Below, piece after piece: positions 1 through 36,514 of a DNA stretch of 36,514 nt. Numbering within the stretch: position 1 is the stretch's first letter; each line of letters opens with the position of its first letter. This DNA comes from an uncultured Candidatus Saccharibacteria bacterium. GTDB lineage: Bacteria > Patescibacteriota > Minisyncoccia > Phycocordibacterales > UBA9973. Under the pieces are notes generated by a model. That model saw only the letters and a list, made by a program, of their open reading frames with translations. It ran no database searches and was not told the origin of the DNA. A program made the translations under genes and the position numbers. The stretch spans positions 1 through 36,514 of the forward strand of contig CAZWXV010000005.1 of NCBI GenBank assembly GCA_964637995.1, read 5' to 3'.

Positions 1-72
1 AAAAGTGGCGAGATTATCAATTAAAAGTGTCACCTCTGAAGGTTAACTAAACAGAGAGAGAAGGGCTTAATT

Positions 73-100
73 TTGCAATTATCCGTAAAAATGTTATATT
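73..100 (+). promoter_or_regulatory. sigma70-like promoter of tRNA-Glu(TTC)
   Basis: TTGCAA (73-78), 16 nt spacer, TG-n-TATATT (95-100), 9 nt before the tRNA. Confidence 0.55.
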
Positions 101-109
101 TTCCCCATT

Positions 110-181
110 GGCCCTATCGTCTAACGGTCAGGACATCGGCTTTTCAAGCCGGTAATCCGGGTTCGATTCCCGGTAGGGTCA
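110..181 (+). tRNA. tRNA-Glu (anticodon TTC), CCA not encoded
   Basis: Acceptor GGCCCTA/TAGGGTC, anticodon arm TCGGC-TT TTC AA-GCCGG, T-loop GGTTCGATTCC. Confidence 0.97.
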
Positions 182-352
182 CCGCTACAAAACTGAGCGC
201 TCACAAGAGCGCCTTTTTTGTGCGGTGACCCTAAGCAAGTAAACTGCTTTACTTGCGTCCGGGAAGCGAAAAGCTTTTTAGTATTTATGAAAAATTTATT
301 TTGAATAAATTTAAAAAGGTATACTGTTCCCGTAGGGAAAGATTCCCGGTAG
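165..352 (+). mobile_element. tRNA 3'-end-duplicating hairpin-rich mini-element (putative)
   Basis: Direct repeat GATTCCCGGTAG at 165-176 and 341-352; inverted copy of the tRNA 3' end at 222-233 and 259-270; several internal hairpins. Confidence 0.5.
197..219 (+). terminator. intrinsic terminator after tRNA-Glu
   Basis: GCGCTC-ACAA-GAGCGC followed by CTTTTTT. Confidence 0.65.
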
Positions 353-391
353 TGATTTTAAAAATTTAGTAACTTGTGACCACATAAGCCA

Positions 392-420
392 GGACTCGCA
401 AGGACAGTCCTTGCGGACTC
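392..420. repeat. short palindrome CGCAAGGAC-A-GTCCTTGCG flanked by GGACTC direct repeats
   Basis: 9-bp arms with 1-nt centre (397-415); GGACTC at 392-397 and 415-420. Confidence 0.6.
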
Positions 421-470
421 ATAAAATAGTGTTATTATTATGTAAATAATGACTTTAACTAAAAAACAGA

Positions 471-1694
471 ATGGTTAAAAAAATATCAAAAATAAAACAG
501 CCAAAGAAGTTAAAAAAGGGAGAAGTAAACACGAACATAGATTCTTTCAGGCACATACAGAATATCTTTGAGAATAATATTTTTCTTCACGAAATATCAA
601 TTAAGGAAATTGGGAAACAGGCCCAAAAATATGATAGTAGAAATCTTAAACCGTTTTTAGATATATTGAAGAATAAAGCTAAGGAAAATAAAAAACACAC
701 CAAGGACAAAATAAAACTTAAATTTTCAAAAAGTGAATTACGCAATGCCTCTCAAGTATTTGAGAATGTCATAAAAACACAACCATTACAAGCACATTTA
801 TTTTCAAAAAATACTATAGTATCAATGGTTTCAACTATAGATATTCTACTTTCAAAATTGTTTAGTTTTTATTATAAAAAATACCCAAAAAAATTATCTC
901 TAGAAAATCAATCAATCAGGTTTGAAGAGTTGGAAAATATAGAAAATGTGGAAGAAGCTCAGAAGTTTTTAATTGATAGAGAAATAGAAACTCTGTTAAT
1001 TGAACAGGGGTTAGATCGAAAACTGAAAGTTTTAAGAAAAGATATGGCTCTTAATTTAGACCCAATCAATAAAAATTTAGAAGATCTAAAAAAGTTGATA
1101 AAAATAAGAAATCTTATAGTTCACAATGAAGGAAGAATGGATAAGGAGTATATCAAAAAGTATGGAGACAAAAAAAGCGAACTAAATAAGGACATTATAA
1201 TAGCAGACAAATACTTAAATGATTCGCTTTTATTATTATATTTCATTGGAACTTACATTATTCAAGAAGCTCAGCTTAATTTTTCTGAAGAAATTAAAAA
1301 GAAAAACTTCTTACTAATTAACCCATTGCATTATTTAGTAAAACATGAACAATATCATTTATTAAGACCCATATACAATTTTATTTCAAACCCCAAAATA
1401 AATGCTTCTGAAAAGAAATATATAGTCATTAATTATTGTACTGGATTAAAAAAACAAGGTAAGAAATTGCAAGATATTGAAAAGGTTTTAGAGCTAGAAG
1501 ATTGGAGTTTAACCAGAGATGATTTTGATATGTGTAAAGCTGCCTTATTGGATAAACATACAGTATTTTATAAATACTTAAAAAAATTAATCAAAGCAAA
1601 AACCGTAGGAAAAGAAGAAATAGACGATTGGGCAATTTTCGCTTTTTATAAAAACAAATCTGAATTTAAATCAATAATTAAAAATGCTAAATAG
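471..1694 (+). CDS. AT-rich hypothetical protein with HEPN-like RxxxxH motif (putative RNase/defence effector)
   Basis: 407-aa ORF, motif RNLIVH preceded by helical segments, much lower GC than neighbours, next to a tRNA. Confidence 0.6.
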   Translation: MVKKISKIKQPKKLKKGEVNTNIDSFRHIQNIFENNIFLHEISIKEIGKQAQKYDSRNLKPFLDILKNKAKENKKHTKDKIKLKFSKSELRNASQVFENVIKTQPLQAHLFSKNTIVSMVSTIDILLSKLFSFYYKKYPKKLSLENQSIRFEELENIENVEEAQKFLIDREIETLLIEQGLDRKLKVLRKDMALNLDPINKNLEDLKKLIKIRNLIVHNEGRMDKEYIKKYGDKKSELNKDIIIADKYLNDSLLLLYFIGTYIIQEAQLNFSEEIKKKNFLLINPLHYLVKHEQYHLLRPIYNFISNPKINASEKKYIVINYCTGLKKQGKKLQDIEKVLELEDWSLTRDDFDMCKAALLDKHTVFYKYLKKLIKAKTVGKEEIDDWAIFAFYKNKSEFKSIIKNAK

Positions 1695-1766
1695 GGATAA
1701 TTAAAGCCTTAATATCTCTTATACTGCCAGCAATAAGATTCCAATTCGTAATACAATAGGTCACTC

Positions 1767-2963
1767 ATGGAACCTCAAGAAAACTCTCCAAAAAGATTTC
1801 TCAACGTGCATCCGGACGTGCTCAAACTCGGCGCAGTAAGTTTTTTAACCGACCTCTCCTCCGAGAGCATTTTCTCGGTCTTCTCCGTTTTCTTTACCGT
1901 CATAGTCGGCGCGCCGGCGTCGCTTTTGGGCGTGGTGGAAGGCATCTCCGACCTGTCGGCTTCTTCGCTTGATTATGTTTCCGGCTGGCTCTCGGACCGG
2001 TCCGGAAAGCGGAAACCGCTCTCAATCTCGGGCTATGGATTCTCCACTCTGGCGAAACTGATGCTACTTCTGCCGGCCTCGACCCTCTCCCTCGCATCTT
2101 TTCGGGTCATCGAACGTTTGGGCAAGAGTTTCCGCGGGCCGCCCAGGGATGCCTGGCTCTCGTCCGTAGCGGAGAGCAGTAATAGGGGCTACGCCTTTGC
2201 CCTCCACAAGGCGCTCGACAAAGCGGGGGCAATACTCGGGCCTCTGGTGGCTTATTTTCTGCTACGCGCCTTCGGAGAGAATATGAGCACTTTCAGGATA
2301 CTTTTTATTTTCGCGGTGCTTACCGCGGCGCTTGCGGTCGTGGTTCTCTCTAGGATGAAGGACCGCCCGGGCACCCCTCACGAGCGGGAAAATATTTTTA
2401 AAGCCTGGCGCACGCTTTCCAAAAGCTTTAAAATTTTTCTCATACCGGCGGGAATTTTTTCTCTGGCATATTTCAGCTTCGGGTTTTTACTGCTCCGAGC
2501 GTACCAAGCGGGCTTCGCGATGGCCGATGTGGTACTCCTCTACGCGCTTTTCAATATCTCCTTCGTAGTTTTCTCCGTGCCCATCGGCAAGCTGGGGGAC
2601 AGGGTCGGACGGAAGCTCATAGTTGTTTCCGGCTACATTCTTTACATCGCGATGACGCTCGGATTTATTTTCGCCCAAACGAAAGGGGAGATAATAATCC
2701 TATTTATAGTTTTCGGGATTTTTTATACTATTGACGAAGCGCAGGGCAAAGCGTTTATCGCGGACATGGAGCCGGAGAGAAGAGCGACGGCGGTGGGCTT
2801 TTACAACTTTGCAAACGGCCTCATTTATCTCTTGGCATCAGTCATCGCCGGAGCGCTCTGGGTCTTAAATCCCGCCTACGCGTTTGCTTTTGCCGCCGCG
2901 GTCGCACTGGTCGCTCTGCTTGCATTTTTAACGCTTCAGTCTAGAATGTCAGCATATGTATAA
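1767..2963 (+). CDS. MFS transporter
   Basis: About 12 hydrophobic segments; MFS motif A in both halves (GWLSDRSGKRK, GKLGDRVGRK). Confidence 0.92.
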   Translation: MEPQENSPKRFLNVHPDVLKLGAVSFLTDLSSESIFSVFSVFFTVIVGAPASLLGVVEGISDLSASSLDYVSGWLSDRSGKRKPLSISGYGFSTLAKLMLLLPASTLSLASFRVIERLGKSFRGPPRDAWLSSVAESSNRGYAFALHKALDKAGAILGPLVAYFLLRAFGENMSTFRILFIFAVLTAALAVVVLSRMKDRPGTPHERENIFKAWRTLSKSFKIFLIPAGIFSLAYFSFGFLLLRAYQAGFAMADVVLLYALFNISFVVFSVPIGKLGDRVGRKLIVVSGYILYIAMTLGFIFAQTKGEIIILFIVFGIFYTIDEAQGKAFIADMEPERRATAVGFYNFANGLIYLLASVIAGALWVLNPAYAFAFAAAVALVALLAFLTLQSRMSAYV

Positions 2964-3450
2964 AGTTAAAAGGTTTGAAGTTTTTCACTTGTTTTTCGGA
3001 ATTGTCGGCTTGCTTATATTAGAGGGTGTCTTATTGCAATTTCTGCCATTGACTGGCACGGAAGAAGAGACGATTATTATCTCGTTTACCATTATTGGAA
3101 CGATAGCCAATATGTATGTCGCCATTCAAGCTATTGAAAAAGTGAATAGCCGTTTATCTATGCTTATGTTCCTGTTTCTTATCATTTTAGAGTTTATTGC
3201 TTTTTTCGCTTTTGAGTATTGGTATCTTATACTATTTGAGCCGACGAGTTTCCCTACGGTCGCACCCGATATGTTGAGCCTGCTTTTTCATAGCACCATG
3301 GTATTTGTTTTTAACCCGCTTTTTCTGCCGGCGACGGCAGCAGGAAAGATTCTTCTGCTCGTCAACACTTTAAGTTCCCTTGCTATCGTTATTTTTATAC
3401 TCCAAAACATTTGGCAGTTGCACCATCTGCCCCGCGCAGAACAGCTGTAG
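2956..3450 (+). CDS. membrane protein, possibly degenerate Ion_trans_2-like
   Basis: 164 aa, 4-5 hydrophobic segments, 8-nt overlap with the MFS gene. Confidence 0.65.
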   Translation: MYKVKRFEVFHLFFGIVGLLILEGVLLQFLPLTGTEEETIIISFTIIGTIANMYVAIQAIEKVNSRLSMLMFLFLIILEFIAFFAFEYWYLILFEPTSFPTVAPDMLSLLFHSTMVFVFNPLFLPATAAGKILLLVNTLSSLAIVIFILQNIWQLHHLPRAEQL

Positions 3451-3464
3451 CATTTATCAATTTG

Positions 3465-3551
3465 CGGAGGCGGTGAGATTTGAACTCACGATTGGTTTGC
3501 ACCAATGCCGGTTTTCGAAACCGGTGCCTTCAACCACTCAGCCACGCCTCC
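3465..3551 (-). tRNA. tRNA-Ser (anticodon CGA), long variable arm, CCA not encoded
   Basis: Minus strand GGAGGCG...CGCCTCC-G, anticodon arm CCGGT-TT CGA AA-ACCGG, variable arm ATTGGT-GCAA-ACCAAT, T-loop GTTCAAATC. Confidence 0.96.
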
Positions 3552-3686
3552 TCGCTCCGCTCGTCGGCATGGCTTCGTGTCCTTCGGACACTCCCTATGC
3601 CTGATGCTAAAGCATAGCAGGCATTTTTTGCTTTTGCAAAAACCAGATGAAATATGAAGCAGTTCATATTTCATAGCCACGCCTCC
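3540..3686 (-). mobile_element. tRNA 5'-end-duplicating hairpin-rich mini-element (putative)
   Basis: AGCCACGCCTCC at 3540-3551 and 3675-3686; inverted copy GGCATGGCT at 3566-3574; four internal hairpins. Confidence 0.5.
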
Positions 3687-3714
3687 GTAAGGTGCTCTGT
3701 TATATTACGCTATT

Positions 3715-4641
3715 TTACTTTGCGTTCAAGTGGAGATATATATCTTCCAGCGCGCGGACGGCGTCGCCGGCGGCGATGTTGTTCTGGTGATACAGAACAT
3801 TGGTCGCGTCGCCGGCGGCCCAGATGCCCGGTACCTCGGTTTTCTGGTCCCAGGCGTTGATTTTTATCCGCCCGATTTCGTCGAGCGGCACGAGGCCTTT
3901 TACGAGGTCGGTGTTCGGCAACTGGCCGACTTCCACAAATATGCCCGCGACTTTCAATTCTTTTGTTTTACCGCTCACCTTATCTTTATATACGAGCCCA
4001 TCCACAAATTTATCGCCGGTGACTTCGAGGATATCCGTGTTCTTGAGCACGCTCATTTTGGGATTCTTCAAAACTTTTTCCACGGTCACCTCGTCCGCCT
4101 TAAAGTTCTCGCCGCGTATGAGGAGCGTAACGGATTTGCAGTAAGCCAGAAGCTGAGCGGCCGTTTCAAAGCCGGCGTTGCCGCCGCCCACCACGGCCAC
4201 GTCCATATCCGCAAAGAGCGGACCGTCGCAGGAAGCGCAATAGGTGAGGCCCTTATTCTCGAGCCGGTCCGCGCCTTTCGCGGTGAGCTTTCTGCGCAGG
4301 CTGCCGGTGGTTATTAAAATAGTTTTAGCCTCAAATTCCTTTCCGGTTTCCGTGGTTACAGAAAAAATGTCGCCCTTTTTGGCTACCGATTTCACTTTTT
4401 CCCCTTCCTTTACCTCCAAACTGTCGCCCACATTGGCCATGACGTGCTTTTTGAAATTTTCCGCCAGTTCGTTTCCGGAAAGGGAAACGGTGCCTATCCA
4501 GTTAAAAATTTGCTCGGAAACCACGCTTTGTCCGCCCCACTCGGCAGTAATAAAAAGCGCCTTCATGCGCTTCCGGGCGGCGTACACGGCGGCTGCGGTG
4601 CCTCCCGGCCCTCCGCCGATAATTATCAAATCGTAAGTCAT
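3715..4641 (-). CDS. trxB: thioredoxin reductase-like FAD/NAD(P)H disulfide oxidoreductase (TrxB/AhpF C-terminal family)
   Basis: GGGPGG FAD motif, CASCDG redox centre, VVGGGNAG NAD(P)H motif, GIWAAGD. Confidence 0.88.
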   Translation of the reverse strand: MTYDLIIIGGGPGGTAAAVYAARKRMKALFITAEWGGQSVVSEQIFNWIGTVSLSGNELAENFKKHVMANVGDSLEVKEGEKVKSVAKKGDIFSVTTETGKEFEAKTILITTGSLRRKLTAKGADRLENKGLTYCASCDGPLFADMDVAVVGGGNAGFETAAQLLAYCKSVTLLIRGENFKADEVTVEKVLKNPKMSVLKNTDILEVTGDKFVDGLVYKDKVSGKTKELKVAGIFVEVGQLPNTDLVKGLVPLDEIGRIKINAWDQKTEVPGIWAAGDATNVLYHQNNIAAGDAVRALEDIYLHLNAK

Positions 4642-4769
4642 TTTTCAATTATAACATACAAAGGCGCGCATAATAATTTTAGAGCACACATAAAATTCTG
4701 CAGAATTTTTGTTCATGCTCAGCCCGTCGGCCTCCGCAAGTCTCTAAAATCATCACGCGCGCCTTAATG

Positions 4770-5954
4770 CTATTTCTTATTGCGTCGGAGAAATGCCGGT
4801 ACGGCGCTCCAGTCACTATCCTCATCTTCTATGATTACTTCTTCCTTTTGTTCTTTTTTATCGGACTTCTTTACAAAATCATTCGCGCCGGCAGACCCGA
4901 GTATCGTGTTATGTATTTCCTTTTTTGCGGCAGTAGCGTTGTCTTCTTTTAAGGGTGTGCCCGTGCCTAAGCCAAACAGGCTTTTTCTTGGCATGTCCGT
5001 AGGGAAGCTCGTGGCGATGACGGTGACCTTGATTTCGCCCTTTTTAAGCTTGGGGTCATGGATGGTTCCAAAGATGACCTTGGCGTCTTTGTCGATTGAT
5101 TCCGTGATGATTTTCGCGGCTTCCTGTATTTCGCTGATAGTGAGTTCGTCCTCGCCGCCGGAAATGGCAAACAGCACGCCCTTGGCCCCGTGGATGGAAA
5201 CTTCGAGGAGCGGGGAGTTGATGGCCGCAAGCGCCGCTTTCTCCGCGCGTTTCTCGCCGGAGGCGCTTCCGATGCCCATCAAAGCCGAACCGGCATTGGC
5301 CATCACGGCCTTGATGTCCGCAAAGTCCACATTGATGACACCCGGAGTGGTTATGAGGTCGGCGATGCCTTCCACCGCCTGCCTCAATACATCGTCGCAT
5401 TTCCGGAAAGCATCTTTAAAGTTTATGTTTTTTTCCGCGAGCTGAAGCAGTTTGTCATTTGGGATGATTATAATGGCGTCGACTTCCTTCGCGAGCTCCT
5501 CGATGCCTTTCTCGGCGATTTTCATACGCTGACTGCCTTCGAAGAAGAACGGCTTGGTGACTACTGCAACCGTGAGTATGCCTTGTTCCCGCGCAGCGCG
5601 CGCCACGATAGGCGCTGCGCCCGTGCCCGTGCCGCCGCCCATACCGCAGGCAAGGAATATCATATCCGCGCCTTTGACCACGTCCTGTATCTCGGACTTG
5701 GTTTCTTCCGCAGCCTTTTTGCCGATATCCGGATCCATGCCGGCGCCCAGGCCTTTGGTGAGATTTTTACCGATATGTATCTTTTTCTCCGCGAGCGAGT
5801 GATGCAGGTCCTGCGTGTCCGTGTTCATGGCTATGAAGGTCACACCCCTGACCTTCTCATTTATCATATGATTTACAGCGTTTTTTCCGGATCCGCCGAT
5901 ACCGACGACCATAATGCGGGCAAAACTCTCGATGGCTTGGTTTACTTTTGGCAT
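4770..5954 (-). CDS. ftsZ: cell division GTPase FtsZ
   Basis: GMGGGTGTG tubulin signature, NVDFAD T7 loop, C-terminal VPAFLR peptide. Confidence 0.99.
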   Translation of the reverse strand: MPKVNQAIESFARIMVVGIGGSGKNAVNHMINEKVRGVTFIAMNTDTQDLHHSLAEKKIHIGKNLTKGLGAGMDPDIGKKAAEETKSEIQDVVKGADMIFLACGMGGGTGTGAAPIVARAAREQGILTVAVVTKPFFFEGSQRMKIAEKGIEELAKEVDAIIIIPNDKLLQLAEKNINFKDAFRKCDDVLRQAVEGIADLITTPGVINVDFADIKAVMANAGSALMGIGSASGEKRAEKAALAAINSPLLEVSIHGAKGVLFAISGGEDELTISEIQEAAKIITESIDKDAKVIFGTIHDPKLKKGEIKVTVIATSFPTDMPRKSLFGLGTGTPLKEDNATAAKKEIHNTILGSAGANDFVKKSDKKEQKEEVIIEDEDSDWSAVPAFLRRNKK

Positions 5955-6034
5955 AATTTTTCTTGCGACTTGATAGTTAACTTATATAAATACTACACTA
6001 ACAGAAAGCAGGAAAAAGTAAAGCCAAGAAAATC

Positions 6035-7198
6035 TTAAGGCATGAGCTGTTTCAGGCCCGACTTCAGGCTGTTGCGGAGGTCGCGTAGCATTCTGGGCAG
6101 GGTACCCGTAGAAAAGGTTCCGCCTGCTTTGCCCACGGAAAGAAGGCCGAGTGCCGGGAACCAAACCGACTGGCGGAGCTTGGTCTTGGTATTGCTGAAG
6201 ACTTCGGTCGTGCCGACCGAAGAGGGCAGTTTGAGCATGGATTTCGATAATTCCAAAAGTCCGGGTGTGCCCGAGCCGCCGCCGATGAAGACCACTCCCG
6301 CGGGCAGAAGCTCGGAACGTTTTATCTTCTTAAAATGATTATCGATTGATTCAAAAATGTCGCACAGCCGCGCCTCGATTATTTCCTCAAGTTTCTTTTT
6401 TGGAATTTCTTCGTCCGATGTTCCCAGCTTCAAGCTTTCGGCGAGTTCAAGCGGAATTTTTAGGCCCAAGGCGATATCGTTCGTGATATCCGTGGAACCG
6501 ATGGAAAAAGTGTGCACGGATACCAGGAAGCCGTTCTCAAAAACAGACACAGAGGACTTCTCCGCGCCTATATCTACCAGGGCCACGCCCACTATTTTTT
6601 GTTTTTCGGAAAGGCACAAACCCTCCGCGGCTACCGGAGAAGCTATTATGTCAATGGTTTCCACGCCTGCTTCGGCCAAGGCTCCCAGGAGGTCTTCCAG
6701 ATGCACCAAAGAATACGTGACAAAAAGCGCTTTTATTTCGAGCTTGGTGCCCCGCATGCCTTCCAGCCGGCCTTGCACTTCCTTGCCATCCAGCCGGAAG
6801 GACACGGGGTATGTGTGCACTATTTTCTTGTTGTTCAAAGAGAGGTTTTCCTCCGCGTCTTCCAGTGCTTTCTGTATGTCGAGCGCAGTGACTTCGCCGT
6901 CGGCTTTGGAAATTATCGCCGAGCCCGCGCCGGTCTCGCCCCGAAGCGTGGCGCCCGAGAGCGCTACGAAGGCGCGTTTGACCCTTACTCCTGAGGATTT
7001 TTCCGCGGCGCTGACCGCATTCTTGATCGAAGCTATGGCCTGCGCCGAATTTACCACGTAACCATGGCGTATGCCGAAAGCGGGCGCTTCGCCCACGCCC
7101 AAAACCTTAGGACTCGTTTCTCCTTTTTGGAATTCTCCCACCACGACGCGGATTACGGATGACCCTACGTCTATCCCGACTGAAATATTTCTTATCAT
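6035..7198 (-). CDS. ftsA: cell division protein FtsA
   Basis: GIDVGSS and LVDIGA actin-like phosphate loops, ITNDIA, GGGS; directly upstream of ftsZ. Confidence 0.96.
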   Translation of the reverse strand: MIRNISVGIDVGSSVIRVVVGEFQKGETSPKVLGVGEAPAFGIRHGYVVNSAQAIASIKNAVSAAEKSSGVRVKRAFVALSGATLRGETGAGSAIISKADGEVTALDIQKALEDAEENLSLNNKKIVHTYPVSFRLDGKEVQGRLEGMRGTKLEIKALFVTYSLVHLEDLLGALAEAGVETIDIIASPVAAEGLCLSEKQKIVGVALVDIGAEKSSVSVFENGFLVSVHTFSIGSTDITNDIALGLKIPLELAESLKLGTSDEEIPKKKLEEIIEARLCDIFESIDNHFKKIKRSELLPAGVVFIGGGSGTPGLLELSKSMLKLPSSVGTTEVFSNTKTKLRQSVWFPALGLLSVGKAGGTFSTGTLPRMLRDLRNSLKSGLKQLMP

Positions 7199-7514
7199 AT
7201 TTTTCTTCCTCTCTCCCCATCTTACTACTATGTTGGCCGCCTTTCAAATGAAGCATGCCGTGGATAACCAGGAACCCCAAAAATTGCTCGAAGGTTCGCC
7301 CGAAATTTTTCGCCTCCTTCTTTATCACCCCGGGGCAGAGGACCAGCTCGCCCATATCTTTGCGCAATGGAAAAGCAAGGACATTGGTTGCCTTGTCTTT
7401 TTTCCTGTATTTTTTGTTTAGTTCCCGGGATTTGGCGGGCGTGACGTACGCTATGGACAGGGAATAGTTTTTTCCCAAAATATCGTTTTTCATTCTCGCA
7501 AACTTTTTTTCCAT
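7107..7514 (-). CDS. ybeY: rRNA maturation endoribonuclease YbeY
   Basis: LNKKYRKKDKATNVLAF and HGMLHLKGGQH (H-x3-H-x5-H) motifs. Confidence 0.9.
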   Translation of the reverse strand: MEKKFARMKNDILGKNYSLSIAYVTPAKSRELNKKYRKKDKATNVLAFPLRKDMGELVLCPGVIKKEAKNFGRTFEQFLGFLVIHGMLHLKGGQHSSKMGREEEKYDKKYFSRDRRRVIRNPRRGGRIPKRRNES

Positions 7515-7517
7515 ACG

Positions 7518-7757
7518 CTACCTGGTCTTAGTCACTATTTTGCCCAGCTTCTTGAGTTTCTCTATTTCCTTGCGCCGCTGCATGCGCTTGAGCGCGCTTT
7601 TTTTGACCTTGAGCTTGGATTCTTTTCTCTCGTTGTAGCGGGAGCTTTTGACTCTACGTATTATGCCGGACTCCTGAATGCGGCGCGAAAAGCGGCGCAG
7701 GACGCTGGAATTATTCTCGTTCGGATTTTTCCTGACCTCGATAACTGTTTTAGCCAT
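7518..7757 (-). CDS. rpsU: 30S ribosomal protein bS21
   Basis: 79 aa, basic, pattern V-x-K-x3-E...LRRFSRR-x3-SGI. Confidence 0.85.
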   Translation of the reverse strand: MAKTVIEVRKNPNENNSSVLRRFSRRIQESGIIRRVKSSRYNERKESKLKVKKSALKRMQRRKEIEKLKKLGKIVTKTR

Positions 7758-7825
7758 GAACTATAGGTTACCATAAAAGAGATTTTAAGCAAGAGCTTGT
7801 AGCCGCGGGTATCGTCTCACTCGCT

Positions 7826-7890
7826 TTGACTTTTGCCCGTAAAAAGGGTAAATTTATGTTTAATCCCGTTTCTCGAAACGGGGTTTCATC
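7826..7890 (+). promoter_or_regulatory. greA promoter with leader hairpin
   Basis: TTGACT (7826-31), 17 nt, TAAATT (7849-54); CCCGTTT-CTCG-AAACGGG hairpin at 7865-7882. Confidence 0.55.
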
Positions 7891-7920
7891 GTTTAATTAC
7901 CAAAACTAAATTCCCAAACA

Positions 7921-8388
7921 ATGAACCAATCAGCCAATTACATTACCGCAGAGAAAAGAAAAGAGCTCCAGGCTGAACTTTTGGACCTTAAAGGGCCAAA
8001 GAGGAAGGAGATACTTGAGATTTTGGCGTATGCCAAGTCCCTGGGCGACCTTGCGGAAAATGCGGAATATCATCAGGCCCGCGAAGAGCAGGGCAAGCTC
8101 GAAACGCGTATCAAAAGGATAGAAGAGATTCTGGAGTCTTCCCATACAGTCAAGGGCGGCGGCGGGGATATCATCGAAATCGGCTCTACGGTGGTGGTGC
8201 AAAAAGTGGGCACCAAAGAAGAAAAAAAATATGTTATAGTAGGTTCACAGGAGGCGGATACGGTCAAAGGCAAAATTTCCAACCATTCTCCCATAGGCCG
8301 CGCGCTTTTCGGTAAGAAGAAAGGGGAAAGCGTTTCCTTCGAGACTCCTAGGGGTGCCGTCAATTACAAGATCATAAACGTCTCTTAA
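7921..8388 (+). CDS. greA: transcription elongation factor GreA
   Basis: GDLAENAEY motif, ISNHSPIGRAL. Confidence 0.97.
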   Translation: MNQSANYITAEKRKELQAELLDLKGPKRKEILEILAYAKSLGDLAENAEYHQAREEQGKLETRIKRIEEILESSHTVKGGGGDIIEIGSTVVVQKVGTKEEKKYVIVGSQEADTVKGKISNHSPIGRALFGKKKGESVSFETPRGAVNYKIINVS

Positions 8389-8423
8389 GCCCGAGCCCCG
8401 CTCAGGGCACAAATGTCTTTCTT

Positions 8424-10322
8424 ATGTCTTCTCTCGACGAAATCAGGCAGACGAGAATAAAAAAACTGGAAGCTTTAAAAAAAAGCGGCGTAAACCCGTA
8501 CCCGGCGGATTCCAAAAGGGAGCTCAGCCTCGGGGAAGCGGCGGCAAATTTTGACGCTCTGGAAAAATCCAAAGAAGAAAAATGGGTAGCCGGCAGAATA
8601 ATGTCCATTCGCGGGCAGGGCGCCATAATTTTCATAACTCTCTACGACGGCACGGGTTCCTTCCAGGGGCTCTTGAAGAAAGATGTTCTGGGCGAGGAAA
8701 AATTAAATTTCTGGAACGAAGTCACCGACATCGGCGATTTCGTGGAACTCCGCGGAACTTTTTTCAAAACCAACCGCGGCGAAAAAACTCTGGAAGCGCG
8801 CGACTGGCGGATGCTTTCCAAAAGCTTAAGGCCGCTGCCGGAGAAATGGCACGGGCTTGTCGATGTGGAAGAGCGGTACCGCAGGCGCTATCTCGACATC
8901 CTGATGAATCCGGAATTGCACGACCTGTTCATTAAAAAAGCCAGGTTTTGGGATGCGACACGCAGTTTCTTAAAAAAAGAAGGGTTTTTGGAGGTTGATA
9001 CTCCGACCATAGAAGTGACCACCGGCGGAGCGGAAGCACGTCCCTTTAAAACTCACCACAATGATTTTGATTTGGATGTTTTCATGCGTATATCGGTCGG
9101 GGAACTGTGGCAGAAAAGGCTCTTGGCCGCAGGTTTTCCCAGAGTATTTGAAATAGGCAGGGTGTACCGGAATGAAGGCTCAAGCCCGGAGCATACACAG
9201 GAATTCACGGGGATGGAATTCTATGCCGGCTATATGGATTACCGGCAAGGCATGGAATTTACGGAAAAAATGATTAAGGAAGTGGCGGAGGCAACCTTCG
9301 GCACTTTGCAATTTGAAACTCATGGCCACAGGGTAGACCTATCAGAGCCGTGGGAGAAAATTCCGTATGTTGATACGGTAAAAAAAATGATAGACATAGA
9401 TGTGCTCTCTGCGACGGAAAAAGAAATGATGAAAAAATTAGACGAACTCGGAGTGAAGTATGAAGGTGCGAACAAAGAACGTCTGACAGACTCGCTTTGG
9501 AAATACTGCCGGAAGCAGATAGTGGGGCCAGCCTGGCTCATCGATGTGCCGAAACTGGTTTCTCCGTTATCAAAAGCAAAACCGGAAAACCCTCTTCTGA
9601 CCGAGCGTGTCCAGCTCATACTTGCCGGTGCCGAGATGACCAATGGCTTTTCGGAGCTCAATGACCCCATTGACCAGAAAGAAAGATTTGACGTACAGAA
9701 AAAGCTCATTGAAGGCGGGGACGAAGAAGCCATGATGCCGGATGATGAATTTGTGGAAATGCTGGAACACGGCATGCCTCCCGCCTTCGGTTTCGCCTAC
9801 GGCGAGCGGCTCTTTACTTTTTTGGCGGACAAACCGCTCCGCGAGACCCAGCTCTTCCCTTTGATGAAGCCGGAAGGGCAGCGAGCCCCCGCGAAAAATA
9901 AAAAGACCATGATGGCGGTGGCCGTGCTCGCGAAAGATGCAAAAATGGAGCCGTGGCAGGAGCTCAATACCGTCGCCCACCTCACTGCCGCCTTCGGGGC
10001 GCGTGTGGGCAGAGGGGACTTGTTTACGCGGGATACTATTGCGACCAAGGACGACAAGAGGATAAAACTCAATATTAAAAATGCCATCATGATAAAAACA
10101 GCTTCTTCAGGAAAAGAGTTAAAAGAACTTCTCTCAAAAGCTAAAGAAGAAAAACTTGAGGTGGATGAATTTACCCGGGAGATGATAGAGACCACCAGTG
10201 ATAAAAAAGTCGTGGAAATCACGGCCTCCAAAAATTTCGAGGAGATAGAATATTTGGGCGTCCTCGTTTACGGTCCGAAAGATGCGGTAGAAAAACTGAC
10301 GGGGGATTTTAAATTATATTAA
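8424..10322 (+). CDS. lysS: lysine--tRNA ligase (class II) with C-terminal DUF2000-like extension
   Basis: OB-fold N-terminus, RYRRRYLD, GGAEARPF, YRNEG, HGMPP-x-G; extra ~140 aa after LFPLMKP. Confidence 0.96.
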   Translation: MSSLDEIRQTRIKKLEALKKSGVNPYPADSKRELSLGEAAANFDALEKSKEEKWVAGRIMSIRGQGAIIFITLYDGTGSFQGLLKKDVLGEEKLNFWNEVTDIGDFVELRGTFFKTNRGEKTLEARDWRMLSKSLRPLPEKWHGLVDVEERYRRRYLDILMNPELHDLFIKKARFWDATRSFLKKEGFLEVDTPTIEVTTGGAEARPFKTHHNDFDLDVFMRISVGELWQKRLLAAGFPRVFEIGRVYRNEGSSPEHTQEFTGMEFYAGYMDYRQGMEFTEKMIKEVAEATFGTLQFETHGHRVDLSEPWEKIPYVDTVKKMIDIDVLSATEKEMMKKLDELGVKYEGANKERLTDSLWKYCRKQIVGPAWLIDVPKLVSPLSKAKPENPLLTERVQLILAGAEMTNGFSELNDPIDQKERFDVQKKLIEGGDEEAMMPDDEFVEMLEHGMPPAFGFAYGERLFTFLADKPLRETQLFPLMKPEGQRAPAKNKKTMMAVAVLAKDAKMEPWQELNTVAHLTAAFGARVGRGDLFTRDTIATKDDKRIKLNIKNAIMIKTASSGKELKELLSKAKEEKLEVDEFTREMIETTSDKKVVEITASKNFEEIEYLGVLVYGPKDAVEKLTGDFKLY

Positions 10323-10471
10323 AATTTGCCTATAAATAACGATTGCCTCAAGAGCGGTGAGGCATCGTTGAGGCAACGTGAGGCGGTGTGAACACGCCTG
10401 ATAAGAAAAGAACTTTGGAGGAGGTGCCCTCCTCCAGCGCGGGTGCGCCGGAGGAGGGCAGGGCCACACAG

Positions 10472-10702
10472 CTAGGTGACTTTGCCGTGGAGCCCGACCG
10501 CCAGCAGCTTGCCGAGGACTTCCGTCTCCTCGCCCTCAATCACGAGAACGAACGAGAATTGTTTCCAGGGCCCCGCGACGTCAATCTGCTGGCCGAAGAG
10601 CTTGGAAAGTTTCTTCGAAAGCTCATCGGGGTTGCCGGTCTCAGACTTCGGGCTGAGAATAGCAACCAGTATCACTTCGTCTAGCATCTCTAAGTCGTCC
10701 AT
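10472..10702 (-). CDS. small hypothetical protein (76 aa)
   Basis: ATG at 10702 with AGGAGG SD (10709-14) and a near-consensus promoter; GC hairpin after the stop. Confidence 0.65.
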   Translation of the reverse strand: MDDLEMLDEVILVAILSPKSETGNPDELSKKLSKLFGQQIDVAGPWKQFSFVLVIEGEETEVLGKLLAVGLHGKVT

Positions 10703-10722
10703 GCACGACCTCCTATAATGGC

Positions 10723-10751
10723 AGTATAGCACATTTTGAGTATAAAGTCAA
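10723..10751 (-). promoter_or_regulatory. sigma70 promoter
   Basis: Minus strand TTGACT-17 nt-TATACT with extended TG. Confidence 0.75.
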
Positions 10752-10768
10752 GCAGAATCGAGCAAATC

Positions 10769-10794
10769 AAAAAACGCCCGAGAGGGCGCTTTTT
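10769..10794 (-). terminator. intrinsic terminator (possibly bidirectional)
   Basis: AAAAAA-CGCCC-GAGA-GGGCG-CTTTTT just after the stop of the 10802-11263 ORF. Confidence 0.75.
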
Positions 10795-10801
10795 CGTGAG
10801 T

Positions 10802-11263
10802 TTATTTATTGTCTAGTTTAAAATCCACATCGCTTGTGACAGCGGGTTCTTCTTCTGAATGCTTTAGAGTTTCTCCGGTAGTATCTAATTCAAAATCTCT
10901 GCCAGCCTTGGCTGGTGGAGCATTGTCGTTTTCATAGCTATTGCTATTTTCGCTATCATCGCCAGGCAAGCCAAAACGATCTATAAGGAGTTTTACGAGC
11001 TTGGAATTTTCTTTTGGTGGAGCCCAGTCGTTTTTGCTTCGATTGGTCCAACTTACTCCACCTGAAGCAGGGGCAAGGGTCTGCCACTTATCTCTATAAG
11101 TAGTAAGTATCTCTCGTATATCTACGTTCGGGCTTAAGCCCAATATGCCGATAATTCTTTCTTTGGTTCTTTGCGAAATTACAGGCAGAGCGACGAACTC
11201 GGGACCGGGAAGGGTTTCCGGTCCGTCTTCTCTTCTGATCGGAATATGCTCGGCAGTACTCAT
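10802..11263 (-). CDS. hypothetical protein (153 aa, acidic disordered C-terminus)
   Basis: ORF with CATAAT 6 nt before ATG and a downstream terminator. Confidence 0.65.
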   Translation of the reverse strand: MSTAEHIPIRREDGPETLPGPEFVALPVISQRTKERIIGILGLSPNVDIREILTTYRDKWQTLAPASGGVSWTNRSKNDWAPPKENSKLVKLLIDRFGLPGDDSENSNSYENDNAPPAKAGRDFELDTTGETLKHSEEEPAVTSDVDFKLDNK

Positions 11264-11321
11264 GCTTTAATTATGTCACTTTGTTATAAATTGGCAAGCT
11301 CCGGCGGGGGGGGGGAGGGAG

Positions 11322-11330
11322 TTATCCACA
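11322..11330 (+). promoter_or_regulatory. perfect DnaA box
   Basis: TTATCCACA just upstream of the mraZ promoter. Confidence 0.55.
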
Positions 11331-11339
11331 GGGGAGGGT

Positions 11340-11402
11340 TTGCCTTGTTTTGGGGTTGGTTTATAATGCTAATGAAGTGGGAAAAAGTGGGAAATCTGTG
11401 GA
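11340..11402 (+). promoter_or_regulatory. mraZ promoter and MraZ-binding repeats
   Basis: TTGCCT...TATAAT (11362-67); GTGGG/GTGGG/GTGGA at 11377, 11387 and 11398, ~10-bp period as known for MraZ operators. Confidence 0.8.
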
Positions 11403-11424
11403 AAACGTATTTTAATCAAAAACC

Positions 11425-11865
11425 ATGCTTATCGGCGAGTACATTCACACAATAGATGAAAAGAACCGGGTTTCTATGCCGGCGAAATTTCGGAAAGAAC
11501 TCGGGAAGAAAATCATTATTACGCCGGGGCTGGGGCAATGCCTGTTCATCTTCACGACTGCTGAGTGGGCGAAAGTGAGCAAGAAACTTTCCGACTCGGA
11601 TTCCAACCTGTCTTTTCTCAAGGCCGACCAGCGAAGTTTCAACCGATATATGTTCGGACGCGCGGCGGAGGTGGAGCTCGATTCGATTGGACGGATGCTC
11701 ATTCCGGAATTTCTGCAAGCAGGTATCCGGCTTCGGGACAAAGCGGCGATTATCGGAGTTAAAGACAGGGTTGAGATTTGGAACGAAAAAGCATGGAGCG
11801 AACAGAAAGATAAAGTGGCCAAAGAAGCGGAGCAATTGGCGGAGAAGCTCGGAACAGGTTCGTAA
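11425..11865 (+). CDS. mraZ: transcriptional regulator MraZ
   Basis: GEYIHTIDEKNR, DSIGR-x-LIP, RVEIW; precedes rsmH. Confidence 0.97.
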   Translation: MLIGEYIHTIDEKNRVSMPAKFRKELGKKIIITPGLGQCLFIFTTAEWAKVSKKLSDSDSNLSFLKADQRSFNRYMFGRAAEVELDSIGRMLIPEFLQAGIRLRDKAAIIGVKDRVEIWNEKAWSEQKDKVAKEAEQLAEKLGTGS

Positions 11866-11872
11866 AAAGATA

Positions 11873-12766
11873 ATGCCAAGCAAACACCTGCCAGTTCTTT
11901 TAAAGGAAACAATAGAGGGTTTAAATTTAGGACCGAAGGCAGTGGTTGTAGATTGCACATTTGGCGGCGGAGGGCATAGCATGGAGATTTGTAAAAGATT
12001 TCCAAATACAAAAATAATTGCCCTCGACCAAGACAAAAGTGTTTTTGAAAAAGCCCAAAGTAAGTTCAAAGATTTGAATTGCAATATAACTTTCGTCAAC
12101 GCGAACTTCAGGGATTTAAATAAAGTTGTAAAAGATGAAGTTAATGCAATTATTTTTGATTTAGGCTTGAGTTCCGACCAACTGGAGAATTCCGAACGGG
12201 GATTTTCTTTCATCCGACGTGAGCCGCTTCTCATGACGATGAAGGAAAATCCCTCTCCGGAAGACCTGACGGCATATGATGTCGTCAATACTTGGGAGGA
12301 GAAAAGTTTGGCCGATATTATCTACGGCTACGGTGAAGAAAAGCTAAGCCGCAAGATTGCTAAAGCAATCGTGGAAGCGAGAGAGAAGGCGGACATCAAG
12401 ACCACGTTTGATTTAGTGGCAATAATAGAAGGTGCAGTAGGCAGGGCATATAAAAAACAAAAATTGCACTGTGCTACCCGAACTTTCCAAGCTCTGCGCA
12501 TCGCAGTGAATGACGAGCTCGGGGCGCTAAAGGCAGGCCTCTGGGCCGGGTTCGAAAAGTTGAAACCGGGCGGCAGGATGGCGGTTATATCTTTCCACAG
12601 TCTGGAGGACAGGATAGTGAAGAATTTTTATAAAGAAAAAAAGGCGGAGGGCGGGGCGGTGCTTATTAACAAAAAACCGATAACGCCCGGCGAGGCCGAA
12701 ATAAAAGAAAATCCGCGGTCCCGGAGCGCAAAATTAAGAATTTTAGAAAAACAACAAAAACAATGA
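11873..12766 (+). CDS. rsmH: 16S rRNA m4C1402 methyltransferase RsmH
   Basis: HLPVLLKE, DCTFGGGGHS, DLGLSS, TFQALRIAVNDEL, ISFHSLEDR, NPRSRSAKLR; start taken at ATG 11873. Confidence 0.97.
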   Translation: MPSKHLPVLLKETIEGLNLGPKAVVVDCTFGGGGHSMEICKRFPNTKIIALDQDKSVFEKAQSKFKDLNCNITFVNANFRDLNKVVKDEVNAIIFDLGLSSDQLENSERGFSFIRREPLLMTMKENPSPEDLTAYDVVNTWEEKSLADIIYGYGEEKLSRKIAKAIVEAREKADIKTTFDLVAIIEGAVGRAYKKQKLHCATRTFQALRIAVNDELGALKAGLWAGFEKLKPGGRMAVISFHSLEDRIVKNFYKEKKAEGGAVLINKKPITPGEAEIKENPRSRSAKLRILEKQQKQ

Positions 12767-13122
12767 GAGAAGCGAGCTTAAAACTTTACAGGGGAATGCA
12801 AAACGTCAATATTATGAACAATAATGTTGATATGCCGCGGGCTGTTCTCCGGGCCATGCTTTCCACGCTCGGGCTGCTCTGCCTGACCTATGCGCTTCTT
12901 TTGGGGTTCATGGTCTGGAACATTGTAGAAAGGAAAAATCTGGAAAAAGAGGCTCAGGCCTTGTCTGCCCTAGTTGGTGACCTGGAACTCGAATATTTGT
13001 CGGTATCCGGCTCGATTGATATGGAACTTTCACGCTCTATGGGCTTTGAGGAAGCGCGCGCCAGTTTCGCGCCGCGCGAGAAAGCTCTCGGAAGCCTCGA
13101 GCTTTCTCGCAATGAAATCTAG
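12763..13122 (+). CDS. single-TM coiled-coil protein, positional FtsL-like
   Basis: TM followed by heptad segment; lies between rsmH and ftsI; ATGA overlap. Confidence 0.65.
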   Translation: MREASLKLYRGMQNVNIMNNNVDMPRAVLRAMLSTLGLLCLTYALLLGFMVWNIVERKNLEKEAQALSALVGDLELEYLSVSGSIDMELSRSMGFEEARASFAPREKALGSLELSRNEI

Positions 13123-14815
13123 TTTTTTGCTTCGCTCGAGGGTGGTCGCTTTTTTACTGATATTGTTTTCCGCGGCAGTGGTGACCCGGCTTTTTTGGGT
13201 GCAGGTAGTCCATGGCGATTATTATTCCGGAGAGGCGGACCGCCAGTATGTTACCCCCTCCCAGAACGTTTATGAGCGCGGCACGGTCTACTGGCAGCGC
13301 AAGGACGGTGAACTCATTTCCGCCGCCGCGCAGATATCCGGCTTCAAGCTTACGATCAATCCCATGAAAATTACCGATGCGGCCGAAGTTTATAAAAAAG
13401 TTAACGCGATAATTCCGATGTCCCGCGAAGATTTCTTGTCGAAGGCCTCAAAAGAGAATGACCCTTATGAAGAAGTTGCCCAGCGTTTAACCCGCGAAAC
13501 CGTGGATGCTGTCTCCGCGCTAAAAATCCCCGGGTTGAGCGTTTTCAAAGAAAAGTGGCGTTCTTATCCCGGAGGCGACCTGGCGGCGCACACCCTGGGT
13601 TTCGTGGGTTACAAGGGCGACGAACTCGGCGGGCGCTACGGCTTGGAGCGGCAGTACGACCGGGAGTTGTCCCGGGGCGCAAATGAACCGTACGTGAACT
13701 TTTTCGCGGAAGTATTTTCCAATATTCAAAAAAGTTTCAGGGAAGAAGATAAAGAAGGGGATATAGTGACTACCATCGAGCCCAAAGTGCAGAGCTTACT
13801 CCAAGGCAAACTGGAGGAGGTGAAAGAAAAATATTCGGTGGATCTCGTTGGCGGCATCATAATGGATCCGCGCGACGGTTCCATTTACGCGCTGGCAGCC
13901 CTGCCCGCTTTTGACCCTAATAAATTTTCCGTTGCCGCAAACAATCAGATCTTTTCCAATCCGCTGGTGGAAAACGTGTTCGAGTTCGGCTCCGTGGTCA
14001 AGCCGCTGGTCATGGCCGCGGCGCTGGACACCGGCGCGGTAACGGCCAAGACCACCTATACCGACAGCGGCTCGGTAAAAGTCGAGAAGAAAGAAATATT
14101 CAATTTTGACAAGAAGGGGCGGGGTCCTGGCACGACCATGCAGGATGTCTTAAACCAGTCGCTCAACACCGGTATGGTCTTCGTCGAACAAAAACTGGGC
14201 AAACAAAAAATGCGGGAATATCTCCTGGGATACGGCATCAAAGAGAAGACCGGCATCGACCTGCCCAACGAAACTTCGGGCCTGGTTTCCGGAATTTTGA
14301 ATAGTCCGCGCGAGATTGAATATGCCAACGCTGCCTTCGGGCAGGGCATAGCGCTTACTCCGGTGGGGCTCGCCCGCGCGCTCGCCTCTCTCGGGAACGG
14401 CGGCAATCTAGTAACGCCCCACGTTGTGGAAGAAATAAAATATACGGATGGGGGATTCAAAAAAATGATTTACCCCACGGTGCCCACGAAGATAACCCCC
14501 CAAACCTCGGATGAAATCACCCGCATGCTGGTCACGGTAATGGATAAAGGTATTGGCAAGCCCCTGGAACATTTTAGTGTCGCCGCAAAAACAGGCACCG
14601 CTCAAGTTGCGGACAGCGAGAACGGCGGTTATTATACAGACAGGCATACGCATTCTTTTTTCGGTTATTTTCCGGCATACGACCCCGAGTTCATTGTCTT
14701 TTTATATGCCATCAATCCCAAGGGTGTTCAGTATGCCGCGACCACTTGGTCCGACCCGTTCGTGGATATCACCAAGTTTCTCTTGAATTATTATAGTATT
14801 CCGCCGGACCGTTAG
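13112..14815 (+). CDS. ftsI: class B penicillin-binding protein (FtsI/PBP2 family)
   Basis: N-terminal TM; SVVK (SxxK), SLN (SxN) and KTGTAQ motifs; start taken at ATG 13112. Confidence 0.92.
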   Translation: MKSSFLLRSRVVAFLLILFSAAVVTRLFWVQVVHGDYYSGEADRQYVTPSQNVYERGTVYWQRKDGELISAAAQISGFKLTINPMKITDAAEVYKKVNAIIPMSREDFLSKASKENDPYEEVAQRLTRETVDAVSALKIPGLSVFKEKWRSYPGGDLAAHTLGFVGYKGDELGGRYGLERQYDRELSRGANEPYVNFFAEVFSNIQKSFREEDKEGDIVTTIEPKVQSLLQGKLEEVKEKYSVDLVGGIIMDPRDGSIYALAALPAFDPNKFSVAANNQIFSNPLVENVFEFGSVVKPLVMAAALDTGAVTAKTTYTDSGSVKVEKKEIFNFDKKGRGPGTTMQDVLNQSLNTGMVFVEQKLGKQKMREYLLGYGIKEKTGIDLPNETSGLVSGILNSPREIEYANAAFGQGIALTPVGLARALASLGNGGNLVTPHVVEEIKYTDGGFKKMIYPTVPTKITPQTSDEITRMLVTVMDKGIGKPLEHFSVAAKTGTAQVADSENGGYYTDRHTHSFFGYFPAYDPEFIVFLYAINPKGVQYAATTWSDPFVDITKFLLNYYSIPPDR

Positions 14816-14816
14816 T

Positions 14817-14863
14817 GCCCCCAAGTCGGACTTGTGGGTTTCCCACAAGTCCGACTTGGGGGC
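14817..14863. repeat. 47-bp nested palindromic element, intergenic copy
   Basis: Perfect 22-bp inverted repeat GCCCCCAAGTCGGACTTGTGGG-TTT-CCCACAAGTCCGACTTGGGGGC. Confidence 0.9.
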
Positions 14864-14873
14864 GACAAATCAA

Positions 14874-16178
14874 ATGAAAAATATTTTAAAACAAATTCTC
14901 GCTTATATTTTAAAAACCGAGTCCCGGCTTGTGCTTTGGAAATACCAGCCGCGAGTTATTGTCATTACCGGCTCGGTCGGGAAGACCTCGACCAAAGACG
15001 CGGTCTATGCCGTGCTATCCGCTCTTTCCTACGTGCGCAAAAGCGAAAAAAGTTTTAATTCCGAGATAGGGCTGCCGCTCTCCGTGCTCGGGATTCCGAA
15101 CGGCTGGAGCAACCCTCTCGTTTGGACCTCAAATATTTTGCGGGGGCTCTGGCTTTTCATCTGGCCCCATAAGTATCCGAAGTGGCTCGTGCTGGAAGCG
15201 GGCGTGGGCAAGCCGGGGGACATGAGAAAAACCGCCGCCTGGCTTAGGGCGGATGCGGTCATCGTTACCGCTATCAGCGAAACTCCCGTGCATATAGAAT
15301 TTTTCGATTCCCGTGAGCATCTGATAGAAGAGAAATCAGCGCTCATCCGGACGCTCAAGCCCGGCGGTCTCTTGGTACTCAACCACGACGACGAAGCGGT
15401 TCGGAAGATGAAGGAAAAAACCAAGTGCCGGAGCATCGCCTTCGGCTTCTCCGAAGGTGCGGACATCCGCGGTTCCGGCGACAATATTTCCTACAATGAA
15501 AAGAATGAGCCGGAGGGCGTCATATTCCGGGTAGATGCGGAAGGCAAAAGTCTGCCGGTGGTAATAGACGGTGTTTTTGGCAGGAATCATATTTATGCTT
15601 CGCTTGCGGCGCTAGCGCTCGCCTCCGGATTCAAGTGGAATCTCTTGTCCGCCGCAGATTCTCTCCGGGATTACGATGTGCCGCCCGGACGCATGCGCCT
15701 GGTTAAGGGAATAAAAAAGTCCCTTATAATAGATGATACATACAATTCTTCGCCCGTGGCCTGCGAGGGAGCCCTTAAGACACTCGGGGAAATAAAATGC
15801 AGGGTCGAGGGCTGCCGGAAGATCGCTGTCCTGGGAGACATGCTCGAGCTCGGCAAGCACACTATCGAGGCGCATAAAAATATCGGGCGGCTCACAAAAG
15901 AAAACGCAGAAGCGGTGATAGTTGTGGGGCAGAGGGCAAAAAACATAGCGGAAGGCGCGCGGGAAGCGGGCATGCGCGCGGATTCCATTTTCGAGTGCGT
16001 TGATTCGCGCGGGGCGGGAGAATTCCTCAAAACTTTTGTGCAAAAAAACGACATCGTGCTCATCAAAGGCTCGCAGGGCATGCGCATGGAGCGCGCGGTG
16101 GAACAGATAATGCTGGAACAGGACAGCAAAGAAAAACTTCTGGTCCGGCAGGATCCCGAATGGCGCGCCAAGGAATAA
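14874..16178 (+). CDS. murF: UDP-MurNAc-tripeptide--D-Ala-D-Ala ligase MurF
   Basis: ITGSVGKTSTK, NSEIGLP, IDDTYNSSP, LGDMLELG, LIKGSQG; start taken at ATG 14874. Confidence 0.95.
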   Translation: MKNILKQILAYILKTESRLVLWKYQPRVIVITGSVGKTSTKDAVYAVLSALSYVRKSEKSFNSEIGLPLSVLGIPNGWSNPLVWTSNILRGLWLFIWPHKYPKWLVLEAGVGKPGDMRKTAAWLRADAVIVTAISETPVHIEFFDSREHLIEEKSALIRTLKPGGLLVLNHDDEAVRKMKEKTKCRSIAFGFSEGADIRGSGDNISYNEKNEPEGVIFRVDAEGKSLPVVIDGVFGRNHIYASLAALALASGFKWNLLSAADSLRDYDVPPGRMRLVKGIKKSLIIDDTYNSSPVACEGALKTLGEIKCRVEGCRKIAVLGDMLELGKHTIEAHKNIGRLTKENAEAVIVVGQRAKNIAEGAREAGMRADSIFECVDSRGAGEFLKTFVQKNDIVLIKGSQGMRMERAVEQIMLEQDSKEKLLVRQDPEWRAKE

Positions 16179-16187
16179 ATCACTCGG

Positions 16188-16544
16188 ATGAAAGATTTAA
16201 CTCCGGAAGAAAAAAGAGTAATTATTGACAAGGGGACAGAAGCGCCGTTTATGGGCGAGTACGTGAACAATAAAGAGACCGGCGTGTATGTGTGCCGCCA
16301 ATGCGAGGCCCCGCTTTATAATTCGAAGGACAAATTTGAATCGCACTGCGGTTGGCCTTCCTTTGATGACGAGATACCGGGGGCGATAAAGAAAACTTTG
16401 GACGCGGACGGAGCGCGCACCGAGATAACCTGTGCCAAATGCGGCGGCCACCTAGGGCATCTTTTTACCGGCGAAGGATTTACAAAAAAAAATTTGCGGC
16501 ACTGTGTCAATTCCATATCCATGAAATTCGTGCCCGGGAAATAG
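16188..16544 (+). CDS. msrB: peptide-methionine (R)-S-oxide reductase MsrB
   Basis: GTEAPF, CxxC pairs, CGWPSF, GHLGHLF, RHCVNS. Confidence 0.97.
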
Positions 16545-16646
16545 CATTATTGTTCTACAGCTATCTCTAACAGAAACATAGGGGCGTATTGCCCCTAGAC
16601 ACTTTTTTGATAAGTAGTATAACTAAATGGAACAAGGAGGTGTTCC

Positions 16647-16871
16647 ATGAGATGCTCTTGGTGCCGCGGTTTTTTCTTCGCGGATGACATTATGGTCAAC
16701 TGCGACGGCCAGTGGTTCCATGCCCGGAAAGGCATGGGCTGTAGCTGTTTTTGCCTGTACAGGCAGGCAAAATACGCCCCCGACCCGTGTGTGGGGTGCA
16801 CGGCCCGGATGCTTGTCTGCGACAAGCCCCACAGCCTCCCAGCACTCCCCAACACCACCCGGATTTGCTAG
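16647..16871 (+). CDS. small Cys-rich putative zinc-binding protein (74 aa)
   Basis: AAGGAGGT SD before ATG; TAGACA...TATAAC promoter-like upstream; CxxC...H...CxC...CxxC. Confidence 0.6.
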   Translation: MRCSWCRGFFFADDIMVNCDGQWFHARKGMGCSCFCLYRQAKYAPDPCVGCTARMLVCDKPHSLPALPNTTRIC

Positions 16872-16930
16872 TTACCGGATAAAAACTAGCACCATTTTAC
16901 ACTAATAAGTTTATACCCGGAACAATCGCG

Positions 16931-17254
16931 CTAGTGGCCTTCGTTCGCAGACTTTAAGTGAATGTAAACCCGGCGATAATTGCGCTTCTCTACCTTTTGC
17001 CCATTTTCATCCACATCCAAATGGTATATATCGCAGATACGCCCGTCTAAATTTATATTGCTCAGTACCAGATTGTAGCCGGATGCCGCTGCCGGGGCCG
17101 CATTTCCGGTTATTACGTCATTGAAGGGAGGTAATATCTTCTCCGCGCCTATTTTTCTCAGTGCATCAACCCAAGGCTTAACCCCAAATAAAAAGATTTC
17201 TTCTGTAGGCTCTGTAGGCGGTTTGTTTGGTTGTGGCGTCGCTCTTTCCAACAT
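16931..17254 (-). CDS. hypothetical protein (107 aa)
   Basis: ORF with TG-n-TATAAT 6 nt before ATG, downstream of the tRNA-Glu element. Confidence 0.65.
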   Translation of the reverse strand: MLERATPQPNKPPTEPTEEIFLFGVKPWVDALRKIGAEKILPPFNDVITGNAAPAAASGYNLVLSNINLDGRICDIYHLDVDENGQKVEKRNYRRVYIHLKSANEGH

Positions 17255-17278
17255 GTTCAGATTATAACACAGATTTTA

Positions 17279-17466
17279 GTGTGACCTCACGGGGAATCGC
17301 GAGTACGCTTTCGGTCACAAGTCTTTTTCTGCTGAAAAAGCTCGCGACCCCGTCTCGCGCCGCCGCGCTCCGGCTTTCGATTCTCGCCGTATGGCGATCA
17401 CGAGCGACGCAAAAAGCACTAGAGAAAATCCGGTGCTTTTTGGTCGTGTGACCTCACGGGGAATCG
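17279..17466 (-). mobile_element. tRNA 3'-end-duplicating hairpin-rich mini-element (putative)
   Basis: 21-bp direct repeat GTGTGACCTCACGGGGAATCG at 17279-17299 and 17446-17466; inverted TTCGATTC at 17376-83; internal hairpins. Confidence 0.6.
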
Positions 17467-17520
17467 AACCCCGATTTGGAGCTTGAGAAGCTCCCGTCCT
17501 AGCCGTTAGACGATGAGGCC
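17449..17520 (-). tRNA. tRNA-Glu (anticodon CTC), CCA not encoded
   Basis: Minus strand GGCCTCA...TGAGGTC-A, anticodon arm GGAGC-TT CTC AA-GCTCC, T-loop GGTTCGATTCC. Confidence 0.97.
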
Positions 17521-17579
17521 AATAGCAAAAATATAACATTTTTTTACGAAAATGCTAATTTTTTTGCTATACTTTGCAT

Positions 17580-18227
17580 ATGAAATATTCTTCCGTGATT
17601 TTTGACTGGGACGGGACATTGGCCATGACGCTGCATCTGTGGCTCGACGGTTTCCGGAGTGAACTCGGAAAACAGGGATTCCGCTATTCGGACAAGGTTA
17701 TCGTGGATGATTTTTTTTACGAGCACGGCAAGGCCGGCATAAAATACCCCGACATTGATTTCAAAGCTCTCGTGCCGCCGGTGCATCAATACGTGAATAG
17801 CCACGTTTCCTACCTTAAAATTTATCCCGGCGCGCGTGAGGCACTAGAAAGATTGCACGAGAATAATATAAATCTGACGCTGGTTTCTTCGAGCGAAAAG
17901 ACGCTTCTGATGGAGTCCCTCAGGCAGGCCGGCTTCCTCGGATTTTTTTCCGCGATCGTTTCCGGCAATGATGTCACAAATCACAAGCCCGACCCTGAAC
18001 CCTTTGAACAAATTCTTAAAATTGCCAAAATGAGTCCAAAGGGCGCCATTGTTTTGGGCGATTCCCATACCGACATTATGGCCGCAAAAGCCGCGGGGCT
18101 CGATTCCTGCCTATTCCTGCCGCCGGAAAATAAAATTTTCTACGACTTTGCCAAGCTCAAGGAATCAAAGCCGACTTTCACAGTCGAAAGCCTGAAAGAG
18201 TTTGCCGCTCTGGTTATCAGTGAATAA
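17580..18227 (+). CDS. HAD-superfamily hydrolase (subfamily IA, Gph/PpaX-like)
   Basis: FDWDGTL motif I, VSS, KPDPEP, LGDSHTD. Confidence 0.9.
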   Translation: MKYSSVIFDWDGTLAMTLHLWLDGFRSELGKQGFRYSDKVIVDDFFYEHGKAGIKYPDIDFKALVPPVHQYVNSHVSYLKIYPGAREALERLHENNINLTLVSSSEKTLLMESLRQAGFLGFFSAIVSGNDVTNHKPDPEPFEQILKIAKMSPKGAIVLGDSHTDIMAAKAAGLDSCLFLPPENKIFYDFAKLKESKPTFTVESLKEFAALVISE

Positions 18228-18278
18228 AAACCCGTCCGGTACGTAGCCGCTTCAAAAGCCCTAAATTACCTTTAGAGC

Positions 18279-18307
18279 TTGACTTTTCTAGCAGAATATG
18301 CTATACT
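18279..18307 (+). promoter_or_regulatory. sigma70 promoter
   Basis: TTGACT-17 nt-TATACT with extended TG. Confidence 0.75.
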
Positions 18308-18411
18308 GCATGAGGTTGCACTTTAAAAAGTCGCTGCTGGAAATAAGGAGCAAAAACATGCTTTTTATTCCCGGCAGTGACACTTCCGGGAGAAAAATAG
18401 GAGATTCACCC

Positions 18412-18555
18412 ATGAATCAGTTCGCACTTATCCTCGCCACCACCGCGGCCGGGCAGAAGTTGCCCTTCAGCCTCGGCATTACCTTCGCCGTGATTATGCT
18501 CGTCCTGGTGGGCGGCACCTTGTTGTTCATCAACTACAAGTCGAAGGAGACATAG
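18412..18555 (+). CDS. 47-aa single-TM small protein
   Basis: AGGAGA SD before ATG 18412; one hydrophobic helix and a short charged tail. Confidence 0.6.
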   Translation: MNQFALILATTAAGQKLPFSLGITFAVIMLVLVGGTLLFINYKSKET

Positions 18556-18742
18556 GTCGTCCGCCTGACCGACACCCGCGCCCGGCGGAATCTGGGCAGA
18601 GAGGAGGATTTATCGAATACGAATATCTGTGCGTTACAGGGGCTGTCGCAATCGCGGCCGCCCCTGCACTCGTTTTATTTTAAAAAATTTCTTTTCGGCC
18701 CGGGTTTTTTTATTTAGTTTGGTATGTTAATATGGTTTCAGT

Positions 18743-19633
18743 ATGAAAAAAACGGGAACTTTTAAGACAAAATCTGGGCTCGCGCAGATGCTGAAAGGCG
18801 GAGTGATAATGGACGTGGTCAACGCAAAACAGGCCCGGATTGCGGAGAAGGCGGGCGCAGTGGCCGTGATGGCCCTCGAGCGCGTGCCTGCGGATATCCG
18901 TAAAGATGGCGGGGTGGCCAGGATGTCCGACCCCGGTAAAATAAAAGAAATTCAAAAAGCGGTTACCATACCCGTGATGGCCAAGTGCCGCATCGGGCAT
19001 TTCGTGGAGGCGCAGCTCCTGGAGGCTCTAAATGCGGACTTCATAGACGAAAGCGAAGTGCTTACGCCCGCCGATGAGGAATTTCATGTTGATAAAACAA
19101 AATTTACCATTCCTTTCGTCTGCGGCGCGCGCAATTTGGGCGAGGCCTTGAGGCGTATCAATGAAGGCGCAGCGATGATGCGCACAAAAGGGGAAGCTGG
19201 CACGGGCAACATCGTGGAAGCCGTCCGCCATATTCGCGCGGTAAACAGGGGACTGGAAGAATTAAAAAAATATCTTGCAAAAAAAGAAACAGGGCAATTG
19301 CGAAAAAAGGCAAAAGAGTTCCGCGTGCCGTTTGATTTGGTGTTGCGGACCGCAAAAGCGGGCCGACTGACGGTGGTAAACTTTGCCGCCGGTGGCATAG
19401 CTACTCCGGCGGACGCGGCGCTTTGCATGCAGCTTGGCATGGACGGGGTGTTTGTGGGCTCGGGGATTTTTAAAAGCGGCAATCCCGAACGCCTGGCAAA
19501 GGCTATCGTCGATTCCGTGGCTCATTTTAATGATGCGAAGATTATTGCCAAAGCAAGCGAGAATCTGGGCAGTCTGATGCGGGGGCAGGAAATCTCAAAA
19601 TTGGAAACCAAACTTGCCGAACGGGGAGTTTAA
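18743..19633 (+). CDS. pdxS: pyridoxal 5'-phosphate synthase lyase subunit
   Basis: [53 protein letters not shown]. Confidence 0.99.
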
Positions 19634-19640
19634 AGGATTT

Positions 19641-20237
19641 ATGCGGAAGAAGAAAATCAGGATAGGGATACTTGCTTTTCAGGGAGGTGTCGCAGAACAT
19701 AAAGAAGCGAGCCTGCAAGCGCTAAAAAATTTAAAGCAGGACGGCGAAGTTGTTTTAATCCGCTCCAGAAAAGATATAAAAAATCTGGACGCGCTAATTC
19801 TGCCCGGGGGTGAGAGTACGGTGTTTTATAAGCTTGTTCTAAATGCGGGAATTTTCCAGGAATTGAAAAAAATAAAAAATATTTTTGGCACCTGCGCGGG
19901 GGCGATATTTATCGCAAAGAATATAAAAAATAAAATTAAAGGGCAGAAGTCTCTTGAGGTAATGGATATGGAAGTGGACAGGAATGCCTATGGCGCGCAG
20001 GGGGAATCATTTGAAGAAAACATAGAAACAAAACTGGGTAAAATAAATGCGGTGTTTATCCGCGCTCCGAAAATAAAAAAAGTTGGGAAAAATGTCACTA
20101 TTCTGGCGGGGAATAAAAAAAATATAATTGCCTGCGAAGAAAGAGGAAAAGGCAGGAACTATCTGGCAACTTGTTTCCATCCCGAACTTTCCACCACCAA
20201 ATTTCACGAGTATTTTATAAAAAACCTCGTGCTGTGA
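19641..20237 (+). CDS. pdxT: pyridoxal 5'-phosphate synthase glutaminase subunit
   Basis: LPGGEST, FGTCAG, RNAYGAQGESF, FIRAP, FHPEL; follows pdxS. Confidence 0.96.
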   Translation: MRKKKIRIGILAFQGGVAEHKEASLQALKNLKQDGEVVLIRSRKDIKNLDALILPGGESTVFYKLVLNAGIFQELKKIKNIFGTCAGAIFIAKNIKNKIKGQKSLEVMDMEVDRNAYGAQGESFEENIETKLGKINAVFIRAPKIKKVGKNVTILAGNKKNIIACEERGKGRNYLATCFHPELSTTKFHEYFIKNLVL

Positions 20238-20264
20238 TTTTATCTATTGTGATATACTATAATT

Positions 20265-21464
20265 ATGGAAATAGAATTTTTATTAATAGGTGTTGTTTTG
20301 GGAGCTGTAATTGCTTGGTTTGTTGCCAAGAGCAAATTTCTCAACAAAGAAGCTATTTCAGTGGAAGAACATATTAAGATTACTTCTCAGTTGGCGTCAA
20401 AAGAAACCGAACTTCATGAATTACAATCTAGATATTCAGAAGAAAAAGAAAAAGATAATAAATTTGAAAATATTGCTGAAAAGATTCTTACCGCACAAAG
20501 TAAGGCCTTGATGGTAGACAATAAAACCCATTTACAAGAAACACTTAATCCACTCAAGGATAAAATTACAGAATTTCAAAATAAAGCTGAAACTATCCAT
20601 AGGGAAAATTTAAAAGAAACTACAATTCTTAAAGAACAAATTGGCTTATTTAGTAAACTAAATGAACAAATGAGCAAAGATGCAACTAATTTGACTAAAG
20701 CTCTTAAAGGTGAAACAAAGACGCAAGGCGGGTGGGGGGAAATGATTTTAGAAAGTGTTTTAGAAAAATCTGGTCTGATTAAGAATATTCACTTTCGTAC
20801 ACAAGAAAGCATGACAAGTGAAGGTGGTAGGCGTTTACAGCCTGATGTGATAATTAATCTACCTGAAAATAAACATATAGTTATTGATTCCAAGGTATCT
20901 TTAGTTGCGTATGACAAATTTTGGGCGACAGAAAATGAGAGTGAAAAGGTAGTTTTACTTAAAGAGCATATTAATTCAGTGCGTAATCATGTAAAAGAAT
21001 TGAGTAAAAAAAATTATCAATCCCTTTATCAAATCAATGCGCCTGATTTTGTTTTGATGTTTATTCCGATAGAGCCAGCTTATTTATTAGCATTAAATAA
21101 TGACTTAGAGCTATGGGCTTTTGCCTATGAATATAATGTAATTATTTTAGGACCCACTAATCTTATTCCAACATTGCGACTAATAAACAATTTATGGAAA
21201 ACTCAAAGTCAAAATGTGAATGCTTTAGAGATTGCTCGACAAAGTGGCGAACTCTATGATAAATTTGTTGGTTTTATAACAGATTTGGTGGATATAGGTA
21301 AAAAAATAGATAGCGCAAAAGAAAATTACGAGGAGGCAATAAAAAAGATATCTACTGGTAAAGGTAATTTACTTAATAGGGTTGAAAATATTAAAAAACT
21401 TGGTGCAAAATCTACCAAAGCCATTCCTAGTGTTTTATTAGAAGGATCTAAAGAAGTGGAGTAA
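20265..21464 (+). CDS. rmuC: DNA recombination protein RmuC
   Basis: N-terminal TM, coiled coil, QGGWGEMILE, PDVIINLP, IDSKVSL, DFVLMFIPIE. Confidence 0.95.
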   Translation: MEIEFLLIGVVLGAVIAWFVAKSKFLNKEAISVEEHIKITSQLASKETELHELQSRYSEEKEKDNKFENIAEKILTAQSKALMVDNKTHLQETLNPLKDKITEFQNKAETIHRENLKETTILKEQIGLFSKLNEQMSKDATNLTKALKGETKTQGGWGEMILESVLEKSGLIKNIHFRTQESMTSEGGRRLQPDVIINLPENKHIVIDSKVSLVAYDKFWATENESEKVVLLKEHINSVRNHVKELSKKNYQSLYQINAPDFVLMFIPIEPAYLLALNNDLELWAFAYEYNVIILGPTNLIPTLRLINNLWKTQSQNVNALEIARQSGELYDKFVGFITDLVDIGKKIDSAKENYEEAIKKISTGKGNLLNRVENIKKLGAKSTKAIPSVLLEGSKEVE

Positions 21465-21469
21465 CTAAA

Positions 21470-21503
21470 TGAGAAGAGCCGCCGGTGAGCTGGTGGCCCT
21501 TCT
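21470..21503. terminator. hairpin between convergent genes
   Basis: GAGAAGAGCCGCCGG-TGAG-CTGGTGGCCCTTCTC imperfect stem. Confidence 0.5.
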
Positions 21504-21526
21504 CGGCGACTCGCAATGAAAACTCT

Positions 21527-21772
21527 TTACGGTTCTGGAACAGGGTATTCGTAGAGGTCGAATGCGAACGGTGCATCATCGTCGGGGAAGGCCACGAGAC
21601 CCTTTTTCGCAGCTTCTTCGTCCACCCATCCGCTCATAGTCTCGTCGCGGTGGTCGAGGTGTTGTGGCACATCATGAAGGTTGCCGACGAAATCGTTCGG
21701 TCCGTCGTAAAACTTCGCCACAAGCTTTCCGTTTTCGGGAATGATGACTACGCGACGTCCGTGTTGGAACAT
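21527..21772 (-). CDS. small acidic hypothetical protein (81 aa)
   Basis: GAGAGGGG SD-like sequence; TTGAAA-17 nt-TATAAT promoter (21812-21840, minus); hairpin downstream. Confidence 0.65.
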   Translation of the reverse strand: MFQHGRRVVIIPENGKLVAKFYDGPNDFVGNLHDVPQHLDHRDETMSGWVDEEAAKKGLVAFPDDDAPFAFDLYEYPVPEP

Positions 21773-21819
21773 TGATTATCCCTCTCATCCATACGATTTT
21801 ACTCCGCAAGTATTATACA

Positions 21820-22545
21820 CTAGAATCCTATTTTTTTCAAGTGATGCTTGAGAGTATATATCCAATCGTCCTCGATTTGGTCGCTATCGAGTTTCTCTTG
21901 CAGAAGCCATTCGAGGTATCCGCGGTCGGTTGCCAGCACCTCTTCGATTTTCTTACCATTATGTTTGCCGAAATTCATGGTCCGGAAGAGGGAAGGATGC
22001 GAAGAGATCTCCACCATCTTTTCTACGGCTTTATCTTCGGTGAGTTTCCCCTCCTGCATTATTTTATTTTTAAGTCGCTCAAAGAGTTTCTCCAGCACCA
22101 GTACGTCGCCCAAAGCATCATGTGCCGTGGCCTCGACTTCGAGTTCTAGGAAATACCGCAGGTACTGTAGATTGTAGCGCGGTATTTTTGCTTCCGGGTC
22201 GAGTTCGCGGGCCACGCGGAGGGTGCAGATGAAGTTATGGGGCTTGATGTCTTCTTTGGCGACAATCATGAGGTCAAAAGGCGCGTTGTGTGCGACGACA
22301 ACGGAATCTTTGTCTTCAAAAAGTTTTTTAATTATCGGCTGGTCGGTGCTTTCCTTGAAAGTCGGCTTATCGGCGACCATTTTATTGGTGATGTGGTGTA
22401 TAGCGGAAGCTTCCGGAGGAATTTTTATTTCCGGCTTATAAAGGCCCGAGAAACTTCCGCCTTCGTGCTTGAAAGCAATTTGAACCAGAAAGTCTTTTTG
22501 TTCGTTGCCGGTGGTCTCCGTGTCAAAAAATATAAGCTTGACCAT
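21820..22545 (-). CDS. DEDDh 3'-5' exonuclease (ExoX-like) with C-terminal FGK-H-x-G...YLEW module
   Basis: FFDTETTG, HNAPFD, AHDALGD motifs. Confidence 0.9.
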   Translation of the reverse strand: MVKLIFFDTETTGNEQKDFLVQIAFKHEGGSFSGLYKPEIKIPPEASAIHHITNKMVADKPTFKESTDQPIIKKLFEDKDSVVVAHNAPFDLMIVAKEDIKPHNFICTLRVARELDPEAKIPRYNLQYLRYFLELEVEATAHDALGDVLVLEKLFERLKNKIMQEGKLTEDKAVEKMVEISSHPSLFRTMNFGKHNGKKIEEVLATDRGYLEWLLQEKLDSDQIEDDWIYTLKHHLKKIGF

Positions 22546-22606
22546 AGTGCTATTTTAGCATAAATTTGTTAGAATGAAAAAGGAAATAACATATTTCCTC
22601 AAGGTT

Positions 22607-23056
22607 ATGATTCATGACGAAGTCAAAAATAAAATAAAAGAAGCGATGATGGCGAAAGACAGCACGGCGCTCGAGACATACCGGGGCATGCTCGCGGCTT
22701 TTACCAACGAGCTGGTGGCCAAGGGCAAGAAGCCGAATGAAATATTGAGCGACGAAGAGGCCTTGTCGGTCATAACCAAGATGGGGAAACAAAGAAAAGA
22801 TTCCATAGAACAATTCCAAAAGGGCAACAGGGCAGACCTGGTAAAAGTGGAGGAAGCCCAGCTTAGAATTCTGGAGACTTATTTGCCGAAATTGATGGAT
22901 AAAAGCGAAGTGGAAAAGATAGCCAAGGCAAAAAAAGACGAACTCCACATAAGCGACCCTGCCAAAAAAGGCATGCTCATGTCCGCGCTTATGAAGGACT
23001 TGAAGGGCAAGGCCGACGGTGCCGTGGTGCGGGAGGTGGTAGACGGACTGTTTTAA
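22607..23056 (+). CDS. GatB/YqeY domain protein
   Basis: KEAMMAKD, KQRKDSIEQF-x-KGNRADL, YLP, KGKADG; alternative start 22574. Confidence 0.92.
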   Translation: MIHDEVKNKIKEAMMAKDSTALETYRGMLAAFTNELVAKGKKPNEILSDEEALSVITKMGKQRKDSIEQFQKGNRADLVKVEEAQLRILETYLPKLMDKSEVEKIAKAKKDELHISDPAKKGMLMSALMKDLKGKADGAVVREVVDGLF

Positions 23057-23068
23057 TTTTGCACGAGA

Positions 23069-23674
23069 ATGCACACTGTAAATTTTTTAATCGCCCTGGT
23101 CGAGCATCATCAGATACTGACATATGCCATAATCCTAGTCGGGCTTCTGTTGGAGGGGGAAGTGATAATAATTTCGACGGGAGTGCTCGCGCATTTGGGC
23201 GCGCTCAACATCTGGGTCGCGCTCGTGTTTATTTTGGCAGGCGCGTTCTGCAAAACTTTTTTCGGCTACAGGCTCGGGGAATTCTTGTATCGTAAGTTCA
23301 ACCATAACCGGTTTTTCCGATACATCCAAAAACGCGTTTATGGCGTTCTGCCCGGATTCAAATCGAAGCCCTTTTGGTCTATCTTCGTGTCCAAGTTCAT
23401 CATCGGCGCGAACAATATCGTCATCCTGTTCGCGGGTTTTGAAGGCATTGATTTCAAAAAGTATCTTAGGGCCGAGATTTATGCCACGCTGGTCTGGGCG
23501 CCCCTGCTTCTCTCTCTGGGTTATATTTTCAGCTATACCGCGCTAAGTGTTTCCAGTGACGTGTGGGGTTTCCTCGGAATAATGCTTGCGCTATTTACAA
23601 TTTTCGTATTATTTGATAGATTTGTCGGTTGGTTATATGAGGTATTCCAAGAATTTTATGAAGGAAAAAATTAA
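23069..23674 (+). CDS. DedA/VTT family membrane protein
   Basis: EGE motif, G-x6-GYRLG, SKFIIG, W-x5-LGY. Confidence 0.85.
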   Translation: MHTVNFLIALVEHHQILTYAIILVGLLLEGEVIIISTGVLAHLGALNIWVALVFILAGAFCKTFFGYRLGEFLYRKFNHNRFFRYIQKRVYGVLPGFKSKPFWSIFVSKFIIGANNIVILFAGFEGIDFKKYLRAEIYATLVWAPLLLSLGYIFSYTALSVSSDVWGFLGIMLALFTIFVLFDRFVGWLYEVFQEFYEGKN

Positions 23675-24554
23675 CAAACTTATCACGCACAACGGTTCTT
23701 TTCACGCTGACGACATATTTGCGGCGGCGGCGCTTTCCATATATCTCCAAAGCAAGGGGAAAAATTTTGAAATAATCCGCACCCGCGACGATGAGATCAT
23801 CAAGACCGGGGACTATGTTTTTGACGTAGGCGGCATTTACGATGAAGAAAAAAACAGATTTGACCACCATCAGATAGGCGGAGCCGGCTCGGGCCCGCAT
23901 GGTATCGAGTATTCTTCGCTCGGCCTGGTCTGGAAAAAATTCGGCGAAGAACTCGCGGGCGGTAAGCGCGCTGCGGAAATCATAGAAAAACGGCTGTGCG
24001 CACCCGTCGACGCCTGGGACAACGGTTTTGACCTGGTGGCGAGCAAGCACGAAGTCGGGCCCTATTATGTCCAGAATATATTTTTTGCCATGACGCCTAC
24101 CTGGAAAGAAGGCGATGCCGATATTGACGGAGTATTTTTAAAATGCGTGGAATTGGCTAAAAACATTATTTCCCGGGAGATCATCCAGGCGCGGGATATG
24201 CTGGAAGCGGAAGAGTCGGTCGTTTTGGCTTATAAAAATTCCAAGGACAAGAAAATAATAATCCTGGACAAGAATTATCCGTTTGAGTTTATTATTTCAA
24301 ATTTTCCGGAACCTATTTTTGTCGTGTATTCCCGTAAAACAGGCGATTGGGGCGCGAAAGCTGTGCGTAAGAGCCTGAAAAGTTTCGAAAACCGCAAGAG
24401 TTTTCCGGAAAGCTGGGGCGGCCTCCGGGGTAAAGAGTTATCACAGATTACCGGAGTGGAGGATGCGACGTTTTGCCACCGGGCGCTTTTTGTCGCGGTG
24501 GCGAAAAGTAAGGCAGGCGCCATTAAACTGGCACAGATAGCGGCGGCGAATTAA
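23658..24554 (+). CDS. MYG1 (UPF0160) family DHH-type hydrolase/exonuclease
   Basis: THNGSFHADD, IIRTRD, DVGGIYD, RFDHHQ, FPESWGGL, FCH. Confidence 0.93.
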   Translation: MKEKINKLITHNGSFHADDIFAAAALSIYLQSKGKNFEIIRTRDDEIIKTGDYVFDVGGIYDEEKNRFDHHQIGGAGSGPHGIEYSSLGLVWKKFGEELAGGKRAAEIIEKRLCAPVDAWDNGFDLVASKHEVGPYYVQNIFFAMTPTWKEGDADIDGVFLKCVELAKNIISREIIQARDMLEAEESVVLAYKNSKDKKIIILDKNYPFEFIISNFPEPIFVVYSRKTGDWGAKAVRKSLKSFENRKSFPESWGGLRGKELSQITGVEDATFCHRALFVAVAKSKAGAIKLAQIAAAN

Positions 24555-24566
24555 ATTAAATCCAGC

Positions 24567-25562
24567 ATGGCATTCATTGACGAAATAAAAATTAGGGCGG
24601 CAGCCGGGCGCGGCGGGAACGGCGTAGTGCGCTGGCGGCAGGAAAAATTTATTCCCAAGGGCGGGCCCGCGGGCGGCGACGGCGGACGCGGCGGAGATTT
24701 TTACGTGGAAGCTGTGCGCGACATCCACATCCTTTCCAAATATAAAGCTAAAAAAGAATTCGAGGCATCGCGAGGCGAAGATGGCGGAGGCAAAAGCCTG
24801 CATGGCAAGAATGGAAATGATTTTTTTCTGAAATTGCCGGTGGGAGCCATAGTCACGAATCTGGATACGGCAGAAAGATGGGAACTCTCCCTACCGGGGC
24901 AGAAAGTAATGATACTCCGGGGCGGCCGCGGAGGATTCGGCAACGAACATTTCAAAAGTTCCACCAACACCACGCCGCGGGACTGGCGACCCGGGCAGGA
25001 GGGCGAGCAAGGAAATTTCCACGTGGAACTCGAGCTCTTTGCCGACCTGGGGCTCATAGGATTGCCCAACGCGGGCAAGACCTCGCTTTTAAATTCACTG
25101 ACGAATGCGGGAGCCAAGGTGGGTGATTACGAATTCACAACTTTGGATCCGAACCTGGGTGATTTTTATGGCTACATTTTGGCGGACATTCCCGGGCTCA
25201 TAGAGGGAGCTTCCTCGGGCAAGGGCCTGGGCGTGAAATTCCTCCGGCACATCAAACGCACGAAAATACTCGCGCATCTGGTTTCCTTTGAGAATGACAA
25301 TATGTTGAAACGCTATAAAGAGATCAGGAAAGAACTTGAGAGATACGATAAAAAATTAAAATTGGGCAGCGACGGGCTCGCGGACAAAAAAGAGATAATA
25401 ATTCTAAGCAAAAGCGACGCGGCTAAAGACCCCAAAACCGTTATTAAAAAAGTGACGGAGTTTAAAAAAATCAGGAAAGAAGTTTTCACGCTGACGCTAT
25501 ACGATGATAAATCCGTAAAAAAGTTAAGCGACGCGCTGGTAAAAATCCTGAGAAAATTGTAA
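24567..25562 (+). CDS. obgE: GTPase ObgE/CgtA
   Basis: Gly-rich Obg fold (GGPAGGDGGRGG), GLPNAGKT, YEFTTL, DIPGLIEGA. Confidence 0.97.
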   Translation: MAFIDEIKIRAAAGRGGNGVVRWRQEKFIPKGGPAGGDGGRGGDFYVEAVRDIHILSKYKAKKEFEASRGEDGGGKSLHGKNGNDFFLKLPVGAIVTNLDTAERWELSLPGQKVMILRGGRGGFGNEHFKSSTNTTPRDWRPGQEGEQGNFHVELELFADLGLIGLPNAGKTSLLNSLTNAGAKVGDYEFTTLDPNLGDFYGYILADIPGLIEGASSGKGLGVKFLRHIKRTKILAHLVSFENDNMLKRYKEIRKELERYDKKLKLGSDGLADKKEIIILSKSDAAKDPKTVIKKVTEFKKIRKEVFTLTLYDDKSVKKLSDALVKILRKL

Positions 25563-25571
25563 TATAATCTC

Positions 25572-26930
25572 ATGAACAGGATTTCAGCTATTTTGGGGCG
25601 GAAATACGTTTACTGGGGACTAGGAGCCGTTATTTTGGTACTGGGCGGAATATTCTTTTTCGGTAATAATGGCGACAAGCAGGCGACCATTGTGGTTAGC
25701 CGGGCAGATTTCATCAACCAGGTTTCGGTGTCGGGCAAGGTCATCACCGCGAGCGAGGCCGACCTGGGCTTTGCGTCTTCGGGCCGCATCGGTGGCATTG
25801 GAACAAAGAGCGGGGATAGCGTAAAAGCCGGCCAACTGCTGGCCCAGCTTGAGATAGGCGACCTTTTGGCAGACCTTAAGATAAAAGAAATAAATTCCCA
25901 GAAGGGAAACACAGAAGTTGAAAGCGCATACCGCAAGCTCCTGACGGACGGTTTGGAGCTTATACCGGATTCGGCGAGCTATACCATGGATGTGCCAGAG
26001 ATTACCGGAATTTACGACGGGGCGGAAGGCACTTATAAAGTTCGCATTATCCAGAAAAACATTAGTTTGTCCGACGTTACAATTTTGACTTTTGGTTTAG
26101 AGAGGTCAGAACGCATCATAGATGAAGAAGAGCCCACTCCGCTGGGTAACCGCGGTCTCTATGTTTCTTTTCCCGACGATCCGGAGTTGTATAGGGACAC
26201 AACGTGGTATTTGGAAATTCCGAACAAAGCCAGCTCCTCATACTTGGCAAATTATAATGCGTATAATGAAGCAAAAGCGGAGTTTGAAAATGAAAAGCTC
26301 CTGACGGAAGAAAATGGCGGAGCGTCCTCGGTCGCACAGGCGGAGGTAGACAAGATCCGCGCGGAAATAAGGAAAAGCACTATTTACGCCCCGTTTGACG
26401 GCCTGGTTACCAATGTAGAAAAAGAAACGGGTGAAACAGTATCCCAAAACGAAGCCGTGGTGTCCATGATCGGCGGGGGCTTTTTCCAGATAGAGAGCTT
26501 TGTGCCCGAGGTCAACATTGCCCTGATAGAGCTTGGGCACGTTGCGGAAGTCACGCTCGATGCTTACGGCGGAAAAGAGTTTTTCTCCACTACTGTCATT
26601 TCCATCGACCCGGCGGAAACCGTCCGCGACGGAGTTTCCACGTATAAAGTAGTTCTGCAGTTCAAGGAAAAAGATTCGCGCATCAAGGCGGGCATGACAG
26701 CGAACGTTTCCATCGTAATATTCAACAAGCCGGACGCCATAGCAGTACCCGGCGGCGTAATATTCGAGAAAGACGGCAAGAATTTCATAAAGGTTAAGCG
26801 CGACAACACTGTAGAGGATCGTGAGGTAATGCTGGGAGCGGTTTCTTCGCTTGGGCAGGTGGAGATAGTTTCCGGGCTTGAGGCGGGGGAAGAAATAGTG
26901 CTTAGTCCCGACGCAACTCCGTCGGAATAA
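25572..26930 (+). CDS. membrane-fusion (MacA/HlyD-like) adaptor subunit
   Basis: N-terminal TM, lipoyl-like halves VKAGQLLAQL and IYAPFDG, GMTANV. Confidence 0.9.
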   Translation: MNRISAILGRKYVYWGLGAVILVLGGIFFFGNNGDKQATIVVSRADFINQVSVSGKVITASEADLGFASSGRIGGIGTKSGDSVKAGQLLAQLEIGDLLADLKIKEINSQKGNTEVESAYRKLLTDGLELIPDSASYTMDVPEITGIYDGAEGTYKVRIIQKNISLSDVTILTFGLERSERIIDEEEPTPLGNRGLYVSFPDDPELYRDTTWYLEIPNKASSSYLANYNAYNEAKAEFENEKLLTEENGGASSVAQAEVDKIRAEIRKSTIYAPFDGLVTNVEKETGETVSQNEAVVSMIGGGFFQIESFVPEVNIALIELGHVAEVTLDAYGGKEFFSTTVISIDPAETVRDGVSTYKVVLQFKEKDSRIKAGMTANVSIVIFNKPDAIAVPGGVIFEKDGKNFIKVKRDNTVEDREVMLGAVSSLGQVEIVSGLEAGEEIVLSPDATPSE

Positions 26931-26932
26931 TT

Positions 26933-28189
26933 ATGGTTTCTTTACTTGATATCAGAATCGGATTTTTCCTGGCCAAACGGCAGATCCGGAGATCCAGCCT
27001 TTGGACCACCATTCTCATAATTTTCGTGATGTTTTTTACCTTTCTCAACCTTGTGGTGGTGAGCGGTATTTTAGTGGGGCTCATCCAGGGCGCAATTGAT
27101 GCGGTGCGGCTCCATTACACGAGCGATGTCATCATCTCCACTCTTAACAACAAGACCTATATAGAAAACAGTCCGGAGATTATCCGCATAGTGGAAACCT
27201 TGCCGGACGTGGAGGCATATACTGCGCGGTATCTGGAAGGGGGAACACTCGAGGCAAACTATAAAACGCGTACGAACGAAAAGGAAAAGGCAAACACTGC
27301 CGCGGCTTCCGTCACCGGCATTGACCCGGTGGCCGAAGAAAGCGTGACCGGGCTTTCCAAATTCGTCGTAGAAGGCGAATATCTCGCCCCTACGGATTAC
27401 GACCAAGTGCTTTTGGGCGCATATTTGACTGCAAAGTATTTGCCGATAGATTCTCCGGGATTTTCCACCCTACGGGATGTTGCTCCCGGCACCAAGATCC
27501 GCGTGAGCGTTCACGGAGTGGAGCGGGAAGTCACTGTCAAGGGCATCATCAAAGCAAAAGTCGACGAAGTCAGTATGCGGGTTTTCATGGTGGATTCCCA
27601 GCTCAAAAGCATGATCGGCAGGAATGATTTCAATGTGGACGAGATATCCATCAAACTTAAATCCGGCGCGGACCCTGCGCTGGTGCGGGACGTTTTAAAA
27701 CAAAACGGCGTGAACGCTGTGGCCAAGGTGCAGACCTATACCGATGCCCAGCCGAAATTCATCAAAGACATGGTAGACACCTTTGCGCTGTTGGGCAACA
27801 TGCTTTCTTCCATTGGCCTCGTCGTCGCCTCCATCACTATTTTTATCGTGATTTTCATCAACGCCATCACCCGCAGAAAATTCATAGGTATTTTGAAAGG
27901 CATTGGCATAAACGAAAAGTCCATAGAGATATCCTACGTCATGCAGTCCTTCTTTTACGCGCTGTGCGGGTCGGTAATAGGCATCCTTGTACTCTATCTG
28001 TTTCTCCAGCCCTTTATCGCGGCGCATCCAATAGATTTCCCGTTTTCGGATGGCATACTGGTGGCGCCATTGGGTGGAACGCTTTTCCGCATCGGCCTCC
28101 TTATGGCGACCACTGTCATCGCCGGGTTCATACCGGCGCGCCTTATCGTGCGCAAGAATACATTGGACTCGATATTGGGCAGAAATTAA
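26933..28189 (+). CDS. MacB/FtsX-like (type VII) ABC permease
   Basis: One N-terminal TM, large extracytoplasmic domain, three C-terminal TMs, RRKFIGILKGIG. Confidence 0.9.
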   Translation: MVSLLDIRIGFFLAKRQIRRSSLWTTILIIFVMFFTFLNLVVVSGILVGLIQGAIDAVRLHYTSDVIISTLNNKTYIENSPEIIRIVETLPDVEAYTARYLEGGTLEANYKTRTNEKEKANTAAASVTGIDPVAEESVTGLSKFVVEGEYLAPTDYDQVLLGAYLTAKYLPIDSPGFSTLRDVAPGTKIRVSVHGVEREVTVKGIIKAKVDEVSMRVFMVDSQLKSMIGRNDFNVDEISIKLKSGADPALVRDVLKQNGVNAVAKVQTYTDAQPKFIKDMVDTFALLGNMLSSIGLVVASITIFIVIFINAITRRKFIGILKGIGINEKSIEISYVMQSFFYALCGSVIGILVLYLFLQPFIAAHPIDFPFSDGILVAPLGGTLFRIGLLMATTVIAGFIPARLIVRKNTLDSILGRN

Positions 28190-28199
28190 TTTATACAAC

Positions 28200-28886
28200 A
28201 TGATTGAAGTAAGAAACTTAAAAAAATCATTCAAAGACGGTGACAGTATCACCGAAGTCCTGAAGGGCATAGATTTTACGGCGAAGAGCGGGGAATTCAT
28301 CGCGATCATGGGACGCTCCGGCGCGGGTAAAAGCACTTTTCTGTACCAGATGAGCCTTCTGGACGAACCCACCGAAGGCGAAATTCTTATTGACGGCAAA
28401 GATACGCATCTCATGAGCGGGGGTGAGAAGACCTCTTTCCGCCTGTCGGAACTAGGCTATGTTTTCCAGGACTACGCGCTTCTGCCGGAAATGACCGCGC
28501 TCGAAAATGTAGCCCTACCGCTCCTAATGCAGAATCTTCCCGAAAAACAGGCATATGAGAAAGCCGCTGCGGCGCTTACGAAGATAGGGCTCGGCAAGCG
28601 GCTTGGCAACCTGCCTTCCAAGCTTTCCGGCGGGGAACAGCAAAGAGTTTCCATTGCGCGGGCCATCGCCCATGAGCCCAAAATACTTTTTGCGGATGAG
28701 CCGACGGCAAACTTGGACAACGAGTCCTCCCGCATCATCATGGAAATTTTCAAACAACTCCACAAAGGCGGGCAGACTATAGTTATGGTGACGCACGAAG
28801 AAGAATTCAGCAAGAACGCGGAGAGAGTCATACATCTGGACGACGGCAAAATCGTCCGCGAGGTCAAACAGAACCCCGGTCTTTAG
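28200..28886 (+). CDS. ABC transporter ATP-binding protein (LolD/MacB-like)
   Basis: GRSGAGKS, LSGGEQQR, ADEPTANLD, VTH; start ATG 28200. Confidence 0.95.
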   Translation: MIEVRNLKKSFKDGDSITEVLKGIDFTAKSGEFIAIMGRSGAGKSTFLYQMSLLDEPTEGEILIDGKDTHLMSGGEKTSFRLSELGYVFQDYALLPEMTALENVALPLLMQNLPEKQAYEKAAAALTKIGLGKRLGNLPSKLSGGEQQRVSIARAIAHEPKILFADEPTANLDNESSRIIMEIFKQLHKGGQTIVMVTHEEEFSKNAERVIHLDDGKIVREVKQNPGL

Positions 28887-28927
28887 ACAATTTTGTCCAT
28901 AATTGCTACAATAAGCCCATATATTTT

Positions 28928-30412
28928 ATGGCGGAAAGTAAATATTACGTAACAATCGGGCTGGAAATTCACGCTGAGTTAAAAACACAGACAAAAATGT
29001 TCTGCGCGTGCAAAAACGATCCCGACGAAAACCGGCCCAACACGAATGTTTGTCCGGTGTGCACGGCGCACCCCGGCGCTTTGCCTGTGCCCAATAAAAA
29101 AGCTATCGAAAACGTCATAAAAGTAGGATTGGCGATAGGCGGCAGCATTGCAGATTTTACAGAATTTGACCGCAAGAATTATTTTTATCCCGACATCCCC
29201 AAGGGCTACCAGATATCGCAATATAAATTTCCGATTGTCACCGGCGGGCATTTGGCGGGCATGGATGTTACGCGGGTTCACTTAGAGGAAGACACGGGAA
29301 CCAATAAACATATTGATTCCCCACAAGTCAGACTTGTGGGGAATACCCACAAGTCTGACTTGTGGGAAGAAGGATACTCGCTGATAGATTTCAATCGCGC
29401 GGGCGTGCCTTTGATGGAGCTCGTGACCGAGCCGCATACTTTCGAGAGTGCGGAAGAGGCGGCGAAAAAGGCATCGCACTTTGCCAAAGAATTCCAGCTA
29501 ATACTCTGGTATCTCGATGTATCCGAAGCGAACATGGAGAAGGGGGAGATGCGCGTGGAAGTGAACATTTCCATAACCCGTGACCCGAAAGTTTTCGGCA
29601 CGAAAGTGGAAGTGAAAAATCTGAACTCTTTCCGGAGCGTAGAGCGCGCCATCAAATACGAAGCGGAAAGGATGACGAAGCTTCTGGACGCTGGCAAAGG
29701 CGAAGAAATAGTGCAGGAGACCCGCGGCTGGGATGACAGCAAGCAAGCGACGTTTTCCCAGAGAAAAAAAGAATCCAGCCACGACTACCGGTATTTCCCC
29801 GATCCTGACCTGCCGAAAATGATGCTTCACGAAGCGTTTGATTTGGAGCAGATGAAAAAAGAATTACCGGAGTTGCCTGAAGAAAAGCGAGAGAGGTATA
29901 AAAATGAGTTTGGAATAAAAGACGAAGATATAGAAAGTTATATTAACGATTTGACTTTGGGTAAGTGGTTCGAAGAGGTGGTTCCATTATTAAAAAATAA
30001 GGATTGGATTCAAATTGCTTCAAATTATATTACCTCCGATTATCTTGGAATAAAAAAAAGCAACTCATTAGCCAAATTACCTTCCCCGAAGAATTTTGCA
30101 GAGCTTATTAATTTGGTTGCAGAAAACAGTATCTCTTCCCGAGTAGCTAAAAATATACTGGCGATTATAGTGATTCACGACGAATCTCCTGAAAAAATCG
30201 CAGCCGAGAAAAATCTTTTACAAGCTTACGACGAAGATTCATCTGTAGAATTTATTAAGAAAATTATAGAAGCAAATCCCAAAATTGTTGCTGATTACAA
30301 AGGAGGTAAAGCGAATGCCCTTATGTCTCTTGTCGGTATAATAATGAAAGAAACAGATGGAACTGCGAACCCGCAGGTCGCAAAAAAGTTATTAGAAGAA
30401 TTGCTTAAGTAA
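28928..30412 (+). CDS. gatB: Asp/Glu-tRNA amidotransferase subunit B, with in-frame palindromic insertion
   Basis: IGLEIHAEL, FDRKNYFYPDIPKGYQISQ, NRAGVPLMELVTEP, YRYFPDPDLP. Confidence 0.98.
   Translation: MAESKYYVTIGLEIHAELKTQTKMFCACKNDPDENRPNTNVCPVCTAHPGALPVPNKKAIENVIKVGLAIGGSIADFTEFDRKNYFYPDIPKGYQISQYKFPIVTGGHLAGMDVTRVHLEEDTGTNKHIDSPQVRLVGNTHKSDLWEEGYSLIDFNRAGVPLMELVTEPHTFESAEEAAKKASHFAKEFQLILWYLDVSEANMEKGEMRVEVNISITRDPKVFGTKVEVKNLNSFRSVERAIKYEAERMTKLLDAGKGEEIVQETRGWDDSKQATFSQRKKESSHDYRYFPDPDLPKMMLHEAFDLEQMKKELPELPEEKRERYKNEFGIKDEDIESYINDLTLGKWFEEVVPLLKNKDWIQIASNYITSDYLGIKKSNSLAKLPSPKNFAELINLVAENSISSRVAKNILAIIVIHDESPEKIAAEKNLLQAYDEDSSVEFIKKIIEANPKIVADYKGGKANALMSLVGIIMKETDGTANPQVAKKLLEELLK
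29320..29366. repeat. 47-bp nested palindromic element, intragenic copy in gatB
   Basis: Perfect 21-bp inverted repeat CCCACAAGTCAGACTTGTGGG-GAATA-CCCACAAGTCTGACTTGTGGG. Confidence 0.9.
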
Positions 30413-30416
30413 ATAT

Positions 30417-31289
30417 ATGAAAACTTATAGAGAATATATAAAAGAAGCAGACGAGAAAGGGATAGCTATCGGGCATTTTAATATTTCAAATCTAGAAGCC
30501 TTGCATGCTATTTATAATGCGGCAAAAAAACTAAATGTTCCGATAATTATAGGACTTTCCGAAGGAGAAGAAAAATTTGTAGGTCGTGAAGAAGGAGTTG
30601 CAATAGTTCGCGCAATTCGCGAGCGGGACAATTACCCCATCTTTTTGAATGCAGATCATCATTATAGCTTTGAGACGGTCAAGGCTTCTGTTGACGCCGG
30701 GTTCGATTCAGTTATCTTTGACGGAGCAAAATTAAGTTTTGAAGAAAATGCAAGAATTACAAAACAATGCGTTGACTACGTGAAAGAAGTGAATAAGAAA
30801 AAGGGTACAGATATTTTAGTTGAAGCGGAGATGGGTTTTATAGGCGAATCTTCGAAGATTTATGACAAACTTTCAGAAGGAATAGACGAAGCAAATATGA
30901 CAACGCCCGAAGATGCAAAAAGATTCGTTGAGGCGACAGGTATAGATTTATTTGCCCCCTACGTCGGTAATATTCATGGTATCGTCAGAACTGGGAATCC
31001 TAGGTTACATCCGGAGCGAGTTAAGGCAATTCGCGCAGCCACTGGTATTCCATTAGTGCTTCACGGAGGATCAGGTTCAATGAATGAAGATTTTACTGCT
31101 TGTATAAAAGAAGGCATTGACATTGTTCATATAAATACCGAAATTAGAGTTGCTTTCACTAAAGCTCTCAGGCAGTCGCTTCTAGATAAACCGGAAGAAA
31201 ATACTCCGTACAAATATCTCCCGCCAACGGTAGAAGCGGTGCAGGCGGTCGTCGAAAGCCGGCTTAAACTATTCAGCGGCATAAAATAA
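30417..31289 (+). CDS. fba: class II fructose-bisphosphate aldolase
   Basis: GHFN, NADHH, VEAEMG, GNIHG, LVLHGGSG, INTEIR. Confidence 0.93.
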   Translation: MKTYREYIKEADEKGIAIGHFNISNLEALHAIYNAAKKLNVPIIIGLSEGEEKFVGREEGVAIVRAIRERDNYPIFLNADHHYSFETVKASVDAGFDSVIFDGAKLSFEENARITKQCVDYVKEVNKKKGTDILVEAEMGFIGESSKIYDKLSEGIDEANMTTPEDAKRFVEATGIDLFAPYVGNIHGIVRTGNPRLHPERVKAIRAATGIPLVLHGGSGSMNEDFTACIKEGIDIVHINTEIRVAFTKALRQSLLDKPEENTPYKYLPPTVEAVQAVVESRLKLFSGIK

Positions 31290-33047
31290 GTGAAAGAGGA
31301 AATCAATAAATTTTGGAAAGGTGACCTGGACGACAGCGAGGCGACGCTCGTGCAATATTCGCGCGACGCCAGTATTTTCGAAGTGCGGCCCAAGCTTGTG
31401 CTTTTCCCTAAAGACACAGAAGACGTACAAAATCTGGTAAAGTGGGCTTCGGGCAAAGAAAATATTTCCATAACCGCCCGATGTGCCGGCACTGATATGT
31501 CCGGTGGGGCGATAGGGGAATCCATTATTTTGGATTTTACCCGCCATATGAACAAATTGGTCGGCGGCCCCTTGCCGTTAGAAGCCGGCGGAAAGAAAAA
31601 AAATAATTTTAAGCCCGGAACATACCCGTCTCTGCCTTCATATATCTCCGTCGAACCCGGCATGTTCTACCGCGATTTTGAAAAAATCACTTTGGAGAAA
31701 GACCTGATTTTGCCGTGCTATACGGCTTCCAAAAGCATAAATGCCATTGGCGGTATGTTTGGCAACAACTCCGCAGGGGAACGGACGCTCAAATACGGCA
31801 AGACCGAGGATTACATACTGAAATCCAAAGTTGTTTTTGCCGACGGGAACGTTTATGAGGTAAAGCCTCTCACGCGCGCCGAACTGGACAAAAAAATGGC
31901 GCAGGGGGATTTTGAAGGTAATATCTACAAAAGAATTTATCAGCTTATTACCGATAACGAAGAAGAGATAAAACACGCCAAGCCCGCCGTGCATAAAAAT
32001 TCCGCGGGATACTATATCTGGAACGTCCTAAAGGAAAATATTTTCGATCTGAATAAACTGCTTGTCGGATCGCAGGGGACGCTCGGCATTATGACCGAAG
32101 TCACCTTAAAACTTATTCCGGAAAATAAAAATTCCAAACTAGTCGTGATTTTTATGGACGACCTCGCGCCGTTGGGGCGCCTGGTGAAAGAGATACTCAC
32201 CCAAAATCCCGAAACGCTCGAGACTTACGACGACAAGACCATGAAGCTGGCGGTCAGGTTTTTCCCTTCCTTCCTTCGAAGCAAAGGCCTGTTTGGGATG
32301 ATAAAGTTTATGTGGAGTTTTCTGCCGGAGTTTTTCATGATGGTCAGCAATTTTTTGAAAGGCGGCGGCGGTTTTCCAAAACTTATTATGCTCGCGGAGT
32401 TTGCCGGAGAAAATGAAAAAATAGTGCATGATAAATGCGTCGCGCTTACGGAACTCATAAAAGTCTTCCAGTTAAAGACGCACATTACCAGATCCGAGGC
32501 GGAAGCGGAGAAGTATTGGGACATCCGCCGGGAAAGTTTTGCCCTCCTGCGCAAGCACGTTCGGGGCAAGCACACCGCCCCGTTTATCGATGATATTATC
32601 GTCCGCCCGGAATTTTTGCCTAAATTTCTGCCGGAACTCGACAATATATTGAAAGACTACAAAGACAAGCTTATCTATACTCTGGCTGGGCACGCGGGCG
32701 ATGGCAATTTTCACATCATACCTCTGATGGATTTCAGCCGTCCGGATATGGCAAAAATAATATTGGAATTATGCGACGGGGTTTTCGATCTGGTGATGAA
32801 ATACCAGGGTTCAATTACCGCGGAGCACAATGACGGGCTCATCCGCACCCCGTATCTCTCCGCCATGTACGGTGAAAGAATAGTCGGCATCTTCAAAAAG
32901 ATCAAAGAGATCTTCGACCCCAAAAGTATTTTCAACCCGGGCAAAAAAGTATCCGCCCCCGTGGCGGGGGCGGTGGCCTTGGCAGGCACCAAGGAATATA
33001 TAGCTTTGCATATCGCCCGGGAACACACGGCGGAGCACAAATCTTAA
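31290..33047 (+). CDS. FAD-linked oxidoreductase (GlcD/D-lactate dehydrogenase family)
   Basis: YSRDAS, AGTDMSGGA, IGGMFGNNSAG, GSQGTLG, GHAGDGNFH, AEHNDG, FDP-x2-IFNPGK; GTG start. Confidence 0.9.
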   Translation: MKEEINKFWKGDLDDSEATLVQYSRDASIFEVRPKLVLFPKDTEDVQNLVKWASGKENISITARCAGTDMSGGAIGESIILDFTRHMNKLVGGPLPLEAGGKKKNNFKPGTYPSLPSYISVEPGMFYRDFEKITLEKDLILPCYTASKSINAIGGMFGNNSAGERTLKYGKTEDYILKSKVVFADGNVYEVKPLTRAELDKKMAQGDFEGNIYKRIYQLITDNEEEIKHAKPAVHKNSAGYYIWNVLKENIFDLNKLLVGSQGTLGIMTEVTLKLIPENKNSKLVVIFMDDLAPLGRLVKEILTQNPETLETYDDKTMKLAVRFFPSFLRSKGLFGMIKFMWSFLPEFFMMVSNFLKGGGGFPKLIMLAEFAGENEKIVHDKCVALTELIKVFQLKTHITRSEAEAEKYWDIRRESFALLRKHVRGKHTAPFIDDIIVRPEFLPKFLPELDNILKDYKDKLIYTLAGHAGDGNFHIIPLMDFSRPDMAKIILELCDGVFDLVMKYQGSITAEHNDGLIRTPYLSAMYGERIVGIFKKIKEIFDPKSIFNPGKKVSAPVAGAVALAGTKEYIALHIAREHTAEHKS

Positions 33048-33084
33048 TGTTTGCAATTTAATATTTTTTGTGTATGATGTTTTT

Positions 33085-33792
33085 ATGATAGCGATTAAAG
33101 CTAAACCGAGAAACGATGGCGCCAACGCAAGTGCTCTAAGGAAATCCGGAGAAATTCCGGCTGTTTTTTACGGTGCCGGCAAGGATACCACTCATATTTC
33201 CATACCAATAATCGATTTCAAAAAAGTCTGGCATGCGGCCGGCGAATCTTCCACAGTAAAGATACAAATGCCGGAAAGAGCAATCGATGTGCTCATACAC
33301 GAAGTACAGGTTGATCCGGTTACCGGAGAGCCGATACATGCGGACTTTTTGGCTATCGACATGACCAAAAAGATCAAGGTCAAAGTGCCGCTCCAGTTTG
33401 AAGGCATATCCGAGGCGGTCAAGACCGGTATCGGTAACCTGGTGAAAGTCCTTCACGAAGTGGAAGTGGAAGCCCTGCCTGCCGACCTTCCCCACGACCT
33501 CGCTGTCGACATATCCAAACTTACGACCCTGGAAGATGTGGTCAACGTATCCGACATCAAACTGCCGAAGGGAGTTGTCGCTATTACGGCAGGGACTGAC
33601 GTGGTCGCTTCTATCGTCGCTCAGGTTGAAGAGAAGGAAGAAGTCCCGGAGCCGGCAGATCTCTCCGCAATTGAAGTTGAAAAGAAAGGTAAGAAAGAAG
33701 AGGAAGGAGAAGCGGGCGGAGAAGCGGCGCCCGCCAAGGAACCTGCCCGCCCTTCTGGAGCAGGCGGGGAAAAAGCGGAAAAACAAAAATAA
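33085..33792 (+). CDS. rplY: 50S ribosomal protein bL25/Ctc
   Basis: LRKSGEIPAVFYG, QVDPV...HADF, VKVPL; acidic tail. Confidence 0.95.
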   Translation: MIAIKAKPRNDGANASALRKSGEIPAVFYGAGKDTTHISIPIIDFKKVWHAAGESSTVKIQMPERAIDVLIHEVQVDPVTGEPIHADFLAIDMTKKIKVKVPLQFEGISEAVKTGIGNLVKVLHEVEVEALPADLPHDLAVDISKLTTLEDVVNVSDIKLPKGVVAITAGTDVVASIVAQVEEKEEVPEPADLSAIEVEKKGKKEEEGEAGGEAAPAKEPARPSGAGGEKAEKQK

Positions 33793-33811
33793 ATATGATA
33801 CAATAAAAACT

Positions 33812-35179
33812 ATGGTAAAAAAGGCCATAGTTTTTGTTTTGATTGCTTTTATATTTGCACCGTTTCTTTCCGCTAAACCCACGGCCGCTTTTGACTGTTT
33901 GCAATTGACGAGTTCCTCCAGCCAGTCCGACAAGGATTATTGCAAAAAAGAATTGAACGAGATTGAAGCCCAACTTCGGGAGCTTTTGGAAAAACAGAAA
34001 GCGCAGCAAAAACAAACCGGCACGCTCAAGGGCGACGTGGCTTATCTCCAGAGCCAGATCGATGCTCTCCGAGCTAAAATAAAATCCCGGGCTCTGATAA
34101 TTTCTCAGCTCAAGGTGGACATTGCGGAGAAAAATACGGAGATTAAGTCTCTCTCCCGGAAAATCGAACGGGAGCATGAATCCTTGGCGCAGCTCCTCCG
34201 GAATACCAATGAGTTTGACAGTGAGACCATAATCCACCTGGTATTGTCCGACGAAAGCCTGTCCAATTTTTACAGTGACCTGGAATCTTACTCCTCCATC
34301 AAACGGGCGGTGAAAGAATCTGTTGATAATATTCGCGGTATCAAGACCGATACCGAGGAGGCCAAGGTGGACCTGGAGAAAAAGCATGACGCAGAAACAG
34401 ACGCCAAGGCCGAGCTCGAAAGCGCCCAGAAAAAAGTAGCTGTGTCCGAGGCGGAAAAGAAAAAACTTTTGGCAATATCGCAAGATACCGAGGTCGCTTA
34501 TCAGCAGCTGGCCGCAGAGAAAAAAGCCAGAGCTGATAAAATACGGGCTGCGTTATTCCCCTTGGCGAACACCACTAGCAAGATCGATTTCGGAACCGCT
34601 CTTGCGTATGCAAAAGAGGCGCAGCAGAAAACGGGCATCGACCCTGCGTTCCTGCTGGCAGTGCTGACTCAGGAATCCAACTTGGGCTCCAACGTCGGGC
34701 AATGCTACCTGACCAACCAGGCCACCGGCGCGGGAGCGGGCAAGAACACCGGCACGGCCTTTGCCAATGTTATGAAGCCGATGGGCATGCCGGGCCGCAA
34801 AGGGGATGTGGAAGATTTCCTGCGCATAACTGGGAAGCTCGGCCTGGTATGGAACCAGACGCCGGTGTCTTGCCCGATTGCCGGAGTGGCGGGTTATGGC
34901 GGAGCCATGGGGCCTGCGCAATTCATACCTACTACATGGACCATATTCGAGAATCGCCTGAAAAACACACTGGGTTACGATGCGAGTCCATGGGCGCCCA
35001 AAGATGCGTTTTTTGCTTCCGCCATGTATCTGACCGACCTGGGCGCCGTAGGAACCTCTGCAGCTGCCCAAATGAAGGCGGCCTGCAGATATTACGGAAC
35101 GGGCGGGGCATCCTGCTCCTACAGCAATGGTGTAATGAACCATAAGGCGAAAATTCAGGCGAATATAGATTTGCTTTAA
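33812..35179 (+). CDS. secreted coiled-coil protein with C-terminal lytic transglycosylase (SLT/MltB-like) domain
   Basis: Signal peptide, PcsB/CwlO-like coiled coil, LTQESNLG catalytic Glu, GAMGPAQFIPTTW. Confidence 0.85.
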   Translation: MVKKAIVFVLIAFIFAPFLSAKPTAAFDCLQLTSSSSQSDKDYCKKELNEIEAQLRELLEKQKAQQKQTGTLKGDVAYLQSQIDALRAKIKSRALIISQLKVDIAEKNTEIKSLSRKIEREHESLAQLLRNTNEFDSETIIHLVLSDESLSNFYSDLESYSSIKRAVKESVDNIRGIKTDTEEAKVDLEKKHDAETDAKAELESAQKKVAVSEAEKKKLLAISQDTEVAYQQLAAEKKARADKIRAALFPLANTTSKIDFGTALAYAKEAQQKTGIDPAFLLAVLTQESNLGSNVGQCYLTNQATGAGAGKNTGTAFANVMKPMGMPGRKGDVEDFLRITGKLGLVWNQTPVSCPIAGVAGYGGAMGPAQFIPTTWTIFENRLKNTLGYDASPWAPKDAFFASAMYLTDLGAVGTSAAAQMKAACRYYGTGGASCSYSNGVMNHKAKIQANIDLL

Positions 35180-35208
35180 TAAAAAAATGTGTTAATATCA
35201 CTTTTGCA

Positions 35209-35427
35209 ATGAAAAAAGACGTACACCCAAAATATGACCTGAAAGCGAAAGCTTCCTGCGCCTGCGGAGCGGTTTTTCTGGTTGGTTCCACAATGACCGA
35301 AATCCAAATGGAAATCTGCAGCCAATGCCATCCTTTCTACACGGGTAACGAGAAGATAATGGATACCGCCGGCCGCGTGGAGCGCTTCAAAAAGCGTGCC
35401 GCCGCCTCCGCTAAAGTCAAAAAATAA
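35209..35427 (+). CDS. rpmE: 50S ribosomal protein bL31 (Zn-binding type)
   Basis: MKKDVHPKY, CACG, CSQCHPFYTG, GRVERF. Confidence 0.98.
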   Translation: MKKDVHPKYDLKAKASCACGAVFLVGSTMTEIQMEICSQCHPFYTGNEKIMDTAGRVERFKKRAAASAKVKK

Positions 35428-36389
35428 TGAGTATTGATGAGTTAAAAAAGGACCACCGCACGAGTTATCTTGCGGATATACTTGAGCGTTTGGCCCGAAA
35501 AGAAGCCGAGGTACGCGAAATGCTCGCAGGCGATGAGACCTTGCACGAATTGGCCGCCGCGGAGCTCAAAAGCATTCAGGAAGAAAAAGAAGGGGTGGAA
35601 AAACAAATTGAAGATATTTTAGAAAAAGACAAAGCAGAAGAGGAATTTCCGAACGAAGCAGTGCTCGAGGTCCGCGCCGGCGCCGGCGGGGATGAAGCGT
35701 CCCTTTTCGCGTGGGAACTCGCGCATATGTACGAGAAATTCACGGAAGCACAACGCTGGCAATGGAAGGTAAACTATGAATCCAAGAGCGACCTGAACGG
35801 CTACAAAGAGGCGAGCTTTGAAATAAAAGGCAAGGACGTTTATAAAAAACTACGCTATGAGACGGGCGTGCACCGGGTACAGAGAGTGCCGGCGACCGAG
35901 AAGAACGGGCGAGTACATACCTCGACCGCATCCGTGGCCGTCCTGCCCATAAAAAAGAAAATAAATTTCGTGGTCAATCCGGCGGAATTTGAAATGGAAT
36001 ACTCCCGCTCCGGTGGCAAAGGCGGACAAAACGTGAACAAAGTGGAGACCGCGGTGCGCATCATTCACAAGCCCACCGGCCTTGACGTGCGCTCCACCAA
36101 TGAACGGAGCCAGCTCGCGAACCGCGAGAAGGCTATGCAGATACTCTTGGCCAAGCTGGAACAGCTCGAGGAAGAGAAAGCGGCCAGTAAATATGCTGGC
36201 GTTCGCAAAGAGCAAATCGGCACCGCCGACCGAAGCGAGAAAATCCGTACCTACAATTTCCCGCAGGACCGCATCACCGACCACCGCATCAAAAAATCTT
36301 GGCACAACCTGCCCAAAATCATGGAGGGGGACATTTCGGGCATTATTGCCGATATCGAGTCCGGAGCGGTAGGGGATGAAGAAGAGTGA
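35427..36389 (+). CDS. prfA: peptide chain release factor 1
   Basis: GGQ motif, PAT (PxT) stop-recognition tripeptide, RSEKIRTYNFPQ. Confidence 0.96.
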   Translation: MSIDELKKDHRTSYLADILERLARKEAEVREMLAGDETLHELAAAELKSIQEEKEGVEKQIEDILEKDKAEEEFPNEAVLEVRAGAGGDEASLFAWELAHMYEKFTEAQRWQWKVNYESKSDLNGYKEASFEIKGKDVYKKLRYETGVHRVQRVPATEKNGRVHTSTASVAVLPIKKKINFVVNPAEFEMEYSRSGGKGGQNVNKVETAVRIIHKPTGLDVRSTNERSQLANREKAMQILLAKLEQLEEEKAASKYAGVRKEQIGTADRSEKIRTYNFPQDRITDHRIKKSWHNLPKIMEGDISGIIADIESGAVGDEEE

Positions 36390-36396
36390 TTTTGAC

Positions 36397-36425
36397 TTGC
36401 TTTTAATCCGCGCCTATGGTAGGAT
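36397..36425 (+). promoter_or_regulatory. promoter for the next gene (outside the window)
   Basis: TTGCTT-17 nt-TAGGAT with TG extension. Confidence 0.4.
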
Positions 36426-36514
36426 ATAGGCTCGTAGCGTTTCTCGTTTGCCTTTTGTGCGACAAGAATTTCTACGCATTACAAGTAGTTTTTTCCCGAA
36501 TTTTAAAAAACGGG

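Follow-up and report, generated by a model that had tools for sequence, protein, structure and literature searches.

Resemblance to described systems

The T-loop is where many tRNA-targeting recombinases place the crossover, and a partial tRNA 3′ copy that starts in the T-loop is the classical footprint of integration. Such attL/attR footprints of phages, ICEs and genomic islands are among several described systems that resemble the modules found next to tRNA genes in DNA of an uncultured Candidatus Saccharibacteria bacterium. The modules have a common layout, running from the tRNA end through a hairpin, an inverted copy of that end (the anti-end) and a conserved multi-hairpin core to a direct copy of the end (the end copy). 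As with attL/attR, the tRNA 3′ part is directly repeated from the T-loop onward, the intact gene flanking one side and a displaced fragment the other, and one finds tandem accretion at a single tRNA and breaks of synteny at the tRNA. However, the modules are gene-less, measure 70–250 nt, and lie in a genome with no integrase except an Xer-like enzyme. They also have an internal inverted copy of the tRNA end, 5′-end versions and covarying, conserved hairpin cores, and they occupy about half of the tRNAs of one genome.

REP, BIME and REPIN sequences with RAYT (HUH Y1), and the ERIC, Correia, RUP and BOX repeats, provide a second comparison. They too are short, ORF-less, multi-copy and intergenic, with hairpins on one strand, lineage expansions and assembly breaks. 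In contrast, the modules conserve the apex and not the stem, their closing stems are locus-specific and mostly derived from tRNAs, and they show no association with a RAYT-like gene. The integron attC and the CTX-phage attP(+) resemble the modules in that the site exists only once inverted copies on the same strand pair, in the extra hairpin that breaks one arm, and in the inverted arm kept at one junction upon integration. The modules differ in targeting a tRNA gene end and not attI or dif, in lacking an integron integrase, and in that many have no full-length inverted arm.

Other likenesses concern RNA. In the modules of type A, anti-end and end copy can form a helix resembling an acceptor plus T-stem, with a single hairpin at the point from which the tRNA body would project, as in the tRNA-like domain of tmRNA and the tRNA-like structures at viral 3′ ends; and, as in rRNA intervening sequences and RNase III leader-trailer stems, long stems adjoin a stable RNA gene. 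Yet the module helix runs over the discriminator and the trailer, has no T-loop, and matches the neighboring tRNA gene instead of one fixed identity. Finally, the GA-rich hairpin upstream of tRNA-Ser-CGA (3536–3598) aligns to the 3′ hairpin of the Rfam model GA-cis (RF02987; 26.6 bits, E ~7e-4), but the score is under the gathering cut-off of 34.7 and the 3′ strand of the hairpin is here the tRNA-Ser's own 5′ end.

Three modules in one window

The window (the whole stretch of 36,514 nt that was analyzed) contains exactly three tRNAs according to ARAGORN and Rfam: tRNA-Glu(TTC) at 110–183 on the plus strand, and tRNA-Ser(CGA) at 3464–3551 and tRNA-Glu(CTC) at 17448–17520 on the minus strand. 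A preliminary description had reported at each of them a direct repeat of the tRNA terminus, an internal inverted copy of it, and a hairpin-rich filler devoid of a credible ORF, all of which the analysis bears out. The direct repeats are exact: 12 nt at Glu-TTC (165–176, in the tRNA 3′ part, and 341–352; spacing 176), 12 nt at Ser-CGA (3540–3551, nt 1–12 of the tRNA, and 3675–3686; spacing 135), and 21 nt at Glu-CTC (17446–17466 and 17279–17299; spacing 167). The Ser-CGA repeat is of the tRNA 5′ end and lies upstream of the gene; this element is a mirror-image version of the other modules. As to the inverted copies, 222–233 at Glu-TTC pairs with 174–185 as part of a 28-nt imperfect palindrome (174–201/206–233), 3566–3574 at Ser-CGA (AGCCATGCC) complements tRNA nt 4–12 with one G.U, and Glu-CTC has only a short one, 17374–17384, which complements part of the T-loop and T-stem. 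Hairpins are many in the fillers (fold z-scores of −6.8, −8.5, and −7.2 for the three regions relative to shuffles), and their longest ORFs with a start codon have 36, 43, and 55 aa. The fillers had also been called unrelated in sequence, which does not stand: those of Glu-TTC and Ser-CGA have a loop-CTGC hairpin in common, the tail of Glu-TTC (366–381) and the Glu-CTC core share a ...ACTTGTGACC motif, and conserved families are involved (see following).

The Glu-TTC module (type A, plus strand) includes at the apex of its palindrome (174–233) a G+C-rich hairpin between an A-run and a T-run (195–213), terminator-like on both strands. The anti-end (222–233) corresponds, as reverse complement, to 174–185, which comprises the acceptor 3′ strand, the discriminator, and the trailer. 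The H hairpin (235–256; 9 bp, loop CTGC) has compensatory changes at 8/9 pairs in the type A alignment, and is succeeded by a complement of the T-stem 3′ strand and T-loop (CCGGGAAGC) with a conserved GAAAAG (259–273). A variable long stem-loop, S, occupies 274–317, here of the subtype with ...TATTTATGA...TGAATAAAT..., which is also present at Glu tRNAs in three other families. A conserved GGTATACTG with a 5-bp hairpin (318–339; loop GTA, compensatory changes at 4/5 pairs) precedes the truncated copy of the tRNA 3′ part (341–352). The type A covariance model, R2, matches 220–359 with 138.9 bits, the sequence itself being in the model seed. The tail (366–420) has the motif TTAGTAACTTGTGACC, as at the 3′ ends of type B cores, and a hairpin (393–420) that recurs after tRNA-Asn on contig C1, where the downstream stretch is laid out as it is here.

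In the Glu-CTC module (type B, minus strand), a hairpin between an A-run and a T-run lies directly after the tRNA (17411–17441) and is absent from the list of the terminator scan. It is followed, within 17374–17396, by a small hairpin (17385–17396) and AGAATCGAAAG (17374–17384), the complement of the T-loop and the 3′ part of the T-stem. The type B core (17310–17381; covariance model R1, 94.3 bits, sequence in the seed) comprises a short stem around a 4-bp hairpin with a GGA/GA internal loop, then GGGG, and a 16-bp hairpin with an invariant G.U and the loop CAGCAG. The end copy (17279–17299) is here a full one, from the T-loop to 2 nt past the tRNA end. A module after tRNA-Glu-TTC in a relative, G004, is a homolog of the Glu-CTC filler (72% over 244 nt), its tRNA-derived parts being altered to suit its own tRNA. 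A second, divergent type B element lies at 4660–4765 on the minus strand (core 4679–4745, 32.3 bits), between ftsZ and trxB; no tRNA adjoins it, and an inverted repeat of ~19 nt, specific to this locus, closes it.

The Ser-CGA module lies 5′ of its gene, on the minus strand. Its anti-end (3566–3574) forms the GA-rich hairpin with the tRNA 5′ end, and is preceded in transcription order by three leader-module hairpins (3577–3591, 3598–3623, and 3624–3642, within 3577–3642), a 12-bp H hairpin with the loop CTGC (3647–3674), of the same kind as 235–256, and the copy of tRNA-Ser nt 1–12 (3675–3686). Further upstream, at 3702–3729 on the minus strand, TTGAAC-16 nt-TAATAT is promoter-like by eye (8/12 matches) and absent from the scan-tool list.

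Families, folding and dynamics of the modules

All three fillers are members of structured families that are conserved and present in many copies. Within the order, a group of small-genome bacteria in which the repeat family is widespread, R1 (the type B core) matches 124 of 151 genomes, with up to 32 scored copies per genome, and R2 (type A) 111 of 151. A system, as opposed to random scars, had been anticipated, and this distribution supports it. The claim that all three of three tRNAs carry an element is nevertheless true of the window only, as a module is found at 6 of the 37 tRNAs of this genome (G000). A direct repeat of at least 12 nt occurs genome-wide only at the three tRNAs of the window and at one tRNA-Met, excluding two adjacent tRNA-Thr paralogs that match each other. 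Some G000 copies adjoin scaffold gaps (C14 7245–7254, C20 region).

The tie to tRNAs is close. A co-oriented tRNA ends at most 330 nt upstream of 60/100 R1 copies, and only 3 have just a tRNA on the opposite strand; 18 of the 26 R2 copies inspected follow a tRNA. In the complete genome G071, 24/27 hits are no more than 400 nt downstream of a tRNA in the same orientation, 16 tRNAs being covered, and 19/36 tRNAs have a downstream direct copy of at least 11 nt of their 3′ part, versus 97/2000 random segments. In relatives, comparable layouts are found after tRNAs for Ala, Arg, Cys, Asp, His, Phe, and Glu, and the tRNA-derived parts match whichever tRNA adjoins. The S subtype is found at Glu in 4/5 cases, across families, a 5′ module of tRNA-Asn is present in G029, G058, and G063, and the G000 copies are much diverged from one another (94 to 21 bits). 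Such same-tRNA subtypes across families and diverged copies fit old, vertically kept, and possibly functional modules.

Among the 133 R1 matches, 97.4% of the cells pair, against 74.4% in shuffles, and compensatory changes are seen at 21/23 pairs, counts that are biased towards structure because the alignment was fitted to the model. One G.U pair of the core is kept in 119/125 sequences. The covariation and this invariant G.U point to folding of the tRNA-sense strand. Mismatches between tRNA end and anti-end are symmetric (G.U 26, A.C 24), which fits copying and decay at the DNA level better than selection at the RNA level. In the stem between end copy and anti-end, G.U (46) exceeds A.C (27); this excess, the invariant G.U, and the fixed orientation relative to tRNAs suggest selection on the folded sense strand. 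Alternative states exist, since in minimum-energy folds the partner of the anti-end is the actual tRNA end, and that of the end copy is the opposite acceptor strand.

The copies also show dynamics at the DNA level. In G058, copies at different loci are 100% and 98.9% identical over 91–93 nt and some cores are nested within others; G010 has two tandem 135-nt Ser leader units differing at 3 positions; in G015 the Ser leader unit is placed at tRNA-Ser-GCT instead; and tRNA-Gln has a module in G029 and none in G147, even though the tRNA is identical and the region upstream is conserved. The near-identity of copies, their nesting and tandem arrangement, and presence or absence among congeners point to proliferation as DNA. 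In all three Ser cases the end copy equals nt 1–12 of the neighboring tRNA, including G010 despite its decayed anti-end. Among 50 copies of the module, the direct copy is long in 18, the inverted one in 10, both in 4, and neither in 10, and long direct and long inverted copies tend to exclude each other (Spearman −0.30, p 0.03). Sequence shared between copies extends over about 160 nt at most.

The only tyrosine recombinase of the genome is Xer-like; no serine recombinase, reverse transcriptase, or IS110 transposase was found in it, and no integrase in the modules. A Y1/HUH transposase-like gene is present in 76/124 genomes with the element and in 15/27 without it, hence shows no association, and this RAYT-like gene has its own, different flanking palindrome. 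The modules have no match in phage or plasmid collections, and viral contigs gave one real hit, at a contig end. A probe for the empty Glu-CTC site had no hits in metagenome contigs, which drop rare variants, and the compared genomes yielded no orthologous pair, one member filled and the other empty, that conserves both flanks. The preliminary interpretation is thus partly supported: the system, the tie to tRNA ends, and the lack of an ORF and an integrase stand, together with signs of spread at the DNA level, while the fillers are not unrelated, three of three does not extend to the whole genome, and neither co-occurrence with HUH transposases nor empty sites were found. Cis-acting RNA modules and decoy sites, which it named as alternatives, may still apply.

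Explanations of the module family

Our preferred explanation, held with about even confidence, is that the three loci are copies of a short (~70–250 nt), ORF-less, strand-specifically folded repeat family that colonizes tRNA ends in this order. It draws on what was observed of layout, family membership, tie to tRNA ends, tRNA-matched parts, folded core, and copy-number dynamics. The unit is a conserved multi-hairpin core clamped by a stem, whose tRNA-proximal strand is the anti-end and whose far strand is the end copy. It is placed after the terminator-like hairpin on the 3′ side, or between promoter and tRNA on the 5′ side, and the functional tRNA remains intact; the direct repeat of 12–21 nt consists of the tRNA end together with a twin that was displaced or copied from it. 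As no integrase, no HUH link, and no population empty site was found, we infer the mechanism: the elements would propagate and turn over as DNA with no enzyme of their own taking part. The sequence they share with tRNAs (T-loop/T-stem on the 3′ side, nt 1–12 on the 5′ side) would seed recombination, slippage, or templated copying. The tailoring to each tRNA would result from copying the adjacent tRNA end, directly or inverted. The sense strand of at least the 5′-side copies would be co-transcribed with the tRNA, the hairpin forming beside it. The unique closing stems of copies away from tRNAs are left unaccounted for.

Possibly, though with less than even probability, the modules are instead host cis-acting RNA modules, in which tRNA end, anti-end, and end copy pair alternatively in the precursor transcript. 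The core-capped hairpin would then serve processing (e.g., as a long stem for a double-strand RNase), termination, insulation from neighboring genes, or regulated maturation, and the direct repeat would arise as a side effect of the two pairings that the anti-end has to satisfy. The strong covariation of the core and its invariant G.U on the tRNA-sense strand, the alternative folds, the G.U excess in the copy:anti-end stem, and a module orientation that is always that of the tRNA agree with this, as do the persistence of the families across >100 families of the order and the presence of such copies at over half of the tRNAs in G071. The 5′-side copies lie between the promoter-like site and the tRNA and, on this argument, would have to be transcribed. 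On the 3′ side, however, a terminator-like hairpin precedes the module, which may therefore be missing from most tRNA transcripts; a long anti-end and a long end copy occur together in only 4/50 copies, which makes a complete three-part switch the exception. Moreover, the G010 end copy is still identical to the tRNA although its anti-end decayed, occupancy differs among congeners, and many tRNAs do without a module (31/37 in G000).

It is improbable that the modules are folded single-strand attachment sites, whereby the element moves as a small, (transiently) single-stranded DNA. End copy and anti-end would pair and imitate the duplex end of a tRNA gene, with which the host Xer-like tyrosine recombinase would exchange strands, in the manner of the CTX phage (dif) and of integron cassettes (attC). 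The conserved core would be a recognition or priming structure. The order of parts (tRNA end, loop, anti-end, core, end copy) is that of the single-crossover product between a hairpin site and a tRNA, a topological argument; tandem and nested arrays exist, the end copy begins in the T-loop, the fold is strand-specific and tolerates G.T, and the Xer-like enzyme is the only recombinase present. But in 18/50 copies a long end copy goes with a short anti-end, hence there is no full duplex mimic there. On a 680-kb contig of G058, orientation alternates with the local tRNAs and does not obviously follow the replication arm, the 5′-side copies need a second type of target, and the phage, plasmid, and viral sequences offered a single real hit.

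Scars of larger elements are very improbable. On this reading, integrase-bearing phages, plasmids, or islands would have entered the tRNAs, restored the 3′ end, and later lost all but the sequence adjacent to att. Consistent with this, the partial 3′ copies begin in the T-loop, the G000 Glu-TTC module is followed by low-G+C variable orphan genes (270–1750, 24–30% G+C, with one 407-aa ORF that belongs to no family), the orphan ORF next to tRNA-Glu-TTC in G010 is a different one, and synteny between G029 and G147 breaks at the tRNA 3′ end. Against it, no full-length integrase element was found among ~290 loci, shared sequence is limited in length as stated above, and it would take hundreds of independent, precise deletions to the same 70–250 nt. 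Inverted, 5′-end, and non-tRNA copies are unexpected in integrase scars, as are covarying stems in duplex protein-binding arms.

Chance similarity or an assembly artifact, to which the metagenome-derived contig and the copies beside scaffold gaps (C14 7245–7254, C20 region) might give rise, has a negligible probability and is refuted as far as the data allow: only 95/4977 random 75-nt segments of the genome (1.9%) have a direct repeat of at least 12 nt within 500 nt, from which we calculate a chance expectation of ~7e-6 for three of three. Artifact is unlikely for the window repeats because an independent contig set (run X1, possibly from the same sample) covers 14839–17497, including the Glu-CTC module, with zero differences, and the same layouts recur in >100 further assemblies, single-contig genomes included.

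Modules at the tRNA genes of the window

The source genome (G000) is a draft of 703,564 bp in 28 contigs, of which the window is contig C5 (36.5 kb); genome sizes are uniformly 0.4–1.2 Mb in the samples drawn from its order and phylum. Sequencing runs listed as containing the sequence include groundwater metagenomes and no RNA run; the groundwater origin and the small genome sizes would suit a bacterium of the candidate-phyla-radiation type. ARAGORN and Rfam both identify three tRNA genes in the window: tRNA-Glu-TTC (110–183, forward strand), tRNA-Ser-CGA (3464–3551, reverse strand), and tRNA-Glu-CTC (17448–17520, reverse strand). At each of them a tRNA end is repeated exactly and in direct orientation, over 12 nt at Glu-TTC (165–176 and 341–352), 12 nt at Ser-CGA (3540–3551 and 3675–3686, the tRNA 5′ end), and 21 nt at Glu-CTC (17279–17299 and 17446–17466). 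The intervening fillers hold a stretch complementary to the tRNA end (222–233 for Glu-TTC, 3566–3574 for Ser-CGA, and a short one, 17374–17384, for Glu-CTC), contain no ORF longer than 55 aa, and fold with z-scores of −6.8 to −8.5 relative to shuffles. The layout given in the preliminary description (direct repeat, internal inverted copy, hairpin-rich filler, no credible ORF) is therefore found at all three genes.

The same description noted that three of three tRNAs carry such an element. Among random 75-nt segments of G000, 95 of 4977 have a direct repeat of at least 12 nt within 500 nt, so that a chance origin at all three window tRNAs is not credible. The proportion stands inside the window and does not extend to the genome, where modules adjoin 6 of 37 tRNAs: Glu-TTC and Asn (type A), Glu-CTC, Arg-GCG, and Lys-TTT (type B), and Ser-CGA (on the 5′ side). 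Of all 37 tRNAs of G000, only the three in the window and one tRNA-Met have a direct repeat of at least 12 nt, leaving out two adjacent tRNA-Thr paralogues that match each other.

The fillers had been considered unrelated in sequence, and this must be revised, as BLAST against G000 and side-by-side reading relate them to multi-copy families. The Glu-TTC filler is similar in part to the region behind tRNA-Asn on contig C1, and about 68 nt of the Glu-CTC filler recur on contigs C20 and C23. A side-by-side comparison of the regions following the Glu-TTC and Asn tRNAs gives a shared order of parts, called type A: the tRNA 3′ end; an A-run, a G+C hairpin, and a T-run; the reverse complement of the acceptor 3′ strand, discriminator, and trailer; a 9-bp hairpin with the loop CTGC (the H hairpin); GT; the reverse complement of the T-stem 3′ strand and T-loop; GAAAAG; a long variable stem-loop; GGTNTACTG; a 5-bp hairpin with the loop GTA; AGA; and a second copy of the tRNA 3′ part. 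In relatives this order follows Ala, Arg-CCT, Arg-TCT, His, and Asn tRNAs, and the tRNA-derived parts are altered each time to suit the adjoining tRNA. The Glu-CTC filler represents type B, consisting of a terminator-like hairpin, a T-loop/T-stem complement (which often reaches over the whole tRNA 3′ end), CGAAAG, a core of 60–70 nt, and a 3′-part copy. It is most closely related to a module that follows tRNA-Glu-TTC in the congeneric genome G004, with 72% identity over 244 nt and the tRNA-derived parts switched to tRNA-Glu-TTC.

The Ser-CGA filler is a mirror image located at the tRNA 5′ end (the Ser leader module). Read on the tRNA strand, it comprises a promoter-like TTGAAC-16-TAATAT, a copy of tRNA nt 1–12, an H hairpin with the loop CTGC, three hairpins, AGCCATGCC (the complement of tRNA nt 4–12), a GA-rich loop, and then the tRNA. 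The promoter-like assignment of TTGAAC-16-TAATAT was made by eye, with 8 of 12 matches, and a promoter scan did not list it. GGTATACTG was rejected as a −10 box, given that A, C, or G can occupy its second position and that it is spaced 13 nt from TTGAAT. In Rfam 15, only the tRNAs reach the gathering cut-off on the three loci, and no family does so on any module. By E-value the best non-tRNA match is a sub-threshold one, between the GA-rich hairpin at tRNA-Ser-CGA and GA-cis (26.6 bits for a cut-off of 34.7); GA-cis does not appear in the searchable main texts of the papers listed, its published description being in supplementary files. A hammerhead-like or other known ribozyme core was discarded as giving no Rfam signal. 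The layout of the modules may equivalently be described as an insertion that brings a new tRNA-gene end or as an adjacent hairpin with a stem that repeats the tRNA end.

Conserved folds and association with tRNAs

The type B consensus fold, obtained from an alignment of ten core sequences, has a 3-bp stem around a 4-bp hairpin with a GGA/GA internal loop, followed by GGGG and by a 16-bp hairpin with one bulged A. Among the 133 matches aligned to the covariance model of this core (R1), 97.4% of cells pair; shuffles reach 74.4% and slid partners no more than 52.7%. The alignment is fitted to the model and favours the structure in such counts. Compensatory changes affect 21 of 23 pairs in these matches, and one pair is G.U in 119 of 125 sequences. 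This G.U pair identifies the tRNA-sense strand, in the form of RNA or single-stranded DNA, as the one that folds. Of the 14 pairs predicted for the H and GTA-loop hairpins of type A, 12 show compensatory changes among nine sequences. Type B thus displays both compensatory pairs and a strand-specific wobble, the signs expected of a structured single-strand element, and type A displays the compensatory pairs.

At E up to 1, R1 has 11 matches in G000; it is present in 124 of 151 genomes drawn from the order, with up to at least 32 copies per genome, and in only 6 of 150 other genomes drawn across the phylum. The type A model (R2) matches 2 places in G000 and is present in 111 of the 151 genomes, with up to 21 scored copies per genome. 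Both families are absent from at least nine genomes among those listed. These figures come from drawn samples of non-independent kin, with rough model E-values and ARAGORN tRNA calls. The early suggestion of a system rather than of random scars is borne out by this prevalence in the order.

The window itself holds a second and divergent type B copy (4679–4745, reverse strand), which lies between ftsZ and trxB, is not beside a tRNA, and has a locus-specific closing inverted repeat. The tie to tRNAs can be assessed on 100 distinct type B copies of at least 60 bits, drawn from the 30 best R1 loci, 60 chosen places in ten genomes, and earlier loci, a set biased to high scores and to ten genomes picked for many copies. 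A co-oriented tRNA ends at most 330 nt upstream of 60 copies, involving 30 different anticodons, 3 copies have an opposite-strand tRNA only, and for 25 a tRNA starts at most 330 nt downstream. A pattern search of 29 loci (4 of them without a match) provided 26 type A copies, of which 18 follow an ARAGORN-detected tRNA and several others come after what is recognisably a tRNA 3′ end, with no tRNA called there. In a crude count based on rough ORF calling, 24 of 34 cores have the same orientation as the next protein-coding gene.

The complete genome G071 (742,714 bp, 36 tRNAs found) was analysed whole. Twenty-four of its 27 model matches lie at most 400 nt downstream of a co-oriented tRNA, and 16 tRNAs are covered. 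Independently of the models, 19 of the 36 tRNAs are followed within 400 nt by a direct copy of at least 11 nt from their own 3′ part (97 of 2000 for random segments), beginning at tRNA positions 50–66, and 15 of the 36 have an inverted copy of at least 11 nt downstream (52 of 2000).

Signs of turnover, known element classes, and rival explanations

There is about an even chance that the modules are a proliferating repeat family, spread and tailored by recombination or by templated copying seeded by tRNA-shared sequence. The folded core would multiply at the DNA level, and recombination or templated copying would start from the sequence in common with the tRNA. Tandem units, nesting, near-identical copies, and gain or loss between congeners favour this reading, as do end copies that match the tRNA exactly even where a pairing partner is missing, and symmetric mismatches between the tRNA and the inverted copy (the anti-end).

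Copies at separate loci of G058 are 100% and 98.9% identical over 91–93 nt, and whole units are nested there inside the hairpins of other units; G122 and G052 each have their own near-identical subfamily. Sequence shared between G058 copies is never above approximately 160 nt, and hence there would be no longer parent element. MITEs differ in this respect, as no longer element related to the modules was found; moreover, the module closing stems vary by locus instead of being conserved terminal inverted repeats, and the duplications are tRNA-derived and 12–24 nt long, not short target duplications of fixed length. By BLAST, the Ser leader module is found in 3 genomes of the genus among 25 searched (G000, G010, and G015), with any match in 7 of the 41 genomes searched overall. 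In G010 it forms a tandem of two 135-nt units, with 3 differing positions between them, and in G015 the unit is at tRNA-Ser-GCT. Although nt 1–12 of the adjoining tRNA differ among these three genomes, the upstream copy is identical to them in each case, in G010 despite a decayed complementary stretch.

Congeners differ in module occupancy, with flanks that are not conserved. G147 and its congener G029 have an identical tRNA-Gln with 88% identity upstream, and G147 lacks the module. At these two loci (L115 in G029, L238 in G147), homology stops exactly at the tRNA-Gln 3′ end and different genes follow; tRNA 3′ ends act as synteny breakpoints here. What follows tRNA-Glu-CTC varies in the genus of G000: type B in G000, another layout in G002, and nothing recognisable in G009, G020, and G015. 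A synteny search of the genus gave no empty Glu-CTC site, only MsrB being common with G009, where the tRNA is inverted relative to MsrB, and a probe for the empty site had no match in metagenome contigs. Four contig sets over the window contain no joint removing a module, although contigs do not reflect rare variants; the same sets contain tRNA-Glu of other organisms joined directly to an H hairpin (joint 182 to 233).

Fifty type B copies lying within 130 nt of a tRNA were compared. Of these, 18 have only a long direct copy of the tRNA end, 10 only an inverted one, 4 both, and 10 neither; long direct and long inverted copies tend to exclude each other (Spearman −0.30, p 0.03). Mismatches between tRNA end and anti-end are 24 A.C and 26 G.U. 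In the stem formed by the end copy and the anti-end, G.U (46) exceeds A.C (27).

This excess of G.U in the closing stem is among the observations that would fit a host function of the folded sense strand, which we consider rather unlikely. The others are the conserved core with its invariant G.U, the fixed orientation relative to the tRNA, the persistence of modules throughout the order, and the recurrence of one subtype at Glu tRNAs of four families and of one 5′ module at tRNA-Asn of three. In minimum-energy folds of full-length transcripts, the anti-end pairs with the real tRNA end and the end copy completes the acceptor stem. Therefore the modules, if transcribed, could compete with tRNA folding, unless co-transcriptional folding avoids it.

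A further proposal, which we also consider rather unlikely, is that of a new class of self-tailoring, enzyme-less tRNA-end elements. The core would dock via its mimic of the T-loop/T-stem (or of the 5′ end) and acquire direct and inverted end copies by templated copying or single-strand recombination; the host may use the end, anti-end, and decoy hairpins for folding or processing of tRNA precursors. Such docking and copying would allow one family to occupy most tRNA genes without destroying them.

tRNA genes are classical landing sites of mobile DNA, and the known cases are kilobase elements with integrases. A search of the literature, as far as its texts are accessible, found nothing on tRNA-flanking repeats in these bacteria. 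Like such integrative elements, the modules leave an intact tRNA with a direct repeat of its 3′ part, at Glu-TTC, at Glu-CTC, and at the 19 G071 tRNAs; unlike them, the Ser-CGA module duplicates the tRNA 5′ end. They also differ in encoding no integrase, since the ORF-poor fillers carry none and the sole tyrosine recombinase of G000 (its only PF00589 match) is a 318-aa protein, Xer-like by NCBIfam, on another contig, scoring 128.4 bits as integron integrase for a cut-off of 265. G000 has no match to serine recombinases (PF00239), reverse transcriptases, or IS110 transposases, and a retroelement origin was rejected for want of a reverse transcriptase.

A test of co-occurrence with HUH transposases had been suggested as well, and the counts speak against such co-occurrence: Y1_Tnp is present in 76 of the 124 genomes with R1 matches and in 15 of the 27 without, assuming the same 151 genomes in both draws, as shared handles support. 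Four genomes (G029, G052, G043, and G067) have 15–24 copies each and no Y1 match. The modules differ in this from REP/REPIN–RAYT systems, and also in the surroundings of the RAYT-like gene of G000, where the flanks carry another palindrome, CACAGGGGAACCCTGTG, and not the module repeats. This gene (REP-associated tyrosine transposase-like, 237 aa) is on contig C28, at 1240–1953 of locus L047 (reverse strand), and matches NCBIfam NF047646 at 41.9 bits (cut-off 80) and Pfam Y1_Tnp at 33.7 bits (cut-off 23); the palindrome copies are at about 1250–1270, 1960–1980, and 2615–2650.

A bolder and more specific reading, in which the Xer-like enzyme would use the module as a folded single-strand attachment site, is improbable; the order of parts fits it, in a comparison with integron attC or CTX-type folded sites made by sequence layout. 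Still less probable are scars of larger elements, which fit poorly. Neither module has a match in phage and plasmid collections. Among viral contigs, the type B pattern gives 4 loci, one real (L048) and three by chance, and a degenerate type A pattern gives 60 loci, one of which has a 5-bp hairpin at the right place. L048 is an IMG/VR contig of 34.7 kb classed as viral. Its last 500 nt, which reach the contig end, contain two tandem modules that have an H hairpin and a type B-like core and lie between copies of a 3′ end resembling that of tRNA-Ser/Leu. An artefact also fits poorly and has a negligible probability; an independent contig, possibly from the same sample, crosses the Glu-CTC module without any difference.

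Up to half of the tRNA genes of these very small genomes carry a tiny gene-less module that matches the tRNA in question, with a structure kept across more than 100 families. Were the modules mobile, target recognition and tailoring would proceed without an element-encoded enzyme, and the tailoring mechanism would become testable. As host RNA elements, they would amount to a so far overlooked level of tRNA precursor handling in a major lineage of uncultivated bacteria. Under either reading they would account for assembly breaks and pseudo-tRNA fragments in these genomes as well as for the loss of synteny at tRNAs, and genome annotation of such organisms should allow for them.

Other features near the tRNA genes

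In G000, tRNA-Glu-TTC and tRNA-Ser-CGA are convergent and 3.3 kb apart (110–3551), whereas in four relatives, G010 (contig C2, L289), G038 (L004), G039 (L008), and G071, they are divergent neighbours; hence this region of the window is rearranged. Directly after the Glu-TTC module, the stretch 270–1750 has 24–30% G+C, versus about 47% in the genome. Its 407-aa ORF (471–1694) has no match in Pfam, NCBIfam, or PHROGs, and its Atlas clusters are only "hypothetical". G010 has in a similar place beside tRNA-Glu-TTC an orphan 530-aa ORF, unrelated to that of the window. Low G+C is also found at 20001–21000 (0.33), which covers an RmuC-family gene (20265–21464), and at 30001–31000 (0.37).

Elsewhere in G000, a 24-nt copy of the tRNA-Met 5′ end lies 106 nt upstream of the tRNA (contig C13, 13045–13150), followed by a degenerate stretch resembling a D-arm and anticodon arm and lacking the conserved cores; it looks like a 5′-half pseudogene. 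On contig C20 (750–1012), ARAGORN predicts a tRNA-Ser with the unusual anticodon ACT, with an inverted 19-nt tRNA fragment and a scaffold gap upstream, and on contig C14 (7217–7430) a scaffold gap separates tRNA-Arg-GCG from the type B module. The repeats at these two places seem to break assemblies. In G039, downstream of the tRNA-Glu-TTC module of L008, tandem repeats of CTGACCCCATTTTCC are interleaved with a repeated stretch of about 50 nt.

Follow-up and report, generated by a model that had tools for sequence, protein, structure and literature searches.

A putative decoy/antisense leader of tRNA-Ser(CGA) is one member of a widespread conserved family in Paceibacteria-type bacteria

The window, that is, the whole 36,514-nucleotide stretch of DNA analysed here, carries on its minus strand the 3′ end of trxB followed by an intact gene for tRNA-Ser(CGA) at 3464..3551. 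The gene was called by ARAGORN (3551–3464) and by Rfam (RF00005, 58 bits against a threshold of 29 bits); it has a cloverleaf scoring above the gathering threshold, a serine anticodon and a long variable arm, and its CCA is not encoded. This placement makes nucleotides (nt) 1–12 of the tRNA the proximal copy of a 12-mer, GGAGGCGTGGCT, which occurs at 3551–3540 and again at 3686–3675, 135 nt apart from start to start. With up to one mismatch allowed, the 12-mer is found twice in the window, against a mean of 0.09 in shuffled sequences, and none of 100 shuffles reaches two, confirming the claim of an earlier sequence-only reading that the 5′ end of this tRNA is duplicated. Across the whole genome (G000), two of the 37 tRNAs are preceded, within 300 nt, by a repeat of 10 nt or more of their own 5′ prefix, compared with none of 37 in the downstream control. 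The 123 nt between the repeats contain a single open reading frame (ORF), a frame that runs into the tRNA. Four DNA contig sets covering positions 3300–4000 are fragmented and break at the tRNA; none spans the insert, and the joints are of low confidence only.

The distal copy (3675..3686), hereafter the decoy, contributes its nt 4–12 as the 5′ strand of a predicted helix, P1, and is followed on the minus strand by four hairpins, all of which had been claimed from the letters and all of which are present. The first, hp1 (3647..3674), is a perfect 12-bp hairpin with the loop CUGC; its conserved apex, AACUGCUU, is the signature of the family described below. A CUGG junction (3646–3643; family consensus CYGRUU) precedes hp2 (3625..3642), which has 7 bp (UUUUUGC/GCAAAAA) and an AAAA loop. 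The third hairpin, hp3 (3597..3624), has a lower stem of 7 bp and an upper stem of 4 bp separated by a small internal loop, with the purine junction AGGGA (3596–3592) on its 3′ side, and hp4 (3577..3591) has 6 bp (GUGUCC/GGACAC) and the loop GAA. Next comes the antisense strand, AGCCAUGCC (3566..3574), which, as had been proposed, is complementary with one G·U pair to nt 4–12 of either copy: the decoy, giving P1, or the tRNA itself. A linker (3552..3565), composed of GAC and a GA-flanked mini-hairpin (GA-GC-GGA-GC-GA), ends at tRNA position −1. The 139-nt leader is predicted to fold at −59 kcal/mol (z = −6.1), and none of 200 shuffles folds equally well.

A candidate promoter-like region (3699..3729, minus strand) overlaps the 3′ end of trxB, the TAA stop codon of which (3717–3715) lies within it. 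It comprises TTGAAC (3729–3724), a 16-nt spacer and TAATAT (3707–3702), with TATAAC (3704–3699) as an alternative −10. The hexamers TTGAAC and TAATAT match the consensus at only 8 of 12 positions, and a consensus scan listed no promoter-like site in 3300–3900, this region falling below its threshold. In relatives, 22 of 41 loci have an extended −10 (TGnTAnnnT) ending 8–17 nt upstream of the distal copy, and none of the 41 has one directly upstream of the proximal tRNA; in tRNA-Ser genes that have no insert, it is found 7–13 nt before +1 in 6 of 15. The spacing in both groups backs the earlier proposal that the insert sits between the promoter and the intact gene. A promoter upstream of the distal copy is thus borne out in relatives, whereas in the window itself its hexamers are weak. 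Same-strand read-through from trxB into the leader is also possible.

The arrangement recurs well beyond this locus. Inserts of about 123 nt preceded by a copy of the 5′ end of their own tRNA are located upstream of tRNA-Ser genes in dozens of genomes of Paceibacteria-type bacteria of the candidate phyla radiation (CPR), and related modules precede tRNA-Leu, tRNA-Tyr and tRNA-Gln. The 22-nt core of hp1 was found in 116 stretches of genome contigs, nearly all of them CPR/Paceibacteria metagenome-assembled genomes; two epsilonproteobacterial records also contain it. A same-strand tRNA starts within 270 nt downstream of 73 of the 119 hp1 occurrences (Ser 55, Leu 9, Tyr 6, Gln 2 and Ala 1), and beside hp1 in 57 of these 73 the 5′ prefix of that tRNA is repeated exactly over 9 nt or more. 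A further 24 of the 119 follow a same-strand tRNA and have none downstream. The copy equals nt 1–12 of its own tRNA in 36 of 42 related loci, involving 15 different 12-mers; for mismatched pairs of loci the figure is 10.5%. On this sequence evidence, the putative decoy/antisense leader of tRNA-Ser(CGA) is one member of a widespread conserved family in these bacteria.

Within the family, modules group by tRNA isoacceptor and their distribution is patchy: the module occurs in 7 of 151 genomes drawn evenly from the class, and congeneric species carry it at different tRNA genes. The hp1 hairpin is present once in the window's genome, and other genomes have one to four copies of the module. Duplicative or mobile behaviour is suggested by tandem units (L005/L122 and L045) and by near-identical copies that one genome carries at a distance of 1.8 kb (L186/L190). 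Family loci were collected through the hp1 pattern, so the conservation of hp1 in the collected set is partly an effect of collection; in a draw based on a model of the family (R1, which retrieves 49 full-length matches at 55 bits or more), the hp1 stem varies, with compensatory changes. Its sequence is nonetheless unusually conserved for an aptamer helix.

Known RNA families do not account for the module. At gathering thresholds, the 4,227 models of Rfam 15 identify only tRNAs in the window and in 20 hp1 loci, and at E values up to 0.05 they identify only tRNAs in 9 model-found loci; sub-threshold matches in the window are to scattered small RNA models. We found no account of a comparable natural element in the literature searched. 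An identity as SRP RNA was considered and rejected: RF00169 was not found in the window's genome and five other large genomes, and hp1 is devoid of internal loops. The Ffh M domain (PF02978) was not found in the window's genome either. 6S RNA was looked for and not found, which has no bearing on the leader. A phage origin was also rejected, as the hp1 pattern and module gave no match in 2.9 million viral contigs.

Covariation supports a fold in which the leader forms a five-way junction, with P1, the helix between copy and antisense, closing hp1–hp4. Applied to 42 sequences aligned with MAFFT, RNAalifold recovered hp1 and hp4 alone because hp2 and hp3 were misaligned, and a structure placed by hand was used instead, on 13 of the 42 sequences, selected for alignability. 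In this set, 90.9% of the 47 pairs of the junction can form, compared with 31–43% in slid controls, and 24 pairs (66 cells) have changed on both sides, a level that none of 500 shuffles reaches. Such changes affect 6 of the 7 pairs of hp2 and all pairs of hp3 (7 of 7 in the lower stem and 4 of 4 in the upper stem), and compensatory changes in hp1 are seen among relatives. Unconstrained minimum free energy (MFE) folds show P1 and the four hairpins in 31 of the 42 loci. Over the 378 cells of P1 in these loci there are 280 Watson–Crick pairs, 34 G·U pairs, 3 A·C pairs and 61 mismatches; the excess of G·U over A·C points to an RNA of the sense strand.

The alternative pairing, of the antisense with the tRNA, also leaves a trace. 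The hairpin that it would form, including the GA mini-hairpin, is 82% paired, with double changes in 7 of 12 pairs, and none of 500 shuffles reaches this level. Across 22 sequences, both Watson–Crick pairs of the linker mini-hairpin covary, each with six double changes. G10, A14 and the GA flanks vary little or not at all. Because copy and tRNA are almost always identical, covariation of the antisense with the tRNA is statistically inseparable from its covariation with the copy. In the six of 42 loci at which copy and tRNA differ, the antisense fits the tRNA better by at least one position in four (L051, L119, L135 and L084), fits the copy better in L123 and fits both equally in L139. The two states of the 237-nt precursor, which spans 3696–3460, have predicted energies of −102.3 and −100.8 kcal/mol, 1.5 apart (Vienna; the tertiary structure of the tRNA is ignored). 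Of the general traits of riboswitch-like elements, a conserved structured core backed by covariation is present, and mutually exclusive pairing of a core strand with the core or with a target is seen at the level of sequence and energy only.

Modules are not confined to tRNA genes. In one genome (G069), they form the 5′ untranslated regions of the triosephosphate isomerase (TIM) gene and of a second ORF. There, the 3′ junction AUAGGAGA, equivalent to the purine junction after hp3, is located 7–8 nt before the AUG of both ORFs and is their putative ribosome-binding site. That stretch recurs in the 5′ arm of hp1, giving a decoy/anti/SD arrangement analogous to that at the tRNA loci. The genes downstream of modules are tRNAs (mostly Ser, Leu and Tyr), TIM and a hypothetical ORF, with RuvB, DUF218, a pyrophosphatase-like gene and the CCA-adding enzyme farther downstream of related modules. 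They share no theme pointing to a signal.

Comparison of orthologous trxB–tRNA-Ser spacers, suggested earlier as a check for an empty allele, yielded, within the genus, six empty alleles (L010, L015, L017, L007, L024 and L027) and one deletion scar (L004). Together with the patchy distribution, these show that the tRNA works without the leader. In four genomes (the window's, L070, L037 and L084), the trxB–insert–tRNA junction (about 25–28 nt) is kept at TrxB identities of 56–100%, which, taken with the clustering by isoacceptor, suggests long vertical residence under constraint. Gains and losses at this locus are not countable since the TrxB tree (14 rows) is star-like, with 2 of 11 inner branches supported; the ‘present’ state takes four changes on the best tree, only one of which is forced by supported branches. 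The distal copy may thus be the ancestral 5′ end left by an insertion, as the earlier reading proposed, or a duplicate maintained by selection. A 230-nt unit is 98% identical to that of a relative (5 changes), where trxB is 85% identical in DNA and TrxB 95–96% in protein; this comparison rests on G377/G238, and the unit also occurs in the public record behind L137. Recent transfer of the unit was considered and set aside: given 95–96% identity of the TrxB protein, 5 changes in 230 do not require it.

We tentatively favour, with a little less than even confidence, the explanation that the insert is a transcribed decoy/antisense leader that gates how the tRNA 5′ end folds and that RNase P cuts away. 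The mechanism that we infer takes in the leader's transcription, 5′ ends and processing, its switching and any ligand or protein. In it, positions 3686 to 3552 (135 nt) would be co-transcribed with tRNA-Ser(CGA) as a structured 5′ leader, belonging to a previously undescribed RNA family of Paceibacteria-type bacteria and adopting the five-way junction. The antisense would be free to pair with the decoy or with the real tRNA 5′ end, because the two are identical in sequence. In state X, with the antisense on the decoy, the tRNA would fold normally, RNase P would cut at 3552/3551 and the leader would be released. In state Z/Y, with the antisense on the real 5′ end, a long irregular hairpin would form and place the GA mini-hairpin across the cleavage site; this would deprive the acceptor and D stems of their right strand, and maturation would be blocked or misdirected. 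The leader would thus be a two-state device acting in cis to gate tRNA maturation, with the conserved core (the hp1 apex, the junctions, hp2 and hp3) as the putative factor-sensing part. The sequence-only reading had offered three fates for the insert: a folding switch fits the three-way covariation and the near-equal energies, and removal as an RNase P leader is compatible with the RNase P RNA that the genome encodes at C1:18016–18377, whereas an intron-like piece found no support, as set out below. A bolder version, which we consider possible though rather doubtful, would make the leader the first ‘RNase P riboswitch’ from nature: a CPR family of sensor RNAs (hp1 apex, hp2 and hp3) that would bind a cellular signal and, by exchange of strands between decoy and target, switch the maturation of class II tRNAs (Ser, Leu and Tyr) and, through an identical core, the translation of some mRNAs.

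The main rival to the decoy/antisense leader is an insertion cassette, tolerated or selfish, an alternative that is real but on the unlikely side. A hairpin-bearing DNA module would have inserted between nt 12 and 13 of tRNA-Ser, rebuilding the gene and stranding its old 5′ end; P1 would do no more than hide the stranded copy from the acceptor 3′ strand, and RNase P would remove the leader passively, with nothing regulated. Direct repeats of the target flank the insert, their length being fixed within each subtype (12, 18 or about 10 nt), and tandem arrays, near-identical copies in one genome, the patchy distribution, the different tRNA genes used by congeneric species, and the empty alleles and scar at the trxB-linked locus all fit such a history. 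Possible routes of entry are homing linked to GIY-YIG endonucleases, or recombination for which the tRNA body and the 12-nt repeat would provide the homology arms. Small GIY-YIG ORFs (PF01541, E 1e-11 to 1e-16) do lie within 700 nt of hp1 at 5 of about 80 loci, and one adjoins tRNA-Tyr in the window's genome, but this rate is about that of two independent tRNA-linked features. We know of no mechanism that makes both a direct and an inverted copy of a target; the antisense would have to come with the element or evolve later. The insert has neither terminal inverted repeats nor coding capacity; it is single-copy in the window's genome and absent from the viral contigs; its clustering by isoacceptor and the trxB junction kept in four genomes suggest long vertical residence; and its core is conserved far beyond the needs of masking. 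Of the described classes of mobile DNA, a miniature or insertion-sequence-derived element (MITE/IS) would have an inverted repeat joining its ends, many copies in each genome and a target duplication of fixed length, whereas here no such repeat exists, the direct repeat varies in length by subtype, and there is one copy in the window's genome and one to four elsewhere. The repeat and intact gene of a tyrosine-integrase element are present, but neither recombinase nor cargo lies between the repeats.

Four other readings have less in their favour. An independent small RNA acting in trans, for example through binding of a protein by hp1, would need the neighbouring tRNA only for formation of its 3′ end by RNase P (or of its 5′ end, if the tRNA is upstream); the linkage of hp1 modules to tRNAs on either side (73 of 119 downstream, 24 upstream only), the low copy number and the compact, stable fold agree with this, but it is improbable, as it leaves unexplained why the P1 5′ strand equals the 5′ end of the neighbouring tRNA, why the antisense tracks that tRNA, and why the module's 3′ junction is an ORF ribosome-binding site. 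The intron-like reading, which takes the distal copy for the true 5′ exon and has 135 nt (the insert and proximal copy) spliced from the D-loop at 12/13, draws on the predicted MFE fold of the whole precursor, where the distal, not the proximal, copy pairs with the 3′ acceptor strand and the discriminator base is matched by the flanking C(−1), and on the retention of all 12 nt of the copy, including positions outside P1. It is nevertheless highly improbable, because searches of the 95%-complete genome turned up neither the tRNA-splicing endonuclease EndA (PF01974) nor the ligase RtcB (PF01139). Moreover, no group I or II intron family of Rfam matches the window at E values up to 10, known self-splicing introns are larger than 123 nt, the proximal copy is the one that fits the acceptor 3′ strand where the copies differ (L139 and L123), and an intact gene needs no splicing. 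That hp1 works as DNA, as a palindromic protein site such as an operator or a Xer/dif-like recombination site, is scarcely credible. It is a 28-bp perfect palindrome, found once per genome in four of five large Paceibacteria genomes and in the window's, its 22-mer recurs in the two epsilonproteobacterial records, and it loosely resembles the single-recombinase difH consensus in the consulted part of PMC2731167. Against this, a dif/Xer-type site is a single palindrome at the replication terminus, and hp1 lies 15–37% of the genome length from dnaA rather than opposite it; its outer stem positions, and long extensions of the stem, covary in the manner of a folded strand, its orientation tracks the tRNA strand, and recombination sites in tandem at 105–135 bp would not be stable. 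Within the window, GC skew goes with gene strand and carries no information here. Finally, we give hardly any credence to a leader-peptide ORF, for which the GGAGG of the decoy, 7 nt before an AUG at 3674, would be the ribosome-binding site (MKYELLHISS..., 64-amino-acid frame 3680–3486). Its Tyr, Leu-Leu and Ser-Ser, within or just after hp1, are the amino acids of the commonest module-linked tRNAs; however, relatives have AUU, AUA, AGA, AAU or GAU in place of AUG, the two variable positions of hp1 covary as paired bases, altering residues (Glu to Lys, His to Tyr), and the peptides diverge right after hp1, the frame in the window ending inside the tRNA.

Bacterial tRNA genes are thought to be controlled by their promoters, and their 5′ leaders are regarded as short, disposable tails. 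Here, across many Paceibacteria lineages, the leader is long, conserved and covarying, and it contains the 5′ end of its own tRNA in both sense and antisense form. CPR organisms lack most known regulators. If the leader gates maturation by RNase P, it would be the natural counterpart of a device known only as a synthetic design, and a regulatory layer in ultra-small symbiotic bacteria; the riboswitch version, if true, would amount to post-transcriptional control of tRNA supply. If the insert is instead a self-insulating cassette, mobile DNA can inhabit essential tRNA genes harmlessly.

Several known systems resemble the leader in part. GA-cis RNA (RF02987) aligns with positions 3598–3536 of the window through a purine stretch and two hairpins, the second with tandem G·A pairs, a resemblance of motif only; at 26.6 bits (E 0.0013) against a gathering threshold of 34.7 bits, and with none of 151 genomes of the class above the cut-off, this identity was rejected. 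T-box leaders (RF00230) are likewise structured leaders tied to tRNA biology, with GA-type motifs, but they sense tRNA in trans upstream of protein genes, whereas this leader sits in cis on a tRNA gene; the window has no T-box match at E values up to 10. Free-standing GIY-YIG homing endonucleases occur near tRNA genes in phage tRNA clusters, and small GIY-YIG ORFs stand beside tRNA genes in these genomes, with none at the tRNA-Ser locus of the window. Integrative elements leave att-site duplications in tRNA genes, usually of the 3′ part. There too, foreign DNA is bordered by a direct repeat of part of the tRNA gene, and the gene remains intact. At the tRNA-Ser locus, by contrast, the duplicated portion is the 5′ one, the repeats are only 123 nt apart, integrase and cargo are absent, and the insert includes a strand antisense to the repeat as well as an RNA fold that covaries.

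Riboswitch and attenuator platforms are built from mutually exclusive 1:2, 2:3 and 3:4 helices, and the strands of P1 double as anti-SD or anti-terminator. As in the tRNA-Ser leader, a conserved core is closed by a helix whose 3′ strand can alternatively pair with the regulated sequence and whose 5′ strand resembles that sequence; tandem copies can occur, and there are one to four per genome. In these platforms the regulated sequence is a terminator or a ribosome-binding site, whereas here it would be the tRNA body (the acceptor 5′ strand, nt 8–9 and the D-stem); the sensor of the leader is only putative, and the sequence of one helix, hp1, is conserved to an unusual degree. There is also a likeness to synthetic RNase P riboswitches, theophylline-dependent pre-tRNA leaders described in PMC7897497 and PMC8925977, in which a pre-tRNA 5′ leader likewise decides, through alternative pairings, whether RNase P matures the tRNA. 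In the consulted parts of these papers, the devices are engineered, use a known aptamer and have no decoy copy of the tRNA. They sequester a single-stranded leader by the cleavage site, whereas the tRNA-Ser leader would target nt 4–12 of the tRNA itself.

The tRNA-Ser(CGA) gene (3551–3464, minus strand; ARAGORN and Rfam) is preceded by a structured leader on the same strand, which follows the trxB stop codon (TAA, 3717–3715, minus strand). The leader opens with a distal copy of the first 12 nt of the tRNA, GGAGGCGTGGCT (3686–3675), termed here the decoy. An insert of 123 nt separates it from the proximal copy, the real tRNA 5′ end, and comprises four hairpins (hp1, a perfect 12-bp stem with loop CUGC, 3674–3647; hp2, 3642–3625; hp3, 3624–3597; hp4, 3591–3577), an antisense strand, AGCCAUGCC (3574–3566), complementary with one G·U to nucleotides 4–12 of either copy, and a 14-nt linker with a GA-flanked mini-hairpin, ending at position −1 of the tRNA. 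With one mismatch allowed, 0.09 occurrences of the 12-mer are expected in the window, and two matches arose in 0 of 100 shuffles. The leader alone has a predicted fold of −59 kcal/mol (z = −6.1), in which the decoy pairs with AGCCAUGCC to form a helix, P1, that encloses all four hairpins. The sequence, ARAGORN/Rfam and folding bear out the repeat, hairpins and antisense described in the sequence-only reading; the promoter that it proposed is weak within the window, matching 8 of 12 consensus positions and absent from a consensus scan.

The leader module belongs to a conserved family and is no local accident. When 60 relatives were searched with the spacer by BLAST, the insert was located in three congeneric species, one with two tandem units; it begins exactly at the distal copy, which in each carrier matches that carrier's own tRNA variant (GGAGATG..., GGAGACG...GGGT or tRNA-Ser(GCT)). 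A 22-nt hp1 core with two degenerate positions, scanned against the genomes of 185,579 species, retrieved 116 stretches, nearly all from Paceibacteria/Parcubacteria-type MAGs. Among 119 hp1 occurrences, a same-strand tRNA begins within 270 nt downstream in 73 (Ser 55, Leu 9, Tyr 6, Gln 2, Ala 1), hp1 lies instead downstream of a same-strand tRNA in 24, and neither arrangement is seen within the retrieved DNA in 22. An exact copy (at least 9 nt) of the tRNA's own 5′ prefix adjoins hp1 in 57 of the 73, being 12 nt long in 36 tRNA-Ser loci and 15–18 nt in 10. A single occurrence of the exact 22-mer was also seen in each of a few records from outside the CPR, none of them near a tRNA: L057 and L092 (Halarcobacter, Campylobacteraceae), L091, L101 and L117. 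Coincidence, contamination or a palindromic site unrelated to the module could account for these.

For structural analysis, we aligned the tRNA-Ser leader of the window with 41 of the 45 found, giving 42 distinct sequences; four with 18-nt copies were omitted. Unconstrained folding gave P1 and the four hairpins in 31. In 13 well-alignable members, the 47 pairs of the resulting five-way junction are 90.9% paired, compared with 31–43% in slid controls, and 24 pairs (66 cells) show changes on both sides, a result matched by 0 of 500 shuffles. The P1 strands covary with the tRNA (GTGTCA/TGACAC, GTGTCT/AGACAC, GGAAATG/CATTTCC). G·U pairs far exceed A·C in P1 (34 versus 3), which assigns the fold to the tRNA-sense strand. 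Among the loci, a covariance model from the 13 members found 49 full-length matches scoring 55 bits or more; it also had matches in 7 of 151 genomes drawn evenly from the class, the source genome (G000) included. Across these seven, the hp1 stem varies in sequence, with covariation, and the apex AACUGCUU, the junction CYGRUU, hp2, hp3 and the purine junction AUAGGNG are kept.

The decoy tracks its own tRNA. The 42 decoys comprise 15 different 12-mers, yet 36 are identical to nucleotides 1–12 of their own tRNA (11/12 in three, 10/12 in two, 9/12 in one), as against 10.5% of pairings with tRNAs of other loci. In four of the six divergent loci, the antisense is a closer fit to the tRNA than to the decoy, by one position or more; of the other two, one is a tie and one favours the decoy. 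Antisense:tRNA pairing runs on through GAC/GGA and the GA mini-hairpin, giving one long irregular hairpin around the RNase P site; its pairing reaches 82% in the 22 members whose linker has the canonical length of 14 nt, with double changes in 7 of 12 pairs and 0 of 500 shuffles as good, although this covariation is inseparable from that of antisense:decoy because the decoy and tRNA strands are nearly always identical. The fold predicted as most stable for the 237-nt precursor (−102.3 kcal/mol) has the real 5′ end bound by the antisense and the acceptor 3′ strand bound by the decoy; a fold in which P1 forms and the tRNA is left free comes out at −100.8 kcal/mol. By these energies, which ignore tRNA tertiary structure, the two predicted states are nearly isoenergetic.

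The placing of −10-like boxes in related loci, upstream of the distal copy and never close before the tRNA, makes it most likely that the leader is transcribed. Of 41 related loci, 22 have TGnTAnnnT ending 8–17 nt ahead of the distal copy, and none has it 3–20 nt upstream of the proximal tRNA; for TAnnnT alone the counts are 32/41 and 0/41. At insert-free tRNA-Ser genes, TGnTAnnnT ends 7–13 nt ahead of +1 in 6 of 15, and the decoy most likely occupies the usual place of a normal tRNA 5′ end relative to the promoter. RNase P RNA is present in G000.

We tentatively favour, on comparative sequence evidence, a transcribed leader whose decoy and antisense would gate tRNA folding and RNase P maturation. 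The preference for cis-regulation rests mainly on another genome, G069, in which the module serves as 5′ UTR to two ORFs, one of them a triosephosphate isomerase gene (Pfam E = 1.7e-25). There, AUAGGAGA stands 7–8 nt ahead of the AUG and the hp1 5′ arm (GGAGAAAAG) repeats the AUAGGAGA stretch; the layout of decoy, antisense and target is that of the tRNA leaders, with the ribosome-binding site as target. Two further hp1 contexts, neither in Rfam, were observed. Directly behind tRNA-Lys/Arg/Ile (L048, L055, L058, L131, L154, L156, L157), hp1 forms the tip of a stem, up to 38 bp long, that begins in the last bases of the tRNA and is followed by repeated GA-hairpin modules; the free-standing form (L036, L049, L060, L186, L190) is a separate element of ~135 nt with its own closing helix and, in some cases, an ORF a short way downstream.

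Less probable, though the nearest competitor, is a tolerated, self-insulating insertion cassette. Its distribution is patchy: the hp1 pattern (up to 3 mismatches) occurs in 89 of 201 genomes of the genus, a tally that includes two unpublished genomes and compares with ~30 matches for a backwards control pattern. The tRNA at which the module sits differs between congeneric species: it is found in the leaders of Ser-CGA, Ser-GCT, Ser-ACT and Tyr or behind Ile or Arg. Tandem units occur, and one genome holds two near-identical copies 1.8 kb apart. Within the widely conserved trxB–tRNA-Ser(CGA) neighbourhood, three forms are known: with insert (the window, L037, L070, L084, L044, L172, G377), empty (L010, L015, L017, L007, L024, L027) and, at L004, a scar in which 9 nt of the decoy survive together with the final 10 nt of the linker. 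Poor resolution of the TrxB tree precludes a count of gains and losses. In 5 of ~80 loci a small GIY-YIG ORF is no more than 700 nt from hp1, and one such ORF adjoins tRNA-Tyr in G000, but the frequency near hp1 is about that expected for two independently tRNA-linked features. A trans-acting small RNA appears improbable. Intron-like removal, raised by the sequence-only reading, is very improbable; neither a tRNA-splicing endonuclease nor RtcB was found in G000, which argues against it. We give slightly less credence still, and equally little, to a DNA-level site and a leader peptide.

Several observations concern neighbouring DNA and other tRNA genes. In the closest relative (L176/L194, from G238/G377, flagged unpublished; and L137), the 230-nt unit of decoy, insert and tRNA, compared with 3460–3689 of the window, is inverted relative to trxB and ~1 kb farther off, with two extra ORFs between; homology reaches 3 nt beyond the decoy on one side and 4 nt beyond the tRNA on the other. 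A lysine-rich ORF of 407 aa (471–1694, plus strand) separates tRNA-Glu(TTC) from the tRNA-Ser unit, unlike in relatives, where the two tRNAs directly adjoin; its stretch has 32.5% GC against ~49% around it and is possibly foreign DNA. Small GIY-YIG ORFs number 1–4 per genome in most of 13 genomes searched; the one beside tRNA-Tyr in G000 (contig C10, 18401–18831, outside the window; ~85 aa) lies ~120 nt downstream of that tRNA, across a spacer holding GA-flanked mini-hairpins like that before tRNA-Ser. Only one other of the 37 tRNAs in G000, tRNA-Met(CAT) (C13, 13045–13222, also outside the window), has an upstream 5′-end copy: an exact 24 nt, 106 nt upstream, inside an apparent decayed partial tRNA duplicate, with a TATAAT box between copy and gene and no hp1. 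The anticodon ACT (A34) is unusual for bacterial tRNA-Ser; ARAGORN assigns it to a gene in G000 (C20, 923–1012) and at 13 hp1 loci, and such genes often have the leader module. The small SRP RNA (RF00169) was not found in G000 or five other large Paceibacteria genomes (G210–G214), nor the Ffh M domain (PF02978) in G000 (95% complete); its SRP is either very divergent or lost.

Finally, no Rfam 15 family matches the leader modules of the window or the related loci searched, and no account of the element was found in searchable RNA libraries or literature. The sole near miss in Rfam, GA-cis, scores 26.6 bits in the window against a threshold of 34.7 bits, and was not found above cut-off in 151 genomes of the class. 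The tRNA-Ser leader feature is real, conserved and structured.

What the first reader, a model, noticed from the sequence alone, without database searches (positions are those of the whole stretch)
29318..29366. Palindromic DNA repeat inserted in-frame in the essential gene gatB
Seen: the repeat family of 14817-14863 sits inside gatB and encodes SPQVRLVGNTHKSDLW (residues ~131-146), between the conserved LEEDTG-x-N-x-H and YSLIDFNRAG motifs, where GatB normally has a short variable loop. Known: Rickettsia palindromic elements create new protein segments this way. Inference: a very short selfish palindrome is adding peptides to surface loops of core proteins in this lineage.
Basis: partly seen in the sequence, partly recalled or inferred. 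Interest (0 to 1): 0.75.

Follow-up and report, generated by a model that had tools for sequence, protein, structure and literature searches.

The report
Translated mini-palindrome inside gatB
A 51-base hairpin-forming repeat that is scattered through this tiny groundwater bacterium's genome really does sit in frame inside the gatB gene, and five other core genes carry it too, so it is a miniature counterpart of the selfish palindromes known from Rickettsia.

Summary
Window 29318-29368 is a perfect 21-bp inverted repeat inside gatB (28928-30412, +). It adds 17 residues (SPQVRLVGNTHKSDLWE) between the HLEEDTG..KH and YSLIDFNRAG motifs.

- **Family:** the 703-kb genome has 15 loci (13 doublets, 2 single units). 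Eight are intercistronic in operons. Six are in frame in GatB, TopA, MnmA, TsaD, an R3H/KhpB-like protein and RNase H.
- **Not an artefact:** independent contigs from two other samples span the insert.
- **Gain, not ancestry:** the closest GatB found (85% identity, sister with full support) has the short ancestral loop KHDRGDF. Six other lineages carry a related doublet at the same site, and a clade of the seven carriers is rejected (AU p 3e-45).
- **Hotspot:** other palindrome families fill the same loop in further relatives.

Best reading: a REP/REPIN-like mobile hairpin, translated and tolerated in permissive loops. The mobiliser is unknown. Y1 (HUH) transposase-like genes are abundant in the genus but show no clear link to the element.

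It is a new variant of a known kind (Rickettsia palindromic elements, intragenic REPs). My searches found no description of it for Patescibacteria. This scan has already noted the same phenomenon in other CPR genomes.

The parts
29318..29368 (.). In-frame copy of the palindromic doublet inside gatB. Arms are 29320-29340 and 29346-29366, with the spacer at 29341-29345. It is read as residues 131-147, SPQVRLVGNTHKSDLWE.
   Evidence: pair I20, 21/21 complementary; a 21-bp stem, -43.7 kcal/mol, z -9.5, 0 of 200 shuffles as stable; 17 extra codons compared with the baseline loop KHDRGDFSL.
28928..30412 (+). gatB, encoding subunit B of the Asp/Glu-tRNA amidotransferase. The ORF is 494 aa and continuous through the repeat.
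   Evidence: GatB_N 333.7 bits, GatB_Yqey 105.7 bits; 3al0_B at E 1e-117; model pLDDT 84, with residues 129-151 below 50 and lying between strands 125-128 and 151-154.
14817..14863 (.). Intercistronic copy of the same doublet: 22-nt arms and a TTT spacer. It lies 2 nt after the stop of a penicillin-binding transpeptidase gene (12974-14815) and 10 nt before the ATG of a Mur ligase gene (14874-16178).
   Evidence: pair I15, 100% complementary. for positions and for the Pfam matches of both neighbours.: -49.2 kcal/mol, z -10.8.

Best explanation
**What it is.** The gatB segment is one copy of a small, dispersed, hairpin-forming DNA repeat.
- The unit is a roughly 21-nt palindrome, CCCACAAGTCNGACTTGTGGG.
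- The usual form is two units in tandem with a 1-7-nt A/T-rich spacer. Because each unit is nearly its own reverse complement, the pair also forms one 21-23-bp hairpin. This is the architecture of a REPIN (an inverted REP doublet), only smaller, at 45-51 nt.

**How it behaves (inferred).**
- The element has moved or been copied repeatedly in this lineage.
- Copies survive in two kinds of place: the few bases between cistrons of operons, and permissive loops of proteins.
- Inside genes, a copy persists only if the inserted length is a multiple of three and the frame that is read has no stop.
- In gatB it was gained after the split from the nearest sampled relative. It is transcribed and translated as 17 extra residues in a loop between two strands of the catalytic cradle domain, and it is tolerated there.

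**Shown:** family membership, in-frame state, insertion relative to the sister sequence, recurrence at the same site in unrelated lineages, and hairpin potential.

**Inferred:** mobility, translation and neutrality.

**Mobiliser.** It is not identified. I give about 0.3 to the Y1 (HUH) transposase-like proteins that abound in the genus. The rest goes to an unknown enzyme, or to recombination or gene conversion between copies.
For: **Family**
- There are 28 half-sites at 15 loci in the genome: 13 doublets and 2 single units. One single unit is cut by a contig end. The reversed control pattern matches 0 times.
- A profile search finds only these 28 (16.7 bits or more; the next hit scores 6.8).

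**In-frame copies**
- They sit in GatB, TopA, MnmA, an R3H/KhpB-like protein and TsaD as doublets, and in RNase H as a single unit. Each host ORF is continuous, and Pfam domains span or flank the insert.
- Alignments with 29 relatives per protein show the G000 peptides only in G000.

**Intergenic copies**
- All 8 lie 1-11 nt after a stop and 12-20 nt before the next start, between co-directional genes: L4|L23, L14|L24, S14|S8, L6|L18, PBP|Mur ligase, ?|S18, FtsW|FolD, and S41 peptidase|L9.

**Gain in gatB**
- L331 is sister to G000 (FastTree 1.00; SH-aLRT 100; 85% identity over 463 columns) and has KHDRGDFSL.
- Seven GatB rows carry a GTCNGAC-type doublet at this site. They require 7 changes of state on the tree.
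- A tree that holds them together is rejected (lnL 349.8 lower, p-AU 2.6e-45).

**Each copy resembles its own genome's variant**
- G000 has CCACAAGTC. G019 has CCATATGTC, both in gatB and elsewhere in its genome.

**Presence and absence vary**
- In ribosomal operons of 6 genomes, the L14|L24 junction is occupied in G000, G059 and G105 but not in G085, G019 or G005.

**Spread in the genus and beyond**
- The pattern occurs in 32 of 101 genus genomes, against 1 of 101 for the control. The 32 include G000 and the unpublished G076.
- In 48 of the 127 a frame is open 120 nt to either side of the match.
- Among these are same-site inserts in GatB (L239), TopA (L204, L237, L290) and the R3H protein (L255, L308).

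**The insert is real DNA**
- Contigs of X3 and X6 span it without gaps.
Against: - **No mobility signature.** I saw no target-site duplication and no terminal tag in the 13 aligned doublets.
- **The only Y1 gene has different hairpins.** The single Y1 transposase-like gene of G000 is flanked by another hairpin, CACAGGGTTCCCCTGTG, which occurs 3 times and only on that contig.
- **Y1 genes do not track the element.** 27 of 32 element-positive and 49 of 69 element-negative genus genomes have one. G054 has 8 half-sites and no Y1 match.
- **No decayed copies in G000**, and the stems are perfect. This fits a recent burst, but it fits selection or homogenisation equally well.
- **Shared sites and flanks.** The same junctions (L14|L24, S14|S8) and the same gatB codon position recur in different genomes. 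Three carriers from different parts of the tree share the flank KHID...GY. This leaves room for site-specific targeting, allelic recombination or function, rather than random selfish spread.
- **No expression data.** Translation rests on the intact frames only.
Confidence: 0.75

Rival explanations
1. The hairpins are functional signals that selection maintains and spreads, rather than selfish DNA. They could be RNase III processing sites, mRNA-stabilising stem-loops between cistrons, or binding sites for a dimeric protein. On this view the in-gene copies are by-products or regulators of translation.
For: - All 8 intergenic copies sit tightly between co-directional cistrons, 4 of them in the ribosomal-protein operon.
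- The L14|L24 junction is occupied in 3 of 6 genomes compared, and S14|S8 in 2 of 6.
- Stems are perfect and 21-23 bp long, the length of an RNase III substrate (that length is my own knowledge). The genome encodes an RNase III homologue at 131 bits.
- No decayed copies were found.
- Between genomes the palindrome changes by compensated pairs, for example CCACAGGTC..GACCTGTGG in G059 and CCACAAGTT..AACTTGTGG in G010.
Against: - The same sequence sits inside six unrelated ORFs, in different frames and orientations.
- Occupancy of operon junctions differs among genus members.
- The nearest GatB relative lacks the insert.
- A -44 kcal/mol hairpin, or an RNase III site, inside an essential ORF is hard to see as beneficial.
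- It matches no Rfam family. The best hits are eukaryotic miRNA precursors at 28 bits or less, against gathering scores of 35-120.
Confidence: 0.15
2. There was one ancient insertion in the gatB loop of the common ancestor. It was kept as a hairpin by compensatory change or by gene conversion from other copies, and was lost many times. The scattered carriers are then remnants, not independent gains.
For: - The insertion point is the same codon position in all 7 carriers, and L016, L332 and L411 share the flank KHID...GY.
- Partial forms exist. L359 holds only the left arm of L341's palindrome. L345 keeps only a GTCCGAC core beside L412's full doublet. The arms of G019 are imperfect.
Against: - Monophyly of the carriers is rejected (p-AU 2.6e-45).
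- The non-carriers, including the sister L331, have the loop DRGD[FY], also found in sequences outside the genus-level clade. A deletion would have to restore that loop exactly.
- There is no tract of raised identity around the insert between G000 and L332, L411 or L412.
- Each copy matches its own genome's variant.
Confidence: 0.07
3. It is an assembly artefact: a repeat wrongly joined into gatB during metagenome assembly.
For: Repeats of this family do end contigs. One half-site lies at the last bases of contig C11 and a doublet lies at bases 36-78 of the same contig.
Against: - Independent Logan contigs from X3 (0 differences) and X6 (13 differences, another study) bridge the insert without gaps.
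- The frame stays open.
- GatB genes of six other genomes or contigs carry a related doublet at the same place.
Confidence: 0.01

Closest known systems
Rickettsia palindromic elements (RPE; Ogata et al. 2000, as summarised in the review PMC10969869, passages read)
   Same: They are dispersed palindromic repeats inserted in frame into unrelated housekeeping genes. They are read through as extra peptide segments and also occur between genes.
   Different: RPEs are about 150 bp and belong to Alphaproteobacteria, with unrelated sequence. This element is 45-51 nt, a doublet of a 21-nt palindrome, in a Patescibacteria-type genome. Here 6 of 15 loci are in genes. In R. conorii, nearly half of the RPEs, from three of ten families, lie in genomic ORFs.
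Intragenic REPs and REP dimers (GTAG- and CGTC-tagged palindromes; Di Nocera et al. 2013, PMC3733652, abstract and passages read)
   Same: The units are short (20-40 bp) palindromes, often paired in opposite orientation. They lie mostly just downstream of ORFs between co-directional or convergent genes. Some dimers lie inside genes and encode 20-30 aa.
   Different: There is no GTAG or CGTC tag at an end of the unit. The copy number is low (28 units, against often more than 100). The fraction inside genes is much higher. The phylum is not covered by that survey, as far as I read.
REPINs mobilised by RAYTs (Bertels and Rainey 2011, PMC3116915, seen in the search listing only; the definition is from my own knowledge)
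   Same: Two inverted REP units form one long hairpin. Doublets outnumber single units (13 to 2). Variants are genome-specific.
   Different: No RAYT flanked by this repeat was found. The one Y1 gene of G000 scores 41.9 bits on NCBIfam REP_Tyr_transpos, under the cut-off of 80, and is flanked by another hairpin.
MITEs
   Same: The element is small and non-autonomous, made of an inverted repeat, dispersed, and sometimes fused in frame to ORFs.
   Different: No target-site duplication was seen. There is no internal sequence between terminal repeats, and no related full-length IS was found.

Membership tests
REP (repetitive extragenic palindrome, GTAG/CGTC super-families) | Short (20-40 bp) imperfect palindrome able to form a stem-loop | tested here: met
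   The unit is 19-21 nt with a 9-10-bp stem. Doublets form 21-23-bp stems.
REP (repetitive extragenic palindrome, GTAG/CGTC super-families) | GTAG or CGTC tetranucleotide tag at one end of the unit (PMC3733652) | tested here: not met
   The 13 aligned doublets with 3 flanking bases on each side hold neither tetranucleotide at a unit's end.
REP (repetitive extragenic palindrome, GTAG/CGTC super-families) | High copy number, mostly extragenic and downstream of ORFs | tested here: inconclusive
   There are 28 units at 15 loci in 0.70 Mb. Eight loci are just after stop codons and 6 are inside ORFs.
REPIN / REPtron | Two REP units in inverted orientation forming one hairpin; doublets predominate | tested here: met
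   There are 13 doublets and 2 single units. Arms are 100% complementary in most copies.
REPIN / REPtron | A cognate RAYT gene flanked by the same repeat | tested here: not met
   G000 has one Y1_Tnp-like ORF (33 bits against a Pfam cut-off of 23; 41.9 bits against 80 for NCBIfam REP_Tyr_transpos). It is flanked by a different hairpin. Presence of Y1 genes does not track the element across 101 genomes.
Rickettsia palindromic elements | About 150-bp palindromic element of the RPE sequence families in Rickettsia | tested here: not met
   The length is 45-51 nt. The genomes that carry the unit are labelled Nomurabacteria or Paceibacterota.
Rickettsia palindromic elements | In-frame insertion into unrelated conserved genes, compatible with the fold | tested here: met
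   Six host ORFs stay open with Pfam domains intact. The GatB insert is modelled as a loop. Compatibility with function was not tested.
MITE | Terminal inverted repeats plus a target-site duplication | tested here: inconclusive
   The whole element is an inverted repeat. No duplication is visible in the flanks. Exact insertion borders could be set only for gatB.

The most novel reading that the evidence does not exclude
The genus harbours a hairpin-homing system. REPIN-like mini-palindromes of several sequence families are inserted again and again at the same codon-level sites of essential genes. The KH|YSL loop of GatB is hit by at least seven families, and comparable loops exist in TopA, MnmA, TsaD and RNase H. 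On this reading an enzyme that recognises single-stranded hairpins, most likely one of the many hairpin-flanked Y1/HUH transposase-like proteins, uses an older decaying hairpin as the landing pad for the next one. The perfect 21-23-bp stems would then be kept because the cell has come to use them, for instance as RNase III or pausing signals, so that they are more than junk.
Probability: 0.2. Interest if true: 0.8.

Novelty: new variant of a known kind. Interest (0 to 1): 0.62.

Why it matters
- **Plasticity in a minimal genome.** This genome is about 0.7 Mb, yet its essential enzymes (tRNA amidotransferase, topoisomerase I, three tRNA or RNA enzymes) are being lengthened by translated repeat DNA. 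That shows an unexpected source of protein-loop novelty and genome plasticity in CPR bacteria.
- **A practical warning.** Such inserts shift alignments, inflate apparent divergence and break assemblies.
- **A natural experiment.** The recurrent use of one GatB loop by many palindrome families could separate target choice from selective filtering. The many hairpin-flanked Y1 genes give a concrete candidate enzyme to test.

Tried and rejected
- **RNA evidence:** no RNA holder was listed among the 19 runs, so nothing can be said on expression.
- **Rfam:** only 3 tRNAs in the window at gathering threshold. Around the repeat there are only sub-threshold miRNA-like hairpin hits.
- **Decayed copies in G000:** none.
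- **Recent allelic transfer of the insert-bearing gatB segment:** there is no local rise of identity between G000 and L332, L411, L412 or L341 in 60-nt windows.
- **Association with Y1 genes:** none clear.
- **Target-site duplication or conserved flank:** not seen.
- **Loop position on solved GatB:** the phmmer alignment to solved GatB chains (3al0_B, 3h0l_B) is unreliable across the loop. I did not map the site on a solved complex.
- **Earlier notes of this scan:** a look-up by sequence returned nothing. One by place found two unrelated notes on this genome.
- **Six-frame peptide search:** a search for the three encoded peptide types found the same loci plus one stray QVRLVG on contig C2 with no element.
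- **Chance hits in the species-genome scan:** some are not elements. The unit in one frame spells TCPTCG, which is also the natural CPxCG zinc motif of leucyl-tRNA synthetase and DNA ligase. Hits in Nitrospirota and other phyla are of that kind.
- **Literature:** searches on palindromic in-frame repeats, REPs or IS200 hairpins in CPR, Patescibacteria or Parcubacteria returned nothing on the subject. A 2026 preprint mentions a RAYT only beside an archaeal rbcL.
Full report
**1. Observation**

Window 29318-29368 reads as two copies of a 21-nt palindrome separated by 5 nt. The two copies are also perfectly complementary to each other (arms 29320-29340 and 29346-29366, 21 of 21). The half-site pattern occurs 4 times in the window, at 14819, 14843, 29321 and 29347. 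None is expected in 100 dinucleotide-preserving shuffles.

The segment lies in the 494-aa ORF 28928-30412. This ORF is GatB by Pfam (GatB_N 8-303, GatB_Yqey 347-493) and by similarity to solved GatB chains (3al0_B, E 1e-117). The repeat is read as residues 131-147, SPQVRLVGNTHKSDLWE, between HLEEDTGTNKH and YSLIDFNRAG. As RNA, the stretch folds into a 21-bp stem of -43.7 kcal/mol (z -9.5; 0 of 200 shuffles as stable).

**2. Is the DNA real?**

Logan contigs of four public runs were laid on the gene.
- A possible source run (X1) gives a 4396-nt contig over 29177-30412 with no difference.
- A second sample of the same study (X3) gives a 275-nt contig over 29176-29450 with no difference and no gap.
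- A soil run of another study (X6) gives a 216-nt contig over 29201-29416 with 13 differences and no gap.

The insert is therefore not an assembly error, and a diverged relative (13 differences in 216 nt) has an insert of the same length.

**3. The family in this genome**

The window is one whole contig of a 703,564-base, 28-contig genome that is 95% complete. The pattern, with up to 2 mismatches, matches 28 half-sites. The pattern read backwards matches none. These form 13 doublets and 2 single units, one of them cut by a contig end. A profile built from the half-sites finds only these 28 (16.7 bits or more; next best 6.8), so no decayed copies are detectable.

Differences between copies are compensated between the two arms: A or T at the fifth base, C or A at the third. 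The long hairpin therefore stays perfect at 18-23 bp.

*Intergenic copies.* Eight doublets are intergenic. Each lies 1-11 nt after a stop codon and 12-20 nt before the next start, between co-directional genes:
- L4|L23, L14|L24, S14|S8 and L6|L18;
- a penicillin-binding transpeptidase | a Mur ligase (the window copy at 14817-14863);
- upstream of S18;
- FtsW/RodA | FolD;
- an S41 peptidase | L9.

*In-frame copies.* Five doublets and one single unit lie inside ORFs that stay open:

| Host protein | Encoded peptide |
|---|---|
| GatB | SPQVRLVGNTHKSDLWE |
| Topoisomerase I | PQVRLVGTTSLTCGE |
| MnmA | SHKSDMWEPTCLTCG |
| R3H-domain (KhpB/Jag-like) protein | HMSDLWDSHKSDMW |
| TsaD | PQVRLVGNSHKSDLGE |
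| RNase H (single unit) | SHKSDLGE |

Pfam domains span or flank each insert. The unit gives three peptide types according to frame: HKSDLW, PQVRLVG and PTSLTCG. The arm with a central T has a TGA in the PQV frame, and that arm is never read in that frame in the six hosts.

Arm-to-arm spacing is 24 nt in 7 of 8 intergenic doublets and 25 in the eighth. In the five genic doublets it is 22, 23, 24, 26 and 26 (coordinates). This is what selection for an intact frame would produce, but the numbers are small.

**4. Is it an insertion?**

GatB was collected from 40 related genomes (loci were kept for the 29 best matches), 80 metagenome contigs and 4 further genomes. 104 sequences of at least 400 aa, G000 included, could be compared. 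The loop between KH and [FY]SL is 5 aa or shorter in 69, 6-9 aa in 7, and 10 aa or longer in 28. The common state in the genus is KHDRGD[FY]SL.

The closest sequence, L331, has that short loop. It is 85% identical over 463 columns and is sister to G000 with FastTree support 1.00 and SH-aLRT 100. The 17 codons are thus a gain on the G000 branch, or an exact loss in L331, which I think unlikely.

For the other five hosts, alignments with 29 relatives each show the G000 peptides in G000 only. They lie at loops where relatives carry other, variable inserts.

**5. Recurrence at the same site**

Six other GatB sequences carry a doublet with the same GTCNGAC core at the same codon position: L332, L335, L397, L411, L412, and in decayed form G019 (L019). 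Each has its own compensated variant, such as CCAGGTC..GACCTGG or CACATGTC..GACATGTG.

On a tree built without the loop they need 7 changes of state. The best tree that holds them together is 349.8 log-likelihood units worse (p-AU 2.6e-45). I named the group after seeing the first tree, which the test's caveat mentions.

Other palindromes of unrelated sequence fill the same loop in L341/L359, L333, L356, L413/L020/L346, L347, L024, L404 and L348. Of the 28 expanded loops, 14 fold more stably than every same-length window of their own gene, and 6 more have at most 5 windows as stable. Eight, mostly of the TSTSLSAG type, are unremarkable.

GatB has other sites with inserts in relatives, after residues 28, 215, 300, 353 and 377. 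The KH loop is by far the most used, in 34 of 104 sequences.

Partial forms suggest decay by deletion. L359 holds the left arm of L341's palindrome, and L345 keeps only the core.

I found no tract of raised identity around the insert between G000 and other carriers. Recent transfer of a whole allele is therefore not supported. However, three carriers share the flank KHID...GY, which I cannot explain.

**6. Distribution**

The pattern, with up to 2 mismatches, is present in 32 of 101 genomes of the genus, against 1 of 101 for the reversed control. G000 and the unpublished G076 are among the 32. Variants are genome-specific and change by compensated pairs.

Most are in records titled Candidatus Nomurabacteria or Paceibacterota. 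In 48 of the 127 a frame is open 120 nt to either side of the match. These include:
- the same sites in GatB (L239), TopA (L204, L237, L290) and the R3H protein (L255, L308);
- further hosts, namely a Mur ligase, Fmt, MiaA and a helicase;
- two Y1 transposase-like genes hit just after their HUH motif (L253, L327).

A few hits in other phyla are the natural CPxCG zinc motif of LeuRS and DNA ligase, not elements.

In the ribosomal operon of six genomes, occupancy of junctions differs. L14|L24 is filled in G000, G059 and G105 but not in G085, G019 or G005.

**7. Mechanism**

The anatomy is that of a REPIN: an inverted doublet of a short palindrome with rare single units. The placement matches that of REPs, just downstream of ORFs between co-directional genes (PMC3733652).

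G000 has one Y1_Tnp-like ORF of 237 aa with an HUH motif. It scores 33 bits on Pfam (cut-off 23) and 41.9 bits on NCBIfam REP_Tyr_transpos (cut-off 80). It is flanked by a different hairpin that occurs three times, only there.

Y1-like genes are strikingly common in the genus: 76 of 101 genomes, up to 13 per genome (G076 is included). Of the 13 Y1 loci I examined, 4 are flanked on both sides by their own hairpin (L046, L423, L425, L426). The outer stem of one of these (L423) spells the same ACATGTC...GACATGT as the element.

But Y1 presence does not follow the element (27 of 32 against 49 of 69). I therefore keep the Y1 link as a hypothesis at about 0.3.

The genome has an RNase III homologue, so the long stems could be processed. 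This is untested.

The AlphaFold2 model of GatB (29-row alignment, pLDDT 84) puts residues 129-151 in a loop with pLDDT below 50, between strands 125-128 and 151-154. That fits a tolerated excursion. I did not place it relative to GatA or tRNA.

**8. Comparison and novelty**

In-frame palindromic repeats are known from two sources I read:
- Rickettsia, for RPEs of about 150 bp (review PMC10969869, passages);
- several other bacteria, for REP dimers encoding 20-30 aa (PMC3733652, abstract and passages).

This element fails two defining tests of REP/REPtron membership: it has no GTAG or CGTC tag, and there is no RAYT flanked by it. It is also far shorter than RPEs. I therefore file it as a new variant of that kind, not as a member.

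Four full-text searches found no description for CPR or Patescibacteria. Supplements of the cited papers were not read.

Earlier notes of this scan report the same phenomenon in other CPR genomes, including a roughly 45-bp hairpin repeat in a Paceibacteria ribosomal operon. The phenomenon is therefore not new to the scan. This case adds four things:
- the high genic fraction (6 of 15 loci);
- the dated gain against a sister sequence;
- the statistical rejection of a single origin;
- the picture of one loop colonised by many palindrome families.

**9. Verdict**

It is a real, translated-looking insertion of a REPIN-like mini-palindrome. The mechanism of spread is unknown, and a function is not excluded.

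Noticed in passing
G000 contig C28, about 1859-2593 and 3250 (locus L046:1240-1953, minus strand): This is the only Y1/HUH transposase-like ORF of the genome (237 aa). It is flanked by three copies of a 17-nt hairpin found nowhere else in the genome. The hairpin is read in frame as TQGSPV at the C-terminus of both the Y1 ORF and the upstream ORF.
   Followed up: partly
Relatives' loci: L090, L102 (MnmA); L155, L161 (TsaD); L089, L110 (MnmA); L148, L153 (TsaD): Other repeat-encoded peptide families recur in different host genes of different genomes. Examples are LL.EGVGGGNSKNHH..LKGTPP.QGGE, TDIFLLKNSSCSRQS.SQ, and GSLS...PLGSSACETP..NCFSF. They point to several more in-frame element families in the genus.
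   Followed up: no
Genus genomes G001-G116; loci L423, L425, L426: Y1_Tnp-like genes occur in 76 of 101 genomes of about 0.5-0.9 Mb, with up to 13 copies. Several are bracketed by identical hairpins at both ORF ends, which is a REPtron- or IS200-like layout.
   Followed up: partly
Loci L253 and L327 (genome contigs): The palindromic unit sits in frame inside Y1 transposase-like genes, directly after the HUH motif (NHFHLYITPSHKSDLW..., NHFHIYLMINSHMSDMW...).
   Followed up: no
MnmA of relatives (open frames of 390-456 aa against 354 aa in G000): Many genus members show split matches around query residue 130, all inside a single open frame. This suggests another insertion hotspot in MnmA that G000 lacks.
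   Followed up: no
G000 contig C1 16800-16866; C4 19033-19068 and 20014-20046; C19 7975-8006: These are other long perfect palindromes. One has a 32-bp AT-rich stem with a GC-rich tip, two are GC-rich with 16-bp stems, and one is a 16-bp TTACGTAA-type palindrome. The first resembles the 'GC tip on an AT stem' family noted earlier in this scan.
   Followed up: no
window 87-182 and 17448-17543: A 96-nt inverted repeat that is 79% complementary (pair I1). It corresponds to two tRNA genes on opposite strands, at 110-181 (+) and 17449-17520 (-).
   Followed up: no
Loci L223, L249, L264, L295, L297: In one frame the palindrome spells T-C-P-T-C-G. This is the same as the natural CPxCG zinc-binding motif of leucyl-tRNA synthetase and DNA ligase, so exact DNA matches occur there in unrelated phyla. 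In-frame copies read in this frame add a CxxC motif to their hosts.
   Followed up: no
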